A stretch of 64,000 nt of DNA from positions 1 through 64,000 of the forward strand of contig OZ237759.1 in assembly GCA_965178125.1 (NCBI GenBank), read 5' to 3'. Of this stretch, positions 1 to 64,000 are shown piece after piece. Every line of letters begins with the position of its first letter. Within the stretch, counting starts at the first letter, position 1. Source of the stretch: Bilabrum cf. latius. Taxonomy: Eukaryota. Both the position numbers and the translations under genes were made by a program. The notes under the pieces were generated by a model that was given only the letters and a program-made list of their open reading frames with translations, made no database searches and had not been told where the DNA came from.

Positions 1-53
1 AGTGAAGATGAAAATATTTTTCCCCGACCCTGTCCCTGACTTTATAATAGATA
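1..53 (+). repeat. Cap sequence, B-family variant (3' end of a further unit upstream of the window)
   Basis: Identical to 12721-12773 (AGTGAAGATG...TTTATAATAGATA), the terminus of the large element. Confidence 0.9.
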
Positions 54-236
54 CCCTAACCCTAACCCTAACCCTAACCCTAACCCTAACCCTAACCCTA
101 ACCCTAACCCTAACCCTAACCCTAACCCTAACCCTAACCCTAACCCTAACCCTAACCCTAACCCTAACCCTAACCCTAACCCTAACCCTAACCCTAACCC
201 TAACCCTAACCCTAACCCTAACCCTACCCTACCCTA

Positions 237-3200
237 CATTTGCCCCATGATATGGCCCTAGGCCGTCCCAAAACAGTTTGAATCATCTTCATACCTATTC
301 TAGTTGCTGAGATCGCAGAGGGCACATTTTCGGCATGTAAATCTTCATCAGCCAGTATCGTCGCCGCGCGGTCAAAACGGAACCTGGGGAACATTTGCCC
401 CATGATATGGCCCTAGGCCGTCCCAAAACAGTTTGAATCATCTTCATACCTATTCTAGTTGCTGAGATCGCAGAGGGCACATTTTCGGCATGTAAATCTT
501 CATCAGCCAGTATCGTCGCCGCACGGTCAAAACGGAACCTGGGGAACATTTGCCCCATGATATGGCCCTAGGCCATCCCAAAACAGTTTGAATCATCTTC
601 ATACCTATTCTAGTTGCTGAGATCGCAGAGGGCACATTTTCGGCATGTAAATCTTCATCAGCCAGTATCGTCGCCGCGCGGTCAAAACGGAACCTGGGGA
701 ACATTTGCCCCATGATATGGCCCTAGGCCATCCCAAAACAGTTTGAATCATCTTCATACCTATTCTAGTTGCTGAGATCGCAGAGGGCACATTTTCGACA
801 AAAAAATGAAGATGAAAATATTTTTTCCCCGACCCTGTCCCTGACTTTATATTAGATACCCTAACCCTAACCCTAACCCTAACCCTAACCCTAACCCTAA
901 CCCTAACCCTAACCCTAACCCTAACCCTAACCCTAACCCTAACCCTAACCCTAACCCTAACCCTAACCCTAACCCTAACCCTAACCCTAACCCTAACCCT
1001 AACCCTAACCCTAACCCTAACCCTAACCCTAACCCTAACCCTAACCCTAACCCTAACCCTAACCCTAACCCTAACCCTACCCTACCCTACATTTGCCCCA
1101 TGATATGGCCCTAGGCCGTCCCAAAACAGTTTGAATCATCTTCATACCTATTCTAGTTGCTGAGATCGCAGAGGGCACATTTTCGGCATGTAAATCTTCA
1201 TCAGCCAGTATCGTCGCCGCGCGGTCAAAACGGAACCTGGGGAACATTTGCCCCATGATATGGCCCTAGGCCGTCCCAAAACAGTTTGAATCATCTTCAT
1301 ACCTATTCTAGTTGCTGAGATCGCAGAGGGCACATTTTCGGCATGTAAATCTTCATCAGCCAGTATCGTCGCCGCACGGTCAAAACGGAACCTGGGGAAC
1401 ATTTGCCCCATGATATGGCCCTAGGCCATCCCAAAACAGTTTGAATCATCTTCATACCTATTCTAGTTGCTGAGATCGCAGAGGGCACATTTTCGGCATG
1501 TAAATCTTCATCAGCCAGTATCGTCGCCGCGCGGTCAAAACGGAACCTGGGGAACATTTGCCCCATGATATGGCCCTAGGCCATCCCAAAACAGTTTGAA
1601 TCATCTTCATACCTATTCTAGTTGCTGAGATCGCAGAGGGCACATTTTCGACAAAAAAATGAAGATGAAAATATTTTTTCCCCGACCCTGTCCCTGACTT
1701 TATATTAGATACCCTAACCCTAACCCTAACCCTAACCCTAACCCTAACCCTAACCCTAACCCTAACCCTAACCCTAACCCTAACCCTAACCCTAACCCTA
1801 ACCCTAACCCTAACCCTAACCCTAACCCTAACCCTAACCCTAACCCTAACCCTAACCCTAACCCTAACCCTAACCCTAACCCTAACCCTAACCCTAACCC
1901 TAACCCTAACCCTAACCCTAACCCTACCCTACCCTACATTTGCCCCATGATATGGCCCTAGGCCGTCCCAAAACAGTTTGAATCATCTTCATACCTATTC
2001 TAGTTGCTGAGATCGCAGAGGGCACATTTTCGGCATGTAAATCTTCATCAGCCAGTATCGTCGCCGCGCGGTCAAAACGGAACCTGGGGAACATTTGCCC
2101 CATGATATGGCCCTAGGCCGTCCCAAAACAGTTTGAATCATCTTCATACCTATTCTAGTTGCTGAGATCGCAGAGGGCACATTTTCGGCATGTAAATCTT
2201 CATCAGCCAGTATCGTCGCCGCACGGTCAAAACGGAACCTGGGGAACATTTGCCCCATGATATGGCCCTAGGCCATCCCAAAACAGTTTGAATCATCTTC
2301 ATACCTATTCTAGTTGCTGAGATCGCAGAGGGCACATTTTCGGCATGTAAATCTTCATCAGCCAGTATCGTCGCCGCGCGGTCAAAACGGAACCTGGGGA
2401 ACATTTGCCCCATGATATGGCCCTAGGCCATCCCAAAACAGTTTGAATCATCTTCATACCTATTCTAGTTGCTGAGATCGCAGAGGGCACATTTTCGACA
2501 AAAAAATGAAGATGAAAATATTTTTTCCCCGACCCTGTCCCTGACTTTATATTAGATACCCTAACCCTAACCCTAACCCTAACCCTAACCCTAACCCTAA
2601 CCCTAACCCTAACCCTAACCCTAACCCTAACCCTAACCCTAACCCTAACCCTAACCCTAACCCTAACCCTAACCCTAACCCTAACCCTAACCCTAACCCT
2701 AACCCTAACCCTAACCCTAACCCTAACCCTAACCCTAACCCTAACCCTAACCCTAACCCTAACCCTAACCCTAACCCTAACCCTACCCTACCCTACATTT
2801 GCCCCATGATATGGCCCTAGGCCGTCCCAAAACAGTTTGAATCATCTTCATACCTATTCTAGTTGCTGAGATCGCAGAGGGCACATTTTCGGCATGTAAA
2901 TCTTCATCAGCCAGTATCGTCGCCGCGCGGTCAAAACGGAACCTGGGGAACATTTGCCCCATGATATGGCCCTAGGCCGTCCCAAAACAGTTTGAATCAT
3001 CTTCATACCTATTCTAGTTGCTGAGATCGCAGAGGGCACATTTTCGGCATGTAAATCTTCATCAGCCAGTATCGTCGCCGCACGGTCAAAACGGAACCTG
3101 GGGAACATTTGCCCCATGATATGGCCCTAGGCCATCCCAAAACAGTTTGAATCATCTTCATACCTATTCTAGTTGCTGAGATCGCAGAGGGCACATTTTC

Positions 3201-4270
3201 GGCATGTAAATCTTCATCAGCCAGTATCGTCGCCGCGCGGTCAAAACGGAACCTGGGGAACATTTGCCCCATGATATGGCCCTAGGCCATCCCAAAACAG
3301 TTTGAATCATCTTCATACCTATTCTAGTTGCTGAGATCGCAGAGGGCACATTTTCGACAAAAAAATGAAGATGAAAATATTTTTTCCCCGACCCTGTCCC
3401 TGACTTTATATTAGATACCCTAACCCTAACCCTAACCCTAACCCTAACCCTAACCCTAACCCTAACCCTAACCCTAACCCTAACCCTAACCCTAACCCTA
3501 ACCCTAACCCTAACCCTAACCCTAACCCTAACCCTAACCCTAACCCTAACCCTAACCCTAACCCTAACCCTAACCCTAACCCTAACCCTAACCCTAACCC
3601 TAACCCTAACCCTAACCCTAACCCTAACCCTAACCCTACCCTACCCTACATTTGCCCCATGATATGGCCCTAGGCCGTCCCAAAACAGTTTGAATCATCT
3701 TCATACCTATTCTAGTTGCTGAGATCGCAGAGGGCACATTTTCGGCATGTAAATCTTCATCAGCCAGTATCGTCGCCGCGCGGTCAAAACGGAACCTGGG
3801 GAACATTTGCCCCATGATATGGCCCTAGGCCGTCCCAAAACAGTTTGAATCATCTTCATACCTATTCTAGTTGCTGAGATCGCAGAGGGCACATTTTCGG
3901 CATGTAAATCTTCATCAGCCAGTATCGTCGCCGCACGGTCAAAACGGAACCTGGGGAACATTTGCCCCATGATATGGCCCTAGGCCATCCCAAAACAGTT
4001 TGAATCATCTTCATACCTATTCTAGTTGCTGAGATCGCAGAGGGCACATTTTCGGCATGTAAATCTTCATCAGCCAGTATCGTCGCCGCGCGGTCAAAAC
4101 GGAACCTGGGGAACATTTGCCCCATGATATGGCCCTAGGCCATCCCAAAACAGTTTGAATCATCTTCATACCTATTCTAGTTGCTGAGATCGCAGAGGGC
4201 ACATTTTCGACAAAAAAATGAAGATGAAAATATTTTTTCCCCGACCCTGTCCCTGACTTTATATTAGATA
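237..4270 (+). repeat. Five tandem A-family units (about 3.6 x 155-bp satellite plus cap, 622 bp) separated by telomere tracts
   Basis: Units at 237-858, 1090-1711, 1937-2558, 2796-3417 and 3649-4270. They share the internal SNP pattern (GCGCGG/GCACGG, GGCCGT/GGCCAT) and the distal junction CCCTACCCTACCCTACATTTG. Confidence 0.97.
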
Positions 4271-4515
4271 CCCTAACCCTAACCCTAACCCTAACCCTAA
4301 CCCTAACCCTAACCCTAACCCTAACCCTAACCCTAACCCTAACCCTAACCCTAACCCTAACCCTAACCCTAACCCTAACCCTAACCCTAACCCTAACCCT
4401 AACCCTAACCCTAACCCTAACCCTAACCCTAACCCTAACCCTAACCCTAACCCTAACCCTAACCCTAACCCTAACCCTAACCCTAACCCTAACCCTAACC
4501 CTAACCCTAACCCTA

Positions 4516-6761
4516 CCGTGAGTCCTCGGCGTGCCGGGATTGTCCCGCTCCTACGTGGGGATGTGCCGGTTGAAGACGATGCTGTAGCCGAGCCGGGGCC
4601 TGGATGAGCCGCTCGTCTCCACCTCGGTGCGCTGGTGCTGCTGCGTGGCCGACTGCACCCTGATCTGCCCCCCGTCCCTCTGCAGACCCCTGCGCCCGCA
4701 GAGGACCCCATCCTGCGTCGCCGAGTCGGCTCCAATCAGCACGTCGATGAGGCCGTAGGCTTGGTCCAGCGGCTCGTCCAGCAGGAGCCGTGACACCGGC
4801 CCCCCAAGCACCAGCATGAACGGGCTGGTCTGCACCTCCTGGGAGGCTCCGGCGCCGGCTAGGATCCCGACCACCTCCATGGCGTCGACATCGGAGAGCT
4901 CAGAGCGGACCGCCACGGGGGCCGCCATGCCGTCTGGTGGGTTCCGCAGCACATCCGGGGCGGCCTCCTGCTCCTCTTCAGGCTCGCCTTCCAGCTCGGC
5001 ATCCGCAGCTCCGAAAGCCCCCGCGGCAGGATCTCCACCATCCGCTTCCTCGTCGCCGCCTTGGTCTCCGTCCGAGTCCCACTGGCCTTCCCCACCCCAC
5101 TCGCCTTCTCCAGCCTCATACCCGGCATCTTCGTCGCCCTCTGCATGCTCCTCCGCCCCAGCCGGCTGCGCCGCCGGCCCCTCCTCCATCTCGTCCTCGT
5201 CCTCGTCCTCGTACACGAACGCTGGAGGCTGCTCGGAGAGCCCGACCGCGTCAAAGACCGTCTCGTCCACGCGGTTGTACTCGATGTAGTGATCCCACTC
5301 CGTGCGGAGCGGAGAGAGCTTGTGGCTGTGCAGCCCGGGCTCCGCCAGCATCGGAGACGGCCAGAAGCTGACCGCCACCGAAGCCAGCTTGCTCCGAATG
5401 AAGGCAGCCCCTTCCTCGTTCAGGTCTTCGCTCTCCAGCATCTTGGTGATGTCAGTCCAGCCAACGAGCTGCACGAGAAAGCGGCCGCGCCTCTGCGCGC
5501 GCTGCTCCACGCCGGCAGCATCAGTCTCGGCATGCAGGAGGCTGTCCACGACGACAACGGCGCGCCTCTGGTACGCCCACCAGCGCCGCATGCCTTGCAT
5601 GGTCACCGTCTCCATCACTGGAGGTGCGAGCGCCCTCCACACCTCGGGAGGCAGCTCCTGCCTGCCAACGCAGGTCAGCAGGCCCTGCAGGGCCTGCACC
5701 GCCTCGTCGTCCACCTCCCATATGTGGTAGGCCAGCATGGGGTGCTGCGCGAGGTCGTCCGTCGCCTCGTGCATGCCGAACCGGTACTCGGGCGGGAGGT
5801 TGACGGCCAGGGCCTCCTCTCCCTGCGCTCCCCCCGGGTCGCCGACGACCAGGTTCCACGCCTGCACGGGTGGCGCACCGACCTCCCCTCCGGCGTCTGG
5901 GCCTGCGCCACCGCCTTGGGCGCCGGCTGCCTCTGCACCGGCAGCGAACACGACTCCGGGGATGGGCAGCTCGGGCGCTCCTCCCTCTGCCCCGAAGAGC
6001 GGCTGCTGGCCCTGAGCATCCCAGACCATGGCCTGCCGAGCTGCCTGGGTGGCCGCGTGGGCGGCTTGGCGCCCGAGGAAGATGGCCTGGACCGCTTCTG
6101 GGGGCTCGTCGTCCTCCATCGCGTCCTCCCCTGCGCCGACCCCGGCCAGGACGGGCACCTCGGCGAGAGGCACGGGCCCAGGGACGAGTTGGTGCTGGGC
6201 AGCCTGGGCAGCTGGCTGCTGCTCGGCTGCTGGAGGGGCCGGACCGACGCCGGCTGGCCCACCTGCAGGCTCCTGCTGGGGCTCCGGGATCGGGAGGAAG
6301 GCGTCGGCATCGCCAGCTGGCGGCTCGGGCTGCAAGCCTCCTGGGACCGGCAGGTTGGCACCCGGACCAGCGGGGTGCTGGGGCGGGGCGGCGGCCATCG
6401 CCTGCTGGCCAGCAGCAAGAGCTGCACCAGGTGGTGGTTGGTGGGCGCCCTCTTGCTGCTGGTGCTGGGGCTCCGGAGCATGCTCGCCGATGGCTGGGGC
6501 GGGGGCCGGCAGGCCTGCCGCATCGCCCCCCCCGGCGGCATGGCCGCCTGGCGCTGGCCCCACCTGGGCCGGGATCTGGGCCTGCGCCTCGCCGGCCGGC
6601 GGGCCAGGCAGGGCGGCACCTCCTGGTTGAAGTGGCCCTGGGACTCCGATGCGCACGCGATGCGGGTTCTGAGCGTAGCCCTTCGCGCGGCGGTCCAGGA
6701 AGGCCCGAAGGTAGTCGAGAGCCTTCACATGCTTGGTGGCGTCGTACGTGGACTGCGCCAT
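4516..6761 (-). pseudogene. 3'-truncated ORF-A (first ~748 codons), fused in frame to telomeric repeats
   Basis: Identical to the 5' part of ORF-A at 20116-22361. With TAG=Gln the frame continues through (AGG GTT)n to a TGA at 4011-4013. Confidence 0.8.
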
Positions 6762-7335
6762 GACCAGACTGCGGACAGAGATGCCACAAGGATATATAAT
6801 ATACTTGGGATGTGATTAGTATGATGGTACGATGCGTTGTTCCCTGGTGGCGCACTCGTCACGGCGGTGCCGCGCATCAGGTTCCGCAACCTGATCCGGG
6901 CCACCACAAATGTTGTCGCAGCACACCTGCCGCAAGCAAAGTGAGCATTGGGCGCGCAGCCTATATATCGCCGCGCAATTGTTTGCAGTATGTTATATTA
7001 TTTGATAATATGCGCGAGATTAGTTCCAACGAGTGCTTGCCGTCGCGCAATTGAGCCAAACGTCTGAACCACGTTGCAGCAAGCGCATTGCGCAAGGCAA
7101 TCCCCACGCATACCCCATCGATTTGACTCACGTTTGCTTTAGGGTTGTATGCACAATATGCTATAGTAGCTATATGCCAAGTATGCGCCTCTGCAATTGA
7201 ATACAAGGAGCGCAATATGAGTGTTTCTGATTTCGCGCTGCTCGTTGGGTGAACGGGTAGGTTTCGGCGTGACAAGTGCAAGTTGCGTGCACTTTTGATG
7301 CGAATCTGTATTTTTTTTTCGGTTTCGCGTGGGTT

Positions 7336-7424
7336 GCTGTGGTGGTGTAGTGGTATTGCGTACGGTTGGTAATCGCACCCAGGCCTACCCCCGAGGTTCG
7401 ATTCCCGTTGGGGCGATCTTTTTT
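7336..7424 (+). ncRNA. tRNA-derived Pol III-type unit (A box, B box, oligo-T), not a canonical tRNA
   Basis: A box TGGTGTAGTGG at 7343-7353, B box GGTTCGATTCC at 7395-7405, T-run at 7419-7424. The acceptor and T stems do not pair canonically. Confidence 0.6.
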
Positions 7425-7642
7425 AATTTTTTTCTGGGCTGGGGTCCGCCCCCCCACGACTGGGGGATCGACCTAACATCATGGGTCCCGGGTCTGAGAC
7501 CGAGTGCGCGGGGTCGTGGCCTTCTTTTTCTTTGCCCTCGAGCTTGCCCTGGAGACTCCCTGGGTCTCATGTCCGTGTTCGCTGCCGCATCCAAGCGCCT
7601 GTTCGTGGCCTTACCCGTGTTCCCCCAGCACCGCAGAGTACT

Positions 7643-9178
7643 ATGGCCGCCGCAAAGAGCTACAGCGTCAAGCACACCAAGGCCTCCCGCCCCGTCGTGG
7701 CTGCCCTGGCTTCAGGCGTCAGCACGTCTGCTGCCAAGCAAGTCCTGCTGATCTCCCTCGTGGGCCTCCACCAAGATTGCGGGTTACTCTGCGGGTCTAC
7801 CGAGCACTACTAGGGGACCAAGAAAGAGGGCATCAAAGCCTGCGTGGATGCCATGCTGGACCTGAATGAGTCCGATCTGCCGCCTGACATGCTGAAGGTG
7901 CTGAGTCACCGCCTATATCCGGCTGCATCAACTAGCGGCACCAGCTCGCCAGGCTACCGCAAGATGAATTAGATGCTCATGGGCCTGCGCGACAGCGGCT
8001 ACTCTACCAGCCACAATCCTTGGTTCAAGGCAGGCATGGATGGCTTGCGGAGGAACTACAAGACCGCGATCAAGTTCGTCTGCGACTACGGAGCTGGGAA
8101 AGCCTCTGTGCGTGCGCGTGGAGGCATGCAGGCTGTGTTCCAAGACGTGTTTGACATGGCAGTCAAGGACTCTGCCGCGGCAGCCGCAGGGGACCAAGAT
8201 GCTTCTGCGGGAGCCGCTGCTGCTTCGCCGAGTGGAGCACCCCGTGCTGGCAAGGACAAACGGAGTGCCATGGTCGACGACGACGAGGACGACCCCGACG
8301 ACGGTGTCGCGGACCACAGTGCCTACAAGGCCCAGAGGAAACGAGGCGAGCAAGATTCAGACGGCTCAGAGTCCAGCGACTCATAGACCGAGCGACTGAA
8401 CAACGACCTACTCGGCCCCAAGCGGAGAGCGGAGGCCAAGGCCAGGGAAAAGGCAAAGGCCAAATTGAAGGCCAGGACCAAGGCCGCGGGCAAGTCAAAG
8501 GGAAAGTCAAAGGGAAAGCCGAGGGATGAAGGTGCGCAACCGGCAGAACCGGAGCGCAGGAAGGCGACTGAAGCGGCACCTCGGGCTAAGATACAGCACA
8601 AGCGATCGCCCATTCTCCAACCGGGCTATGGCGGAGGAGCTCGCCACGCCGTTGGCCAGGACAAGAGGGGAGCAAGAGGCGCAAGGAGTGGAGCAGCAGC
8701 ATCACTGCCTCGACAGGACTCTGAGGAGGATGAAGAGGAGATCGGTGATCGATACCACGCAGACGCAGCCGATGAAGAGGACGAGGATGAGGCTCCGATA
8801 GAACTCGTGCAGCAGGACGAGGAGGATCAGGACGAGCTGGATGAGGAAGAAGAGAACGAGGCCCAGAACCAGCAAGACGACTCTGAGAACGACGGTGGAG
8901 TGGATGACAACGGCTTCACCGACTAGCAGCGGCACCTGGTGGACCGCATCCTCGCTGCCTGCGATGACATAGCGCTGGGCGTCAGCCGAACTCTCGACGA
9001 CATGCTCGAGGACGTGCAGGAAACAATTCAAGAGAGGGACGACGGGTTGGGCACGCTCGTAGGCCTGATGACGGCCCTCGAGAAGACGGCGGAAGGAGAT
9101 CTCAATGCAGCAGACGTGGACGCTGTTGAGGCGCTCCTGGCAGCTGTCGATGCGGAACCCTCCTCCGATAACGAGTGA
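7643..9178 (+). CDS. Element ORF-B, 511 aa, unknown function (Lys-rich basic segment, Asp/Glu-rich C-terminal region)
   Basis: Four same-frame ORF-track fragments are joined across TAGs at 7811, 7970, 8384 and 8924. It starts at ATG 7643 and ends in TGA. Confidence 0.8.
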
Positions 9179-9444
9179 AAAGCAGCCAGGCGGATACCAA
9201 TTGAGGTCAGTGGCAGCTGGGCCAGCTTGTGAGAGGAGCTTGCCAGAGTGCCAGCCAGTGACCCGTTAGGACGGGATAGTAGGAGCCAGGACGCAATCTA
9301 TTTAGTCTTGACTATAAGCCAACGAATACCTGATGTCAAAGCGATGTATCGACCAAGGAGGTTAACGCATACATATGGCTACGTAGAACGAGCCACAACA
9401 TTGAATATCGGTCAATAACCACTGGATTCCCAAACCCACACCTA

Positions 9445-11018
9445 GGGTAGGTTTCAAACCTCCCTGGGTAGGTTTTGAAACCTCCCTGGGTAGGTTTTGA
9501 AACCTCCCTGGGTAGGTTTTGAAACCTCCCTGGGTAGGTTTTGAAACCTCCCTGGGTAGGTTTTGAAACCTCCCTGGGTAGGTTTTGAAACCTCCCTGGG
9601 TAGGTTTTGAAACCGCCCTGGGTAGGTTTTGAAACCTCCCTGGGTAGGTTTTGAAACCGCCCTGGGTAGGTTTTGAAACCGCCCTGGGTAGGTTTTGAAA
9701 CCGCCCTGGGTAGGTTTTGAAACCGCCCTGGGTAGGTTTTGAAACCGCCCTGGGTAGGTTTTGAAACCGCCCTGGGTAGGTTTTGAAACCGCCCTGGGTA
9801 GGTTTTGAAACCGCCCTGGGTAGGTTTTGAAACCGCCCTGGGTAGGTTTTGAAACCGCCCTGGGTAGGTTTTGAAACCGCCCTGGGTAGGTTTTGAAACC
9901 GCCCTGGGTAGGTTTTGAAACCGCCCTGGGTAGGTTTTGAAACCGCCCTGGGTAGGTTTTGAAACCGCCCTGGGTAGGTTTTGAAACCGCCCTGGGTAGG
10001 TTTTGAAACCGCCCTGGGTAGGTTTTGAAACCGCCCTGGGTAGGTTTTGAAACCGCCCTGGGTAGGTTTTGAAACCGCCCTGGGTAGGTTTTGAAACCGC
10101 CCTGGGTAGGTTTTGAAACCGCCCTGGGTAGGTTTTGAAACCGCCCTGGGTAGGTTTTGAAACCGCCCTGGGTAGGTTTCGAAACCGCCCTGGGTAGGTT
10201 TTGAAACCGCCCTGGGTAGGTTTTGAAACCGCCCTGGGTAGGTTTTGAAACCGCCCTGGGTAGGTTTTGAAACCGCCCTGGGTAGGTTTTGAAACCGCCC
10301 TGGGTAGGTTTTGAAACCGCCCTGGGTAGGTTTTGAAACCGCCCTGGGTAGGTTTTGAAACCGCCCTGGGTAGGTTTTGAAACCGCCCTGGGTAGGTTTT
10401 GAAACCGCCCTGGGTAGGTTTTGAAACCGCCCTGGGTAGGTTTTGAAACCGCCCTGGGTAGGTTTTGAAACCGCCCTGGGTAGGTTTTGAAACCGCCCTG
10501 GGTAGGTTTTGAAACCGCCCTGGGTAGGTTTTGAAACCGCCCTGGGTAGGTTTTGAAACCGCCCTGGGTAGGTTTTGAAACCGCCCTGGGTAGGTTTTGA
10601 AACCGCCCTGGGTAGGTTTTGAAACCGCCCTGGGTAGGTTTTGAAACCGCCCTGGGTAGGTTTTGAAACCGCCCTGGGTAGGTTTTGAAACCGCCCTGGG
10701 TAGGTTTTGAAACCGCCCTGGGTAGGTTTTGAAACCGCCCTGGGTAGGTTTTGAAACCGCCCTGGGTAGGTTTTGAAACCGCCCTGGGTAGGTTTTGAAA
10801 CCGCCCTGGGTAGGTTTTGAAACCGCCCTGGGTAGGTTTTGAAACCGCCCTGGGTAGGTTTTGAAACCGCCCTGGGTAGGTTTTGAAACCGCCCTGGGTA
10901 GGTTTTGAAACCGCCCTGGGTAGGTTTTGAAACCGCCCTGGGTAGGTTTTGAAACCGCCCTGGGTAGGTTTTGAAACCGCCCTGGGTAGGTTTTGAAACC
11001 TCCCCCGAGTAGGTTTCA
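9445..11018. repeat. 22-bp tandem array (GAAACCGCCCTGGGTAGGTTTT)n, about 71 copies, right arm of element
   Basis: Read directly. The first units carry the CCTCCC variant, and the array ends with the inverted motif TTGAAACCT...AGGTTTCAA. Confidence 0.98.
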
Positions 11019-11054
11019 ATACGCCATACTTGCACTGAATGAAGTACAATGAAT

Positions 11055-12773
11055 CTGAGGAACATTTGGCCAATGTTGTGGCCCTAGGCCGTCCCAACGC
11101 AATTTGAACGGTCTTCATATCTCCTGTGGTTGCCGAGATCGTATCCCGCAGGATTTCAGCATGAAAATCTTCAAGGCCCAATATTGGCGCCGCGCGTCAA
11201 AAGCGGAACCTGAGGAACATTTGGCCAATGATGTGGCCCTAGGCCGTCCCAACGCAATTTGAACGGTCTTCATATCTCCTGTGGTTGCCGAGATCGTATC
11301 CCGCAGGATTTCAGCATGAAAATCTTCAAGGCCCAATATTGGCGCTGCGCGTCAAAAGCGGAACCTGAGGAACATTTGGCCAATGTTGTGGCCCTAGGCC
11401 GTCCCAACGCAATTTGAACGGTCTTCATATCTCCTGTGGTTGCCGAGATCGTATCCCGCAGGATTTCAGCATGAAAATCTTCAAGGCCCAATATTGGCGC
11501 CGCGCGTCAAAAGCGGAACCTGAGGAACATTTGGCCAATGATGTGGCTCTAGGCCGTCCCAACGCAATTTGAACGGTCTTCATATCTCCTGTGGTTGCCG
11601 AGATCGTATCCCGCAGGATTTCAGCATGAAAATCTTCAAGGCCCAATATTGGCGCCGCGCGTCAAAAGCGGAACCTGAGGAACATTTGGCCAATGATGTG
11701 GCCCTAGGCCGTCCCAACGCAATTTGAACGGTCTTCATATCTCCTGTGGTTGCCGAGATCGTATCCCGCAGGATTTCAGCATGAAAATCTTCAAGGCCCA
11801 ATATTGGCGCCGCGCGTCAAAAGCAAAAGCGGAACCTGAGGAACATTTGGCCAATGATGTGGCTCTAGGCCGTCCCAACGCAATTTGAACGGTCTTCATA
11901 TCTCCTGTGGTTGCCGAGATCGTATCCCGCAGGATTTCAGCATGAAAATCTTCAAGGCCCAATATTGGCGCCGCGCGTCAAAAGCGGAACCTGAGGAACA
12001 TTTGGCCAATGATGTGGCCCTAGGCCGTCCCAACGCAATTTGAACGGTCTTCATATCTCCTGTGGTTGCCGAGATCGTATCCCGCAGGATTTCAGCATGA
12101 AAATCTTCAAGGCCCAATATTGGCGCCGCGCGTCAAAAGCGGAACCTGAGGAACATTTGGCCAATGATGTGGCTCTAGGCCGTCCCAATGCAATTTTAAC
12201 GGTCTTCATATCTCCTGTGGTTGCCGAGATCGTATCCCGCAGGATTTCAGCATGAAAATCTTCAAGGCCCAATATTGGCGCCGCGCGTCAAAAGCGGAAC
12301 CTGAGGAACATTTGGCCAATGTTGTGGCCCTAGGCCGTCCCAACGCAATTTGAACGGTCTTCATATCTCCTGTGGTTGCCGAGATCGTATCCCGCAGGAT
12401 TTCAGCATGAAAATCTTCAAGGCCCAATATTGGCGCCGCGCGTCAAAAGCGGAACCTGAGGAACATTTGGCCAATGTTGTGGCCCTAGGCCGTCCCAACG
12501 CAATTTGAACGGTCTTCATATCTCCTGTGGTTGCCGAGATCGTATCCCGCAGGATTTCAGCATGAAAATCTTCAAGGCCCAATATTGGCGCCGCGCGTCA
12601 AAAGCGGAACCTGAGGAACATTTGGCCAATGATGTGGCCCTAGGCCGTCCCAACGCAATTTGAACGGTCTTCATATCTCCTGTGGTTGCCGAGATCGTAT
12701 CCCGCAGGATTTTGTCAAAAAGTGAAGATGAAAATATTTTTCCCCGACCCTGTCCCTGACTTTATAATAGATA
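11055..12773 (+). repeat. B-family 155-bp satellite (about 10.7 copies) plus cap
   Basis: 155-bp period (CTGAGGAACATTTGGCCAATG...AAAAGCGGAAC), clearly homologous to the A and C families, ending in the cap ...ATAATAGATA|CCCTAA. Confidence 0.97.
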
Positions 12774-13518
12774 CCCTAACCCTAACCCTAACCCTAACCC
12801 TAACCCTAACCCTAACCCTAACCCTAACCCTAACCCTAACCCTAACCCTAACCCTAACCCTAACCCTAACCCTAACCCTAACCCTAACCCTAACCCTAAC
12901 CCTAACCCTAACCCTAACCCTAACCCTAACCCTAACCCTAACCCTAACCCTAACCCTAACCCTAACCCTAACCCTAACCCTAACCCTAACCCTAACCCTA
13001 ACCCTAACCCTAACCCTAACCCTAACCCTAACCCTAACCCTAACCCTAACCCTAACCCTAACCCTAACCCTAACCCTAACCCTAACCCTAACCCTAACCC
13101 TAACCCTAACCCTAACCCTAACCCTAACCCTAACCCTAACCCTAACCCTAACCCTAACCCTAACCCTAACCCTAACCCTAACCCTAACCCTAACCCTAAC
13201 CCTAACCCTAACCCTAACCCTAACCCTAACCCTAACCCTAACCCTAACCCTAACCCTAACCCTAACCCTAACCCTAACCCTAACCCTAACCCTAACCCTA
13301 ACCCTAACCCTAACCCTAACCCTAACCCTAACCCTAACCCTAACCCTAACCCTAACCCTAACCCTAACCCTAACCCTAACCCTAACCCTAACCCTAACCC
13401 TAACCCTAACCCTAACCCTAACCCTAACCCTAACCCTAACCCTAACCCTAACCCTAACCCTAACCCTAACCCTAACCCTAACCCTAACCCTAACCCTAAC
13501 CCTAACTAAACCCTAACC

Positions 13519-13581
13519 TCGACAAAAAGTGAAGATGAAATTTTTTTTTCCCCGACCCTGTCCCTGACTTTATATCAGATA
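13519..13581 (+). repeat. Solo cap between two telomere tracts
   Basis: TCGACAAAAAGTGAAGATGAAATTTTTTTTTCCCGACCCTGTCCCTGACTTTATATCAGATA, a distinct cap variant with no satellite attached. Confidence 0.9.
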
Positions 13582-13944
13582 CCCTAACCCTAACCCTAAC
13601 CCTAACCCTAACCCTAACCCTAACCCTAACCCTAACCCTAACCCTAACCCTAACCCTAACCCTAACCCTAACCCTAACCCTAACCCTAACCCTAACCCTA
13701 ACCCTAACCCTAACCCTAACCCTAACCCTAACCCTAACCCTAACCCTAACCCTAACCCTAACCCTAACCCTAACCCTAACCCTAACCCTCACCCCTAACC
13801 CTAACCCTAACCCTAACCCTAACCCTAACCCTAACCCTAACCCTAACCCTAACCCTAACCCTAACCCTAACCCTAACCCTAACCCTAACCCTAACCCTAA
13901 CCCTAACCCTAACCCTAACCCTAACCCTAACCCTAACCCTAAAA

Positions 13945-15158
13945 GGGGCGGTTTTGAAACCTACCCGGGGCGGTTTTGAAACCTACCCGGGGCGGTTTTG
14001 AAACCTACCCGGGGCGGTTTCGAAACCTACCCGGGGCGGTTTTGAAACCTACCCGGGGCGGTTTTGAAACCTACCCGGGGCGGTTTTGAAACCTACCCGG
14101 GGCGGTTTTGAAACCTACCCGGGGCGGTTTCAAAACCTACCCAGGGCGGTTTCAAAACCTACCCGGGGCGGTTTTGAAACCTAAAACCTAACCGGGGCGG
14201 TTTCAAAACCTACCCGGGGCGGTTTTGAAACCTACCCGGGGCGGTTTTGAAACCTACCCGGGGCGGTTTTGAAACCTACCCGGGGCGGTTTCAAAACCTA
14301 CCCGGGGCGGTTTCAAAACCTACCCGGGGCGGTTTTGAAACCTACCCGGGGCGGTTTCAAAACCTACCCGGGGCGGTTTTGAAACCTACCCAGGGCGGTT
14401 TCAAAACCTACCCGCGGCGGTTTCAAAACCTACCCGGGGCGGTTTTGAAACCTACCCGGGGCGGTTTCAAAACCTACCCGGGGCGGTTTCAAAACCTACC
14501 CGGGGCGGTTTCAAAACCTACCCGGGGCGGTTTCGAAACCTACCCGGGGCGGTTTTGAAACCTACCCGGGGCGGTTTTGAAACCTACCCGGGGCGGTTTT
14601 GAAACCTACCCGGGGCGGTTTTGAAACCTACCCGGGGCGGTTTTGAAACCTACCCGGGGCGGTTTCAAAACCTACCCGGGGCGGTTTCGAAACCTACCCG
14701 GGGCGGTTTTGAAACCTACCCGGGGCGGTTTCAAAACCTACCCGGGGCGGTTTTGAAACCTACCCGGGGCGGTTTTGAAACCTACCCGGGGCGGTTTTGA
14801 AACCTACCCGGGGCGGTTTTGAAACCTACCCAGGGCGGTTTCAAAACCTACCCGGGGCGGTTTCAAAACCTACCCGGGGCGGTTTTGAAACCTACCCAGG
14901 GCGGTTTCAAAACCTACCCGCGGCGGTTTCAAAACCTACCCGGGGCGGTTTTGAAACCTACCCAGGGCGGTTTCAAAACCTACCCGGGGCGGTTTCAAAA
15001 CCTACCCGGGGCGGTTTCAAAACCTACCCGGGGCGGTTTCAAAACCTACCCGGGGCGGTTTTGAAACCTAACCGGGGCGGTTTCAAAACCTACCCGGGGC
15101 GGTTTTGAAACCTACCCGGGGCGGTTTTGAAACCTAACCGGGGCGGTTTTGAAACCTA
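13945..15158. repeat. 22-bp tandem array (GGGGCGGTTTTGAAACCTACCC and TTTCAAAA variants), about 55 copies, inverted relative to the right array
   Basis: The variant unit CGGTTTCAAAACCTACCCAGGG is the exact reverse complement of the right-array unit CCCTGGGTAGGTTTTGAAACCG. Confidence 0.96.
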
Positions 15159-15374
15159 ACATGTCTGGATCCTGAGAGAGGTGGCCGAACAGGGATCCAC
15201 ATGGCTCTGGCGGCTGCCTGCCGGATGTGGTGTGGAGGCATCCGGATGTTTGGACATTTCCAGCACGCCACTTGGCCTTATGCACCTTTGGGATACAACA
15301 TATTGCTCTTGCACCTGATACCTGAGCTATATCCAGCAAAGAGTCATCAACTTCAAATGGTACACTAGAGATGA

Positions 15375-18300
15375 TCAACCGAACATGTGCTAGAGTTGCA
15401 TCCTGCCCTTTCCGCGGCCATCAGCTTGAGCGGTCTCTTGAAGATGCTTCGCTGTTCTCCGCCATGATGCGAGCAAGCCCTAGACCTTTCCAATGGACAG
15501 GGCCATCTTCCCTTGGTTCTCTCCCCAGACATCCGCTGCTTTAAATGCACTGATCTCGGCAGGACTCCAGTTGCCGGGCCCCTCGGCCAATTCTACCTCC
15601 ATAGGATCGTCCTTGGCACGAAACACCGTCTGGCACACCAACTGCACCCGCTCTGCTTCATCACCAAGTCCCACACCCAGGCCCATCAACAAAGAGTACT
15701 GGCGCAACACATGCTTCCACTCCTGCACCACGCTCCACCCAGCAAGCGTCCGTGCCAAAGGACTGGGCTCTACTGCAAAGGGATGTCGCTAGGATCTGAC
15801 AAACCCCGTCAGAAGCAGCGTACCTCGCAGGCAGACCTTCTATCTGGCGGATCCAACTGGATATGTCCGACTACGCCTGTACAGGCGAGCGGCTCCTCTA
15901 GCTGCTTGCACCACCAGACGAACTCGCTCCGCTTGGACGGCCTCCCATCCGAGAGCACCCAGTCTCCCCAGCCGCTCCGCTGCTCCTTCCCCTTCGACCT
16001 CGGCAGCTCCAGCCAACTCACGCGCTCGCTCCACGGCATTTCGTAGGCCTCGGACCCGTCCAATGGACGCACGAACCATGGCAAGCACTGCGTGACAACT
16101 TGCACCGCCGTGCAAAGCATTGCGAGCTGTCTTCACCACCCGTCGAGCCATCCGGACCAGCGATGAGAGTCTCCTCAGCTTCTCCAAAGCCTCTTGCCCT
16201 CTACTTGCCGCGATTGCACAGCCGATACGAAAACCTACGCGCTCTTGCCGGCTGTTCGTCTCCGGCAGATCTCGATGCATAATTTCGTCTCTGTGGCGCA
16301 GATGTGCAGCCTCGGATCGGTCCATGAGCGCTTGCACCTTGGCCAAGAGCTTCACGGTCTCGACACCACACAGTTCCGTGAGGAGCATCTCGGCCGCTAC
16401 AGCAGCGTTGACGGCAGCTTGACGCTGTTCGCTTCCCTCGTCCAGGACCATTGCGTCAGAGACATCGGACCTCAGCCACCCTACTACCAAACGTGTCGCT
16501 CGCACTACGGGCTGCTATGCCTCCTCCTGGCAAGCCCGACCCGCCACCGTGGCGATGCCCATCAGCGCAAGGCTAGCCCGTCTGGTCTCGAAGCTTCCAC
16601 GCCTAAGCACCGCTGCAGTACTCTCACCGATGGTACCTTCCTCCAATGGCAAGCGGAACTAGTCCCGCCAGGGCCTCCGCATATCCTCCACGTCAAGCGC
16701 ATCCCAAGGCTCCACCTACCGTGCACGAAGCAGTCGCCTGGTCCTGTCGTAGACGGAAGTGCTCATATATCTCAACTGCTAGATCCGCCGCATGGCTGCC
16801 AAGACTGCAGCTCGGGTGAGGCTGTCGACACGGGCAGCCTCTTGCGTCGAACCCGGCAGCGCCAGCGTCAAGCGCTCCCCTGCGTGCGTGCCACTGCGAA
16901 CCAAGTCGAGTTCCTCTTCCTTGACCAAACGGCCCTGCCGACGGACCGTGCCGATAGCAATCTGGAGCAGGTTGTCGTGCAGCACGGTGGCCGCCCTGCC
17001 AGCAAGCATCAGCTGCAGTGGGGAGGCAGACTGGGTCCCATCCACCCTTATGGTATCCGGCACTCCGCCCAGCGGGAGCGACCCTAGCCTAAACCGCCCG
17101 TCGTCATCCTAGCCGGTAAGACACAGCGCCAGCGGAAATGGCACACCAGGGGTGTTCACCGGAATCGCCGTCCCATGCGGGAACTTCTCGTTCTTGCCTC
17201 CTCTCACCATGGCCGCAAATGCACCAATTGCCGCCAAGGGGACATCCTCGTACACCTTCTGGAGCGCGGAGACCATGTCTTCGAGCGTTACTCCCAGGTT
17301 TCTCATGGTCTCGTGCATCAGCGATGCTGGAGCCCCCAGCAAGGTGGCCGCTTTGGCCTGCTGCTCGATGCTCTGCGTCAGAGCCACGGTATTCTCGAGC
17401 TGCATGACCACCTCGGACGCAAGCCTTCCTGGGCTGATTCGCACTACAGCAGCCAGCAGAGGGCCTGGGGCGTTGATCAGCACGGCAGACACCAAGGCCG
17501 GGTGCAGCATTCGACCAATGACCCGGCCGAGCTCCACGCAGGGATCGTCACTGCCGCTCTGCAGGAACGACCTCAGATCCAGCAAGGCGCAGTCCTTGGG
17601 AGACTCAGTCCCAGCGGCGAATCCGACAACGTGGCGCCGGCTGTCAGCCCGTGTAACCGCGAGTGGTCGCTGCCCCGTGCAGGCAATGAGCGAGGCCGAC
17701 TGCACACCCACCACAATGAGTGACGCTACGCCGTGCAGCAGCTTCGGAAGCACCTCTGGAGAGCGGGCCTCCGGATCCGTGATCTCCCTCACCCCGCCCC
17801 TGGTCACAACCTGAAGCACCATAGCCAGAGTTGCCTGGGCGACGCGGCACTGGCCGTTCCAGCTGCGTGGATCCTTCTCCACCGTTCGCCGTCGGTCCGC
17901 AATGGTGCCATCCGCCACATGCCAGATGGCCTGCCGCAGTCTGGCCTCGGGACGCGGAAGGACGGACTCCATGATGGACCGGGTCATGGCTTGCCCAGTC
18001 TGGGTGGGGGCCACCATCTGCGACACATCCAGCGCTAGCATGCGCAGCTCCCCCGCGACCGCCTGCTGAACAGCCAAACCGTCCGACACCTGCTCGGCCG
18101 CCATAGCCTTGTTCTCGATACTGGCCGCCGTAGCCATGGCCCCTCGGACCGCCTCCTCCAAGTCCCGCGTGACGGCATGCGCCACCTCCCGCTGCACCAT
18201 GGCAGCAACTGTGTCAAAGAAGGGCGCTCGAACTGTCGACGTTCCCTCCGCCAGGGCATCCACGAGACTGGCGTGTCCGTCCTCAAGTCCCAGCGCCATT

Positions 18301-21300
18301 GCTAGTCCCATCAGCAGACCAGGCCCTGCCATGCTGAATTCGACGCGAAGCGACGCTCGAGCGTCACCAATAGCCTGCAACCTGCGACACGCGATCTCTG
18401 TGGCCTCGTCGTGCGCAACCCTTGCCATGGTGGCCGCAGCAGCCCGCCCCACCTTTGGAACCTGCTGCCTGCATCGCTCCAGCTCACCATACAGCCGAGA
18501 CCCAAGCCGTTGGTGACTGTCGCCGCTGAGCCTCGTGGAGCGGAACGCCTGCTCGACGTACATCTGCACCCCGTGAGATACGCTCAGCATCGCGGGCAAG
18601 AGCTTCCGAACAAACTCGTCGTCCCGCTCGCGGGTGGCCTGCGATACCAGCTCAGCCACGTGCTGAAAGTCATGCTTAGTCATGGCAGCTTGCGTATCGC
18701 CTCTGGCACGAGCCCTGAACTGCACACTGCCCAGAGATGGGCTCATGAGCAGGCAGTTCACGTTCTCTTCATCCACTTGCATTGGGAAGACGAACTAGCT
18801 CCCCACCTGTCCGAAGCCCGGTACGGAGGAGATGTCGGCCACGGCCTCACCCGCAAGTGCCATGGCATGACGCAGGCCCAGCACGCTCGGAAACGCAGCG
18901 TGCATGTCGCCGCCACCTGCCATGAAGCCCAGGTCCATGGAGAGCAACACGGGGTCCTGGCACTGGATCTCTGGTCGATGTTGCCCGAGCTCCGTCGCCA
19001 TGCGGATGGCGTCCCTCCCGGCGGCAAGAGGGTCGACAAACACTACAGGGTGCCCGCCGTGGTCCGGAGGGTCCTCCTCAGGCTCACCAGCGGCCGGAGC
19101 CTGTCGCAGCATCAGGGATCGCATCACAGCAACCGCCGCCTGGTTCTGGCCCCCGACGACCAGGATTCGGTAGATCGAGCACGCCAGGACCCCTTGGATC
19201 TTCAGTCCGTCAGGATATCTCAGCCTGTGGGGCAGATGGCTGACCTGGGTGGGATGCAGGGCCGCGTCCTCGCTCAGGACCCGGAGCACTTCGCACAGGA
19301 AGTACCCGGGCCTGCTGCGATGCCCGCCATCAGGCTCAGCAGTCCCACGCACGCCCATGTGACGGTCTCCAGGACTCAAAGTCTCGGTGTGGGTGCTTCC
19401 GCGAGAGACACCGACGGGCGAGTCGGTTGCTACAATCGCGTACGATGCGGAGAGTCCCTGCGCCGTCGTGGCAGTCCTCGGGGTCGACTGCACCATGAAC
19501 TCGGGCCCGCGGTACCCCTCCTTCTCTCTCACGTAGTTGATGGCGCCTGCGATGCCAATCAGGAGCGACTGCACGGCCTGGTCGAACGGCGTTCCAACGA
19601 GGCGCATACCCTCCAGTCGTCGGATGTTCCAGCGCCTCGCGAGTGTGCGCAAGGAGGCCTGCTCTTCCTCAGACCCTGCGTGAGCAACGCCAAACACCCG
19701 AGCCACACCGCCCTCCGGTAGCACGACTCGCACCTCAGCCGCCCCCGCCAGGAGGACAGAGACCGAGACGTCGCCAGATCCGACCCCGCGCTGTTTGGGC
19801 ATCATCGTGAGGTACTTGCGGAGCGTGGCACGTGCGGATTTCACGGCCCTGGCATTGCCTCGCACTGTGCCGGTGCTTCCCTCCAGGATCGCTTCAGCTT
19901 CCTCTAGCACCCCAACCTCCTCGCTGCTCTGGTGGAAGCGACGAGCTGCACTCCGAACGTCCGATGTCAGGGATTGGACGGTCACGTGGTCCCCTGCTGG
20001 TGCAGGGAGAGCGTGATGGATGCGGTGCAGCCGCAGCGGCTCCGAATCCACACCCATGTTCTGGATCCCCATCGGTCCAAGGTACGCGACGTCGATGCGG
20101 GGTGAGTAGTACGCGCCGTGAGTCCTCGGCGTGCCGGGATTGTCCCGCTCCTACGTGGGGATGTGCCGGTTGAAGACGATGCTGTAGCCGAGCCGGGGCC
20201 TGGATGAGCCGCTCGTCTCCACCTCGGTGCGCTGGTGCTGCTGCGTGGCCGACTGCACCCTGATCTGCCCCCCGTCCCTCTGCAGACCCCTGCGCCCGCA
20301 GAGGACCCCATCCTGCGTCGCCGAGTCGGCTCCAATCAGCACGTCGATGAGGCCGTAGGCTTGGTCCAGCGGCTCGTCCAGCAGGAGCCGTGACACCGGC
20401 CCCCCAAGCACCAGCATGAACGGGCTGGTCTGCACCTCCTGGGAGGCTCCGGCGCCGGCTAGGATCCCGACCACCTCCATGGCGTCGACATCGGAGAGCT
20501 CAGAGCGGACCGCCACGGGGGCCGCCATGCCGTCTGGTGGGTTCCGCAGCACATCCGGGGCGGCCTCCTGCTCCTCTTCAGGCTCGCCTTCCAGCTCGGC
20601 ATCCGCAGCTCCGAAAGCCCCCGCGGCAGGATCTCCACCATCCGCTTCCTCGTCGCCGCCTTGGTCTCCGTCCGAGTCCCACTGGCCTTCCCCACCCCAC
20701 TCGCCTTCTCCAGCCTCATACCCGGCATCTTCGTCGCCCTCTGCATGCTCCTCCGCCCCAGCCGGCTGCGCCGCCGGCCCCTCCTCCATCTCGTCCTCGT
20801 CCTCGTCCTCGTACACGAACGCTGGAGGCTGCTCGGAGAGCCCGACCGCGTCAAAGACCGTCTCGTCCACGCGGTTGTACTCGATGTAGTGATCCCACTC
20901 CGTGCGGAGCGGAGAGAGCTTGTGGCTGTGCAGCCCGGGCTCCGCCAGCATCGGAGACGGCCAGAAGCTGACCGCCACCGAAGCCAGCTTGCTCCGAATG
21001 AAGGCAGCCCCTTCCTCGTTCAGGTCTTCGCTCTCCAGCATCTTGGTGATGTCAGTCCAGCCAACGAGCTGCACGAGAAAGCGGCCGCGCCTCTGCGCGC
21101 GCTGCTCCACGCCGGCAGCATCAGTCTCGGCATGCAGGAGGCTGTCCACGACGACAACGGCGCGCCTCTGGTACGCCCACCAGCGCCGCATGCCTTGCAT
21201 GGTCACCGTCTCCATCACTGGAGGTGCGAGCGCCCTCCACACCTCGGGAGGCAGCTCCTGCCTGCCAACGCAGGTCAGCAGGCCCTGCAGGGCCTGCACC

Positions 21301-22361
21301 GCCTCGTCGTCCACCTCCCATATGTGGTAGGCCAGCATGGGGTGCTGCGCGAGGTCGTCCGTCGCCTCGTGCATGCCGAACCGGTACTCGGGCGGGAGGT
21401 TGACGGCCAGGGCCTCCTCTCCCTGCGCTCCCCCCGGGTCGCCGACGACCAGGTTCCACGCCTGCACGGGTGGCGCACCGACCTCCCCTCCGGCGTCTGG
21501 GCCTGCGCCACCGCCTTGGGCGCCGGCTGCCTCTGCACCGGCAGCGAACACGACTCCGGGGATGGGCAGCTCGGGCGCTCCTCCCTCTGCCCCGAAGAGC
21601 GGCTGCTGGCCCTGAGCATCCCAGACCATGGCCTGCCGAGCTGCCTGGGTGGCCGCGTGGGCGGCTTGGCGCCCGAGGAAGATGGCCTGGACCGCTTCTG
21701 GGGGCTCGTCGTCCTCCATCGCGTCCTCCCCTGCGCCGACCCCGGCCAGGACGGGCACCTCGGCGAGAGGCACGGGCCCAGGGACGAGTTGGTGCTGGGC
21801 AGCCTGGGCAGCTGGCTGCTGCTCGGCTGCTGGAGGGGCCGGACCGACGCCGGCTGGCCCACCTGCAGGCTCCTGCTGGGGCTCCGGGATCGGGAGGAAG
21901 GCGTCGGCATCGCCAGCTGGCGGCTCGGGCTGCAAGCCTCCTGGGACCGGCAGGTTGGCACCCGGACCAGCGGGGTGCTGGGGCGGGGCGGCGGCCATCG
22001 CCTGCTGGCCAGCAGCAAGAGCTGCACCAGGTGGTGGTTGGTGGGCGCCCTCTTGCTGCTGGTGCTGGGGCTCCGGAGCATGCTCGCCGATGGCTGGGGC
22101 GGGGGCCGGCAGGCCTGCCGCATCGCCCCCCCCGGCGGCATGGCCGCCTGGCGCTGGCCCCACCTGGGCCGGGATCTGGGCCTGCGCCTCGCCGGCCGGC
22201 GGGCCAGGCAGGGCGGCACCTCCTGGTTGAAGTGGCCCTGGGACTCCGATGCGCACGCGATGCGGGTTCTGAGCGTAGCCCTTCGCGCGGCGGTCCAGGA
22301 AGGCCCGAAGGTAGTCGAGAGCCTTCACATGCTTGGTGGCGTCGTACGTGGACTGCGCCAT
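15375..22361 (-). CDS. Element ORF-A, 2328 aa, unknown function
   Basis: Six same-frame ORF-track fragments (20151-22361, 18795-20072, 17109-18782, 16779-17063, 15840-16505, 15480-15758) are joined across 11 TAGs with no TAA, TGA or frameshift. It ends in TGA at 15375-15377. The N-terminus is Pro/Ala/Gln-rich with an acidic tract. Confidence 0.85.
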
Positions 22362-22935
22362 GACCAGACTGCGGACAGAGATGCCACAAGGATATATAAT
22401 ATACTTGGGATGTGATTAGTATGATGGTACGATGCGTTGTTCCCTGGTGGCGCACTCGTCACGGCGGTGCCGCGCATCAGGTTCCGCAACCTGATCCGGG
22501 CCACCACAAATGTTGTCGCAGCACACCTGCCGCAAGCAAAGTGAGCATTGGGCGCGCAGCCTATATATCGCCGCGCAATTGTTTGCAGTATGTTATATTA
22601 TTTGATAATATGCGCGAGATTAGTTCCAACGAGTGCTTGCCGTCGCGCAATTGAGCCAAACGTCTGAACCACGTTGCAGCAAGCGCATTGCGCAAGGCAA
22701 TCCCCACGCATACCCCATCGATTTGACTCACGTTTGCTTTAGGGTTGTATGCACAATATGCTATAGTAGCTATATGCCAAGTATGCGCCTCTGCAATTGA
22801 ATACAAGGAGCGCAATATGAGTGTTTCTGATTTCGCGCTGCTCGTTGGGTGAACGGGTAGGTTTCGGCGTGACAAGTGCAAGTTGCGTGCACTTTTGATG
22901 CGAATCTGTATTTTTTTTTCGGTTTCGCGTGGGTT

Positions 22936-23024
22936 GCTGTGGTGGTGTAGTGGTATTGCGTACGGTTGGTAATCGCACCCAGGCCTACCCCCGAGGTTCG
23001 ATTCCCGTTGGGGCGATCTTTTTT
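22936..23024 (+). ncRNA. tRNA-derived Pol III-type unit, second copy
   Basis: Identical to 7336-7424. Confidence 0.6.
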
Positions 23025-23242
23025 AATTTTTTTCTGGGCTGGGGTCCGCCCCCCCACGACTGGGGGATCGACCTAACATCATGGGTCCCGGGTCTGAGAC
23101 CGAGTGCGCGGGGTCGTGGCCTTCTTTTTCTTTGCCCTCGAGCTTGCCCTGGAGACTCCCTGGGTCTCATGTCCGTGTTCGCTGCCGCATCCAAGCGCCT
23201 GTTCGTGGCCTTACCCGTGTTCCCCCAGCACCGCAGAGTACT

Positions 23243-24778
23243 ATGGCCGCCGCAAAGAGCTACAGCGTCAAGCACACCAAGGCCTCCCGCCCCGTCGTGG
23301 CTGCCCTGGCTTCAGGCGTCAGCACGTCTGCTGCCAAGCAAGTCCTGCTGATCTCCCTCGTGGGCCTCCACCAAGATTGCGGGTTACTCTGCGGGTCTAC
23401 CGAGCACTACTAGGGGACCAAGAAAGAGGGCATCAAAGCCTGCGTGGATGCCATGCTGGACCTGAATGAGTCCGATCTGCCGCCTGACATGCTGAAGGTG
23501 CTGAGTCACCGCCTATATCCGGCTGCATCAACTAGCGGCACCAGCTCGCCAGGCTACCGCAAGATGAATTAGATGCTCATGGGCCTGCGCGACAGCGGCT
23601 ACTCTACCAGCCACAATCCTTGGTTCAAGGCAGGCATGGATGGCTTGCGGAGGAACTACAAGACCGCGATCAAGTTCGTCTGCGACTACGGAGCTGGGAA
23701 AGCCTCTGTGCGTGCGCGTGGAGGCATGCAGGCTGTGTTCCAAGACGTGTTTGACATGGCAGTCAAGGACTCTGCCGCGGCAGCCGCAGGGGACCAAGAT
23801 GCTTCTGCGGGAGCCGCTGCTGCTTCGCCGAGTGGAGCACCCCGTGCTGGCAAGGACAAACGGAGTGCCATGGTCGACGACGACGAGGACGACCCCGACG
23901 ACGGTGTCGCGGACCACAGTGCCTACAAGGCCCAGAGGAAACGAGGCGAGCAAGATTCAGACGGCTCAGAGTCCAGCGACTCATAGACCGAGCGACTGAA
24001 CAACGACCTACTCGGCCCCAAGCGGAGAGCGGAGGCCAAGGCCAGGGAAAAGGCAAAGGCCAAATTGAAGGCCAGGACCAAGGCCGCGGGCAAGTCAAAG
24101 GGAAAGTCAAAGGGAAAGCCGAGGGATGAAGGTGCGCAACCGGCAGAACCGGAGCGCAGGAAGGCGACTGAAGCGGCACCTCGGGCTAAGATACAGCACA
24201 AGCGATCGCCCATTCTCCAACCGGGCTATGGCGGAGGAGCTCGCCACGCCGTTGGCCAGGACAAGAGGGGAGCAAGAGGCGCAAGGAGTGGAGCAGCAGC
24301 ATCACTGCCTCGACAGGACTCTGAGGAGGATGAAGAGGAGATCGGTGATCGATACCACGCAGACGCAGCCGATGAAGAGGACGAGGATGAGGCTCCGATA
24401 GAACTCGTGCAGCAGGACGAGGAGGATCAGGACGAGCTGGATGAGGAAGAAGAGAACGAGGCCCAGAACCAGCAAGACGACTCTGAGAACGACGGTGGAG
24501 TGGATGACAACGGCTTCACCGACTAGCAGCGGCACCTGGTGGACCGCATCCTCGCTGCCTGCGATGACATAGCGCTGGGCGTCAGCCGAACTCTCGACGA
24601 CATGCTCGAGGACGTGCAGGAAACAATTCAAGAGAGGGACGACGGGTTGGGCACGCTCGTAGGCCTGATGACGGCCCTCGAGAAGACGGCGGAAGGAGAT
24701 CTCAATGCAGCAGACGTGGACGCTGTTGAGGCGCTCCTGGCAGCTGTCGATGCGGAACCCTCCTCCGATAACGAGTGA
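23243..24778 (+). CDS. Element ORF-B, second copy, 511 aa
   Basis: Identical to 7643-9178 (offset 15600). Confidence 0.8.
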
Positions 24779-25044
24779 AAAGCAGCCAGGCGGATACCAA
24801 TTGAGGTCAGTGGCAGCTGGGCCAGCTTGTGAGAGGAGCTTGCCAGAGTGCCAGCCAGTGACCCGTTAGGACGGGATAGTAGGAGCCAGGACGCAATCTA
24901 TTTAGTCTTGACTATAAGCCAACGAATACCTGATGTCAAAGCGATGTATCGACCAAGGAGGTTAACGCATACATATGGCTACGTAGAACGAGCCACAACA
25001 TTGAATATCGGTCAATAACCACTGGATTCCCAAACCCACACCTA

Positions 25045-26574
25045 GGGTAGGTTTCAAACCTCCCTGGGTAGGTTTTGAAACCTCCCTGGGTAGGTTTTGA
25101 AACCTCCCTGGGTAGGTTTTGAAACCTCCCTGGGTAGGTTTTGAAACCTCCCTGGGTAGGTTTTGAAACCTCCCTGGGTAGGTTTTGAAACCTCCCTGGG
25201 TAGGTTTTGAAACCGCCCTGGGTAGGTTTTGAAACCTCCCTGGGTAGGTTTTGAAACCGCCCTGGGTAGGTTTTGAAACCGCCCTGGGTAGGTTTTGAAA
25301 CCGCCCTGGGTAGGTTTTGAAACCGCCCTGGGTAGGTTTTGAAACCGCCCTGGGTAGGTTTTGAAACCGCCCTGGGTAGGTTTTGAAACCGCCCTGGGTA
25401 GGTTTTGAAACCGCCCTGGGTAGGTTTTGAAACCGCCCTGGGTAGGTTTTGAAACCGCCCTGGGTAGGTTTTGAAACCGCCCTGGGTAGGTTTTGAAACC
25501 GCCCTGGGTAGGTTTTGAAACCGCCCTGGGTAGGTTTTGAAACCGCCCTGGGTAGGTTTTGAAACCGCCCTGGGTAGGTTTTGAAACCGCCCTGGGTAGG
25601 TTTTGAAACCGCCCTGGGTAGGTTTTGAAACCGCCCTGGGTAGGTTTTGAAACCGCCCTGGGTAGGTTTTGAAACCGCCCTGGGTAGGTTTTGAAACCGC
25701 CCTGGGTAGGTTTTGAAACCGCCCTGGGTAGGTTTTGAAACCGCCCTGGGTAGGTTTTGAAACCGCCCTGGGTAGGTTTTGAAACCGCCCTGGGTAGGTT
25801 TCGAAACCGCCCTGGGTAGGTTTTGAAACCGCCCTGGGTAGGTTTTGAAACCGCCCTGGGTAGGTTTTGAAACCGCCCTGGGTAGGTTTTGAAACCGCCC
25901 TGGGTAGGTTTTGAAACCGCCCTGGGTAGGTTTTGAAACCGCCCTGGGTAGGTTTTGAAACCGCCCTGGGTAGGTTTTGAAACCGCCCTGGGTAGGTTTT
26001 GAAACCGCCCTGGGTAGGTTTTGAAACCGCCCTGGGTAGGTTTTGAAACCGCCCTGGGTAGGTTTTGAAACCGCCCTGGGTAGGTTTTGAAACCGCCCTG
26101 GGTAGGTTTTGAAACCGCCCTGGGTAGGTTTTGAAACCGCCCTGGGTAGGTTTTGAAACCGCCCTGGGTAGGTTTTGAAACCGCCCTGGGTAGGTTTTGA
26201 AACCGCCCTGGGTAGGTTTTGAAACCGCCCTGGGTAGGTTTTGAAACCGCCCTGGGTAGGTTTTGAAACCGCCCTGGGTAGGTTTTGAAACCGCCCTGGG
26301 TAGGTTTTGAAACCGCCCTGGGTAGGTTTTGAAACCGCCCTGGGTAGGTTTTGAAACCGCCCTGGGTAGGTTTTGAAACCGCCCTGGGTAGGTTTTGAAA
26401 CCGCCCTGGGTAGGTTTTGAAACCGCCCTGGGTAGGTTTTGAAACCGCCCTGGGTAGGTTTTGAAACCGCCCTGGGTAGGTTTTGAAACCGCCCTGGGTA
26501 GGTTTTGAAACCGCCCTGGGTAGGTTTTGAAACCGCCCTGGGTAGGTTTTGAAACCTCCCCCGAGTAGGTTTCA
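25045..26574. repeat. 22-bp tandem array, right arm, second copy (2 units shorter)
   Basis: Same unit. The offset to copy 1 changes from 15600 to 15556 across the array. Confidence 0.97.
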
Positions 26575-26610
26575 ATACGCCATACTTGCACTGAATGAAG
26601 TACAATGAAT

Positions 26611-28337
26611 CTGAGGAACATTTGGCCAATGTTGTGGCCCTAGGCCGTCCCAACGCAATTTGAACGGTCTTCATATCTCCTGTGGTTGCCGAGATCGTAT
26701 CCCGCAGGATTTCAGCATGAAAATCTTCAAGGCCCAATATTGGCGCCGCGCGTCAAAAGCGGAACCTGAGGAACATTTGGCCAATGATGTGGCCCTAGGC
26801 CGTCCCAACGCAATTTGAACGGTCTTCATATCTCCTGTGGTTGCCGAGATCGTATCCCGCAGGATTTCAGCATGAAAATCTTCAAGGCCCAATATTGGCG
26901 CTGCGCGTCAAAAGCGGAACCTGAGGAACATTTGGCCAATGTTGTGGCCCTAGGCCGTCCCAACGCAATTTGAACGGTCTTCATATCTCCTGTGGTTGCC
27001 GAGATCGTATCCCGCAGGATTTCAGCATGAAAATCTTCAAGGCCCAATATTGGCGCCGCGCGTCAAAAGCGGAACCTGAGGAACATTTGGCCAATGATGT
27101 GGCTCTAGGCCGTCCCAACGCAATTTGAACGGTCTTCATATCTCCTGTGGTTGATATCTCCTGTGGTTGCCGAGATCGTATCCCGCAGGATTTCAGCATG
27201 AAAATCTTCAAGGCCCAATATTGGCGCCGCGCGTCAAAAGCGGAACCTGAGGAACATTTGGCCAATGATGTGGCCCTAGGCCGTCCCAACGCAATTTGAA
27301 CGGTCTTCATATCTCCTGTGGTTGCCGAGATCGTATCCCGCAGGATTTCAGCATGAAAATCTTCAAGGCCCAATATTGGCGCCGCGCGTCAAAAGCGGAA
27401 CCTGAGGAACATTTGGCCAATGATGTGGCTCTAGGCCGTCCCAACGCAATTTGAACGGTCTTCATATCTCCTGTGGTTGCCGAGATCGTATCCCGCAGGA
27501 TTTCAGCATGAAAATCTTCAAGGCCCAATATTGGCGCCGCGCGTCAAAAGCGGAACCTGAGGAACATTTGGCCAATGATGTGGCCCTAGGCCGTCCCAAC
27601 GCAATTTGAACGGTCTTCATATCTCCTGTGGTTGCCGAGATCGTATCCCGCAGGATTTCAGCATGAAAATCTTCAAGGCCCAATATTGGCGCCGCGCGTC
27701 AAAAGCGGAACCTGAGGAACATTTGGCCAATGATGTGGCTCTAGGCCGTCCAACGCAATTTTAACGGTCTTCATATCTCCTGTGGTTGCCGAGATCGTAT
27801 CCCGCAGGATTTCAGCATGAAAATCTTCAAGGCCCAATATTGGCGCCGCGCGTCAAAAGCGGAACCTGAGGAACATTTGGCCAATGTTGTGGCCCTAGGC
27901 CGTCCAACGCAATTTGAACGGTCTTCATATCTCCTGTGGTTGCCGAGATCGTATCCCGCAGGATTTCAGCATGAAAATCTTCAAGGCCCAATATTGGCGC
28001 CGCGCGTCAAAAGCGGAACCTGAGGAACATTTGGCCAATGTTGTGGCCCTAGGCCGTCCCAACGCAATTTGAACGGTCTTCATATCTCCTGTGGTTGCCG
28101 AGATCGTATCCCGCAGGATTTCAGCATGAAAATCTTCAAGGCCCAATATTGGCGCCGCGCGTCAAAAGCGGAACCTGAGGAACATTTGGCCAATGATGTG
28201 GCCCTAGGCCGTCCCAACGCAATTTGAACGGTCTTCATATCTCCTGTGGTTGCCGAGATCGTATCCCGCAGGATTTTGTCAAAAAGTGAAGATGAAAATA
28301 TTTTTCCCCGACCCTGTCCCTGACTTTATAATAGATA
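26611..28337 (+). repeat. B-family 155-bp satellite plus cap, second copy
   Basis: Same unit and variant order as 11055-12773, with small indels (e.g. a 16-bp duplication near 27153). Confidence 0.97.
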
Positions 28338-29023
28338 CCCTAACCCTAACCCTAACCCTAACCCTAACCCTAACCCTAACCCTAACCCTAACCCTAACCC
28401 TAACCCTAACCCTAACCCTAACCCTAACCCTAACCCTAACCCTAACCCTAACCCTAACCCTAACCCTAACCCTAACCCTAACCCTAACCCTAACCCTAAC
28501 CCTAACCCTAACCCTAACCCTAACCCTAACCCTAACCCTAACCCTAACCCTAACCCTAACCCTAACCCTAACCCTAACCCTAACCCTAACCCTAACCCTA
28601 ACCCTAACCCTAACCCTAACCCTAACCCTAACCCTAACCCTAACCCTAACCCTAACCCTAACCCTAACCCTAACCCTAACCCTAACCCTAACCCTAACCC
28701 TAACCCTAACCCTAACCCTAACCCTAACCCTAACCCTAACCCTAACCCTAACCCTAACCCTAACCCTAACCCTAACCCTAACCCTAACCCTAACCCTAAC
28801 CCTAACCCTAACCCTAACCCTAACCCTAACCCTAACCCTAACCCTAACCCTAACCCTAACCCTAACCCTAACCCTAACCCTAACCCTAACCCTAACCCTA
28901 ACCCTAACCCTAACCCTAACCCTAACCCTAACCCTAACCCTAACCCTAACCCTAACCCTAACCCTAACCCTAACCCTAACCCTAACCCTAACCCTAACCC
29001 TAACCCTAACCCCCCCCCCTAAA

Positions 29024-32000
29024 CCATGTTGTGCCCCCAGGCCGTCCCGATGCAGTTTGAACGGTCTTCATATCACCTGTAGTTGCCGAGATCGTAGCAC
29101 GTCGTTTTTCGGTGTGAAATTCTTCATACACCCATATCGGCGCCGCGCGGCCAGAACGGAACCTGGGGAACATTTGGCCCATGTTGTGCCCCCAGGCCGT
29201 CCCGATGCAGTTTGAACGGTCTTCATATCACCTGTAGTTGCCGAGATCGTAGCACGTCGTTTTTCGGTGTGAAATTCTTCATACACCCATATCGGCGCCG
29301 CGCGGCCAGAACGGAACCTGGGGAACATTTGGCCCATGTTGTGCCCCCAGGCCGTCCCGATGCAGTTTGAACGGTCTTCATATCACCTGTAGTTGCCGAG
29401 ATCGTAGCACGTCGTTTTTCGACAAATATTGAAGATGAAAATATTTTTTCCCCGACCCTGTCCCTGACTTTATATTAGATACCCTAACCCTAACCCTAAC
29501 CCTAACCTTAACCCTAACCCTAACCCTAACCCTAACCCTAACCCTAACCCTAACCCTAACCCTAACCCTAACCCTAACCCTAACCCTAACCCTAACCCTA
29601 ACCCTAACCCTAACCCTAACCCTAACCCTAACCCTAACCCTAACCCTAACCCTAACCCTAACCCTAACCCTAACCCTAACCCTAACCCTAACCCTAACCC
29701 TAACCCTAACCCTAACCCTAACCCTAACCCTAACCCTAACCCTAACCCTAACCCTAACCCTAACCCTAACCCTAACCCTAACCCTAACCCTAACCCTAAC
29801 CCTAACCCTAACCCTAACCCTAACCCTAACCCTAACCCTAACCCTAACCCTAACCCTAACCCTAAGTCTTCATATCACCTGTAGTTGCCGAGATCGTAGC
29901 ACGTACCTGTAGTTGCCGAGATCGTAGCACGTCGTTTTTCGGTGTGAAATTCTTCATACACCCATATCGGCGCCGCGCGGTCAGAACGGAACCTGGGGAA
30001 CATTTGGCCCATGTTGTGCCCCCAGGCCGTCCCGATGCAGTTTGAACGGTCTTCATATCACCTGTAGTTGCCGAGATCGTAGCACGTCGTTTTTCGGTGT
30101 GAAATTCTTCATACACCCATATCGGCGCCGCGCGGCCAGAACGGAACCTGGGGAACATTTGGCCCATGTTGTGCCCCCAGGCCGTCCCGATGCAGTTTGA
30201 ACGGTCTTCATATCACCTGTAGTTGCCGAGATCGTAGCACGTCGTTTTTCGGTGTGAAATTCTTCATACACCCATATCGGCGCCGCGCGGCCAGAACGGA
30301 ACCTGGGGAACATTTGGCCCATGTTGTGCCCCCAGGCCGTCCCGATGCAGTTTGAACGGTCTTCATATCACCTGTAGTTGCCGAGATCGTAGCACGTCGT
30401 TTTTCGGTGTGAAATTCTTCATACACCCATATCGGCGCCGCGCGGCCAGAACGGAACCTGGGGAACATTTGGCCCATGTTGTGCCCCCAGGCCGTCCCGA
30501 TGCAGTTTGAACGGTCTTCATATCACCTGTAGTTGCCGAGATCGTAGCACGTCGTTTTTCGACAAATATTGAAGATGAAAATATTTTTTCCCCGACCCTG
30601 TCCCTGACTTTATATTAGATACCCTAACCCTAACCCTAACCCTAACCTTAACCCTAACCCTAACCCTAACCCTAACCCTAACCCTAACCCTAACCCTAAC
30701 CCTAACCCTAACCCTAACCCTAACCCTAACCCTAACCCTAACCCTAACCCTAACCCTAACCCTAACCCTAACCCTAACCCTAACCCTAACCCTAACCCTA
30801 ACCCTAACCCTAACCCTAACCCTAACCCTAACCCTAACCCTAACCCTAACCCTAACCCTAACCCTAACCCTAACCCTAACCCTAACCCTAACCCTAACCC
30901 TAACCCTAACCCTAACCCTAACCCTAACCCTAACCCTAACCCTAACCCTAACCCTAACCCTAAGTCTTCATATCACCTGTAGTTGCCGAGATCGTAGCAC
31001 GTCGTTTTTCGGTGTGAAATTCTTCATACACCCATATCGGCGCCGCGCGGTCAGAACGGAACCTGGGGAACATTTGGCCCATGTTGTGCCCCCAGGCCGT
31101 CCCGATGCAGTTTGAACGGTCTTCATATCACCTGTAGTTGCCGAGATCGTAGCACGTCGTTTTTCGGTGTGAAATTCTTCATACACCCATATCGGCGCCG
31201 CGCGGCCAGAACGGAACCTGGGGAACATTTGGCCCATGTTGTGCCCCCAGGCCGTCCCGATGCAGTTTGAACGGTCTTCATATCACCTGTAGTTGCCGAG
31301 ATCGTAGCACGTCGTTTTTCGGTGTGAAATTCTTCATACACCCATATCGGCGCCGCGCGGCCAGAACGGAACCTGGGGAACATTTGGCCCATGTTGTGCC
31401 CCCAGGCCGTCCCGATGCAGTTTGAACGGTCTTCATATCACCTGTAGTTGCCGAGATCGTAGCACGTCGTTTTTCGGTGTGAAATTCTTCATACACCCAT
31501 ATCGGCGCCGCGCGGCCAGAACGGAACCTGGGGAACATTTGGCCCATGTTGTGCCCCCAGGCCGTCCCGATGCAGTTTGAACGGTCTTCATATCACCTGT
31601 AGTTGCCGAGATCGTAGCACGTCGTTTTTCGACAAATATTGAAGATGAAAATATTTTTTCCCCGACCCTGTCCCTGACTTTATATTAGATACCCTAACCC
31701 TAACCCTAACCCTAACCTTAACCCTAACCCTAACCCTAACCCTAACCCTAACCCTAACCCTAACCCTAACCCTAACCCTAACCCTAACCCTAACCCTAAC
31801 CCTAACCCTAACCCTAACCCTAACCCTAACCCTAACCCTAACCCTAACCCTAACCCTAACCCTAACCCTAACCCTAACCCTAACCCTAACCCTAACCCTA
31901 ACCCTAACCCTAACCCTAACCCTAACCCTAACCCTAACCCTAACCCTAACCCTAACCCTAACCCTAACCCTAACCCTAACCCTAACCCTAACCCTAACCC

Positions 32001-32815
32001 TAACCCTAACCCTAACCCTAACCCTAACCCTAACCCTAACCCTAACCCTAACCCTAACCCTAACCCTAACCCTAACCCTAACCCTAAGTCTTCATATCAC
32101 CTGTAGTTGCCGAGATCGTAGCACGTCGTTTTTCGGTGTGAAATTCTTCATACACCCATATCGGCGCCGCGCGGTCAGAACGGAACCTGGGGAACATTTG
32201 GCCCATGTTGTGCCCCCAGGCCGTCCCGATGCAGTTTGAACGGTCTTCATATCACCTGTAGTTGCCGAGATCGTAGCACGTCGTTTTTCGGTGTGAAATT
32301 CTTCATACACCCATATCGGCGCCGCGCGGCCAGAACGGAACCTGGGGAACATTTGGCCCATGTTGTGCCCCCAGGCCGTCCCGATGCAGTTTGAACGGTC
32401 TTCATATCACCTGTAGTTGCCGAGATCGTAGCACGTCGTTTTTCGGTGTGAAATTCTTCATACACCCATATCGGCGCCGCGCGGCCAGAACGGAACCTGG
32501 GGAACATTTGGCCCATGTTGTGCCCCCAGGCCGTCCCGATGCAGTTTGAACGGTCTTCATATCACCTGTAGTTGCCGAGATCGTAGCACGTCGTTTTTCG
32601 GTGTGAAATTCTTCATACACCCATATCGGCGCCGCGCGGCCAGAACGGAACCTGGGGAACATTTGGCCCATGTTGTGCCCCCAGGCCGTCCCGATGCAGT
32701 TTGAACGGTCTTCATATCACCTGTAGTTGCCGAGATCGTAGCACGTCGTTTTTCGACAAATATTGAAGATGAAAATATTTTTTCCCCGACCCTGTCCCTG
32801 ACTTTATATTAGATA
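29024..32815 (+). repeat. Four C-family units (155-bp satellite plus cap) separated by telomere tracts
   Basis: Units at 29024-29481, 29866-30621, 30964-31691 and 32088-32815. The unit contains GTCTTCATATCACCTGTAGTTGCCGAGATCGTAGCAC and the cap variant is GACAAATATTGAAGATG. Confidence 0.97.
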
Positions 32816-33456
32816 CCCTAACCCTAACCCTAACCCTAACCCTAACCCTAACCCTAACCCTAACCCTAACCCTAACCCTAACCCTAACCCTAACCCTAAC
32901 CCTAACCCTAACCCTAACCCTAACCCTAACCCTAACCCTAACCCTAACCCTAACCCTAACCCTAACCCTAACCCTAACCCTAACCCTAACCCTAACCCTA
33001 ACCCTAACCCTAACCCTAACCCTAACCCTAACCCTAACCCTAACCCTAACCCTAACCCTAACCCTAACCCTAACCCTAACCCTAACCCTAACCCTAACCC
33101 TAACCCTAACCCTAACCCTAACCCTAACCCTAACCCTAACCCTAACCCTAACCCTAACCCTAACCCTAACCCTAACCCTAACCCTAACCCTAACCCTAAC
33201 CCTAACCCTAACCCTAACCCTAACCCTAACCCTAACCCTAACCCTAACCCTAACCCTAACCCTAACCCTAACCCTAACCCTAACCCTAACCCTAACCCTA
33301 ACCCTAACCCTAACCCTAACCCTAACCCTAACCCTAACCCTAACCCTAACCCTAACCCTAACCCTAACCCTAACCCTAACCCTAACCCTAACCCTAACCC
33401 TAACCCTAACCCTAACCCTAACCCTAACCCTAACCCTAACCCTAACCCTAACCCTA

Positions 33457-34071
33457 CCCATGATATGGCCCTAGGCCGTCCCAAAACAGTTTGAATCATC
33501 TTCATACCTATTCTAGTTGCTGAGATCGCAGAGGGCACATTTTCGGCATGTAAATCTTCATCAGCCAGTATCGTCGCCGCGCGGTCAAAACGGAACCTGG
33601 GGAACACTTGCCCCATGATATGGCCCTAGGCCGTCCCAAAACAGTTTGAATCATCTTCATACCTATTCTAGTTGCTGAGATCGCAGAGGGCACATTTTCG
33701 GCATGTAAATCTTCATCAGCCAGTATCGTCGCCGCACGGTCAAAACGGAACCTGGGGAACATTTGCCCCATGATATGGCCCTAGGCCATCCCAAAACAGT
33801 TTGAATCATCTTCATACCTATTCTAGTTGCTGAGATCGCAGAGGGCACATTTTCGGCATGTAAATCTTCATCAGCCAGTATCGTCGCCGCGCGGTCAAAA
33901 CGGAACCTGGGGAACATTTGCCCCATGATATGGCCCTAGGCCATCCCAAAACAGTTTGAATCATCTTCATACCTATTCTAGTTGCTGAGATCGCAGAGGG
34001 CACATTTTCGACAAAAAAATGAAGATGAAAATATTTTTTCCCCGACCCTGTCCCTGACTTTATATTAGATA
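33457..34071 (+). repeat. Proximal A-family unit
   Basis: Same satellite and cap as 237-858, but with a different distal breakpoint (CCCTA|CCCATG) and an AACACTTG variant. Confidence 0.96.
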
Positions 34072-34276
34072 CCCTAACCCTAACCCTAACCCTAACCCTA
34101 ACCCTAACCCTAACCCTAACCCTAACCCTAACCCTAACCCTAACCCTAACCCTAACCCTAACCCTAACCCTAACCCTAACCCTAACCCTAACCCTAACCC
34201 TAACCCTAACCCTAACCCTAACCCTAACCCTAACCCTAACCCTAAACCTAACCCCTAACCCTTAACCTAACCTAAA

Positions 34277-34350
34277 TATATATAATGTGCGGCGGTTTAT
34301 TTTTTGGTCAAAAAAAGGGCGTGCCCCGATCCTAACATGACCCCCAGATA
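34277..34350 (+). repeat. Diverged cap-like segment
   Basis: GTCAAAAAAAG...CCCCGATCCTAACATGACCCCCAGATA|CCCTAA resembles the cap (GTCAAAAAG...CCCCGACCCTGTCCCTGAC...AGATA|CCCTAA). Confidence 0.55.
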
Positions 34351-34402
34351 CCCTAACCCTAACCCTAACCCTAACCCTAACCCTAACCCTAACCCTAACC
34401 TA

Positions 34403-37138
34403 AGAGTGGGCATGGCACTGTGCGGGGGACCTGTTGGGCGAGCGGCGGATGGTGGGGAGAGTGGGCATGGCACTGTGCGGGGGACCTGTTGGGCGAGCGG
34501 CGGATGGTGGGGAGAGTGGGCATGGCACTGTGCGGGGGACCTGTTGGGCGAGCGGCGGATGGTAGGGAGAGTGGGCATGGCACTGTGCGGGGGACCTGTT
34601 GGGCGAGCGGCGGATGGTAGGGAGAGTGGGCATGGCACTGTGCGGGGGACCTGTTGGGCGAGCGACGGAGGGTGTGGAGAGTGGGCATGGCACTGTGCGG
34701 GGGACCTGTTGGGCGAGCGGCGGATGGTGGGGAGAGTGGGCATGGCACTGTGCGGGGGACCTGTTGGGCGAGCGGCGGATGGTGTGGAGAGTGGGCATGG
34801 CACTGTGCGGGGGACCTGTTGGGCGAGCGGCGGATGGTGGGGAGAGTGGGCATGGCACTGTGCGGGGGACCTGTTGGGCGAGCGGCGGATGGTAGGGAGA
34901 GTGGGCATGGCACTGTGCGGGGGACCTGTTGGGCGAGCGGCGGATGGTGTGGAGAGTGGGCATGGTACTGTGCGGGGGACCTGTTGGGCGAGCGGCGGAT
35001 GGTAGGGAGAGTGGGCATGGCACTGTGCGGGGGACCTGTTGGGCGAGCGGCGGATGGTGGGGAGAGTGGGCATGGCACTGTGCGGGGGACCTGTTGGGCG
35101 AGCGGCGGATGGTAGGGAGAGTGGGCATGGCACTGTGCGGGGGACCTGTTGGGCGAGCGGCGGAGGGTGTGGAGAGTGGGCATGGCACTGTGCGGGGGAC
35201 CTGTTGGGCGAGCGGCGGATGGTAGGGAGAGTGGGCATGGCACTGTGCGGGGGACCTGTTGGGCGAGCGGCGGATGGTGGGGAGAGTGGGCATGGCACTG
35301 TGCGGGGGACCTGTTGGGCGAGCGGCGGAGGGTGTGGAGAGTGGGCATGGCACTGTGCGGGGGACCTGTTGGGCGAGCGGCGGATGGTAGGGAGAGTGGG
35401 CATGGCACTGTGCGGGGGACCTGTTGGGCGAGCGGCGGATGGTGGGGAGAGTGGGCATGGCACTGTGCGGGGGACCTGTTGGGCGAGCGGCGGATGGTGG
35501 GGAGAGTGGGCATGGCACTGTGCGGGGGACCTGTTGGGCGAGCGGCGGATGGTAGGGAGAGTGGGCATGGCACTGTGCGGGGGACCTGTTGGGCGAGCGG
35601 CGGATGGTGGGGAGAGTGGGCATGGCACTGTGCGGGGGACCTGTTGGGCGAGCGGCGGATGGTAGGGAGAGTGGGCATGGCACTGTGCGGGGGACCTGTT
35701 GGGCGAGCGACGGAGGGTGTGGAGAGTGGGCATGGCACTGTGCGGGGGACCTGTTGGGCGAGCGGCGGATGGTGTGGAGAGTGGGCATGGCACTGTGCGG
35801 GGGACCTGTTGGGCGAGCGGCGGATGGTGGGGAGAGTGGGCATGGCACTGTGCGGGGGACCTGTTGGGCGAGCGGCGGATGGTGGGGAGAGTGGGCATGG
35901 CACTGTGCGGGGGACCTGTTGGGCGAGCGGCGGATGGTAGGGAGAGTGGGCATGGCACTGTGCGGGGGACCTGTTGGGCGAGCGGCGGATGGTGGGGAGA
36001 GTGGGCATGGCACTGTGCGGGGGACCTGTTGGGCGAGCGGCGGATGGTAGGGAGAGTGGGCATGGCACTGTGCGGGGGACCTGTTGGGCGAGCGACGGAG
36101 GGTGTGGAGAGTGGGCATGGCACTGTGCGGGGGACCTGTTGGGCGAGCGGCGGATGGTGGGGAGAGTGGGCATGGCACTGTGCGGGGGACCTGTTGGGCG
36201 AGCGGCGGATGGTGGGGAGAGTGGGCATGGCACTGTGCGGGGGACCTGTTGGGCGAGCGGCGGATGGTGGGGAGAGTGGGCATGGCACTGTGCGGGGGAC
36301 CTGTTGGGCGAGCGGCGGATGGTAGGGAGAGTGGGCATGGCACTGTGCGGGGGACCTGTTGGGCGAGCGGCGGATGGTGTGGAGAGTGGGCATGGCACTG
36401 TGCGGGGGACCTGTTGGGCGAGCGGCGGATGGTAGGGAGAGTGGGCATGGCACTGTGCGGGGGACCTGTTGGGCGAGCGGCGGATGGTGGGGAGAGTGGG
36501 CATGGCACTGTGCGGGGGACCTGTTGGGCGAGCGGCGGATGGTAGGGAGAGTGGGCATAGCACTGTGCGGGGGACCTGTTGGGCGAGCGGCGGAGGGTGT
36601 GGAGAGTGGGCATAGCACTGTGCGGGGGACCTGTTGGGCGAGCGGCGGATGGTAGGGAGAGTGGGCATGGCACTGTGCGGGGGACCTGTTGGGCGAGCGG
36701 CGGATGGTGGGGAGAGTGGGCATGGCACTGTGCGGGGGACCTGTTGGGCGAGCGGCGGAGGGTGTGGAGAGTGGGCATGGCACTGTGCGGGGGACCTGTT
36801 GGGCGAGCGGCGGATGGTGGGGAGAGTGGGCATGGCACTGTGCGGGGGACCTGTTGGGCGAGCGGCGGATGGTAGGGAGAGTGGGCATGGCACTGTGCGG
36901 GGGACCTGTTGGGCGAGCGGCGGATGGTGGGGAGAGTGGGCATGGCACTGTGCGGGGGACCTGTTGGGCGAGCGGCGGATGGTAGGGAGAGTGGGCATGG
37001 CACTGTGCGGGGGACCTGTTGGGCGAGCGGCGGATGGTGGGGAGAGTGGGCATGGCACTGTGCGGGGGACCTGTTGGGCGAGCGGCGGATGGTAGGGAGA
37101 GTGGGCATGGCACTGTGCGGGGGACCTGTTGGGCGAGC
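34403..37138. repeat. 55-bp G-rich subtelomeric minisatellite, about 50 copies
   Basis: Unit GAGTGGGCATGGCACTGTGCGGGGGACCTGTTGGGCGAGCGGCGGATGGTGGGGA, with variants concentrated in the last ~15 nt. Confidence 0.98.
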
Positions 37139-37312
37139 TGCGGATCCGGATGAGTTGGGCAGCACTGGGAAGAAGCCTCACCTGGATGGTCCGAAGCCAA
37201 GGGGATCATGTCATTCAATCCGTAACAGAAGTGGGACACATGGATCACTTCGGTTCATGGAGCTGTTCAAATTTTTTGCTTTGCTTCAGTCAAGGCAGCA
37301 GAATTTTCTGGC

Positions 37313-38991
37313 TCAGAAGTGGATCGGGCTCGAGTATGCCGCCATGGCTGCCTCCTTGAAGGCCTCGCTCAATGTCGGATGCGCATGGCACGTCCGCGCA
37401 ATGTCCTCGGCCGATGCACCGTACTCCATCCCCAGCACACCCTCGGCCACCATCTCGCCTGCATTGGGACCCACGATGTGCACACCCAGGATCCTATCCG
37501 TAGCCTTGTCGGTGAGGATCTTCACAAGCCCGTCGGTCTCAAGCACGGCGCGTGCCCTGCTGTTGGCCTGGAAGGGGAAGGTCCCGCTCCTGAACTCGAT
37601 GCCCTCCTCCTTGAGCTCCTCCTCGGTCTTGCCCACGCAAGCCACCTCGGGGTACGTGTAGATCACGTTAGGGATGGCGTCGTAATTCACGTGTCCGGCC
37701 AGCCCTGCGATGTTCTCCACTGCGGCGATGCCCTCCTCCTCCGCCTTGTGGGCCAGCATGGGCCCCTCCACTACGTCTCCGATGGCCCACACCCCCGGCA
37801 CGTTGGTGCGGAACTCGTGGTCGATCTCCACGCGGCCCATCTTATCCGTCTTAACGCCCACGTCCTCTAGCCCCAGGCCCTGGGTGAAGGGGCGGCGCCC
37901 CGTGGACACGAGTACGTGCGAGCACTCGAGTGTCTTGGCCTCCCCGCCCGCGCTGGGCTCCACCGTGAGGGTGACTCCGTTCTCGCCCACCTCCGAGGCA
38001 GTCACCTTGGTCTTGAGGTTGAACTTCATTCCCTGCTTCTTAAGGATCTGCTGGAACTTCTTGCCCAGTTCCCCGTCCAGAGAGGGGACGATCCGGTCCA
38101 GAAACTCAACCACGGTCACCTTGGCTCCCAATCGGCGCCACACGGAGCCCATCTCGAGCCCGATCACGCCGCCGCCCACCACCACCAGATGCTCGGGCAC
38201 CTCTGACAGCTCAAGGGCACCCGTGCTGTCCACGATGCGGCCTGCCTCGTTGTCCACGGGCACTGGGGGAAGCGGGGTCACCTCGGATCCAGTGGCCAGC
38301 AGCACGTTCTTGGTCGAGAGGGTCTGCGAGCCCCCGTCGGTCAGGGCCACTTCCACGGAGTTGGCGCCTGCTAGCTTGCCGAATCCCTTCACATAGTCCA
38401 CCTTGTTCTTCTTGCAGAGGAACTCGATACCAGAGGTGAGCCCCTCCACGGTCTTGAGCTTGGAGGCCATCATAGCGTCCAGGTCCACGCTCACGTCGTT
38501 CACGATCACGCCGTGGTCTTTGAAACCATGCGTGGCGTGCTCGTACAAGTGGCTCGAGTGCAGCAGGGCCTTAGAAGGAATGCACCCGACATTCAAGCAA
38601 GTTCCACCGAGTCTGCCGCGCGACTCGACCACTGCAGTCTTGAGCCCAAGCTGTCCTGCCTTGATAGCGGCCACGTACCCGCCTGGGCCCCCACCTACCA
38701 CCACAACGTCGTACTGACCTGCAACACAATGATATGAGAAATAGCTGATCTGGCATGTGGGTTCGAAACAGCAAGTACGTAGCTCTCGATCCCAGTGTAT
38801 ACGCCGCATCTTCCCCGGTGGTTGCATTGATGCTGTGAGCTTGGAGCACGCAATGCAGCGCAAATAACACGCAATTCTCAACAAGCGCAATGATGAAGAA
38901 GCCACTTACCGTCAGAAGCAGCTGCGGCAGCAGACATGGCTCTCGTCGAACTAGAGATGCGCATGCCGCGGGCGATCGCCGATACCTGCAT
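37313..38991 (-). CDS. DLD: Mitochondrial dihydrolipoamide dehydrogenase (E3), about 495 aa, one intron (38719-38909)
   Basis: GGGPGGY, GGTCLNVGCIPSK, GGGVIGLE and HAHPTLSE motifs. A GTAAGT...TTGCAG intron joins a presequence-like exon (MQVSAIARGMRISSSTRAMS). TGA stop; no in-frame TAG. Confidence 0.96.
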
Positions 38992-39398
38992 CGTGCAGAC
39001 ACACCAGGGTGAAAGGCAAGCAAGTATACTTAATCACACATAAAACACGATATAAGCCTGCAGCATCACTTCTGACCACGTTCCGAAGGAGGTGACCAAG
39101 GGCGTGATCAAGGTTCTTCCATTCGCAAATTCGCTCAAGTTCAACAGAGAACGGGTGGTTGCTGGGCACTACGCACGCAATATCTCACAGCAGACAAGCG
39201 ACTAGCACGAGTGGCTACTGCAAACATGTTTGCAGGCAAGGGAGCTCAGTATATACGCCACGCCACTCCTCTGCATAAACCAGAGTTTCTGCAAGTTGCA
39301 GCTCGTTACAATATAGGCAACGGATCGACCTTTTCAACACAAGCACATATTGGTTTCGTTGAGACTTTTCATCTACATCGCTGTGAGTTGCACTAAGA

Positions 39399-40024
39399 AT
39401 GGCTGCATCATCTGGTGTAGCAGCGGGTGGGGCTATTGATGATGCCTTCGAGGATGATTTCGACGTGGACGGTGCTGGTGTGAAAGTTGAACCAACGTAC
39501 AAAACCAAGCCGGACGAGGACAAGCAGTGAGACAATACTCATTTTTGCTTCAGCTTATGCAATTCAGTCCCGACAATCTTGTCCTCCTCGGCTTGTTTCT
39601 CGGCCATCTGCAGGTTCATGCCATCGGTAGCTCGAGAGATTTGTAAGGAGGTAGTATCCAAGGTTCTGGACGGAAAGACTTGGCAAGGGGACGAAGAAAC
39701 AGTATGGACTAGAGAAATTACCCAAGAAATTAGGAGGAGAGTGAAGGGAGAGATGGACTTACCGCGTTACAAGGTGGTCGTCCAGGTAGCATTGGGGGAG
39801 GTCAGATCTCAGTCCGTAAGGGTTGCAAGCAGGTGCTTGTGGGATGCTGAGGTAGACAACTATTCATCATATTCTTGGCATAACGTGAGTGCTCCAAGTT
39901 TTCGCGGTTTGGCATAAGGTGAGGATTCAAAAGCACATCGCAACTCGTATCCCTGCCTTCCGGTCTAGTATCGCAGGATAGCTTGTGGTGTAGTGCGATG
40001 GTGTTTGCTTTGTACACTGAGTGA
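39399..40024 (+). CDS. Tctex-1 family dynein light chain (TCTEX1D2-like), two introns
   Basis: EPTYKTKP, PRYKVVVQVALGE, SRCLWDAEVDNY and VFALYTE* motifs. Introns are GTGAGA...CTGCAG and GTGAGT...TCGCAG. TGA stop. Confidence 0.9.
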
Positions 40025-40295
40025 TTAATTTATAATTAGTTTCATTTGGTAGCTAGCGAAATCTGTGCGTTACGCGACACGCGTACTCGTGTGTAAGGGT
40101 ATCCCATCTCGGATGGCTGACAGTGTCTGATCGCCGCATGCTTGGGTCGCTACGGCATCTAAGATCCAATACTACGGGCGCATACAGCTAGCTACACAAA
40201 CGTGTGTTCGCTTGCAACTGCCACAAGATGTACCCCAATCCGGATTCGACTCTCGCTGAATTTCAAGACGCAGCAGCGCCCCCACCAGAAGCCCC

Positions 40296-42194
40296 TCACG
40301 TGCAAGCAGTGGCCCCCGCGCCGCGCAACACTGCCCACCCTGTCCCCATCGGAGGCACAGCGATCGACACGCTTCCATCTGGCCCCGGGGCCACGCTGGA
40401 AGGCACCCACGGGGGCAGCTCGTCGTTGGGGCCCAGCTGCAGTGGCTTGCCGTTCAGCTCTACCACGGGGCTGTACAGGTCCCCTCCCGACGGAGAGAGG
40501 GCGTACAGGTCCGCACTCGTCACATCAGCACCAGCCCTCACGGTCAGGCGGATCGTGTCCAGAGTGGAGGCAGAGGCCCAGAACACCACCACATCGCCCG
40601 GGCCCGCACTCATGACACCATCTCCGCCAGCAGCGGCGCAGTGCGCGTAGGCCCTGAAGGTGCCGTTCAGGGGACCTCCTTGGAGCTGCGCCCCTCCGTC
40701 AGTGGTGGTGGCATGCAGCACGTTTGGCCCCACTAGTCGGTTGTAACCGAATCCGACCCAGTAGTCGGGAAACGGCTCGAAATTGCTCGTGTTGAGGAGC
40801 TCGTAGTGTCCCCCCACCAGCGTCTGTCGGTTGAAACCCACGACTCCCACTTTGGCCAACACCCCCAGAGCATCCAGGTAGTAGATGGAGGATGCGTAAG
40901 TGTTCGTCACACCGTCGATGCCGCCCCCGTTGTGGGGCCCGCCCTCGCCCAGCACGACTGGCCGAGGGGAAGGCAGGCCGACGGCGGTGTCGATCTCTTG
41001 GACCCACCCGACCAAGTCCACGGCCTGTTGTAGCGTGTTGTTTAGGAGCATGGGCCAGGTGGGTGGGTCGTTGTAGGAGTGAAACACTACGACGTCGATG
41101 GTTCCATCTCTGGCGGTGCGGTTCAGCGCAGGGAACCAGAAGTACGGCGCGTGGTCGAACGAGGGCTGCCCCGGGCACGGTCCGTAAGAGCCGGGCACGC
41201 CGGTCCGATCAGATTTAAACGCCTGATCACGCACCTGCTTGAAGACGTCAAATGACTCCATGTAGCTCTCAAAGTCGCTGTCGTAGCTGCGTGGGTCAAT
41301 CTCTTCACCAAGCTCGATCCCGTTCAAGACGCTAGCCTGCGTAGCGTTCTTGCCCACGTGCTCAAGAAAAGCCTGCGGGTTCGTCTTGTTCCACACCAGC
41401 TTTGTGCCGGATACCACAGGGTACGAGAGGCCCCACGTCAGGCTGGAGCCGGTGTATCGCATGAAATCGACAAACTCGGCCCAGCGCGTCATGTTGAGAC
41501 AGAGACCGTTCCCTCCCTGCTCTCCGCATTGAGCAGGTGTCATATCCCCTACCAAGTACTTCACAGACTTGTCCAGCCCGCCACCGACACGAATGGTGCC
41601 GGGGCGAAGCGCCCTTGTCAGCTTGCGCAGGCGGGCATCTTGGAGGTCGATGTTCAGCAGGCCAGCGTTGCCCCAGCCGCCAGACGCCCCTCCACCCGGC
41701 GGCCACCAGTCCAATGTAACTCCCATATACGTCGGTGGCAGCGTTCGGACTGGATCCGCGTCAGTTTTGATGTTCATCGCGACAGGAACGCTAGTTGGCA
41801 GAGGCGAAGGAGACGGACTGGGGGGCGGGGAATGGCCGCATCCCCCGCTCACTCGATTGGGTTCGCAATGATCAGGGTCATGCTACTAGTTGTCCTTGAG
41901 CCAGCAATTGTATGGGTCATCTGTCTCGATAGAAGCTGGAGGCGCCCATGTCCATGCGACGCAGCCTTGCGCACCTTTGCAATGGGTGCAGCAGTTCTCT
42001 GGAGTGTCCACGTTTGCGAGCTTTCCAAACTGATGTCCAGTGCCAATACACGTTGCTTTTTTCATGGCAGTGCAGGAGCAATCGCGGGTGGTGGGCGGGA
42101 ACGATTGGGATCCAAGCGCTGACGTCGCCTGTTGCACGCAATTCATGGCTGCAAGCGACACAAAGCAAGAAAACGTGGCCGAAGCTACTTTCAT
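40296..42194 (-). CDS. Secreted PAN/Apple-domain + GH79 (heparanase-like) glycoside hydrolase, 632 aa
   Basis: Signal-like N-terminus; Apple-type CCxxC..CVAWTW..CWLK..VSG spanning tandem TAG TAG (41883-41888); GH79 motifs TLDWWP, IRVGG, LGEGG, YYLDALG, RQTLVGGHY and PFPDYW. TGA stop. Confidence 0.85.
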
Positions 42195-42614
42195 TGCGAT
42201 TTTTCTTGTCCGGTAGAGGTTCTCCTACTAAGAAATGAAAGTACGCACTTGTCGGAATGAAAGGCGGATCGGATCGATCCGTCATCAGGGCGAGGTGCCT
42301 CATGATGGCCGGACTCGACCGGAGCAAATCGCCGCCGACCGGATCAGATGGATCGCTGAAGTGTGACGGCAGCGCACCATCCGGGCTGAAGCACGAGCAC
42401 GTATCACCTGGGGGGCCATCTGTGCGAGATGATTGCCTGCGATCTTCGTCTACTTCTCTCGCAGCGGTGCCAACCGCGCGCACAGTCTCCATCCTGTCGG
42501 TCTTCACCATTATTCTGATACACCTTTCGTCCTCAAATTTTCCTCCTCCTCACCGACTTTAAGGCAGTCTAGCTCTGCCATGATGGCCTGCTAGCAGTGC
42601 ATCATCACGTTGGA

Positions 42615-45213
42615 TCACAGGAGCACTGCCTCCCGGTTGGCAAGCACGACATCCTTGGTCAGCATAGTTAGGTCGTTCCGGGTCAGGCTGCGGCTGCGTT
42701 GCAGCTCATCTAACCACTTGCACGGGTATTCCTTACTCAGCGTCACAGTACCGTCGGCCACCACGTACGTCGACAAATCCTCCGGCCTATCAGCCGGGGT
42801 AGCCGGCGAGCCAGGGGCTGCAGCATGGGATCCAGAGGAAGCAGCTCCTGCTCCTGCTCCAGGTCTCGAGCCCTAAGACGTGCCCCCCGCCCCGGCCCGC
42901 CGCGCCGCAGCTCTGTCCCTGGTCCTCTGCACGGCCCTGGCCACCTCTCCCTCCAAGTGGTCCGCCCTCGACTCGAGCATCACTCGGGCCACTTGAGGGG
43001 CAGGCCGGCGGGTCGAGCACACGGGGCACCTGATCTTGCTCCACAGATTCATCGCGGTGCACTCGCACACGTAGTGCGTGGGAGCACCCTTCTTGCGAAG
43101 GGCCTTGCGGATCTTCTGAGCCTGCGCATGCTGTGGCTTCCACCGGGATGGGACCTCGGTGTCTTTGAACGACTTGGCCTTGCGACGGGCTGCGCGCCCC
43201 CCGCTGGCTGGGCCCGCCAAGGCCGCAGCCACGGCTGCCTCCTCCGCCGCCAGTGCCTCCTCTGCCCTGAGTCGGGCTTTCACATCGCACTAGGCGCCTC
43301 TTTCCAGCTCTTGCTGCAGCGTCTGGCGATGGACACCGGCCGATTTAGCTGACAATCCGGCATTTCTGGGCAGCGGGCCTCCTCGGGGAAGCACCAACTG
43401 GAAGGGGGCGGCCACCGGCGTCAGGCTGCGGCCCACAAAGTCGTACAGCGCCGCAAGGGTCAGGCGAGGGGAGGATCGGACCGTGACGAGGTCAGGCTGA
43501 GACTCGCTGCTCAGTGGGGTGCGCATGAGCTGAATCCTGAACCGGAGCGCCTGCTCTCCCACGGCACCGGCAGCCCCCTCCATTGCCCGCACCTCCTCCT
43601 CGGACTCTCCCGGCATGAGGGCAAACACGCCCTCTCGCCTCATGCGAGCCGCCACCTGCGCCCGCCTTGCCCTCTCCTCCCTGATTGCCTGCGCCGCCTC
43701 CTCCACTTGCTTGCGCATGGTCTCGGCCCCCTCGTCTTCAAAGGAGTACTCGCGCTGCAGACGAGGGGCCTCCATGCCGGGCGGAGGGCCCGCCCCCGCG
43801 CCTGAAGCAGGGCCATCAGCAGGTGGGGCGCCGGCGCCCGCATCGGCGACTGTTGGTGCTCCGGCTGCCGTGGCATCGGCACCTCCCGAGGCGGCCCCCC
43901 CCCACTGGGCACGGGCCACTCTCTTCCTCGCCTTCCTGTCGCGCGCCCGCTGGGCACTGGCGGCTGCCACGGCCTTCACGTCGTCCTGGGCGGGCAGCAC
44001 GTCAAGAGAGATCGTGCTCTCCCAGTCCCCTTGCCATGCAGACGCAGCAGGTGCTCGCGGCTTGAGCCCCGTGACGTAGAAGCTGAGGTCTCTGCCGTTC
44101 TCTTGCAGCTCGACCACCGAGCCGAGAGCCACGCACGAGTATTTTGTCATTTCGTACTCGAGGAATTGCTTCGGATCAGGCAAGTTGCCGAAATCCTTCG
44201 TGAATGGGAGCACTTGCACGTGCTCCAGCCTAGGCAAAGCCACAGGGCGGACGTACACCTCTGTCAGCTCGCCCGCAGCGGCAGCCCGCATGAGCCAGTT
44301 GGGCAGTACGAGCAAGTCGTCTCCGTCGGGGCCTGGCAGCTTGTGCGTCCCACCGATGCCGCAGTACGTTCGAATTCCGTGAGGGCTCTTGATTTCGAAC
44401 GTCATTGCTGCTCCTGATATGGAATCTTCCAGCACGCGCATGACAGAAGGAGGTATGAGCACTTTATCCCCGCGCTCGAAGCCGGGCGGAATGCCGATGT
44501 CGTCCCCCAACGTGCACTCGCCAACGAATGCGGCGGACGCGATGTAGAACGGCTTATGGAATCTATCTTTTGCTGCCGTGCCGACTTGGAGCGGCGCGGC
44601 ACTCTTTCGCGCCAAGTACCTCGCTCGACATGCATGGAAAGCTAGATCGGGGTAGGGTGTGCACGTGCCAATCTTCACCCTTGCTCCCTGCTGTACTAGG
44701 CTTTCCCTAGCCCATGTAAGAATCATGTCCATGGTGAAGAGCTTGGGATTCCAGCCTTCGCTGAAAATTGGTGGCAAGCAAATAGCGCCTCCAGCCACTC
44801 CGCCAGTGAAACGGACTAGAAGCGGAGACCGGAGCATAACAAGCGGTGGCTAGCTGGGGTAATCGCTGGGAAACAGCACCTCTAAATGCATGCATCCGTC
44901 ACCAGCTCCTTCTTTTCCCGCAGTCTGGTCCTTGTGCTGCAAAAGGTCGTCTTGCAACTGCGTGCGATTGGATGGTGTGAGGTTTCGAGGGTGGGAATAA
45001 CGCTAGGCGCGATATAGATCGTTAATCTCGGCGAATATATCACACCTGTTTGCCATTCGGGGTATTGTTGTCAAAATTTCTGATTGTCACGCGCCACAGC
45101 CTTGGATTGGTACCGCTTGGATCAACTGCGATAGTGCTGCTTGATTGCTCCCTTCGCACGCGATCGAGCTACGATGCTATGGCAGCAGCAGTGGCAGGTA
45201 GTATTGAAGCCAT
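42615..45213 (-). CDS. UBE2Q-like E2 domain + UFD1-like + UBX-like + RanBP2-type zinc finger protein, about 836 aa, intron 44958-45045
   Basis: E2: LEVLFPSDYPS*PP...GGAIC...GW. UFD1: GDKVLIPPS, LPNWLM, PKQFLE..MTKYSC. UBX: TLAALYDFV. ZnF: YVCECTAMN-x6-CPVC. Fragments are joined across TAGs; TGA stop at 42615. Confidence 0.75.
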
Positions 45214-45418
45214 TGCGCTTCCTGATTCTGTCTGGTGTAAAAGTTACCATGTTTTGTGATCTCGGGATTTACGCGATATCCACACGCAACTGCTGCTGCC
45301 ACGCAAGAACTTTGGAACTGCACAGCTTAAGGTACTTTTTAGGTACCCTACACCTAGAGGTCAGCTCACTACTCAGAGTCGAATCGAGGCAAAGCAGCGG
45401 AGGGTTGATGATAGCACG

Positions 45419-48400
45419 TCACTGCCCCGTGCCAGTGGTCTCCTAGCACGCTGCACGGCCCCTCGCATCAGCCGCTGCCAGTGCGTCTACGCCCCTGTTG
45501 GAGAGGCCCTGCACCCGGGCAATGCGGGCTCGTACCTCGGCTTGGTACACTGACAACTGAAGTGGCTGTGACGTACCCGCCCCTTTGCGCTCCCTGGCTT
45601 TCCTAAAGGCGGGGGCCTCCATGCGTGCTGCCAGTCCCCGCAAGCGCTGTCGAGGGACTTCCTCGGTGGGCCCCCGCGACGACGATGCACCGCTGGCAGC
45701 GCGCGTGCCTCGCCAGTTGGACTCAAGACTGACCAGCATCTGCTGCACTGCACGCAGCCTCAGCTACTTCACCTGGCTTTCTGACAGCGGGTGGGACTGA
45801 GTGGCCTGTGCAGTATTCTCTCCACCACGGACCTCAGCTGCTACTGGTGGTTGTCCAGCCTGCGGTACCGTCCGTCTCCTCTTCTGCATGCGCTCTCTGA
45901 GGCTAGCTACAGCCTCATCTCCGGTCAGCTCGCCACTACGTCTTTGCGAGCGCCTCCGCGCAGGCCCGATACCCCCACCCTCCCCACTCTCACCTTCTTC
46001 CCCATCCTCGCTAGATCCGCCCTCACCTGCGCTGCTCACGTCCTCGAGATCATCCACAGCTCCCGTGTTGAGCTGCAGGTGCCCAGGCAGCCGGGTCGAT
46101 GAGCCCCTCTCTCGCTTGCGACCTATCGATGACCCGCCAGCTCTGCTGCCCTGCACACGCTCCACACCTGAGGAGCGCTGCATCAGGGCCTCCCTGCCAG
46201 TCTTGAAGCCGAGCCCAGGACCGCTCCGTGGACCCCTTGGGACGCACTCAGGAAGCACATCAGGTCGTCCTAGGATGCCACTAGCTAGCAAGGGAACCTT
46301 CGAAGACATGGCCGCAAGGATGGAAGAGTTCGTGCTGGTGATGATACTGCTGGTACCGATGCTGGTGCCTCTGACCTAGCGCGCGGCCTGCTGGTGCATG
46401 GTGCCGCACTAGGCGCACCTACCTGCTGCACACACGTCGCACGGCTGCCCCGAGGCGCACAGACACGGGACACGGTGATCGCCGACTGATGCTCCGCCCC
46501 CCTTGGCCGTTTTGGGCGCCGGGGATTCCTTGAGAATCTACAACTCTTCTGCATGAAACTGCAGCTGATGCGCTGCGGTATCCACCGCGGCGCGGACGCG
46601 GCGCTCATGTGTGGCTAGGGCAGCTTGGAAGGCCAGTGGACAAGACGACCCCAGACCCAGCGCGTCCAGTGCGGCCTGTCCTCGTCTCGATGCGCGCATA
46701 CTGCTTGCCGCTGCAGCCGTCTCCCCGGCTGCACTAACGGCACGTCGAGACGGCACGGTGTCAAGGCTAGAACCGTCATCCTCGCCAAAGTGACGGAGCA
46801 GTATGCCTCTGCGACACGTTGCTAGTTCACTGGTGCTCGGGCAGCAGTACCGCCGCACGTCGGCTAGGCTGCGGGCCTCTCGAATGAGCCTTGCGGCAGC
46901 GGCGATATCCCTGTCGTCGAGCGGGAACCTGGTCGCAATCCCACCGGCCGCACTACTGGCACTGCTCGGGGCAGGTGCATGCCGTGCAAAGTGCTCCAGG
47001 AACGTCTTGCGCGACAAGAAGGCGTACTTGTCGATGCAGTCAAGGTCCAGCATCACTGCGCCTACTGCTGGCAATTTGTCGCGGCCTGCCCTGCCACACT
47101 CTTGGTACAGCCCCTCGATAGATTTGGGTGGATTCCAGTGCACGACTGCCCTGACGTCGGGCGCGTCAATTCCCATGCCGAACGCAAGCGTGGCCACCAC
47201 CACAGCGCCAGCTTGGGAGGTCCACCACCGCTGGGCAGAGCCCCTATCCGACGCAGATAGGCCTGCGTGATAAGGCCTAGCGCTCATACCAGCACCCCGC
47301 AGCGCGGCTGCAACCTCCTCGCAGGTACTTCTCTTGAAGCAGTACACAATGCACCGACCAGACGATGTGGCTCCACCGGGCCCGAGCATGCCCTTAGGCT
47401 TGCTGCCCGTCTTGCTGGTGTTTTTGCTGGCACGACTGCCAGCATTCCCCCGAGCCACCTTGATTCTTCGAAAGGATGATTCATCGCCCGCACTACCCGG
47501 TGCATATGCCTGTCCCACCTCAGCGGCCAGAGCCAGGGCACCCCGAAGCACTGCGCAAACGAGGCGCAGCTTGACTTGCTGCGGGGACTCTTGCTCGGAG
47601 CCCGACATGGGACCGCCTGCGAAGGGGTTCCACGGGGCTGACCCACGGCCAAACCCGGGCGACCTGCGCCTCGGCACCTGGGCGCAGCACAGGGCCAGCT
47701 CGGGGCGGTTCACGCTGAGCCTCCACACGACGCCGTTGTGCACGTAGGCAACTCCGCACGAGACAGACCGCCGGGGCCGCACTCTCTTGCTCGCAAGCTA
47801 TTGGCCAGCACTGGAGGTAGCATGCTCAGGAGGTCGCAGGTGCAGCACCGAGCATATGTCGCTTGCAACACGCGCAGTTGCCGTGGCTGTAAGCGCTAGG
47901 AATGGCACGCGAGGAATGCACCCGCGCAACCGCCCAAGGCCCCGAAACGCCGGTCGGAAGTCATGACCCCAGGATGACACGCAGTGTGCCTCATCAACGA
48001 CAACACAAGCTAGGTTATTCTTTGAAGCACACGATCGAGCTGCTTCTCGGACCTCAGTCCCCTGCAAAGTTTCAGGGGTCGTGAACACAAGCCACCCCTG
48101 CCGATCCGATTTCGAATCAGAGTGCTTTGTTATATCCCCGTCTTCAAGATCTTTGAGAATCCTGGCTCTATCACCAGGACATGTCGTTGATGTAAGGGAC
48201 TCAGCTCGAAGGCCTCGCAGTTTTGAAGTGCGGACCTGATCCTGAATCAAGGCAAGCAGGGGCGACACAACCAGCACAGCTTTTCCGGAGTGCTGGGCCA
48301 CAACCTAATATATTAAAGACTTGCCGGCGCCAGTGGGCAGAATGCCGCAGACATCTTGGCCAGCAAGTACTTCACCAGCAATTTCTTCCTGTAGGGGGCG

Positions 48401-48442
48401 AAACGCAGCGATCTGCAACAACCTGAGCGAGCTCGACAGCAT
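45419..48442 (-). CDS. RecQ-family DNA helicase, about 1000 aa (start uncertain)
   Basis: FRPLQ, PTGAGKSLIY*, SPLLALIQDQ, DEAHCVSSWGHDFRP, LTATA, ATLAFGMGID, QECGRAGRD and CRR..CDVC motifs in one frame across 7 TAGs. TGA stop. Confidence 0.92.
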
Positions 48443-48605
48443 CAGTATTTATTCTGCCATGTGTTCCTGCAAGTATTGCCACAAGTTCTGCTGCGAGGTT
48501 CGTTGTGGTGAGGAGCAGGTGCTTTCTTGCATTCATCTTTGAATTGGTGCCTCATCGCATAGTTTCCGTTCGCGGCACACTTCTCGCCCGAGGCTGCTGC
48601 AGATC

Positions 48606-51131
48606 ATGGCTGCTGCAATCGATTACGCTGCTGGGAACTCAGTAACGAATGGAGGCTATGGTGGGGGTTCAACTGACCCGGGCCCAGGGGTGTTTATCGG
48701 GAACACTCCGACAGGCACTGAAATGCGGTGGGCCTCTGTCGAGCGCCAGGACGCCGAGCTCCGATCTACGGTAGGTGCGCTGCACGCCAAAGATGTAAAT
48801 GCAGTCGAGTTCACGCCACTTGCGGCGGCAGCAACTCGCATCAGTGACGTGCTTGCAGAGCGATACCCGTTCACTCCAGCGATGGATTTTGCCTCGTTCG
48901 ACCCGAGGATTGACCCAACCCAAAGCAGCGTCGCGTTCGGGAGACGCGCTTGGACCAAGCTTGTGGGTGTGTTGACAGAGGCTTCTTCGTCCACAGAGGA
49001 TCGCAGGCAGTCGCTGGTAGCGTTGCTGAACCGCGTGGCCCGACCGGAATCTCGCAGCAGCATGGTTCGAGCAGGCGCCGTGGAAGCCCTGGCAAGCTTG
49101 CTGACGAATGATAGTGATCCTGCGCTCCAGCTAGTTGCATCGATGGCAGCCCATATTCTAGGCCGTCTGTGTGACAGCTGGGAGGGACGCAGAGCCCTTG
49201 AACGGGAGCCATCCGCCGTGGATAAGCTGGTGCGATGTCTGGGCAGCGACGAGCCGTCTCTTGCGGTGCGTCGATCAGCTGCCGGTGCTCTGGCTAGACT
49301 TGCAGGTACTGATGACGGCTGGGAAGTGATCGTGTGCGGACAGCAGGGCGCAGACCTCCCAGGGGAGAGCACCGCAGCCGCTGCTTCCACCGAGCAAGCC
49401 AGCGATGCAGCACTCCCGGTGAGTGCTGCTCGCGGCGAGAGCGGGTGCGGCCCGCCCAGCGTGCTCCAGCGCATAGTGGATGCCTGTGCCGAGGGCCACT
49501 GTCCCGAGGCGGTCGTTTGCCTGGCCGGGATCGGGGCCCGGCATGAAGAGGGAGCCGCCATGCTGCTGCGGGCGGGGGGCATGCGCATGGCGCTGCAGGC
49601 CATCCAGGCGGCGAAAGCAGAGTCTCAGGGGGCAGATCCAGAGGCGGGATGCGGACCCTTCGTGGCGGCTGGGCCAGGGGCTCCCGTGGGCGCCGGTCCG
49701 ACGATCTCCAGCTAGCCCAAATCCGAGATCCTCGCTCTGGCGGCTCTGAGCTGCATTCGGAGCATGGCCCAGGTGTGGGTGGGCAAGCTGGCCGCTGTGG
49801 GTCACGCGGCAGGGAGTCGTGATGCAGGTGTAGAGGACAGCACTGCCGCAGCCAATGCCGTCGCCCAATGCCTCGCGGCACACCAGGCGGATGCGGTGCG
49901 GCGGGCCGCGGCCGGCGTGATGCTGCTGCTGCTCGTCTCCACCGAAGGCAAGCTGGCTTGGTGGGGATCCAAGGCCTGCAGGGACAGCATCGTGGCTGCT
50001 CTGGGCGACGAGGATGCGCGCGTGCGACGGGATGCAGACCTGAGCCTGGTGCAGCTGTGGCAGCTCCCGATTGCGCGCAGGCCTCTGGCCCGCATGGTGC
50101 TGCTGGCTCCGTTTGTAGGACTGGTGGATAGGCAGATTCGAGAAGCCTCCATGGTTGTGGAGAAGCCAATGAGCGGTGGGGAGGACAAGGGCCCAGCCGG
50201 CCACACGTGGGGGGACGGGGTGGATGCTGCGGATGCTTCCCTGCGGGCCCATCGGTGCAGCGAGGAGGCCAGTCGGGTGCTAGTCAGGGCTGTGGGCCTC
50301 GGGGCCGCGAGGGATCTCGTGGCTCTGGTCGCGGCGGGGCTGGGCCCGACTGCAGGTGAGGAGGTCGTGGGGGAGGGTGGGGGCTCAGGTCCGGCGGGGG
50401 AATCTGGGGAGTTGGGGTCAGGGCTCGATGGGAAGGGGGAGGGAGAGGGACACCAGGCCAAGGTAATCCGCAAGGCCGCAGCTCGCGCCCTTGCCCTGCT
50501 TGCCTCGGGCCATTTCGGGGCAGGTGCAGTGTCCAAAGGGGCTGCAGGAGCGAGTGCAGATGAAGACAAAGGCGGGGCAGCGGCTGTTGACCGCGAGGCG
50601 GTGAGCAGCAGGCTGGCGAGCCGGGGCCGGGAAGGTGCTCTGGCTGTAGCTGGCACCCTGCGCCCGCACGCGCGCCTGCTTGGTGCTCTGGCCGAGGCGG
50701 GGCGGGCCGGCGACGGCTCCCTCTGCGCCGACCTGGCCATCAGCCTGTGCGCAGTGCTGCGAGAGTCAGCCGTGCTGCGGGCGCACTCCCGTAAGGTGCT
50801 CGCTGGCGAGGAGCAGCTGGGGGAGCGAGTGCAGGGAGCAGGAGCAGGAGCAGGAGCCGGAGCAGGAGCAGGAGCAGGAGCAGGAGCGGGAGGGAGCGGC
50901 AGCACCAAGAGGAGGACTGCCAGGGATGCCGGCAAGAAAGGAGTGGCATAGTCTGCAGAATCTACCACCGCAGGCCGAGGCGCTGGCACCAGCGGTAGCG
51001 GCCGTGATGCTGGTAGCGCTCCGTCCACGGCGCTCAGCGAATCCATCGCGCGGGCGTGCTCCCTCGCGGATGAGGTGTCCCCTGCCCGTCCCGGTGAAGA
51101 GCTGGCGAGGCTACTTGGCTCCTTAACATGA
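48606..51131 (+). CDS. RSPH14: Armadillo-repeat radial spoke protein 14-like, 841 aa
   Basis: IDPTQSSVAFGRRAWTKL and VRRAAAGVMLLLLVSTEGK resemble RSPH14/RTDR1 blocks as I recall them. Two TAGs (49713, 50949) are read through; TGA stop. Confidence 0.65.
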
Positions 51132-52540
51132 TATTCGGCGGCACTTTTTGTGCCGGACCTGGCACAGGCTGACAGCTCTGCCTCAGCGCCACTAGCGCTG
51201 TGTTCGGCGCCGCGCACGCATGTTCCGCTAGTGGCTTTGCCGTGCGTGCCCAACTATTTCCGGGTGGTACCTGCCATCGAAGATCAGGACGAGTTAGCCC
51301 ATAGCATTCAAGCAGATTGTATGTTATGATAATCTGGCCCAAAGCCAGGGTATGTATACCCGCTTGCATTATTTGGCTAGTAGTGGGCATGTGTTTCAAA
51401 TCAAGCGCATCCGCCATTCAAGAGGCAGCTTGGAGGCGAAGGGCAGCATCATGGATACGTGTCAGAAGGAGCCTCGTTCAACTATCATAGATAAATCCGT
51501 CCCATCAGAGCCATGGATTGCTATCCCCATGGCGATTTATCGCGCAAGGCAACAAAGATCGTGTAGAAGGTCGCGGAGTCCTACTACGTATAGGCCAGAT
51601 GTTGACAGGCTACTGGGGCAAACAAAGCACCGTACGTCAGGCCAGGAACGAAAATCTCACTACATCGATATTTGTGGCCGTCGACACCCGCGATAGCTCA
51701 TCGTGGTGTTGTGTGGAACCCTCTGACGCGCAGCGGCGGATGTTGGCGTCAACTGCAACTGCTCAGCAGGCTGGAGCCCAGGGATGCCGAGACCCGACTG
51801 GAACCGAGGTTTGCCGCGATTCGAACGATTGTTTAGTACGGTCTTATCATCACCTAGCATGGCTTCATTGTCCGGGTCTGACCGAACAGAACTTCACCAG
51901 GAGGGCTGTTCTTACAGCTTGGTTGCCGACTACACAGGGTAATTCATCGTCCCACGCACACCTGCCATGGAGTCACATTGTCTCAACATTTAGTAGACAA
52001 AATGATGACTCCTTTGCAAGGAAGCTAGGAGCGAAGATAAGTCCAAGGCGTAGAGATCTGGATGTGCGACACTCGCAGGGGATCCATGTCATCAAAGGCT
52101 CTGATGGTATTGGGGGAACCTGGTCCACTCCCGGGGATTCAACCGGAACTCGTCGACTCAGGAGGTAGCGCGGGCATGAGCGCCTTACATCGGACCAGTG
52201 AGGTCCTCTTCTGCGGCCACACTGCCGATCGATGGACTCGCTGTGCCCAAGACGCATCGCAAAGTTTGCATTCGCTTGCTTAAGGCTGGGACAAGGTAGA
52301 CCACTGTTTCTCTCGCGAGATACAATGGCTACACTGCCCGCAGCCTATTATTGCCTGTTATTGAAAGAGTTGCTTGCTTGCAGTGACTCGTTGTTGCGTT
52401 TCACGCCACATTTGCAGTTTGCTGTTCACGCCGTTTGGCCTTCTCACAGCATCATGCATCACTTCTATACTGACACATTCGTTTGCCTTGGAGCGATTCC
52501 AAAAGGAGGACCCCCGTCGGTATCGAGCCATGCCCACTCA

Positions 52541-53915
52541 TCACTGCAGTGAGCACGCCGTGATGGAGCCATCGACGCGAGCCACTAGCCCCACGGTGCC
52601 TGCAGGAGTGCTTCGGAATGAATGGCACGGCGTGCTTGATGCACTTGATGCCATGGTGCCCCCGCCACCGCCAGAAACGCTGGCTGCCCCTCCCTCCGCC
52701 CCCTCGATGCCACGCTCCTCGGGGCCACCAGCAGCCCGGAACACGTGGAGCGCATCTCTGCGCCGTGCATCCCATATGATAGCCTGCCCGTCCAGGCCAG
52801 CCGACAGCACCCTAACGCCGTCCCCCAATACCTGAACAGACGACACCGCATCCCGGTGCCCAGCCAGGGTGCACACAGTGGAACCGCAGCTCGATTGTTC
52901 CCTGTCAGCTGTCAATTTGCCCGCAATCACGCCACCCGCAGCAGGGGGGGCCCTGCCAGAAGCATCTACGAGCCGAAGCTCCCCGCTGGTGCCCCCGACC
53001 GCCAGCACCCGGCCATCGGGGGACCAGTGCACACAGCCGCTGGCGCACGCAGACGGAAGCACCCGGCCCCTCCACACCGTCGATCCACACTCACAATCAA
53101 TAATTCGCAAGTATCCGCCCGCATCCACGGCTGCCAATGAGCGCCCGCACGCGCTGGACTCCAGACCAGACACGGCAGGGAGGGTACTGGGTCCTGGCTC
53201 CACCAAAGAGGCGGACACAGCTTTTGCCCAGCTACGGTCGGCGTCTAGATCTCCAGTCGTGTGCACAGAGCACAAACTTATACCCCCTCTGGAGTAGCCA
53301 ACCATCAGTTTCGACGCTGAATCGCCTGCACGGCCGGCCAGAGGGGCAATGCAGACTGGGAATCCCAGCTTAGAGTCTGCGAGGCATGGTGCGGTCGGTG
53401 GCTCCGCTTCTCGTGAAAGTGGCACGTGCGTAGCACCTACGTCTCGGCACGCACGTTCGGGTGCCTCGTGCACCGCAGAGGCGGCATCTGGGGCTCCCAG
53501 TGCAGCTGCGCGCAACAGGTGCAGGCGACCATCCGTGTTTAAAGCACCAGCAAGAACGTCACTGCCCGGCACCGCCAAAGACTTGAGGGAAAGTACGCTT
53601 GAGCCTTCTAGCTAATATGAATTCCGATGCGATACGGCGACATGGGCTGGAAGAGGCTCCCCGCTAGATTCGCTACCTCGAACGTAGCCAAGCTCAAGCC
53701 ATTCTCCGCGGTCTGAACTAGCAACTGCGCTCGTTTCCGATACCCACACAGCATCTGAAAGAGGTGCTCGATGCAGGGAATGTACAGTTTCGATTTCGTT
53801 GTACTGCGGGCGCGGGAGGCCCAACCCTCAAACAAATGATTGTAGTGCTCCCGAAGTTCATAAGAAAAGCGCTATTCGTCGATGGTACCACCCTTCCAAC
53901 AGTGTATCTTACCAT
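52541..53915 (-). CDS. WD40-repeat protein, Ski8/WDR61-like; ATG-only first exon, intron 53804-53912
   Basis: WSPDGRVLAVG and TLAGHRDAVSSV...LSAGLDGQAIIWD motifs. ATG|GTAAGA...CCGCAG|TAC splice. One TAG at 53612; TGA stop. Confidence 0.7.
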
Positions 53916-54044
53916 GGTTCTAAACCAGCCTTGGTTGGATCCTGAGACTTGCAAGTGTGCAGTGTACACGGGGGTGTAGTACGCTCCGAGTTCAACAAGT
54001 CACGCCGTTGAGGATTACGCTCACAAAGCGCACGACCGAGGGCC

Positions 54045-57000
54045 ATGGAACCTTTGAGCATGCCTGACTGGCTTCTTGAAGAATCTAGGGAGTCCGCATC
54101 TCCAGCAGCGGCAAGTTCGGTCAGGATGCTTCGAGGAGAGCAGCCTGTCGGGAGCTTGATGGCTGCCACGGCGTCTCTGCATATCGTCGTTGCCAGGGCC
54201 CGCGAAGTCTTGGACCCAGCGAGTGGAAGTTCATCAGCCCCACTGAATCCTCGAGTTCGACTTTCCTTGGGGAATCCGGCAAGCCCGCACAGGGCATACC
54301 CTACGCTCGTTGGTCCGGCCGCAAAGGTTGCCAGTAGCAACCCAAACTGGGGCATTGTAGAAAGCGGAAGCATCTTATTGAATCCAACAGATATGTGAGG
54401 CAGTCATAGATCGCCATGCGCAACTCTGTTGCCCAGATCTCGAGAATCTAAACCCTTGCTTACCTAGATCCATCGAGTCTCCGCAGGGCAACCGGTTTCG
54501 TTGATGTTGACATCGTTGTAGATTCAATTGCGGATGCCAAGCATTCTAGTAAGGATGCTACCGAGTAGGGCGCTGGAGAGTCTCCATATCGGCGAGTAGC
54601 AGGGTTTCGATTACAGCTGTCAAACATGGGGTACGGCCTACTGGAAGATTGGATATAGCTATCGCCTTCTGGCAGCATGCTGGTGCTCATTCGAGTGGCA
54701 AGAATCATTGCTGTTGACGAAGGCGGCTGTCCCGTCGTATCCCTTGACTTGTCTACGCCAGTCACTGCTTCCGGAGCAGCAGACACTTCCAACTCCTCCG
54801 GCAAGAAACCAAGCCATTCTGCGGGCAGGCATGCGGATGTTGGAGCAATGCCGCGATTCAGTGCTAATGTGCCAAGTACCATGCATGCTGCTCCCCCAGG
54901 CGGATATGCGCCACCGCTAGGCGGAGCTCCACGAGGAGGCAGCGTGCCACCCTCCCCCCCGGGCCCATTTCCCATGCATGTGGGGGCAGGCATGCCCATG
55001 ATGTAGCCCGCGGGGGCAATGCCCCTTGGTGCGGCTGCAGGCGCGTCCACTGTGATGGTCCCAGTGGCCTACCCCGGCGGGGGCTACGTGATGACACCCA
55101 TGCTCATGCAGGGGTCTCCCCAGGTCATGCAGGGGGGAGGGCAGGTCCATGCGCCCGGCCAATACTACCAGCCGTGGTCTCCGAGCTAGGGAGGGGGCAG
55201 CCAACCGATGCCGATGCCAATACACTCGGCAGTGGCAATGCAGCAGCCCGCTGGCCCAACTTACGTGGTTGTGCAGGGCGCACAGCATCAGCAGCATCAG
55301 CAGCATCAGGTGCTACTGCAGCACCCTGTCGAGCCGCAGGGAGCCTAGGTTCAGCCCGCCAGAGCACAGGCTGCTAACACGCGGGGCGATGGTAGTGTCG
55401 GGAGAAACTCTGGAGGACCGTACGAAGAGGACCGCAGGGCAAGAAGAGAGCGCGTCATCAGCGCGGCGCAGTCTGGCCCGCTCCCGGACAGAGACTCCCC
55501 ATTGCAAGCCCGCGTCCGAAGCAGTGCTTCCGTTGGATACCTGGGGGCTCGCAGTCGCTTCCACAGCGCAGAGTCCGGAGTATCAGACGACGTGTCTCAC
55601 TCTGGCTCGGCGGGGTTCCCCGAGCACCCCAGAACATACGCCCCTTCGGTGGGGAGTGCAGGCCGGCTGGCAGGCGACTTGCATCAATCCAAGTCCTTCC
55701 AATCGTCCTCAGGAATGGAGGCGCAGGCTCCGCGCATCCGAGCCAGCCCTTCCGTGGAGCAGGACGGCGGCTGGCGGGCCTACCACCAACAGCAAGACGC
55801 TCGATCGGCAGGAGGCCTCACCCTGCCAGACCACGAGAGCGTCCTGTCCGCTGACTCGGGGTCGCACCACGGCTCTGGCGTGTTCCCTCTGCGCCAATAG
55901 CCACCTAGTCGGGGCGAGCCAGCGGTCTATCCCGGGCAGGGAGGCTCCCCTGGGCGCACGTCCACTCGGTCCAACGGGCACTTGGGTGGCGCGTCTGCCG
56001 CGTCTGGGTCGCCTCGGGGTGCTTCCAGGTTGGGGCCGCCGGGGAGCAGGGGAGCAGAAGGGAATGAATTCGGCCGCCAGCGAGGGATGAGAGCTGCTTC
56101 GGATACCCGTGCGATGATGAGCATCGCCACTCGCCGCAAGTCGGAGGGCCGGCAGGTGTGGGCGGGGCAGCAGGTCCAGCACCAAGCACCCGCGCCGCAA
56201 GATCCCGCTGGCACTGGCGCTGACAGTGCTGCCGATGAAATATACCCGTAGTCTGGCTCTAGCAAAGAGCGATAGGCTATGCCAGGGTCATTGCGTCACC
56301 TAAGGCAGCATGGGAGCAGCTCAAACCTGCGGCAGCAGTCTGGAAGCCGGCTGCGCCTGGACAGTGACGGCCGCAGCGTGAAGTCGATGGGCGTGCGGTT
56401 CGCATCTGACGGAGAGCACGGTGCAGATGCACTGGGGGGGAGCGATGCAGGCTCGGCATGGGGGCAGCACAGCATTGACGGCGGCCTTCCTTCGGCTGGT
56501 CGGGTGCATGGTGAATCGATGCCGGGTGGAGGGGCGGAGGGCAGGCCCAGCGCGCAGCAGGCGGTGCTGTCTGGGCTGGACGCGATCGAGGAGGCCGAGG
56601 CTCGGGAGGACTCAGACTATCTGCAGCAGCCGGGCGGACTGCACGGGTCGGTCATGGGTGCGGCCGGGCAGCCGGAGCTGTCTCTGTCGACCCCTCTGCA
56701 CGACGCGGAGGAGTCCTATCGCCTGGAGGCCATGGCCAACGGGTCCTCCAGGCGCAGGTCGCGCACCACCCCCGCTGCACCCGACTGGTTTACCGGTGCG
56801 CAGTCGCTGCTGGGGACTGCGGGAAGCTTTAGTGGGGGGCAGGTGGGGGCATCAGCGGGCATGGGCGCGCAGTCAAGTGGGGCCGCAAGGCCGCAGGCGC
56901 GTGAGAGCGTGGCCGGCGCTGAGACAAGGCAGGGGCAGGGGCCTGCCGCAGGGCCCTGGGGCTCCACCAACAGGCAACGCTCCTTGACAGGACTGTCTGC

Positions 57001-57154
57001 AATATCATCGATGCCTGGTAGCAGCCCCAGCCAGTTCAGCGTGGCCACAGCCCCGCAAACGGCTGGCGCCATCTTCTCATTCTCGGCCGCACTGGCAGCT
57101 GAGCAGGCAGGCTCCGTGGATCGATCGAGGCTCAGCTCTGATGCCGGATAGTGA
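54045..57154 (+). CDS. Protein with N-terminal C2-like domain and a long low-complexity tail, intron 54395-54486
   Basis: LHIVVARARE..NPRVRLSL..NPNW..DWI*LSPSG is C2-like. Four same-frame fragments are joined across TAGs; it ends TAG TGA. Confidence 0.65.
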
Positions 57155-57241
57155 TGGAGTGCTCAAGTTACGCATCTGTGTTTTATTTGCTTTGAAACTT
57201 TGTGTTGGATGCAATCGTGTGAGACGCCGCGTCGCGCTCAG

Positions 57242-58792
57242 TCACGTCAGCTTGGAAGGCTTTGAAGCTGTGCCCAAGGCAGTTCTCGACTCTTGCTCGT
57301 GCCTCGTGGCCGATAGTAGGGCGCCAAGGAATTCCTTCATTCCAATAGCACAGCTCGGGGGCGCCTTGTCTTGCCCGTCGTCCATTGAGGCAGCCCCTGC
57401 TCCTCCAGTAGCGGCCCCAGGCCCGCTCGCGCCAGCCCTCGCCCTGAGTGCCAGAGCCACCGACCTTGCCGAGCTTGCTGAAAGGTGGAATGCATGCGCC
57501 TGGAATGGTAGCTTCCTGAGAGACCTGCCGCTGAGTCCCTCTGCGTCCTGGGCGCACCTGTACAGAGCCGCGGTGGCTGGCCCCCCCGCGAGGGTCCATG
57601 ACGGCTTCGGAGGCGGGCCAGAGGATGCGCTGGACCCGCTGGCTGCGGGGTGCAGCGTGGAGCCAGGCGTCTTCACCGTGGCTGCTCCTGCTGGCGGCGC
57701 CACGGGCATACCTTCGGATGGGTTCACGATTCCTTTGCGCACGAGCTCCACGATGGAGGACAGCAGGATTCGGTACCTGGCGACCAGCACGGGAGGGCCA
57801 ACGTACTGCTTCAGGTCAGCTCGGTCCAGAAATGCGGGGTCAATGGCCTCCGTCAGATTGGACGTGGCCAGGACTAGGACGTTCGGCCTCGCCCTGAGCC
57901 GATCCACCTCGGTCAACAAGGCATTCACCACCCGAACGGCATCGCTGGGCTCGTTGCCGTTCATTGACGACTGACGCGCCGCGGTAAGGCTCTCTACCTC
58001 ATCGATCAGAACGCAGACAAGCGTGCTTCCATCCTCTGCATCCGCGAGGGCGTGGATACTCTCGAAGAGCTTGGCCACCAACTTGCCGCTCTCGCTGAAC
58101 CATCGCGAAAACAGGCTATGGCTGTTGATCTCCAACAGGCTTGCGGTAGGGTACGTCTTGTTCAGCCTGATGGCTAGCTTGTGCGCCAATGCCTTGCAAA
58201 TGGTTGTTTTCCCTGTGCCGGGGGGCCCGTGAAAGAGCAGCAAACGGTTCGTGGTTACCATAGCGCTGTCAACACCGTGCTCAGCAAACAGAATTGCAGT
58301 CTCTGCATAGCGGAGCAACCTTCCCTTGACATCGCTGTCATCAAAAACCAATGAATCCCACAGCGCATCGAACCCGAAATGCGGAAGAGCCCAGTGCTGA
58401 GCAGCAGTCACAACCTCGCCATCCCCTTCTTCGCCACCGCCGGCTTCTTCAAGGCTAGGAGGGTCCATCGACAAACAAAAAGGATAGACCTAGACAAGTG
58501 CCTAGAATCCCGGGACTCTTGATACTTCTTTAGCGTCGCCATCCAATATGCTCGCAACCTTCGTCGCCAGCATAGATGCTCGCATGGTCGAATCAAGGCC
58601 TTCCGTAGGGATCTCTGCGCCCACAGCAAGCATCGCAGTAGACGATTGGAGATATGAGACTATGTGCGACTCGATTTCTTCAAAAGAGTGCTCTCCATCG
58701 GGATCTACGGACACCTCAACTGCGAGGTGCAAGAGGGAGGTCGAACAAGCGCAATTCGAAATTTGAGAACATGGTGGCTTCGTTGATAGCAT
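57242..58792 (-). CDS. PCH2: Pachytene checkpoint AAA+ ATPase PCH2/TRIP13
   Basis: NRLLLFHGPPGTGKT, EINSHSLFSRWFSESGKLV, LIDEVESL, EPSDAVRVVNALLT and DPAFLDRAD motifs. The N-terminal domain (AVEV...) is joined in frame across two TAGs near 58490-58504. TGA stop. Confidence 0.93.
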
Positions 58793-58947
58793 CCTTGCAA
58801 GCAATATCAATTATTGTAATAGATCACACCTTCAACGATGTTCTTCTTCGATTCCATGGCTACACAGAAGCGATGTAAAGTTTCCGAGCGAGAGCAAGAA
58901 GCAAGTTCTCGAGTTCAAGTGGTTCCGCATCATGCGCGGCGCCTACT

Positions 58948-61900
58948 TCAAGGCTGGACTTCCGAAGCCCCTGCAACAGGTTTGCTTGGCTTTGACGTCG
59001 CCGGCGCACCGTCGTCGGAATCCTGGCGAATCGGAATGCACGTAACCTTGAAAACTGATCCGACGTCAGCAGCGGCCAGGCTGCGCGTAGCTCCATCCAG
59101 TCGATCGCTGGCAGAGGAACCGGTGTCCTTCCAGCCAGGCGTGCCCTCTCTCGAAGCTTCTGTGGTGCGCTCTCCATCCGCAGACACCCGGACCCATTCG
59201 AACCGAGAGCTGCTGGAGGGCCTGCCCCCGTGGTACCACACCCTGGCGCGCAGCTGCTCGCCCTCCACAGGCCTCCCCTCAATCCACACGGACCGCGCGC
59301 GGGGAATGCCGGGCTCGACCGCCGCACCAGAGGGGGGCACCACCTCGATGGCGGACCCCTCGCACGACCTGACGGCCTCCTCCAGGGCCGCCAGCGAGAC
59401 GGGCCCACGCGCCCTGCATGCCCGCTCCAGGGCTCGGCAGGCCCCCGGCGCGCTGCTCCTCACCAGGCACACTGCCATGACCCGCCGGCCGCAGTACGAG
59501 CCCACCAGCGGAAGCCGCAGCGGGGAGCGGGCGGCGGCAAGGCCCTGCGCGACGTCGAGGGCAGTAGCCCCGGCTGGAGTCTGGAAGGGGTGCAGGTTGG
59601 TCCCGGCGCCTGGTGCCCCGCTCCCTGGCTGCGGGTGAAACACGTGCATGTAGGTCTCCACGCTGGCTCCTTCCCGAGCGCGGGCCAGGGCAAGGAGTCT
59701 CTGGGCAGCATGACCCACAGCATCGGAGGGCACTGCCGGGCATACTCGGTGGGGTACCCCCAGAGCATCCATCAGGCCGGAGGGATCGACGGGTGGGCGG
59801 CACACACGGCGGAACACAGCCTCGCCCTCTTTGTCAGGCAGCGGGTCGGTTCCGGACCCAGACGAAGGATCAAAGGCCTGTGTTTTGGCTTCATCGGCGT
59901 GGTTGATACTGCAAAGCAGGCGATCTGGGAGTACCTCGGCTGGCATTTCCTTTTCCTTGCCCTTAGCATTGCTGTGCATCCGCGCGAGGCTCTTGGCCTT
60001 GCGGAGGCCCTTACCCTTGGACTTCTTGCGCTTGAGATCGCGAGATGGAGGAGCCGTGGGAGGAGGCCGAGGCGGCAGGCGGGATCCCGAAACCGAGGCC
60101 TTGACAGCAGCAGCTGCTGTGCCTGAAGTGTCAGACGACTTGACAGCAGGCGCTGAGGTAGCCTGTTGGTCTCTATAAGACGACGGTACTGCAGCACCTT
60201 CCGTCCCTGCACCCGGCGAAGCCCCCCCCTCTTCGTCAGCGCCCTCAGCAGCACCTACCTCTGCATCGCTGGGCAGACCCTCTCCTGCAGTCCCACCGCC
60301 ACCCTTGCTGTGCAACCCATCCTGCCCTAGCTTCACCTCTCTCTTGTCGTCGACCTACTCCTCCTCCTCCTCTTCCTACTCTTTCTTATCCTCTACATAC
60401 CATCCCACCTCCAGCAGTGTTCTCTTGGACCCTGGCACCTGGATCACCCAGCCACTTGGCACCAGCGGCTGGGCTACATCTTGGACAGCCACCCCAGGGT
60501 CAGTTGCAGCTGCGTCATCACTAGCGAGCAATTTGGACGCGGCATCTTCTCGTTCCTCCACGGCTGAGTAGACCCGCTGTATGGCTTCCGGTGGGGACAG
60601 GACCCCGTCACTAGGCCCAGCACCAGAGCCAGCACCAGCACCAGCTTCCCCCGAACTGCGCTGCAGGGGCACGAGCTGCAGCGAGTTGCCCTCTCGTAAC
60701 CTACCCACAGCCGAGCACACTCGCCGCCTGCGCTCGCAGAAGAGTGTGTGGTGGTGCGGTGCGACAACCATGGCGACCGAGCCGCTGGAGGAGGCGCGTG
60801 CCGCTGGGTCCGAGCTGGGCACCCAGGAGGTGGAGTTGGCTGCGTCTGTGATGGCACCAGATGCGTGGGCAACGACCGCAGATCCAGCAGTTCCAGCAGA
60901 TCCAGCAGCAGCATCAGCTGCGGCAGTAGAGCCCCCCGCGTCCTGCGATGCTGTGGTGGACCCTGGGCCACCTGCAAATGGTGCTGGGGCAAGTGCCGAT
61001 GGTGCCGCGCCAGCCTAGCCCAAGAGAGAACTAGTTCTTGCTGCATCTGGCACTGCTGCTTCCATTTCCAGCATAATCTGCAGCTGTGGCCTGGCCTCGC
61101 CAACGGGCCCCGGGCTCGGCAAAGGAGGAGCCCCAGCAGAGGCACCCACTGTGGGGTGCGGCACTGCCACTGCCACTGCAGGGGGGAGAGTAGTCCCACT
61201 GGCTGTCCTTGACGCAGAGCCAGCACTTACCGATCCATTCGCTTCCATGCTCGGCACGATGGCGCACCAGGCAAGGACCCCAGCGCCCCCGCCCCTGGTC
61301 GCACTTCCCCGGACCGAGACCAGCAACACGTCGTGGCGGCGCACCTCGATGGTCTAGCGATGGGACCACTCCCAGCGCATGCCAGGGACAGCCTCAGAGC
61401 CCCTGGCGTGCAACTCAGGTGTGCATTCGCTGCAAATCCAGTCTCCTGAAGCGCGACCGCGAAGGAGCTTCTATACCACCGCAGCCTGCGATTCGCCGGT
61501 GCCACGAACTGCAGTGCCAGCGGATGATGGGCTATCTGGGCTGACAAGATGCCGAGACTCCAAGCTGGCAAACTTGGATGCCCGCTCCTCCGGCGTTCCT
61601 CTCGGCGAGAATCGCCAAACGGATGCGGCTGCGACGCAGCTCCCCGTCGGAGAGATACCCCGGACTGACGAAGTCAACAGGTCCCTCCCGTAGCCAGCTA
61701 GGGCTACCAGATTAAGTAAGAACTTAGTAGCGGGTCCAGTCTCCGCCAAAGAGCTTGGCCCCGTTGTCAGCGGACCAGGCTTGGTGCGGTCGTTGCTCGT
61801 GGTTGATGCATCACCAGGGCCCTTAGATTGAGGCTGTGAAGCTGAGGTATCAGCGCTAGATTTAGACTGCGAACTCTACGAGTTTGATTGCCCCCCTAAC

Positions 61901-61953
61901 ACGTTTCCGCCACCACTTCCATGCCCAATGCAATTTCCTATTGCTAATGGCAT
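58948..61953 (-). CDS. About 1000-aa protein with a C-terminal AIR9-type (A9, Ig-like) repeat
   Basis: VWIEGRPVEGEQLRA..YHGG..SRFEWVR..ADVGSVFKVTCIPIR resembles the A9 repeat. Single frame across several TAGs; TGA stop. Confidence 0.65.
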
Positions 61954-62073
61954 GCAGCCACACAGCTAGAAATGGGAGGCAGCAACCAGGATCATTTGGC
62001 CGGAGAACGCCTATGGAAATAGACAAGCAACACCTTAGTGCGGCCCTGCTGTGAAAGGCAGCGAACTACAACA

Positions 62074-63702
62074 ATGGTGGCATGGAATGCAGCGAGACGA
62101 ATCGCTCGTCACTGGCCCGCAGGGGCGCATCCGGCTGCCTTGCAGACCACCACTGCAGCCGTACGTGCAGACTGGTCCGATACCTTGCCTACAGATGAAG
62201 GTTGTGCTGCGATGAATGGTCCTGCTGAGCGATGGACCGAATACACGAGCCCAGCACCAGCACAGTTCTTGGTGGCTGGGTTCCGAAAGTAAGGATGATA
62301 TCGGCCTAACTTTGCGGAGCTGAAGCCCCGCCTCTGCTTGAATATATTTTCATTCAACTAGTATTGTTGTATTTGCAGGAAACTATGCGTAGCCGAGCCG
62401 GGGCTAGATCCCCTGCAGGCTCAGCCTCCGCACGAGGTCGCCAAGCTCCGAAAGGTACGCGCGAGCAGTACTGCGGCAGCCAAGATCAAGGAAAACAAGA
62501 AGAAATCAAAGCAGTTATTTAATATGATGGGGAGCATTTAGCAGTAGCACGATGAGCTTGAACAAAAGAAGCGTGCACTAGATGTGGAGAAGCAGCAGCT
62601 CGCCGCGCTGCGAAAAGAGAAGATGTTGCTCGTGAAACTCATGCAGCATTTGGTTAGGATTGGGGTAACTGAGCGACCAAAGCCGCGCTAGACGGAACCG
62701 GCCGAGCAGGCAGGAGGCACCGGTCGTCCCGGTATCCTGTCGATCCGAGCCCCTGCGTCCAAGGCAAGCGCCGATTCTGCAGGTGCCCCTGGCAGCGCAT
62801 CCACACCGGGCACAGGGAGATCAATAATCCCACGCCGATCAACCCCAACAGCGGCGGCTCCATTGATTCGCCGCAAGTCCCGCCTCACGGACGCATCTCC
62901 CGTGGCAGCAGGCACGCCGGCATCGAGGGGCGCTGCGGGGGCTCGGCGCGTGGACAGCCCCCTCGCCACTCCAGTGGAGAGAAGACAGGAGTCATCGTCA
63001 TCTTCTCGCTTCCCCGTAGGAACACCGAGGCGATCTGCAGAGCCATTCAGCGCGCACACACACAGAGACAGAGACAGAGACAGAGACAGGGGCAGGGGCA
63101 GAGACAGGGGCCCGTCCGTGCAACCAGTCCCCGGTCGCTCCGGGGTGAGGTCAGCGCCAAGGGCCGGGCAGGGGCGGCTGGGGCCGGGAGGGGGAGGGGG
63201 GCTCCGAGTGACGCTCAGCTCTGACGCCACCCCGGCTGAATCTGCCACAGGTGTGGGGCGGCATCACCCGGCCAGCCACAGGTTCCGTGGTTCAGGAGCA
63301 AGCCATGGCTCCAGCCTCGGGCAAGACCTGCATCGCGGTCCCTAGGGCACTGGCCCACCGGTTGGGCTATCTAGCGCCATGCCTGCCCCTGCCAGCTCCA
63401 CCCAGGCAGGCAGACCCGTGAGTCGCCCCCCGACGAGCGCGTCCTTTCGACGAGACGGGACCCAGTCAGCGGACGGCTGGGGTCGGGGTGGGAGCGGCAG
63501 CGGAGCGGCGGAGGGCTGGCACCGAGAGGCAGGGCACGGGTATGGGGGCCATGCGCACGGCCATGACAGGGGCCATGACAGGGGCCATGACAGGGACCGC
63601 GGGAGCGGCCGGGGCAGAGGCAGAGGCCGGGGCAGAGGCGGGGGAAGGGGCTGGGGCGGGGGTGGGCATGCCGGGCGGGGTGGTAGCAGGGGCAGGTGGT
63701 GA
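62074..63702 (+). CDS. Hypothetical coiled-coil and RG/RD-rich protein, intron 62289-62378
   Basis: GTAAGG...TTGCAG intron; coiled-coil I*Q*HDELEQKKRALDVEKQQL; the frame runs across TAGs to TGA at 63700-63702. Confidence 0.55.
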
Positions 63703-63815
63703 GGGGTAGCGGTGCCTGGGACCTTTGCTCGGCTGGCACAATGAATCCACACAAGACCATTCCTAGTTTATTCGATGCAAGGCAGGTGCAAGCTACATCA
63801 AGTCCCAGACCAGAC

Positions 63816-64000
63816 TCAAGCGAATGTCCTCACAATTTCCCGCCTGGCCTGGTCGTACTTGAACCCTGCCCTCCGCAAGGCATCCCCCTCCAAAAAGTCG
63901 GCGATGTCCGTGATGCCGCTCTCCTGCGCAGCCGCGCTCAGATCCCGCTGCTTGATGCGGATCGTGCCCGACTCGGCCCCCGCCCCGTCCCCGTCAAGCA
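63816..64000 (-). CDS. MCM2: 3' end of a DNA replication licensing factor, MCM2-like (partial)
   Basis: TIRIKQRDLSAAAQESGITDIADFLEGDALRRAGFKYDQARREIVRTFA* resembles the MCM2 C-terminal winged-helix as I recall it. TGA stop. Confidence 0.65.
   Translation of the reverse strand, partial: LDGDGAGAESGTIRIKQRDLSAAAQESGITDIADFLEGDALRRAGFKYDQARREIVRTFA

What the first reader, a model, noticed from the sequence alone, without database searches (positions are those of the whole stretch)
1..34350. A shared ~60-bp cap fixes the proximal junction of every telomeric insert
Seen: the A, B and C satellite units, a solo cap (13519-13581) and a diverged cap (34277-34350) all point the same way. All end at ...AGATA|CCCTAA in the same telomere register, while distal ends vary. 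The cap is more conserved than the satellites it is attached to. Known: a fixed 3' end with variable 5' truncation and telomere capping is the signature of elements copied onto chromosome ends (Athena/Terminon, HeT-A/TART) or inserted site-specifically in telomere repeats (SART/TRAS, MoTeR). Inference: the cap plus a CCCUAA tail is the cis signal of a telomere-attachment system that mobilises non-coding and coding cargo with an enzyme supplied in trans.
Basis: partly seen in the sequence, partly recalled or inferred. Interest (0 to 1): 0.82.

Follow-up and report, generated by a model that had tools for sequence, protein, structure and literature searches.

The report
Conserved cap at telomere-satellite junctions
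At one chromosome end, every buried stretch of telomere repeats is followed on its outer side by the same short, unusually well conserved sequence attached to satellite DNA; it is not yet clear whether this pattern is spread by DNA recombination or by copying from RNA.

Summary
The window's first 34.4 kb is a chromosome-end array. All (CCCTAA)n tracts lie on the + strand. Each tract is preceded by the same module, ending ...AGATA|CCCTAA. That is 14 of 14 clear caps, all on the + strand and none elsewhere, plus one weak diverged copy.

The cap joins three satellite families at the same phase of the 155-bp unit. The families are 75-81% alike. Of the cap's 52 core columns, 50 are invariant, against 29-41 in any satellite window.

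Distal ends differ: 8 junction types with irregular first repeats, as telomerase healing would give.

The RNA/reverse-transcriptase reading has no positive support. I found no RT or endonuclease in 30 ORFs, no hammerhead or other Rfam hit, no RNA structure or covariation, and no usable RNA run.

DNA-level copying is visible. Five A units are 100% identical. Three C junction modules share a telomere variant. An 8.9-kb block is duplicated with 4,929 identical unique bases, and it carries an antisense ORF and inverted arrays.

Best reading (0.5): telomerase healing plus homology-driven copying from interstitial telomere tracts. RNA-templated attachment remains possible (about 0.27). No whole genome was available to decide.

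The parts
1..53 (+). Cap, B-type, cut by the window edge
   Evidence: T5 run and ATAATAG as in the B caps; followed by CCCTAA at 54
54..236 (+). Interstitial telomere tract, 28 perfect CCCTAA then (CCCTA)3
222..4270 (+). Five A units, each (CCCTA)3 + 3.6 x 155-bp satellite A + cap. Caps at 798-858, 1651-1711, 2498-2558, 3357-3417 and 4210-4270. The intervening tracts have 36, 35, 37 and 36 repeats
   Evidence: the five 637-bp non-telomeric parts are 100% identical
4271..4515 (+). Telomere tract (40 repeats) capping the truncated long unit
4516..12773 (+). Truncated copy of the long B unit: orphan ORF region, 22-bp array 9445-11016, satellite B 11051-12712, cap 12717-12773
   Evidence: 4516-13448 = 20116-29012 at 99.2%; 4,929 unique bases identical
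12774..13518 (+). Telomere tract (122 perfect repeats, then irregular CTAAACCCTAACCT)
13519..13581 (+). Solo cap with 2-3 satellite bases, telomere repeats on both sides
13582..13942 (+). Telomere tract (34 + 25 repeats around a CCCTCACC variant)
13943..28337 (+). Long B unit, 14.4 kb: inverted 22-bp array 13945-15158, unique region with minus-strand frame 15702-22415, 22-bp array 25045-26572, satellite B 26607-28276, cap 28281-28337
28338..29023 (+). Telomere tract (112 repeats) ending in an irregular C10-TAAA
29024..32815 (+). Four C units. Caps at 29430-29481, 30570-30621, 31640-31691 and 32764-32815. Three intervening tracts (64, 57, 66 repeats) each carry CCTTAA as the fifth repeat and end at the same junction CCCTAA|GTCTTCATATC
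32816..33456 (+). Telomere tract (106 repeats)
33457..34071 (+). Proximal A unit (3.6 satellite units + cap 34011-34071), with a different distal junction from the five distal A units
34072..34276 (+). Telomere tract, 29 perfect repeats then decayed repeats
34277..34350 (+). Possible diverged (fossil) cap ending CAGATA|CCCTAA
   Evidence: weak: 20 of 2000 shuffles reach the score
34351..34402 (+). Innermost telomere tract (8 repeats), abutting the 55-bp minisatellite

Best explanation
The region is a young, fast-turning chromosome-end array made at the DNA level.

Proposed steps:
1. An end erodes or breaks inside a satellite or the long unit.
2. Telomerase heals it. This gives a variable distal junction that starts with irregular repeats.
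3. That terminal tract later invades an interstitial telomere tract on a sister or on another end. It copies outward by break-induced replication, D-loop extension, unequal exchange or a rolling circle.
4. The first thing copied is always the cap, then its satellite.

The cap|CCCTAA junction is therefore inherited from one ancestral junction, and its register is fixed by descent. The cap stays nearly uniform either because it is copied in every such event, or because it also has a function of its own at buried telomere tracts. Which of these holds is open.

Shown: the anatomy, the duplications and the cap's conservation. Inferred: healing, strand invasion, and the reason for the conservation.
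For: 1. Exact DNA-level duplicates. Five A units are 100% identical over 637 bp, including the irregular (CCCTA)3, and differ only in tract length (36, 35, 37, 36, 40 repeats). Three cap-tract-satellite modules in the C block share the CCTTAA variant at repeat 5 and the same distal junction.
2. An 8.9-kb block is repeated at 99.2%, with 4,929 unique bases identical. The outer copy is cut off at a point internal to the inner copy and capped by telomere repeats. So the pattern 'fixed proximal cap, truncated and capped distal end' also applies to a 14.4-kb unit. That unit holds an opposite-strand frame of 2,238 codons and inverted 22-bp arrays of 1.2-1.5 kb.
3. Distal junctions begin with irregular repeats next to G-rich satellite bases, as expected for de novo telomere addition.
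4. No RT or endonuclease domain was found in 30 ORFs. There was no Rfam hit and no RNA structure.
5. In passages read from PMC7367193, MoTeR arrays were seen to change by interstitial-tract breaks and capping, BIR, D-loop or rolling-circle amplification, and terminal truncation with de novo telomere addition.
Against: 1. Cap conservation is sharp-edged and far above the satellites: 50 of 52 columns against 29-41 in satellite windows, and A = C at 52/52 while their satellites are 117/155 alike. The 8-9 base linker just upstream differs between families. Neutral copying would more naturally give a gradient, so some selection on the cap is likely, and a mobility signal is one candidate.
2. Three old families (20-25% diverged) keep the same cap at the same satellite phase, like non-autonomous elements sharing a 3' module.
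3. The origin of the first cap-beyond-telomere junction is not explained by recombination.
4. Satellite families alternate along the array (B, A, B, solo, B, C, A), which needs several donors.
5. None of this was tested outside one window, because no genome was held.
Confidence: 0.5

Rival explanations
1. RNA-templated end attachment. A plus-strand transcript satellite-cap-(CCCUAA)n anneals by its tail to the G-rich 3' overhang. An RT supplied in trans (an endonuclease-deficient Penelope-like or non-LTR enzyme, or telomerase itself) copies it onto the end. Synthesis stops at variable points and telomerase recaps. The cap is the recognition module, so only copies with an intact cap spread.
For: The architecture matches:
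- one orientation, with the 3' end inward;
- telomere-complementary repeats directly after the cap at 15 of 15 junctions;
- variable outer ends, including a 63-nt solo cap;
- a cap far better conserved than its three satellite bodies, with a sharp boundary;
- an innermost, decayed cap-like copy, as for a dead element;
- a cap kept next to a differing satellite in a second coded organism (run X5, record 13; hand tally, 7 table rows not shown).
EN- PLEs are described as attaching to G-overhangs with reverse-complement telomeric repeats (PMC8557442, passages).
Against: - No RT or endonuclease in 30 ORFs of the window.
- No hammerhead motif or other Rfam family, although PMC8557442 describes HHR motifs adjacent to the telomeric stretch in EN- PLEs.
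- The cap folds no better than shuffles (z from -0.74 to +0.64). Compensatory pairs number 0 of 33 on the + strand.
- All upstream contexts of the cap that were shown in run X1 are satellite at the same phase, with no coding element (table 7; 10 rows not shown).
- The identical (CCCTA)3 junctions of five A units and the shared CCTTAA variant point to DNA copying, or would need transcripts that start inside the upstream tract.
- The 14.4-kb unit would have to pass through an RNA carrying long inverted arrays and an antisense frame.
- Telomere tracts are 28-122 repeats long, not the short stretches that the PMC8557442 figure legend describes for EN- PLEs.
Confidence: 0.27
2. Site-specific insertion into telomere repeats by an element-encoded endonuclease (SART/TRAS or MoTeR type). 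The enzyme cuts the repeat at one position and so fixes the register.
For: Fixed register at 15 of 15 junctions, and telomere repeats on both sides of every unit.
Against: No endonuclease or RT was found in the window. The outer flanks do not end at one phase and begin with different irregular repeats: (CCCTA)3, C10TAAA, CTAAACCCTAACCT, or none. This fits new synthesis on a free end, not a cut in a continuous tract. There is no poly(A) and no target duplication.
Confidence: 0.05
3. Long-range assembly artefact. The cap and satellites are real, but their order, copy number and the 15.6-kb duplication come from mis-joined long reads at a repetitive end.
For: Perfect identity of five units and of 4,929 bp is also what collapsed or duplicated assembly would give. 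The two B arrays differ by small indels and monomer order, as read errors could.
Against: Contigs of four runs from four coded organisms hold the satellite. Contigs of X1 and X5, and partly X7, hold the cap; an X5 contig joins satellite, cap and telomere repeats. The junction types are internally consistent. The best holder may be the source sample, so this is not independent proof of the long-range order.
Confidence: 0.03

Closest known systems
MoTeR1/MoTeR2 arrays in Magnaporthe oryzae telomeres (PMC7367193, passages read)
   Same: - Head-to-tail units in one orientation embedded in (CCCTAA)n.
- 3' border sequences shared between MoTeR1 and MoTeR2.
- 5'-truncated copies capped by telomere repeats, often at small seeds.
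- Arrays that grow and shrink by interstitial-tract breaks, BIR, and D-loop or rolling-circle copying.
   Different: - Here no RT-bearing partner was seen.
- The body is a 155-bp tandem satellite in three families.
- Interstitial tracts are much longer (28-122 repeats, against the paper's longest of 18).
- No constant variant-repeat 5' end was seen.
Endonuclease-deficient Penelope-like elements (Athena, Coprina, Terminons) (PMC8557442, passages read)
   Same: Attachment at chromosome ends, with reverse-complement telomeric repeats at the 3' end.
   Different: Those elements encode an RT and carry a hammerhead ribozyme motif next to a short telomeric stretch. Here there is no RT ORF, no hammerhead hit, and the tracts are long.
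Subtelomeric Y' elements of Saccharomyces cerevisiae separated by internal telomere tracts (recalled; mentioned only in passing in PMC8287924)
   Same: Same-orientation tandem units with telomere repeats between them. They are spread and homogenised by recombination, and the junction is constant by descent.
   Different: Y' is a 5-7 kb helicase-coding element (recalled). Here the units are short non-coding satellites with a discrete, hyper-conserved 52-nt junction module.
Sultan arrays of Chlamydomonas reinhardtii subtelomeres (PMC8287924, abstract and passages)
   Same: A species-specific tandem element next to the telomere, mostly duplicated within one subtelomere. Each unit has a telomere-like stretch proposed to seed healing after breaks.
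   Different: From the one passage read, the Sultan unit carries a telomere seed sequence at its 5' end that runs in phase into the telomeric tract. Here full-length tracts lie between units and the conserved module is on the outer side of each tract. No sequence comparison with Sultan was made.
HeT-A/TART telomeric retrotransposons of Drosophila (recalled; PMC5537684 seen only as a search listing and abstract)
   Same: Head-to-tail arrays at ends, 3' end inward, variable 5' truncation.
   Different: Drosophila has no telomerase repeats between elements. Those elements are coding and poly(A)-tailed.

Membership tests
Endonuclease-deficient Penelope-like elements (Athena/Coprina/Terminon) | Element-encoded PLE reverse transcriptase | tested here: not met
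   Pfam scan of 30 ORFs across the window found no RT. This covers the window only; the genome was not held.
Endonuclease-deficient Penelope-like elements (Athena/Coprina/Terminon) | Hammerhead ribozyme motif near the 3' end | tested here: not met
   Rfam gave 0 matches at gathering score over 64 kb and 0 at E up to 1 over 26500-34500. A CUGAUGA...GAAA string on the minus strand of satellite A only (read by eye) is not kept in B or C.
Endonuclease-deficient Penelope-like elements (Athena/Coprina/Terminon) | Reverse-complement telomeric repeats at the 3' end, element 3' end facing inward | tested here: met
   CCCTAA follows the cap at 15 of 15 junctions, all on the + strand. The tracts are long (8-122 repeats), not short stretches.
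Telomere-specific non-LTR retrotransposons (SART/TRAS, MoTeR, HeT-A/TART) | RT (and, for SART/TRAS/MoTeR, endonuclease) ORF in an autonomous member that shares the 3' end | tested here: not met
   None in the window. The upstream contexts of the cap shown for run X1 are all satellite (table 7; 10 rows not shown). A genome-wide search was not possible.
Telomere-specific non-LTR retrotransposons (SART/TRAS, MoTeR, HeT-A/TART) | Fixed 3' junction in the telomere repeat with variable 5' truncation | tested here: met
   one proximal junction and 8 distal junction types. PMC7367193 shows that truncation can also arise by DNA degradation and healing.
Telomere-specific non-LTR retrotransposons (SART/TRAS, MoTeR, HeT-A/TART) | RNA intermediate (transcripts; poly(A) or other defined 3' end) | not testable with these tools
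   There is no poly(A) at the cap end. All laid runs were contigs of unknown kind.
Recombination-maintained subtelomeric repeats with internal telomere tracts (Y'-like, Sultan-like) | Same-orientation tandem units with near-identical neighbours and shared junction variants | tested here: met
   A x5 units are 100% identical. The C modules share CCTTAA and the distal junction. The 8.9-kb repeat is 99.2% identical, with 4,929 bp identical.
Recombination-maintained subtelomeric repeats with internal telomere tracts (Y'-like, Sultan-like) | Same blocks shared between chromosome ends; spread independent of any RT | not testable with these tools
   No genome was held. Contig depths are not copy numbers.

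The most novel reading that the evidence does not exclude
The satellite-cap units are a non-coding, satellite-bodied telomere-attaching retroelement family. Transcripts ending in cap + (CCCUAA)n pair with the G-overhang and are copied onto chromosome ends by an RT acting in trans, possibly telomerase itself using the tail as a surrogate template. The 52-nt cap would be the shared recognition module of three old subfamilies. A further possibility is that its TATA-like end drives transcription of the next unit inward, as recalled for the HeT-A 3'-end promoter.
Probability: 0.25. Interest if true: 0.8.

Novelty: new variant of a known kind. Interest (0 to 1): 0.55.

Why it matters
Arrays that alternate full-length telomere tracts with other DNA show how chromosome ends are repaired and rebuilt. 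In this array a single 52-nt module marks every outer edge of a buried telomere tract and outlasts the satellites attached to it.

If the module is a mobility signal, this would be a telomere-attaching element without a coding body, outside the few lineages where such systems are known. It would also be a possible link between satellite transcripts and RT-based end maintenance. If the module is a host element, it is a candidate protein-binding or boundary site for interstitial telomere tracts.

Either way, the array offers a compact system for telling recombination-based from RT-based end extension.

Tried and rejected
- Whole genome: none is held for this window, so no genome-wide cap census was possible.
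- Rfam: nothing at gathering score in 64 kb and nothing at E up to 1 in 26500-34500.
- RNA folding of the cap with flanks, 9 stretches on either strand: z from -0.74 to +0.64.
- RNAalifold on 5 rows (3 independent families): 0 of 33 compensatory pairs on the + strand and 2 of 36 on the - strand. Power is too low to mean anything.
- Metagenome scan with a 20-nt cap core: 1 locus, L001. It is a 1,258-bp contig without telomere repeats or satellite, so I took it as a chance match. The viral contig scan gave 0.
- Sequencing runs: the RNA rows held 0.05-0.09 of the words and come from animal-associated or wastewater metagenomes. These are probably telomere words only.
This is no evidence of absence.
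- Cargo proteins:
  - P0001-P0003 and 7 more ORFs of the long unit have no Pfam family at E up to 0.01-0.1 beyond noise.
  - P0002 has no relative in the word-indexed search and no Atlas hit.
  - phmmer of 1,013 residues (TAG read as Q) against 1.84 billion representatives found only 3 proteins that are 98-100% identical, all from one 12,766-bp contig.
- Organism: one Atlas row at 0.89 names Chlorophyta as commonest. This is a lead only.
- Literature: the search for '155-bp' + subtelomer + telomeric repeats + alga + tandem repeat gave 0 papers. Two broader searches listed nothing describing this arrangement in their titles or abstracts. I did not read those papers.
- Idea rejected: the cap as complement of telomerase RNA 5' of its template (template-boundary bypass). 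The satellites joined upstream at a fixed phase do not fit, and no telomerase RNA family matched.
- Supplements of the papers were not opened. Supplementary Table S4 and the supplementary figures of PMC7367193 may bear on the seed statistics I quote from the main text.

Full report
WHAT IS THERE

The first 34.4 kb of the window is a chromosome-end array, with the end lying to the left. (CCCTAA)2 occurs 813 times against 0.01 expected. There are 19 perfect runs of three or more repeats, all as CCCTAA on the + strand, and no TTAGGG run. Between the tracts lie three related 155-bp satellites (A, B, C), two copies of a long unit, and short junction modules.

Unique, gene-bearing sequence starts near 37.3 kb. 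It holds a dihydrolipoyl-dehydrogenase-type oxidoreductase, a GH79-like protein, a UFD1-like protein and others. It follows a 2.7-kb, 55-bp minisatellite. Composition is 60-65% G+C with long uninterrupted ORFs. One Atlas row (0.89) names Chlorophyta as the commonest phylum, which is a lead only.

THE CAP

A blastn-short search with the A cap finds 14 copies, all on the + strand, each ending ...AGATA directly before CCCTAA. The 25-nt core occurs 14 of 14 times without mismatch on the + strand. It occurs nowhere else in 64 kb with up to three mismatches, and shuffles gave 0. Every outer boundary of a telomere tract is a cap. A fifteenth, diverged copy at 34277-34350 shares collinear motifs and the CAGATA|CCCTAA end, but only weakly: 20 of 2000 shuffles reach the score against the A cap.

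The cap joins A, B and C at the same phase of the 155-bp unit (...TTTTCG|ACAAA...). The solo cap (13519-13581) keeps just two or three satellite bases and has telomere repeats on both sides.

CONSERVATION

The satellites are alike at 117/155 (A-B), 117/155 (A-C) and 125/155 (B-C), and 105/155 columns are invariant. The 52-nt cap core is identical in A and C. It differs by one substitution and one T-run indel in B, and by three substitutions in the solo copy. No 52-nt window of the satellite has more than 41 invariant columns, while the cap has 50 (binomial P 5e-7). The 8-9 base linker just upstream differs between families, so the conserved block has a sharp edge.

I laid contigs of four runs from four coded organisms on 33760-34083 at 80% likeness.
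- All four hold the satellite.
- X1 and X5 hold the cap, and X7 holds part of it.
- One 539-nt X5 contig joins a differing satellite, the cap and the first telomere repeats. It has 32 differences over 199 bases. By my hand tally about 30 of them lie at or before 34019, that is in the satellite and linker. Seven table rows were not shown.
- In X1, five contigs that enter the cap from upstream run on into satellite variants at the same phase (table 7; ten rows not shown).

DISTAL ENDS

I count eight junction types among 15 units:
- (CCCTA)3|CATTTG, five times and identical;
- CCCTA|CCGTGAG, at the truncated long unit;
- an irregular CTAAACCCTAACC|TCGAC at the solo cap;
- CCCTAA|AAGGGGCGG at the long unit;
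- C10TAAA|CCATG (C1);
- CCCTAA|GTCTTC, three times and identical;
- CCCTA|CCCATG (proximal A);
- decayed repeats before the diverged cap.

The irregular first repeats, next to G-rich bases on the G strand, are what de novo telomere addition gives. PMC7367193 reports in-frame seeds at 17 of 23 truncated MoTeRs (passage). Three of four independent satellite starts fall within about ten bases of one another in the unit. This could reflect a favoured healing site or a transcription start, and the evidence for either is weak.

HOW MANY EVENTS

The five distal A units are 100% identical over 637 bp, including the irregular (CCCTA)3. They differ only in tract length (36, 35, 37, 36, 40 repeats). Three cap-tract-satellite modules in the C block share a CCTTAA at the fifth repeat and the same distal junction. 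These are DNA-level duplicates, or copies of a template that included the tract. The 15 caps therefore reduce to about eight or nine independent junctions (my count).

THE LONG UNIT

Positions 4516-13448 repeat 20116-29012 at 99.2%, and the 4,929 unique bases are identical. The outer copy starts at a point internal to the inner, 14.4-kb copy (13943-28337) and is capped there by telomere repeats. The fixed-cap, truncated-and-capped pattern therefore holds for this unit too.

The unit contains inverted 22-bp arrays of 1.2 and 1.5 kb. It also has a strongly three-periodic frame of 2,238 codons on the minus strand, that is antisense to the cap. The frame has no Pfam family. It has no relatives apart from three near-identical predicted proteins from one 12,766-bp contig. 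It is not an RT.

TESTS OF THE RNA/RT READING

- No RT or endonuclease domain in 30 ORFs across the window.
- No Rfam family, hammerheads and telomerase RNAs included.
- The cap with flanks folds no better than shuffles.
- No compensatory pairs on the + strand, with very low power.
- RNA runs held at most 0.09 of the sampled words, probably telomere words.
- The cap was not found in viral contigs. In metagenome contigs it was found only as one chance match.
The decisive census could therefore not be made.

READING

The anatomy fits repeated addition of cap-first DNA beyond a former terminal telomere, followed by recapping. The innermost parts are the most decayed.

Two mechanisms give this anatomy. 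The DNA route is telomerase healing plus copying started inside interstitial telomere tracts. It is directly supported by the exact duplicates and by the behaviour of the long unit. It is also documented for comparable arrays (PMC7367193). I take it as the best explanation (0.5).

Its weak point is the sharp, strong conservation of the cap across old satellite families, which suggests selection on the cap. That could be for a host role at buried telomere tracts, or for mobility.

The RNA-templated route (0.27) explains the cap's conservation well, but it has no positive evidence here. It also fails two features that PMC8557442 describes for EN- Penelope-like elements: an RT ORF and a hammerhead motif. 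Endonuclease-mediated insertion (0.05) fits the irregular outer flanks poorly. An assembly artefact in the long-range order (0.03) cannot be excluded, but contigs of other runs contain the parts.

COMPARISON AND NOVELTY

The array works most like MoTeR arrays, whose MoTeR1 and MoTeR2 share 3' border sequences. It is also like Y'-type or Sultan-type subtelomeric repeats. It cannot be filed as a member of any retroelement family, because no RT partner was found.

What is new is a non-coding, satellite-bodied unit with a discrete 52-nt module at every outer edge of long interstitial telomere tracts. My searches listed no description of such an arrangement. Only titles and abstracts were seen, and many journals are not in the library.

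Noticed in passing
window 15702-22415, minus strand (first part repeated at 4551-6815): One frame of 2,238 codons with strong three-base periodicity is interrupted by nine stops, all TAG. It has no TGA and no TAA; the other five frames carry 6-43 TGA. From codon accessibility, P(9 of 9 TAG) is about 0.014. This could be read-through or reassignment in this gene, or decay by C-to-T change at CAG. A second copy on a 12,766-bp public contig keeps the TAG after ...QVGS but has two substitutions and a frameshift.
   Followed up: partly
window 9445-11016 and 25045-26572 versus 13945-15158: Arrays of a 22-bp unit (GGGTAGGTTTTGAAACCGCCCT; 71.5, 69.5 and 54.9 copies) flank the unique part of the long unit in inverted orientation. 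The arms are about 88% alike. The outer array abuts telomere repeats directly.
   Followed up: no
window 34403-37145: A 55-bp G-rich minisatellite (49.9 copies, 97% matches) lies between the innermost telomere tract and the first gene. It is open in three minus-strand frames, probably by composition alone.
   Followed up: no
window 46538-47797, minus strand: An ORF with a helicase C-terminal domain and a weak RecQ zinc-binding match lies about 12 kb inside the array. This recalls the telomere-linked RecQ helicases of fungi (recalled). It may be part of an ordinary RecQ gene.
   Followed up: no
window 725-870 and the matching B and C stretches: The invariant satellite box TCTTCAT and the invariant start of the cap, TGAAGA, are complementary. 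They form the one helix (7-8 pairs) kept in all three families in the consensus fold. There is no compensatory change, so it may be chance.
   Followed up: partly
window 11051-12712 versus 26607-28276: The two B satellite arrays differ in monomer order and by small indels (a 16-bp duplication, a 6-bp insertion and 1-bp deletions), although the adjoining 4,929 unique bases are identical. Either the arrays change fast or there are read or assembly errors.
   Followed up: no
cap core, e.g. window 827-858: The cap contains three telomere-like hexamers (CCCCGA CCCTGT CCCTGA), out of register with the tract. They are followed by an AT-rich TTTATATTAGATA that looks like a TATA box about 10 bases before the first CCCTAA. 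The function was not tested.
   Followed up: no

What the first reader, a model, noticed from the sequence alone, without database searches (positions are those of the whole stretch)
13945..28337. Unclassified giant telomere-embedded element: inverted 22-mer arrays around two divergent unknown ORFs, no visible RT or transposase
Seen: a 14.4-kb unit sits between (CCCTAA)n tracts. It has a left 22-bp array, a 2328-aa minus-strand ORF (hidden in the standard-code track), a 511-aa plus-strand ORF, an inverted right 22-bp array, a 155-bp satellite and a fixed cap. A near-identical truncated copy is at 4516-12773, and the cap variant at 1-53 hints at a third. Known: telomere-associated elements (Athena/Terminon Penelope-like elements, TRAS/SART, MoTeR, HeT-A/TART, yeast Y') encode an RT, gag-like protein or helicase. 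By eye I find no YxDD RT, Walker A, DDE, HUH or tyrosine-recombinase motif in either ORF. Inference: this may be a new class of telomere-propagated element, or a foldback-like TIR element captured by a telomere-accreting unit.
Basis: partly seen in the sequence, partly recalled or inferred. Interest (0 to 1): 0.9.

Follow-up and report, generated by a model that had tools for sequence, protein, structure and literature searches.

The report
Gene-carrying repeat unit stacked inside telomere
A chromosome end is built from stacked blocks separated by telomere repeats, and the largest block carries two genes with no known relatives; it looks most like yeast Y' or worm TALT elements, which are copied along with telomeres, and not like a self-moving transposon.

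Summary
Window 1-34400 is a left chromosome end. In it, 15 (CCCTAA)n tracts are each preceded by the same ~55-nt cap, joined in one phase (AGATA|CCCTAA). The blocks between tracts share this centromere-side end and differ at the other end.

- **Blocks:** one 14.4-kb unit, one copy cut inside ORF-A, nine satellite-plus-cap units (A1-A6, B1-B4 minus none; ten with both families), one cap-only unit and one decayed innermost cap.
- **ORF-A (2328 aa) is a real gene.** It has no TGA or TAA in 2346 codons, host-like codon usage, and an excess of silent differences between variants. This genome reads TAG as sense.
- **No relatives.** ORF-A and ORF-B (511 aa) match no Pfam family. The only protein hits are near-identical fragments from one other contig. 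No RT, helicase, transposase or ribozyme was found.
- **DNA-level copying occurs.** Five units are identical over 637 bp, including an irregular healing junction.

Best reading (about 0.5): a Y'/TALT-like telomere-flanked cassette, spread by telomere-primed copying, terminal truncation and telomerase healing. RNA-mediated end addition (about 0.25) is not excluded. ORF-A's fold could not be predicted here.

The parts
13945..15158 (.). Left (telomere-side) array of about 55 copies of the 22-mer GGGGCGGTTT[TG/CA/CG]AAACCTACCC. It abuts (CCCTAA)n directly, so it may be a healed truncation.
15375..22361 (-). ORF-A: 2328 codons plus a TGA stop, with 11 in-frame TAG read as sense. The first ~330 residues are low-complexity A/P/G/Q-rich and are followed by an acidic stretch. 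No known domain.
22369..22731 (-). Possible 5'UTR intron of ORF-A: 363 nt, GT..AG on the minus strand, ending 7 nt before the ATG. One contig of one run joins across it.
   Evidence: table 5; sequence
22362..23242 (.). Divergent intergenic region between ORF-A and ORF-B. It holds a decayed tRNA-like stretch (22934-23018, + strand) followed by T-runs.
23243..24778 (+). ORF-B: 511 codons plus a TGA stop, with 4 TAG. It has a helical N-terminal part, a lysine-rich stretch, long acidic tracts and a helical C-terminus. No known domain.
25045..26572 (.). Right array: 69.5 copies of GGGTAGGTTTTGAAACCGCCCT, inverted relative to the left array.
26607..28276 (+). 155-bp satellite, 10.7 copies (type C).
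28277..28337 (+). Cap: a conserved ~55-nt end (..TGAAGATGAAAATATTTTTCCCCGACCCTGTCCCTGACTTTATAATAGATA) joined in fixed phase to CCCTAA.
4516..12773 (+). Second copy, cut inside ORF-A at the position matching 20116 and joined there to telomere repeats through an irregular first repeat. It retains ORF-B, the right array, the satellite and the cap.
12774..13942 (+). (CCCTAA)n between the two copies, interrupted at 13506-13581 by a cap-only unit (type D).
28338..29009 (+). (CCCTAA)112 on the centromere side of the full unit.
222..4270 (+). Five units A1-A5. Each is 3.6 copies of a 155-bp satellite variant plus cap (637 bp). All five are identical, including the CCCTACCCTACCCTAC junction. They are separated by 35-40 CCCTAA repeats.
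29010..34350 (+). Inner stack: units B1-B4 (29010-32815), A6 (33452-34071) and a decayed innermost cap (34246-34350). Each is followed by a CCCTAA tract.
1..53 (+). Type C cap at the window start, so a further C-type unit lies beyond the window.

Best explanation
The 14.4-kb unit is the largest member of a family of telomere-flanked blocks that make up this chromosome end. It works like yeast Y' or nematode TALT elements and is not a self-moving transposon.

Proposed cycle (inferred):
1. A G-strand telomere end pairs with an internal (CCCTAA)n tract on a sister chromatid, another chromosome end, or a circle excised between two tracts.
2. It primes DNA synthesis outward. The first thing copied is always the cap, then the satellite, then, in type C units, the right 22-mer array, ORF-B, ORF-A and the left array.
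3. The new end later breaks or erodes, and telomerase heals it, often beginning with irregular repeats.
4. The cycle repeats. This yields blocks with a constant centromere-side end and variable telomere-side ends.

ORF-A and ORF-B are lineage-restricted, host-adapted genes carried along as passengers. The near-palindromic, telomere-like 22-mer arrays on both sides may bind telomere-repeat-type proteins. They could act as healing seeds or as insulators that keep the gene pair active between telomere tracts.

Shown: the anatomy, the identical copies, the constraint on ORF-A, and the lack of known mobility domains. Inferred: the copying mechanism and every role proposed for the proteins and arrays.
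For: - 15 of 15 CCCTAA tracts are preceded by a cap ending AGATA in the same phase, while 8 different telomere-side ends occur.
- A1-A5 are identical over 637 bp, including the irregular junction CCCTACCCTACCCTAC. B3 equals B4. B2 differs by 1 substitution and a 28-bp duplication. Shared healing scars show copying of DNA that already contained the junction.
- The two big copies have 0 differences in 4930 bp.
- Several telomere-side junctions begin with irregular repeats (G strand GTAGGG.., AGGTTAGGGTTTAG.., TTTAGGGGGGGGGG), as expected for de novo addition by telomerase.
- No RT or other mobility domain at E<=1 in ORF-A, ORF-B or 8 other frames; the only rows were three chance-level ones (E 0.0064-0.14) below their family cut-offs. 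No hammerhead or other Rfam family.
- ORF-A is a constrained gene. Of the 35 variant sites listed, 20 are silent (permuted mean 11.1; 33 of 20000 permutations reach 20), against 6 and 5 in the shifted frames.
- Codon usage is host-like: r = 0.94 for ORF-A and 0.78 for ORF-B, with host genes at 0.62-0.90 and other frames at 0.56-0.80. TAG is used as a sense codon as in host genes. 5 of 7 protein fragments from another contig end exactly at ORF-A TAG positions.
Against: - A constant end next to the older telomere, with variable truncation of the far end down to a 76-bp cap-only unit, is also the classic footprint of target-primed reverse transcription onto chromosome ends. Under pure break-induced copying, each short unit needs a separate later break and healing event.
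- The cap differs by only 1-3 positions among unit types A-D, while the satellites differ by about 16%. This suggests the cap is functionally recognised. That fits an RT or end-binding factor at least as well as it fits gene conversion next to the tract.
- No other chromosome end could be examined because no genome is held. The prediction that ends share nested distal blocks is therefore untested.
- The function of the ORFs is unknown, so an active role in copying cannot be excluded.
Confidence: 0.5

Rival explanations
1. RNA-mediated terminal addition by a non-autonomous telomere-specific retroelement family. A plus-strand transcript ending ..cap-(CCCUAA)n anneals to the G-overhang. An RT supplied in trans (an endonuclease-less Penelope-like RT, another RT, or telomerase itself) extends the chromosome end. 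Incomplete copying produces the 5'-truncation series, and telomerase then recaps the new end.
For: - The 3'-anchored, 5'-variable series includes a 76-bp cap-only unit.
- The cap is far better conserved than the satellite across unit types.
- The cap-to-CCCTAA junction is in a fixed phase in 15 of 15 cases.
- Athena and Coprina elements attach to G-rich overhangs with the help of reverse-complement telomeric repeats (PMC8557442, passages).
- The cap ends in a TATA-like TTTATA[AT]TAGATA, which could drive transcription into the next unit as in HeT-A (the HeT-A comparison is recalled, not read here).
Against: - No RT in any long frame of the unit.
- No hammerhead ribozyme or other Rfam match.
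- No poly(A).
- ORF-A, the longest gene, lies antisense to the required template RNA.
- The template would be a 14-kb RNA carrying two inverted 1.2-1.5-kb arrays.
- Identical units that share a healing scar need DNA-level copying, or a transcript that starts in the upstream tract.
Confidence: 0.25
2. A foldback-type DNA transposon, or a former linear episome or virus-like replicon bounded by inverted 22-mer arrays, that became trapped in a subtelomeric satellite and is now copied passively.
For: - Inverted arrays of 1.2 and 1.5 kb flank a divergent gene pair.
- The array unit is a 12-bp palindrome with flanks, as in binding-site arrays of plasmid or viral maintenance elements (sequence; the comparison is recalled).
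- The two proteins have no cellular relatives.
Against: - No inverted similarity beyond the arrays.
- No polymerase, integrase, capsid or transposase domain.
- No match in viral contigs for the 22-mer pattern or for ORF-B.
- Codon usage and sense-TAG usage are host-like.
- The satellite and cap travel with the unit in both copies.
- The left end is a telomere junction, so no target duplication can be defined.
Confidence: 0.1
3. The duplication and the unit counts are assembly artefacts of a highly repetitive chromosome end, and only one big unit exists.
For: - 0 differences in 4930 bp between the copies.
- Five identical 637-bp units.
- Some of the differences in the repeats are 1-bp indels, which are typical of long-read error.
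Against: - The truncated copy has its own unique junction, telomere repeats joined inside ORF-A.
- It has different neighbours on both sides.
- It differs by a 44-bp array change, a 16-bp duplication and a 6-bp deletion.
- Each junction type is unique sequence.
- Raw long reads could not be inspected. The contigs laid neither showed nor excluded the 20116 junction.
Confidence: 0.05

Closest known systems
Yeast Y' subtelomeric element
   Same: A multi-kb, ORF-bearing block lies directly inside the terminal repeats. Tandem copies are separated by telomere-repeat tracts and are near-identical. It is amplified by recombination at chromosome ends.
   Different: Y' encodes a helicase. ORF-A and ORF-B have no helicase or any other known domain. 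The present unit also carries inverted 22-mer arrays, a 155-bp satellite and a conserved cap. Its interstitial tracts are much longer (168-732 bp in single perfect runs).
TALT1/TALT2 of Caenorhabditis elegans (PMC4595603, passages read)
   Same: [quoted passage not shown] TALT1 also contains part of a gene.
   Different: TALT amplification was seen in telomerase-deleted survivors and derives from an internal locus. Here the state of telomerase and the source locus are unknown, the irregular junctions point to active telomerase, and several unit types are interleaved.
Athena/Coprina Penelope-like elements and Terminons (PMC8557442, passages read)
   Same: Restricted to chromosome ends. The 3' end is followed by reverse-complement telomeric repeats. 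Giant size and extra ORFs (Terminon details recalled).
   Different: The defining RT is absent, and no hammerhead ribozyme motif was found.
Sultan/Suber subtelomeric repeats of Chlamydomonas reinhardtii (PMC8287924, passages read)
   Same: Species-specific tandem units next to the telomere, each with a telomere-like seed. The authors propose that they spread by unequal sister exchange or break-induced replication and contract by telomere healing.
   Different: Those seeds are short (up to about 80 bp, degenerate). Here the tracts are long and perfect, and one unit type carries a 2328-aa gene and a 511-aa gene.
Telomeric non-LTR retrotransposons: HeT-A/TART, TRAS/SART, Zepp (recalled; PMC5537684 seen only as a search listing)
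   Same: Head-to-tail arrays with a constant 3' end facing the centromere and variable 5' truncation.
   Different: No gag or RT, and no poly(A). The largest ORF is on the opposite strand.
Foldback (FB) transposons (recalled)
   Same: Long terminal inverted regions made of short tandem repeats around a variable middle.
   Different: The inverted regions are arrays of a near-palindromic unit only. No target duplication or dispersed copies could be shown. The unit always travels with the satellite and cap.

Membership tests
Penelope-like Athena/Terminon | PLE-type reverse transcriptase ORF | tested here: not met
   Pfam at E<=1 found no family for ORF-A or ORF-B. For 8 other long frames on both strands it gave only three chance-level rows (E 0.0064-0.14, none an RT), below their cut-offs. 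The only [YFLMV]xDD match is MEDD in a low-complexity tract.
Penelope-like Athena/Terminon | Hammerhead ribozyme motif near the 3' end | tested here: not met
   Rfam gave 0 matches at gathering score over the whole window and 0 at E<=1 in 27800-28400.
Penelope-like Athena/Terminon | Reverse-complement telomeric repeats at the 3' end, located at chromosome termini | tested here: met
   Every unit is followed by CCCTAA repeats in fixed phase, 15 of 15. This is also expected for any block lying between telomere tracts.
Telomeric non-LTR retrotransposons (HeT-A/TART/TRAS/SART/Zepp) | RT and/or gag ORF and a poly(A) or defined 3' tail | tested here: not met
   No RT or gag domain. No CCHC motif. 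The cap ends in AGATA with no A-run.
Telomeric non-LTR retrotransposons (HeT-A/TART/TRAS/SART/Zepp) | Constant 3' end with variable 5' truncation | tested here: met
   8 distinct telomere-side ends share one cap.
Yeast Y'-type subtelomeric element | Lies between the terminal and an internal telomere-repeat tract; tandem copies separated by tracts; copies near-identical | tested here: met
Yeast Y'-type subtelomeric element | Helicase ORF | tested here: not met
   No Walker A or DEAD/DEAH motif and no Pfam helicase domain.
TALT-type template for recombination-based telomere extension | Unique DNA block flanked by telomere-like sequences in the same orientation, in tandem within telomeres | tested here: met
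   definition from PMC4595603
TALT-type template for recombination-based telomere extension | Spread to many or all chromosome ends by telomerase-independent copying | not testable with these tools
   No genome is held, and only one read-laying run was allowed.
Foldback transposon | Long terminal inverted repeats built from tandem subrepeats | tested here: inconclusive
   The arrays are inverted, but the unit is itself 18/22 palindromic and no further inverted similarity exists.
Foldback transposon | Target-site duplication and dispersed insertions | not testable with these tools
   The left flank is a telomere junction. Other genomic copies could not be reached.
Polinton/Maverick, Tlr or other virus-derived element | Protein-primed polymerase, integrase or capsid genes | tested here: not met
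   No Pfam domain. No relatives in viral contigs for ORF-B or the 22-mer pattern.

The most novel reading that the evidence does not exclude
This is a new kind of selfish 'telomere rider' that has no reverse transcriptase. The 2328-aa ORF-A protein, with ORF-B and the palindromic telomere-like 22-mer arrays, would actively promote copying of its own cassette onto chromosome ends. It might do so by loading onto the arrays and the cap to trigger telomere-primed synthesis, or by maintaining a linear or circular extrachromosomal template. The short satellite-plus-cap units would then be its non-autonomous dependants, using the same conserved cap.
Probability: 0.15. Interest if true: 0.85.

Novelty: new variant of a known kind. 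Interest (0 to 1): 0.55.

Why it matters
If the main reading is right, this organism keeps a natural, telomerase-proficient version of the structures seen in yeast type I and worm ALT survivors. Long perfect telomere tracts alternate with copied blocks, and one block holds two constrained genes found nowhere else.

It would be a tractable case for three questions:
- How do genes stay active inside telomeres?
- How does a conserved 55-nt cap come to sit at every tract?
- Do RNA-templated and recombination-based end extension coexist?

If ORF-A turns out to drive the copying, it would define a new enzyme class for chromosome-end mobility.

Tried and rejected
**Relatives of the ORFs**
- Word-based search with ORF-A residues 640-2346: none.
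- HMMER of ORF-A residues 1148-2346 against 1.84 billion representatives: 6 hits, all 94-100% identical fragments from one 12,766-bp contig.
- ORF-A N-terminal part: 1 hit, from the same contig.
- ORF-B: none.
- 'Longer' and 'shorter' length classes were not searched, so split or fused relatives are not excluded.

**Solved structures (PDB sequences)**
- ORF-B best hit E 0.39. ORF-A N-terminus best hit E 0.65.

**Protein Atlas**
- ORF-A residues 330-640: no usable hit.

**AlphaFold2, single sequence**
- ORF-B mean pLDDT 48. ORF-A residues 330-572 mean pLDDT 43. Both are too poor for fold search, so none was run.

**DNA pattern scans**
- Cap 25-mer in metagenome contigs: 0.
- 22-mer dimer pattern in metagenome contigs: 0. 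In viral contigs: 0.
- ORF-B against viral contigs: 46 pattern matches, none confirmed.

**RNA features**
- Rfam: nothing.
- ARAGORN at default settings: no tRNA.

**Sequencing runs**
- No RNA holder is listed.
- Depth differences between the ORF-A and ORF-B parts in run X6 were not used, following the tool's warning.
- The junction at 20116 was neither shown nor excluded by the contigs.

- No whole genome is held.

**Organism and literature**
- The organism was not identified. The DLD protein's best solved relative is 1dxl (recalled to be a plant enzyme).
- Literature searches turned up no description of this structure.

**Genetic code**
- Whether TAA is also a sense codon was left unresolved.
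Full report
**Setting**

The window is GC-rich (about 0.5-0.7). Its first 34.4 kb is a left chromosome end, with CCCTAA on the plus strand.

From 37.3 kb onward lie ordinary genes: dihydrolipoamide dehydrogenase, a GH79 hydrolase, a UFD1-like protein, a RecQ-type helicase, ARM and WD40 proteins, TRIP13 and an AIR9-like protein. These genes are contiguous only if TAG is read as a sense codon. The TRIP13 alignment to solved homologues runs in frame through two TAGs.

All 9 host ORFs counted, and both element ORFs, end in TGA. Whether TAA is also a sense codon stays open.

Tandem Repeats Finder and a self-BLAST give this map:

| Coordinates | Feature |
|---|---|
| 13945-15158 | 22-mer array, about 55 copies |
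| 15375-22361 (minus) | ORF-A |
| 23243-24778 (plus) | ORF-B |
| 25045-26572 | inverted 22-mer array, 69.5 copies |
| 26607-28276 | 155-bp satellite, 10.7 copies |
| 28277-28337 | cap |
| 12774-13942 and 28338-29009 | flanking (CCCTAA)n |

The ORF-A frame has 11 TAG but no TGA or TAA in 2346 codons. About 38 are expected from base composition, so P(none) is about 4e-17.

A second copy at 4516-12773 shows 0 differences from 20116-25045 over 4930 bp. It differs only in the repeats: two 22-mer units, a 16-bp duplication, a 6-bp deletion, two 1-bp deletions and one substitution. Its telomere-side end is a direct junction of telomere repeats to the interior of ORF-A.

**The unit is one of a series**

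All 15 CCCTAA tracts in the window are preceded by a cap ending AGATA, joined to CCCTAA in the same phase. This includes the cap at the window start and a decayed innermost one at 34246-34350. The roughly 55-nt cap differs at only 1-3 positions among unit types A-D. The 155-bp satellites of types A, B and C are only about 84% alike.

The telomere-side ends differ. There are 8 kinds:
- the 22-mer array (the full unit);
- the inside of ORF-A;
- four different points in the satellite (A1-A5, A6, B1, B2-B4);
- a 76-bp cap-only unit (13506-13581);
- the decayed innermost cap, which follows degenerate telomere repeats.

Several junctions start with irregular repeats, as telomerase does when it heals a break.

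Within a type the units are almost or fully identical:
- A1-A5: 637 bp each, 0 differences, and all share the irregular junction.
- A6, at the inner end of the stack: 1 substitution, and 17 nt shorter.
- B3 equals B4.

**The ORFs**

ORF-A is a constrained gene.
- Contigs of other public runs carry a variant of its 3' part.
- Of the 35 differences that the tool listed between 15518 and 17457 (277 more were not shown), 20 are silent and 22 fall on third codon positions.
- When the same changes are placed at random, the mean is 11.1 silent, and 33 of 20000 permutations reach 20. In the two shifted frames only 6 and 5 are silent.
- Constraint looks weaker in the last ~350 residues, where 10 of the 14 listed sites below 16450 change the amino acid.

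Both ORFs look host-adapted.
- Relative codon usage correlates with the neighbouring host genes at r = 0.94 for ORF-A and 0.78 for ORF-B. Host genes score 0.62-0.90 when each is left out in turn, and antisense or shifted frames score 0.56-0.80.
- TAG makes up a share of glutamine-type codons similar to that in host genes.
- One variant changes TTG to TAG.
- 5 of the 7 protein fragments predicted on another contig stop exactly at ORF-A TAG positions. So the TAGs are shared between copies.

There is one hint of expression. One contig of one run joins 22368 to 22732. The skipped 363 nt begin GT and end AG on ORF-A's strand, and they end 7 nt before the ATG. This fits a 5'UTR intron. However, the run's type is only guessed, so a DNA deletion variant is not excluded.

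**No known family**

- Pfam found no family at E<=1 for ORF-A or ORF-B. For eight other long frames on both strands it gave only three chance-level rows (E 0.0064-0.14), all below their curated cut-offs.
- A motif scan found no Walker A, DEAD, HUH, CCHC or GIY motif. The only YxDD-like match (MEDD) lies in a low-complexity tract.
- Database searches gave only near-identical fragments (94-100%) from one 12,766-bp contig.
- PDB sequences, the Atlas (N-terminal part only) and viral contigs gave nothing.
- Single-sequence AlphaFold2 models were unusable, with pLDDT 48 and 43.
This is the main gap.

**The arrays**

The 22-mer is GGGGCGGTTT-CG-AAACCTACCC, an 18/22 palindrome whose arms resemble telomeric G-strand repeats.
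- The centre is CG in a few units and TG or CA in the rest: 30 TG, 22 CA and 3 CG in the left array, and 67 TG and 1 CG in the right array. This is the pattern expected from decay of a methylated CpG (inference).
- No inverted similarity exists beyond the arrays, and neither ORF has a paralogue elsewhere in the window.

**Mechanism**

Units that are identical down to their healing scar (A1-A5; B3 and B4) must have been copied from DNA that already held the junction. So recombination-type copying between telomere tracts operates here, whether by unequal sister exchange, break-induced replication or rolling-circle copying. Together with terminal breaks healed by telomerase, it can generate the whole stack.

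The big unit then behaves like yeast Y' (recalled) or nematode TALT. [quoted passage not shown] Chlamydomonas Sultan and Suber arrays, which have telomere-like seeds, are explained in the same way by their authors (PMC8287924, passages). I put this reading at about 0.5.

The main rival, at about 0.25, is RNA-templated addition to the G-overhang. Endonuclease-less Penelope-like elements do this with the help of reverse-complement telomeric repeats (PMC8557442, passages).
- In its favour: the strictly 3'-anchored truncation series and the strongly conserved cap fit it well.
- Against it: there is no RT, no ribozyme and no poly(A), and the largest gene is antisense to the presumed template.

A foldback transposon or captured episome (0.1) and an assembly artefact (0.05) are less likely, for the reasons given under the rivals.

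**Novelty**

The kind of structure, telomere-flanked blocks amplified at chromosome ends, is known. Three things are new:
- the content: a constrained 2328-aa orphan gene and a 511-aa partner between palindromic telomere-like arrays;
- the universal cap;
- the occurrence, apparently in a normal genome, of long perfect internal telomere tracts.

The paper searches found no description of it.

Noticed in passing
window 37313-62034 (host genes) and 15375-24778: TAG is read as a sense codon. Host ORFs with Pfam domains are contiguous only with TAG read through, and the TRIP13 alignment to solved homologues runs across two TAGs. All 9 host ORFs counted and both element ORFs end in TGA, so TAA may not serve as a stop either. 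Which amino acid TAG encodes was not shown (Gln assumed).
   Followed up: partly
window 22934-23018 (+): A decayed tRNA-like stretch, with D-loop-like TAGTGGTA and T-loop-like GGTTCGATTCC, followed by T-runs. It lies between ORF-A and ORF-B. ARAGORN finds it only with a lowered threshold, and Rfam does not find it at E<=1.
   Followed up: partly
window 34403-37145: A 55-bp G-rich satellite, about 50 copies at 97% identity, lies directly between the innermost telomere tract and the first gene.
   Followed up: no
window 45419-48448 (-): A RecQ-type helicase gene (DEAD and Helicase_C domains) lies about 11 kb from the telomere stack. Telomere-linked RecQ helicases are known from fungal subtelomeres (recalled).
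   Followed up: no
window 13945-15158 and 25045-26572: The central CpG of the 22-mer palindrome has mostly decayed to TG or CA (30 TG, 22 CA, 3 CG on the left; 67 TG, 1 CG on the right). This suggests cytosine methylation of the arrays.
   Followed up: partly
window 15373-22028: In run X1 the 3' part of ORF-A differs at 42 of about 2660 bases (15373-18035), but the next 3916 bases differ at only 8 and the intergenic and ORF-B contigs at 0. Upstream of 15373 the contig no longer matches. So the variants are mosaics, and the 3' flank is much more diverged than the coding part.
   Followed up: partly
window 23892-24419: One run (X6) holds a form of ORF-B in which 526 nt of the charged middle part are replaced by 25 other letters. 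Several contigs of X6 and X8 leave the window's sequence inside ORF-B, so ORF-B variants or paralogues exist.
   Followed up: no
window 42615-45086 (-): One ORF combines weak ubiquitin-conjugating-enzyme and UFD1 N-terminal domain matches, all below the Pfam cut-offs. It is a possible fusion protein.
   Followed up: no

What the first reader, a model, noticed from the sequence alone, without database searches (positions are those of the whole stretch)
40296..63702. Non-standard nuclear code: TAG read as Gln
Seen: nearly every gene is broken only by in-frame TAG, never by frameshift or TGA, and all 14 reconstructed CDSs in the window end in TGA. TAG at 48305-48307 occupies the conserved Gln of RecQ motif I (GKSLIY*V versus GKSLCYQL). 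TAGs also fall inside an E2 YPxxPP motif, inside an Apple domain (tandem TAG TAG), in the PCH2 N-terminal domain and in Gln-rich tracts. Known: UAR=Gln occurs in ciliates, some diplomonads and some green algae. Inference: TAG is a sense codon for Gln in this GC-rich flagellate, which may be an unreported reassignment.
Basis: partly seen in the sequence, partly recalled or inferred. Interest (0 to 1): 0.88.

Follow-up and report, generated by a model that had tools for sequence, protein, structure and literature searches.

The report
TAG read as glutamine in a stramenopile
In this GC-rich protist chromosome end the stop codon TAG sits inside nearly every gene and is most likely read as glutamine, a known kind of genetic-code change apparently not yet reported for this group.

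Summary
In 10 gene models (7016 in-frame codons) there are 37 TAG, 0 TAA and 0 TGA; off-frame rates are 7.4, 2.5 and 13.0 per 1000. All 15 long frames examined end in TGA. Contigs from three public runs lack five GT..AG introns yet keep TAG unchanged: 28 of the 33 TAGs in the laid stretch lie on listed pieces with 0 differences. Editing, splicing and pseudogenes are therefore unlikely.

Glutamine is clearly the best reading. The RecQ motif I column is Q in 116 of 120 homologues. A related metagenome contig, L001, also carries in-frame TAG. Its dihydrolipoamide dehydrogenase TAG aligns to window CAG in a protein 427/468 identical. Ten ortholog TAG sites give Q +11.3 bits against −1.0 for the next residue.

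TAA is not a sense codon: 0 seen against about 11.5 expected, and it ends a conserved gene in L001. The code is therefore UAG-only to Gln, as in Iotanema and some ciliates.

Best named hits are all stramenopiles. Five literature searches found no such code reported there. The tRNA and eRF1 could not be examined because no genome is held.

The parts
40296..42194 (-). GH79 glycosidase with N-terminal PAN domain; 2 in-frame TAG (tandem, 41883-41888); ends TGA
   Evidence: Pfam Glyco_hydro_79n 89.6 bits and PAN_4 34.7 bits, both above cut-off; TAG positions
42615..45213 (-). E2-like + UFD1-like fusion gene. Exon 1 is 45046-45213, the intron 44958-45045, exon 2 42615-44957. TAGs at 45169-45171, 44850-44852, 43290-43292 and 42873-42875; ends TGA
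   Evidence: Pfam UFD1_N2, UFD1_N1 and UQ_con, all below curated cut-offs. Full-length homologues found. Run X5 contig of 2914 nt skips the 88-nt intron with 0 other letters. Codons
45419..48442 (-). RecQ-family helicase; 7 in-frame TAG, including 48305-48307 at the motif I Gln; last TAG 7 codons before the TGA
   Evidence: Pfam DEAD and Helicase_C; PDB RECQL5 E 1.5e-63 with Q aligned; column Q in 116 of 120; positions
48606..51131 (+). ARM/HEAT-repeat protein; 2 in-frame TAG (49713-49715, 50949-50951); ends TGA
   Evidence: Pfam Arm 23.9 bits; covered by X5 contigs with 0 other letters
52541..53912 (-). WD40 protein with a 109-nt intron at 53804-53912; 1 in-frame TAG (53612-53614); ends TGA
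   Evidence: Pfam WD40 37.3 bits; X8 contig skips 53804-53912; GT..AG ends
54033..57154 (+). Gln/Pro/Gly-rich protein with no Pfam family; intron 54395-54486; 9 in-frame TAG, the last directly followed by the TGA stop (57149-57154)
   Evidence: X5 contig of 3081 nt and an X6 contig skip the 92-nt intron with 0 other letters
57242..58829 (-). TRIP13/PCH2 AAA+ ATPase; intron 58720-58829; TAGs at 58502-58504 and 58490-58492. The CAG at 57500-57502 is where a 97%-identical relative's ORF call stops
   Evidence: Pfam AAA and AAA_lid_TRIP13_C; homologues; columns; P0005 and P0397; joint seen in X5 and X6
58948..61995 (-). AIR9-like protein (A9 Ig domain at the C-terminus); 7 in-frame TAG, two flanking a poly-Glu run (60355-60378); ends TGA
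   Evidence: Pfam IG_AIR9 41.6 bits; X5 contig 58875-62066 with 0 other letters
62289..63702 (+). Coiled-coil / Arg-Gly-rich protein with no Pfam family; intron 62289-62378; 4 in-frame TAG; ends TGA
   Evidence: The 90-nt intron is skipped in X5, X6 and X8 contigs
37313..38827 (-). Dihydrolipoamide dehydrogenase; 0 TAG here. Its CAG in FPF-Q-ANSRA is TAG in the L001 ortholog
   Evidence: Pfam Pyr_redox_2 256 bits
15375..22361 (-). Subtelomeric ORF of 2328 codons with no Pfam family; 11 in-frame TAG, no TGA or TAA; last TAG 4 codons before the TGA

Best explanation
The organism is a GC-rich eukaryote, probably a stramenopile. It uses a nuclear code in which UAG is an ordinary sense codon for glutamine, making up about 14% of Gln codons here. 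UGA is the usual terminator, and UAA remains a stop or is unused.

Shown here:
- TAG is in frame in 9 of 10 gene models.
- TAG is retained in spliced transcripts.
- TAG is shared as a coding feature by a second, related organism.
- TAG matches Gln at conserved and orthologous positions.

Inferred from what is established for other UAG/UAR=Gln lineages, not seen here:
- decoding by a tRNA-Gln with anticodon CUA, derived from tRNA-Gln(CUG);
- an eRF1 that no longer recognises UAG but still recognises UAA and UGA.
For: **Sense codon**
- 37 TAG, 0 TAA and 0 TGA in 7016 in-frame codons. Off-frame rates are 7.4, 2.5 and 13.0 per 1000.
- 15 of 15 long frames end in TGA.

**RNA**
- Contigs of runs X5, X6 and X8 skip five GT..AG introns. 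Contig depth differs by gene, from 5 to 51 in X5.
- By my reading of table 8, 28 of the 33 TAGs inside the laid stretch lie on listed pieces with 0 other letters. 14 of these are on contigs that also lack an intron.

**Second organism, L001**
- The E2-UFD1 ortholog (481 of 790 aligned positions identical) has 7 TAGs of its own. The DLD ortholog (427/468 identical) has 2.

**Residue identity**
- RecQ motif I column: Q 116, E 3, S 1 of 120.
- First TRIP13 TAG column: Q 50 of 119, next E 13.
- L001 DLD TAG aligns to window CAG. The column across 113 matched homologues is Q 47, S 35, A 17, M 10.
- Ten ortholog TAG sites pair with H, K, Q, A, K, Q, R, A, Q, Q. True Q codons in the same two genes pair with Q 52% of the time, other residues 0-3%. 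Log-likelihood is Q +11.3 bits, next R −1.0.
- All data combined: Q 22.5 bits, next −2.8 (the DLD site counts twice there).
- The window codons opposite L001 TAGs that are Gln are CAG, CAG and CAA, plus CAG in DLD.
- The ORF call of a 97%-identical relative (P0005) stops exactly before window CAG 57500-57502. A second relative (P0397) has Q there.

**TAA is not Gln**
- CAA:CAG is 55:177, which predicts about 11.5 in-frame TAA. None is seen.
- The L001 E2-UFD1 ortholog ends in TAA at the C-terminus shared with the window protein and five other homologues.
Against: - The only direct residue from a very close relative disagrees. P0246 is 95% identical and has Leu where the window has TAG 42873-42875. 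The stretch is low-complexity and unconserved.
- Six of the ten ortholog partners are not Q: H, K, A, K, R, A.
- The second TRIP13 TAG column is mixed: R 16, Q 15, F 14, H 14, V 14.
- Two AIR9 TAGs flank a run of six Glu, which would also suit Glu.
- The deep E2-UFD1 alignment gave no clear residue at any TAG column.
- No tRNA gene was found in the window or in L001. No Rfam match was found. No genome is held. tRNA-Gln(CUA) and eRF1 are therefore untested.
- The tool labels X5 'RNA? (probably DNA)' and X6 and X8 'RNA?'. That they are RNA is my inference from the skipped introns and the uneven depth.
- Contigs drop rare variants, so partial editing cannot be excluded.
- Frames read with TAG as a residue cannot end in TAG by construction. 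TAG lies 7 codons or fewer before the TGA in 3 of 11 frames, so some terminator use of TAG is not excluded.
- Everything rests on 13 genes from two organisms.
Confidence: 0.85

Rival explanations
1. Both UAA and UAG mean Gln (the ciliate, diplomonad and ulvophyte type, NCBI table 6). TAA is simply unseen because the genome is GC-rich.
For: No window gene ends in TAA: 15 of 15 end in TGA. GC3 is 0.67. UAA and UAG usually change together (PMC11687900, passage read).
Against: CAA is 55 against 177 CAG, so about 11.5 in-frame TAA would be expected beside 37 TAG. None is seen. In L001 the E2-UFD1 ortholog stops at TAA exactly at the conserved C-terminus. TAA is the in-frame codon bounding 9 of the 15 frames upstream.
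Confidence: 0.04
2. TAG is a sense codon for a residue other than Gln, such as Glu, Lys, Arg or Leu.
For: A 95% relative has Leu at one window TAG. Ortholog partners include K twice, R once and H once. Two TAGs flank a poly-Glu run. Three of 120 RecQ homologues have E in the motif I column.
Against: Combined log-likelihood is Q 22.5 bits against R −2.8, K −3.8 and E −4.5. Leu is not among the eight best-scoring residues. In the ortholog-only test, Q scores +11.3 and R −1.0. The DLD column has no E, K or R among 113 matched sequences, and the 91%-identical ortholog has CAG.
Confidence: 0.04
3. UAG is ambiguous. It is read as Gln inside genes but still terminates near the 3' end of some mRNAs (a position-dependent stop, as described for Condylostoma and karyorelict ciliates), or it is decoded by very efficient readthrough rather than a dedicated tRNA.
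For: TAG lies 7 codons or fewer before the terminal TGA in 3 of 11 frames: RecQ 7, the Gln-rich protein 0 (TAG TGA), and the 2328-codon ORF 4. About 0.6 such frames are expected from the overall TAG density. That figure is my arithmetic, not a tool test.
Against: The same pattern is expected as a relic of ancestral TAG terminators now read through to the next stop. Up to 9 TAGs per gene need efficient decoding. No data here show where translation ends. The sample is small.
Confidence: 0.06
4. The TAGs are not translated. The genes are pseudogenes, the TAGs lie in introns, they are edited in the mRNA, or they are assembly errors.
For: Some TAGs in the stop-to-stop frames do lie in an intron or 5' leader, for example 45003-45005.
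Against: 0 TGA, 0 TAA and no frame breaks in 7016 codons. 28 of 33 TAGs sit unchanged on listed contigs from other runs, 14 of them on spliced contigs. TAG falls at invariant functional positions. An independent metagenome contig shows the same habit.
Confidence: 0.01

Closest known systems
UAG-only to Gln nuclear codes: the fornicate Iotanema spirale, the ciliate Protocruzia tuzeti and two phyllopharyngean ciliate lineages (as listed in PMC11687900, passages read; NCBI table 15 has the same TAG=Q assignment, recalled)
   Same: UAG is sense and best fits Gln. UAA is not co-reassigned. UGA is a stop.
   Different: A different eukaryotic lineage: best named hits are stramenopiles. The genome is GC-rich (about 60%) and TGA is the terminator in 15 of 15 frames. 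The tRNA and eRF1 were not examined here.
UAR to Gln codes (many ciliates, Hexamita-type diplomonads, Streblomastix, ulvophycean green algae, Amoeboaphelidium; NCBI table 6)
   Same: A stop codon is captured by glutamine. The likely route is a tRNA-Gln anticodon change (inferred).
   Different: Here TAA is absent in frame (0 seen against about 11.5 expected) and terminates a conserved gene in the relative L001.
UAG to Leu in an uncultured rhizarian and some ciliates; UAG to Ser in Scotinosphaera; UAA=Lys with UAG=Glu in an uncultured ciliate (PMC11687900 passage)
   Same: UAG is uncoupled from UAA.
   Different: The residue differs. Leu, Ser and Glu all score far below Gln here.
Ambiguous stop/sense codes (Condylostoma, karyorelicts; UAA in Blastocrithidia nonstop; abstracts seen in the listings)
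   Same: TAG is sometimes found just upstream of the real stop.
   Different: No evidence here that TAG ever terminates. A dedicated stop (TGA) is present in every frame.

Membership tests
UAG-only to Gln nuclear genetic code (Iotanema/Protocruzia type) | In-frame UAG in conserved, expressed nuclear protein-coding genes, with no other disruptions | tested here: met
   37 TAG, 0 TAA and 0 TGA in 7016 codons. TAG is unchanged on contigs that lack introns.
UAG-only to Gln nuclear genetic code (Iotanema/Protocruzia type) | UAG positions align preferentially with Gln in homologues | tested here: met
   RecQ Q 116/120. TRIP13 Q 50/119. DLD ortholog CAG and column Q 47/113. Q +11.3 bits against −1.0. 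Combined 22.5 against −2.8. Based on about 14 informative sites.
UAG-only to Gln nuclear genetic code (Iotanema/Protocruzia type) | UAA keeps its stop meaning and is not a sense codon | tested here: met
   0 in-frame TAA against about 11.5 expected. TAA terminates the L001 E2-UFD1 ortholog at the conserved C-terminus. No window gene ends in TAA, so its use as a stop in this organism itself is not shown.
UAG-only to Gln nuclear genetic code (Iotanema/Protocruzia type) | UAG no longer used as a terminator | tested here: inconclusive
   15 window frames and 3 L001 frames end in TGA or TAA. Frames read with TAG as a residue cannot end in TAG by construction, and 3 of 11 frames have a TAG 7 codons or fewer before the stop.
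UAG-only to Gln nuclear genetic code (Iotanema/Protocruzia type) | A tRNA-Gln with anticodon CUA is encoded | not testable with these tools
   No tRNA in the window or L001. No Rfam hit. No genome is held.
UAG-only to Gln nuclear genetic code (Iotanema/Protocruzia type) | eRF1 with altered stop-codon recognition; peptides with Gln at UAG | not testable with these tools
   eRF1 is not in the window. No proteomics tool is available.
UAR to Gln code (NCBI table 6) | Both UAA and UAG occur in frame as Gln codons | tested here: not met
   TAA occurs 0 times in 7016 in-frame codons. TAA acts as a stop in L001.
UAG to Leu or UAG to Glu codes | UAG columns align with Leu or with Glu | tested here: not met
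   E scores −4.5 bits against Q 22.5 overall, and L is not among the eight best-scoring residues. One close relative has L at one unconserved site.
Stramenopiles (taxonomic placement) | Conserved genes group with stramenopile sequences | tested here: inconclusive
   All named hits among the best 120 for DLD are stramenopiles. The top named TRIP13 hits are oomycetes, brown algae and Cafeteria. An E2-UFD1 homologue is from Platysulcus. No tree was built and no rRNA is available.

The most novel reading that the evidence does not exclude
This would be the first nuclear stop-codon reassignment in stramenopiles. It would be shared by a small clade: the window organism, relatives 95-97% identical, and a metagenome relative about 61-91% identical. 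It would also be recent enough that former TAG terminators are still visible a few codons upstream of the present TGA stops. UAG may still terminate at mRNA ends, making it a position-dependent stop/sense codon outside ciliates and trypanosomatids.
Probability: 0.1. Interest if true: 0.82.

Novelty: new member of a known kind. Interest (0 to 1): 0.62.

Why it matters
UAG-only reassignments are rare, because UAA and UAG normally change together. How eRF1 and tRNAs tell the two codons apart is still unresolved.

A GC-rich, compact, apparently culturable lineage would be a useful comparative case. Its sequence turns up in runs from seven studies, several labelled as other organisms. It has close relatives that use TAG this way. 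More distant homologues are called full-length under the standard code: P0247, P0248 and P0402 for E2-UFD1, and P0404 to P0406 for DLD.

There is also a practical side. Standard-code gene calling has already chopped this organism's proteins into fragments in public protein collections, for example P0005, P0246, P0252 and P0444. Its genes are therefore mis-annotated wherever it occurs, including as a companion in other organisms' data sets.

Tried and rejected

- No genome is held for the window. Genome-wide codon inference, a tRNA-Gln(CUA) search, eRF1 and 18S were therefore impossible.

**Searches that found nothing**
- ARAGORN and Rfam found no RNA gene in the window or L001.
- No RNA holder is listed on record for the stretch. 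The three runs I treat as RNA are marked as guesses by the tool.

**Analyses that did not discriminate**
- Raw ORF-length totals under different stop sets do not discriminate. Removing TGA opens even more chance frames in GC-rich DNA, so I relied on homology-supported frames instead.
- The deep alignment of 62 E2-UFD1 hits (P0247 to P0309, without P0252) was too noisy to read any TAG column.
- The RecQ TAG at residue 215 lies in an insertion with no homologous column: 120 of 120 gaps.
- The first MAFFT run on RecQ timed out. I repeated it with faster settings.

**A misreading I corrected**
- I first thought relative P0246 had Asp at a window TAG. The alignment showed that this site is a true Gln codon. 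The real TAG site pairs with Leu in P0246.

**Frames left out**
- The frame 51173-52201 (+) has no family and a composition unlike a protein. I did not count it as a gene.
- The L001 frame 1-588 has no recognisable relation to the window's RecQ.

**Readings rejected**
- Pseudogenes, editing, TAG inside introns, UAR=Gln, and TAG as Leu, Glu, Lys or Arg. See the rival explanations.

**Not attempted**
- No structure prediction or complex prediction was run, as they do not bear on the question.

**Limits**
- Supplements of papers were not consulted.
Full report
**What the window is.** The 64-kb window is eukaryotic and GC-rich, 0.48-0.65 per 4-kb block and about 0.60-0.63 in the region of the finding. 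The left 37 kb looks like a chromosome end. It holds 16 arrays of CCCTAA, all in one orientation, interleaved with 155-bp, 22-bp and 55-bp tandem repeats. It also holds an exact 6.5-kb duplication, 4505-11034 = 20105-26634. From 37 kb onward, ordinary nuclear genes are packed on both strands.

**Checking the observation.** With TAG read as a residue, long frames appear that carry recognisable domains. These are:
- GH79 + PAN;
- an E2-like + UFD1-like fusion, whose three Pfam matches are all below the curated cut-offs;
- RecQ;
- an ARM-repeat protein;
- a WD40 protein;
- TRIP13/PCH2;
- an AIR9-like protein;
- dihydrolipoamide dehydrogenase (DLD);
- two frames without any family;
- a 2328-codon subtelomeric ORF.

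All 15 of 15 long frames examined end in TGA and none has an in-frame TAA. In 10 gene models (7016 codons) I count 37 TAG, 0 TAA and 0 TGA. In the five other frames of the same DNA the rates are 7.4, 2.5 and 13.0 per 1000. TAG is thus about as common in frame as out of frame, while roughly 91 TGA and 17 TAA would be expected without constraint and none is present.

One qualification applies: the tandem TAG TAG (41883-41888) sits 3-4 residues past the end of the PAN match rather than inside it.

The genes have introns. Contigs from three other public runs (X5, X6, X8) skip five short stretches with GT..AG ends: 44958-45045, 53804-53912, 54395-54486, 58720-58829 and 62289-62378. A few TAGs in the stop-to-stop frames fall in these introns or in 5' leaders, for example 45003-45005. 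They are not coding.

**Are the TAGs in the mRNA?** The tool labels these runs only as guessed RNA, and X5 even as 'probably DNA'. However, their contigs lack introns, begin and end near gene borders, and have depths that differ by gene (5 to 51 in X5). I therefore treat them as transcript assemblies; this is an inference. On my reading of table 8, 28 of the 33 TAGs inside the laid stretch lie on listed pieces with 0 other letters. 14 of these are on contigs that also lack an intron. The exon 1 TAG of the E2-UFD1 gene (45169-45171) is covered as well.

The five TAGs not on a listed piece are three in RecQ and two in TRIP13; 352 further pieces were not shown. Contigs cannot exclude a minor edited form. 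Even so, editing or splicing as the general explanation is out, and so is gene decay.

**A second organism with the same habit.** Searching the E2-UFD1 protein against 1.84 billion representatives gave short fragments 72-95% identical. They begin or end where the window has TAG. This is what standard-code gene calling would produce.

One of them led to a 6490-bp JGI metagenome contig, L001. L001 carries:
- the E2-UFD1 ortholog, with 481 of 790 aligned positions identical and 7 in-frame TAGs;
- the DLD ortholog, 427/468 identical with 2 TAGs.

The TAG sites differ between the two organisms, which allows reciprocal reading. More distant full-length homologues show no breaks in standard-code calls. 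These are P0247, P0248 and P0402 for E2-UFD1, at about 35% identity, and P0404 to P0406 for DLD, at 76-79%. The habit therefore seems confined to a small clade.

**Which residue?**

Conserved columns:
- The RecQ motif I TAG aligns to Q in human RECQL5. Across 120 homologues the column is Q 116, E 3, S 1.
- The first TRIP13 TAG column is Q in 50 of 119 homologues, with E next at 13. The second is mixed: R 16, Q 15, F 14, H 14, V 14.
- The L001 DLD TAG lies in FPF-x-ANSRA. The window ortholog has CAG there. Across the 113 of 120 homologues that matched my pattern the column is Q 47, S 35, A 17, M 10. One of the 47 is the window's own protein.

Ortholog pairs:
- The ten TAG sites alignable between the window and L001 pair with H, K, Q, A, K, Q, R, A, Q, Q.
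- In the same two genes, true Gln codons pair with Gln 52% of the time. Other residues pair with Gln 0-3% of the time.
- An empirical likelihood gives Q +11.3 bits and R, the next best, −1.0.
- The Gln codons opposite L001 TAGs are CAG, CAG, CAA and CAG.

Close strains:
- The ORF call of a 97%-identical relative (P0005) stops exactly before window CAG 57500-57502. Another relative (P0397) has Q there. I could not see the codon itself.

Adding deep columns and pairs gives Q 22.5 bits against −2.8 for the runner-up. The DLD site is counted twice in that sum.

**Evidence pointing the other way.**
- A 95% relative (P0246) has Leu at window TAG 42873-42875, in a low-complexity stretch.
- Six of the ten ortholog partners are not Gln.
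- Two AIR9 TAGs flank a run of six Glu.
- The deep E2-UFD1 alignment was uninformative.

None of the alternatives (Leu, Glu, Lys, Arg) survives the conserved columns.

**TAA.** If TAA were also Gln, the CAA:CAG ratio of 55:177 predicts about 11.5 in-frame TAA beside the 37 TAG. None is seen. In L001 the E2-UFD1 ortholog ends in TAA exactly at the C-terminus shared with the window protein and with P0247, P0248, P0249, P0255 and P0392. TAA is also the in-frame codon bounding 9 of the 15 frames upstream. The code is therefore UAG-only to Gln.

**Mechanism.** It is shown that TAG is a frequent, unedited, in-frame codon matching Gln. It is inferred, by analogy with other UAG/UAR=Gln lineages, that a tRNA-Gln(CUA) decodes it and that eRF1 has lost UAG recognition. 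Neither could be examined. There is no tRNA or other Rfam RNA in the window or L001, and no genome is held.

**Who is it?**
- All named sequences among the best 120 DLD hits are stramenopiles: diatoms, Chrysophaeum, Chrysoparadoxa, Pythium, Tribonema and Pinguiococcus, at 67-73% identity.
- The best named TRIP13 hits are Bremia, Ectocarpus, Ascophyllum, Cafeteria and Phytophthora.
- One E2-UFD1 homologue is from Platysulcus tardus.

No tree was built and no rRNA is available, so 'stramenopile' is probable, not proven. 'Flagellate' is unsupported. The stretch occurs in runs from seven studies, several labelled as different organisms. The organism may therefore travel as a companion in other cultures.

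**Comparison with what is known.** From passages of PMC11687900:
- UAG-only to Gln is known in Iotanema spirale, Protocruzia tuzeti and two phyllopharyngean ciliate lineages.
- UAG to Leu is known in a rhizarian and some ciliates.
- UAG to Ser is known in Scotinosphaera.
- UAR to Gln is known in ciliates, Hexamita, Streblomastix, ulvophytes and Amoeboaphelidium.

No stramenopile is listed there. Five full-text searches found no report of a nuclear TAG reassignment in stramenopiles (listings and abstracts only, apart from that one paper). Subscription journals and very recent papers are not covered, and I cannot search by the organism's name.

**A loose end.** TAG lies 7 codons or fewer before the terminal TGA in 3 of 11 frames: RecQ 7, the Gln-rich protein 0 (TAG TGA at 57149-57154), and the 2328-codon ORF 4. 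From the overall TAG density I would expect about 0.6. That is my arithmetic on a small sample. The simplest reading is that these are former TAG terminators now read through to the next stop, which would suggest a fairly recent change. A residual terminator role for UAG at mRNA ends is not excluded.

**Verdict.** It is refined to a UAG-only to Gln code in a probable stramenopile clade. It is a new member of a known kind of code variant, of solid interest to people who study genetic-code evolution, and it needs genome-wide confirmation.

Noticed in passing
window 1-37200: Chromosome-end architecture. There are 16 CCCTAA arrays, all in one orientation, up to 34 kb from the window's start. They are interleaved with 155-bp satellites, 22-bp arrays (9445-11016, 13945-15158, 25045-26572) and a 55-bp array (34403-37145). 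A composite unit of about 853 bp (telomere-like array plus 155-bp repeat) recurs five times at 53-4515.
   Followed up: partly
window 4505-11034 and 20105-26634: An exact (100%) 6.5-kb duplication at an offset of 15,600 bp. The copy of the large ORF at 4011-6815 matches only the first 755 or so residues of the 2346-residue frame at 15375-22415. It then runs into a telomere-like array, as if a broken copy had been capped.
   Followed up: partly
window 15375-22361 (-) and 7481-9178 (+): Two subtelomeric ORFs of 2328 and 565 codons with no Pfam family. They carry 11 and 4 in-frame TAGs and no TGA or TAA. They are long enough to be real genes of unknown kind.
   Followed up: no
window 57149-57154, 45443-45445, 15390-15392: TAG lies 0, 7 and 4 codons upstream of the terminal TGA in three frames. 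About 0.6 such cases would be expected. These may be relics of former TAG terminators, or a hint of residual stop function.
   Followed up: partly
window 51173-52201 (+): A 342-residue frame with no family match and a Cys/Arg/Ser-rich translation that does not look like a protein. Contigs from other runs do cover the region (X5 50908-52674, X6 51445-52122). It may be a UTR, a non-coding transcript or a gene I could not model.
   Followed up: no
window 42615-45213 (-); L001 966-3236: An unusual fusion of an E2-like domain, a UFD1-like double-psi barrel and a C-terminal region with a CxxC...CxxC motif (zinc-finger-like, judged from memory). Full-length homologues of 660-950 residues exist, one from Platysulcus tardus. 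DLD and this gene are neighbours in L001. Their homologues P0406 and P0402 are each recorded from a JGI contig of 23,234 bp, perhaps the same one.
   Followed up: partly
window 46900-47830 (-), RecQ residues about 208-362: The RecQ helicase has an insertion of about 110-150 residues between the two RecA-like lobes, relative to human RECQL5 (query 207 to 363 against chain 201 to 248). One TAG lies in it.
   Followed up: no
window 42615-52600 (runs): The stretch is held fully or largely by runs from several studies labelled as at least four different organisms, plus small shares in 'algae' and 'protist' metagenomes. The organism may be a frequent companion or contaminant of other cultures. Only X5 to X8 were laid; the small-share runs were not, so no habitat claim is made.
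   Followed up: no
window 60355-60378 (-): In the AIR9-like protein, two TAGs bracket a run of six Glu codons (KKE-TAG-EEEEEE-TAG-VDD). This is the only context that would read more naturally with Glu than with Gln.
   Followed up: partly

Follow-up and report, generated by a model that had tools for sequence, protein, structure and literature searches.

Do UAG and UAA carry the same meaning in the nuclear genome from which this DNA comes? The question is raised by the window analyzed here, the whole 64-kb stretch of contig OZ237759.1, in which long open reading frames (ORFs), several of them recognized by Pfam, surface when TAG is translated as a residue. The answer that we consider probable is that nuclear UAG is read as glutamine and UAA is not, i.e., that the two codons are decoupled in the manner of NCBI table 15. 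What underlies this reading is a TAG at a glutamine position, the absence of in-frame TAA and the finding that all terminators seen are TGA, in a sample that consists of one subtelomeric 64-kb window.

The first 37 kb of the window are subtelomeric: the telomere hexamer ACCCTA, which reads TTAGGG on the opposite strand, recurs in numerous arrays among satellites of 155, 22 and 55 bp. The (ACCCTA)n arrays alternate with the 155-bp satellite, a pattern that in positions 1-4500 repeats about every 853 bp, and an 8.9-kb segmental duplication (4516-13448 versus 20116-29012) shows 99.2% identity. Three ORFs of this part have a gene-like codon score, the score having been trained on the window genes with these three ORFs outside the training set. 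The largest of them, of 2346 codons, has no Pfam hit; a public 12.8-kb contig (P0249-P0252) carries a copy of it with 94-100% identity, and the ORF may be a member of a chromosome-end gene family. The ORF at 4011-6815 is a truncated copy that repeats its first ~750 residues.

Unique genes are found from 37.3 kb onward, at about 61% GC and with a GC3 of 67%, and their core set comprises 11 gene models between 37.3 and 64 kb (Table 1). The introns are short and of the GT..AG type; five of them are bridged by intron-less contigs of runs X5, X6 and X8, always on the strand of the gene, and these joints shifted several start codons upstream. The single DLD intron and both Tctex introns are predictions based only on splice signals and homology; the three-exon Tctex-1 model was drawn by eye and then confirmed by Pfam. 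The AIR9-domain gene is spanned by one unspliced contig (58875-62066). The UBC/UFD1 gene is an unusual fusion that combines a UBC-like fold with the N1/N2 subdomains of UFD1 and a long C-terminal region, with full-length homologs (P0255, P0256) of ~900 residues and 35% identity. The start codons of the divergent RecQ and ARM-repeat genes are only ~160 bp apart (48443-48605). The 1.4-kb segment 51132-52540, which separates the ARM gene from the convergent WD40 gene, contains neither a protein-like frame, despite contig cover (X5, X6, X7), nor a small gene terminated by TAA, and it may represent a non-coding RNA or 3' UTRs that are long and overlap. No tRNA gene, Rfam match or rRNA was found anywhere in the 64-kb window, and the gene for eRF1 lies outside it.

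Table 1. Positions of the genes, ORFs, introns and satellite arrays in the 64-kb window
Feature	Position	Strand	Remarks
Subtelomeric ORF, truncated copy	4011-6815	-	gene-like codon score; TGA end
Subtelomeric ORF	7427..9178	+	583 codons; gene-like codon score; duplicate 23027-24778; 4 TAG; 0 TAA; TGA end
22-bp arrays	9445-11016, 13945-15158, 25045-26572		
Subtelomeric ORF	15375..22415	-	2346 codons; gene-like codon score; 11 TAG; 0 TAA; TGA end
55-bp array	34403-37145		
Dihydrolipoamide dehydrogenase (DLD)	37313..38991	-	exons 38991-38910, 38718-37313; predicted GTAAGT...CAG intron; 0 TAG; TGA end
Tctex-1 family dynein light chain	39399..40024	+	exons 39399-39526, 39614-39884, 39977-40024; 0 TAG; TGA end
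PAN + GH79 (heparanase-like) gene	40296..42194	-	632 codons; 2 adjacent TAG; TGA end
UBC-like + UFD1-like fusion gene	42615..45213	-	intron 44958-45045, contig-bridged; 4 TAG; TGA end
RecQ5-like helicase CDS	45419..48442	-	1007 codons; start ATG 48442-48440; 7 in-frame TAG; TGA end
ARM/HEAT-repeat gene, divergent from RecQ	48606..51131	+	2 TAG; TGA end
WD40 gene	52541..53915	-	intron 53804-53912 right after ATG, contig-bridged; 1 TAG; TGA end
1005-codon gene without Pfam hit	54045..57154	+	intron 54395-54486, contigs of two runs; 9 TAG; TGA end
TRIP13/Pch2 AAA+ ATPase	57242..58857	-	intron 58720-58829, contig-bridged; 2 TAG; TGA end
AIR9 A9-domain gene	58948..61995	-	1015 codons; 7 TAG; TGA end
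466-codon gene without Pfam hit (unk467)	62212..63702	+	intron 62289-62378, bridged in three runs; 4 TAG; TGA end
Contig-bridged introns, all five	44958-45045, 53804-53912, 54395-54486, 58720-58829, 62289-62378		

TAA in reading frames and at gene ends

The 11 gene models contain 38 in-frame TAG in 7,367 codons, spread over nine genes, along with 57 CAA, 183 CAG and no in-frame TGA; the dozens of in-frame TAG codons and the regular use of CAA reported in a preliminary description of this DNA are accordingly confirmed. Counted as a glutamine codon, TAG accounts for 38 of 278 (14%). The same models include not a single in-frame TAA, and the subtelomeric ORFs 15375-22415 and 7427-9178, which add 2,911 codons with 15 TAG, bring the count to 0 TAA in 10,278 codons. 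In these models and ORFs of the window, UAA is not used as a sense codon.

Could this absence simply reflect base composition? Such was one proposal of the preliminary description, namely that high GC merely suppresses a TAA that encodes glutamine. This explanation is disfavored by the comparable NAA/NAG pairs, which keep 23-26% of A-ending codons (CAA 23.4%, GAA 25.8% and AAA 23.7%). Under the assumption that TAA:TAG follows CAA:CAG, 11.8 TAA are expected in the 11 models versus 0 observed (Poisson P(0)=7.2e-6), and 16.8 versus 0 when the subtelomeric ORFs are included (P=4.9e-8). Expressed as shares, TAA makes up 0 of the 38 TAR codons (binomial P 3e-5) or 0 of 53 (4.5e-7), with a 95% upper bound of 7.6% on its share (5.5% with the subtelomeric ORFs). 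The expectation requires no equilibrium: a C-to-T change turns CAA and CAG alike into new TAR codons, whose TAA:TAG ratio should therefore match CAA:CAG whatever the age of the code.

Nor is the trinucleotide rare as such in this DNA. Out of frame, the coding sequences of the 11 models contain 16 and 29 TAA, 45 in total; in a 10-model set, there are 15 and 27 TAA in CDS frames 1 and 2, 46 antisense to the CDS, 13 in introns (both strands) and 60 outside the CDS. Given that TAA is plentiful out of frame, its avoidance is specific to the reading frame, as is that of TGA.

Because TAA had been treated as a stop when the ORFs were first drawn, circularity was checked by walking upstream in frame from every start to the nearest preceding TGA. 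Seven of 13 ORFs initially seemed to be preceded by TAA, an appearance caused by introns that, once joined by contigs, moved the starts upstream: the preceding TAA turned out to be intronic for DLD (where it is part of the GTAAGT donor), unk900 and TRIP13, and to lie in the 5' leader for AIR9. The one gene in which an in-frame TAA within transcript reach has an in-frame ATG ahead of it is RecQ.

At the gene ends the picture is equally uniform. TGA terminates all 11 genes and the three coding-like subtelomeric ORFs, 14 of 14 within the window, and DLD, GH79 and Tctex terminate at the C-terminal ends of their families (for GH79, at the end of homology to heparanase). The statement of the preliminary description that there is neither an in-frame TAA nor a TAA terminator thus stands, at 0 of 7,367 codons and 0 of 11 gene ends. 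There are 412 ORFs of at least 80 codons in the window, 75 of which end in TAA, and none of these 75 has a gene-like score, with the exception of telomere-repeat frames and of one Tctex exon, in which the TAA is intronic; the in-frame codons downstream of the TGA terminators of the 11 genes show no enrichment of TAA. The local TAA:TGA ratio is 0.149 out of frame and 0.286 outside the CDS, and under such neutral ratios the lack of TAA among 11-14 terminators has a P of 0.17 to 0.009, so that TAA as a normally used stop is mildly disfavored.

The alternative that survives these results best is the ciliate-type code (NCBI table 6), under which UAA and UAG both encode glutamine, UGA is the only stop, and TAA is rare because of GC pressure or a weak tRNA-Gln(UUA). 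This code predicts that all 14 terminators are TGA, as is indeed the case, and coordinated change of UAA and UAG is far more common, with at least 13 independent cases counted in the available part of PMC5304391. The same code, however, has to accommodate 0 in-frame TAA against 38-53 TAG (P 7e-6 to 5e-8), and we regard it as rather improbable.

In the decoupled code that we prefer, a tRNA-Gln with anticodon CUA would pair only with UAG, and the release factor would no longer act on UAG, with UGA as the working terminator. There are two ways in which UAA could then be kept out of the frames. UAA may still terminate and rarely be chosen in a GC-rich genome, a possibility that we hold tentatively, at somewhat short of an even chance. 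Otherwise, UAA might be decoded efficiently by nothing and hence be effectively unassigned, with UGA as the sole terminator and UAG as a full glutamine codon, a version that we consider conceivable, if on the unlikely side. The preliminary description had itself proposed that TAG and TAA may be decoupled, with TAA being either a rarely used stop or nearly unused, and the frequent sense TAG together with the TAA-free frames and gene ends support that proposal.

The TAA upstream of the RecQ gene

A single TAA in the window calls for separate discussion. The reverse complement of 48440-48460 reads ATG GCA GAA TAA ATA CTG ATG, where the TAA (48451..48449, -) immediately precedes the RecQ ORF (45419-48448), shares its frame and lies two codons before the start of the model. 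In the same frame, a TGA is followed immediately by an ATG at 48532 and, after 24 codons, by the ATG at 48460 that opens the above sequence, the ATG at 48442 being the one that closes it. The preliminary description had named this TAA (48449-48451) as the only candidate for an in-frame TAA, and the upstream walk agrees, as it finds within transcript reach no other in-frame ATG followed by an in-frame TAA.

Which of the three ATGs begins the protein? The ATG at 48458..48460 (-) lies in the context ACAC ATG G, so that its -3 base is A and its +4 base is G; for the ATG at 48442, the bases at these two positions are both C. The start-context scores of the three candidates (-2.3, -1.1 and -0.8) are non-discriminating. 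With the downstream start (48442), presumably only 4 residues would precede helicase motif 0. The closest relative in a search of proteins for RecQ homologs, at 47% identity, is too distant for a comparison of the N-terminus. The listed contig pieces leave 48100-48597 uncovered.

A hint comes from the word TGCAGG, which is located 12 nt before the upstream RecQ ATG (48460). TGCAGA is the start of the contigs of the ARM and unk467 genes, 8 and 46 nt ahead of the respective ATGs (the ARM contig at 48598), and TGCAGA/TGCAGG could be an initiator-like element; by this likeness in sequence, the RecQ mRNA may include the ATG at 48460. The TAA would then be either the stop of a three-codon upstream ORF (uORF) encoding MAE or sense codon 4 of a longer RecQ. 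A six-codon uORF is found in the unk467 leader (ATG AAG GTT GTG CTG CGA TGA; 62190-62215, +), where the TGA overlaps the main ATG (ATGA). SSSLRLL(R/Q)IA, a peptide that DLD and RecQ seem to share at their 5' ends, was dismissed as a chance similarity: the nucleotides differ and the stretch is intronic in DLD.

For the ciliate-type code, the better context of the ATG GCA GAA TAA start compared to the downstream ATG is a point in favor, but even when this TAA is counted as a sense codon, the probability of no more than one TAA, P(<=1), is still 9e-5 (9e-7 with the subtelomeric ORFs).

The amino acid inserted at UAG

If UAG is a sense codon, which amino acid does it specify? The one strongly constrained column is codon 46 of RecQ (TAG at 48305..48307, -), in helicase motif I (GKSLxYQ), where 118 of 120 homologs have Q, one has S and one has E; this codon is also aligned with the Q of motif I in human RECQ5. 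An in-frame UAG at a conserved glutamine column is thus found at RecQ codon 46, and the remaining TAG columns are variable. On the strength of this column in the alignment, TAG most likely stands for glutamine.

The variable columns leave some room for another residue, i.e., for TAG as a codon for Glu, Leu, Lys or Tyr. H, E and E are found in more distant homologs opposite the TAG at codon 92 and K opposite that at codon 612, and L, S and R stand opposite the TAG at codon 751, where the Leu comes from a relative with 95% identity; two TAG of the AIR9-like gene are located inside a poly-Glu run; and nuclear codes with UAG=Leu and with UAG=Glu are known from the available portions of PMC5304391, PMC11687900 and PMC10553269. 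The TAG columns of TRIP13 are uninformative on the amino acid, as this stretch is not conserved with the solved structures. However, the motif I column of RecQ contains Q in 118 of the 120 homologs, E in only one and L in none; the Leu at 751 lies in a low-complexity spot where 3 of the 5 neighboring residues differ; and Q is commonly exchanged for E, K, H, R or S. Furthermore, in-frame stops in the sequences of relatives lie opposite CAG glutamine codons of the window in two of three cases: the DLD of one relative (P0014/P0126, 90% identity) breaks off immediately ahead of the conserved Q in FPFQANSRA, a residue encoded in the window as Q411 (CAG), and the UBC-UFD1 fragments of two relatives end, in ungapped register, opposite Q543 (CAG) and K151 (AAG). 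Taken against these observations, an amino acid other than glutamine appears very unlikely.

Public protein calls of relatives (P0014/P0126, P0253 and P0260), which show 90% identity in DLD and 63-75% in UBC-UFD1, break at in-frame stops at points where the window has sense codons. It seems, to judge from such sequences, that a small clade has the recoding in common and that database entries annotate it wrongly. The 1005-codon gene of the window ends in TAG TGA (57149-57154, +), such that the reassigned TAG is the last sense codon; under the standard code, this end would resemble a tandem stop.

That the TAGs are not translated at all, the code being standard and the interruptions being due to pseudogenes, assembly errors, RNA editing or low-level readthrough, is barely credible even for a subtelomeric region, where decaying genes are common, given that TAG is the sole interruption in frames as long as 2,346 codons, that 9 of 11 genes, conserved ones included, are affected, that TAG is the final codon of no gene, the ambiguous TAG-TGA aside, that intron-less contigs carry identical TAGs (29 of the 38 are inside the contig pieces listed for X5, X6 and X8, with no differing letter in those pieces, which argues against editing and assembly error) and that the protein calls of a second assembly break at identical positions (in the public copy of the 2346-codon ORF, 4 of 4 called fragments stop exactly at TAG positions of the window).

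Known codes, placement of the organism and implications

How does the code that we favor compare with those already described? The preliminary description considered UAG=Gln with UAA=stop to be very rare and gave Iotanema spirale as the reported case. That precedent is sound, as the available part of PMC5304391 assigns this code to I. spirale (Fornicata), but the list was incomplete, because the ciliates Hartmannula sinica and Trochilia petrani share the same code according to the part of PMC11687900 at hand. These organisms of the table 15 type resemble the window in that UAG is a widely used glutamine codon (14% in the window, 18.5-31.8% in the ciliates; PMC11687900, available part) and in that UAA is not used for glutamine. 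They differ in their terminators: in the UAG-only codes described in the accessible parts of PMC5304391 and PMC11687900, UAA is the primary or preferred stop (91.9% in H. sinica), whereas in the window TAA ends 0 of 14 frames and TGA ends all of them. They also differ in composition from the GC-rich genome represented by the window (about 61% GC) and in lineage, the window being placed among the stramenopiles by a single-gene tree.

The code of ciliates, dasycladaceans and hexamitids (table 6) matches the window in UAG=Gln and in TGA-only gene ends, but the window differs in having no in-frame TAA where 12-17 are expected. UAG was also reassigned alone in the rhizarian exLh (PMC5304391) and in phyllopharyngean MAGs from TARA (PMC11687900), where, in the parts of these sources that were available, UAA is a stop; there, however, the amino acid is Leu, in contrast to the Q of the RecQ column. 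In Oligohymenophorea sp. PL0344, UAA and UAG encode different amino acids (PMC10553269, available part), so that the fates of the two codons differ as they do in the window, but both are sense codons there, whereas UAA is not seen as sense here.

The best named relatives of the DLD are stramenopiles. In the tree of this one gene, the window sequence and its 90% identical relative P0014 group with support of 100/100 and are sister (93/97) to a clade that includes Cafeteria roenbergensis; the organism would accordingly belong beside Cafeteria, in the stramenopiles near Bicosoecida, as far as a one-gene tree can place it. In the available part of PMC6972860, the nuclear genome of Cafeteria is described as having about 70% GC and 1.7-1.9 introns per gene, these organisms are hosts of giant viruses, and the only non-standard code mentioned is the mitochondrial one. 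The literature search found no nuclear code variant for stramenopiles or bicosoecids, only mitochondrial cases; given that subscription journals were mostly outside its coverage, this absence is unproven. Screening metagenomes with DLD gave 80 loci, of which the best has 73% identity and none is on the P0014/P0126 contig; exact-pattern scans of the genome_contigs collection gave 0 matches and a scan of viral_contigs gave 0 relatives. The window most likely records a reassignment of UAG to glutamine without UAA, in a lineage for which the literature searched holds no recorded case.

One practical consequence is that gene calling with the standard code truncates the proteins of this organism, and public entries of the organism and its relatives end at these codons. 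In evolutionary terms, reports of separate fates for UAG and UAA are confined to a few lineages, namely a single fornicate, a single rhizarian and some ciliates, which show that the translation apparatus can distinguish UAG from UAA. A further case, in a GC-rich stramenopile and apparently independent, would widen the taxonomic spread of this phenomenon, with UGA, not UAA, doing all the terminating that is seen. Such a genome would provide a contrasting composition for testing ideas on the origin of these codes, namely the loss of UAG stops under GC pressure, capture of UAG by a tRNA-Gln(CUA) and changes in eRF1. If the reading in which UAA is unassigned is true, stramenopiles would have their first nuclear code change, and the organism would represent a living intermediate between the standard and the ciliate-type codes, in which UAG was captured first and UAA is disappearing.
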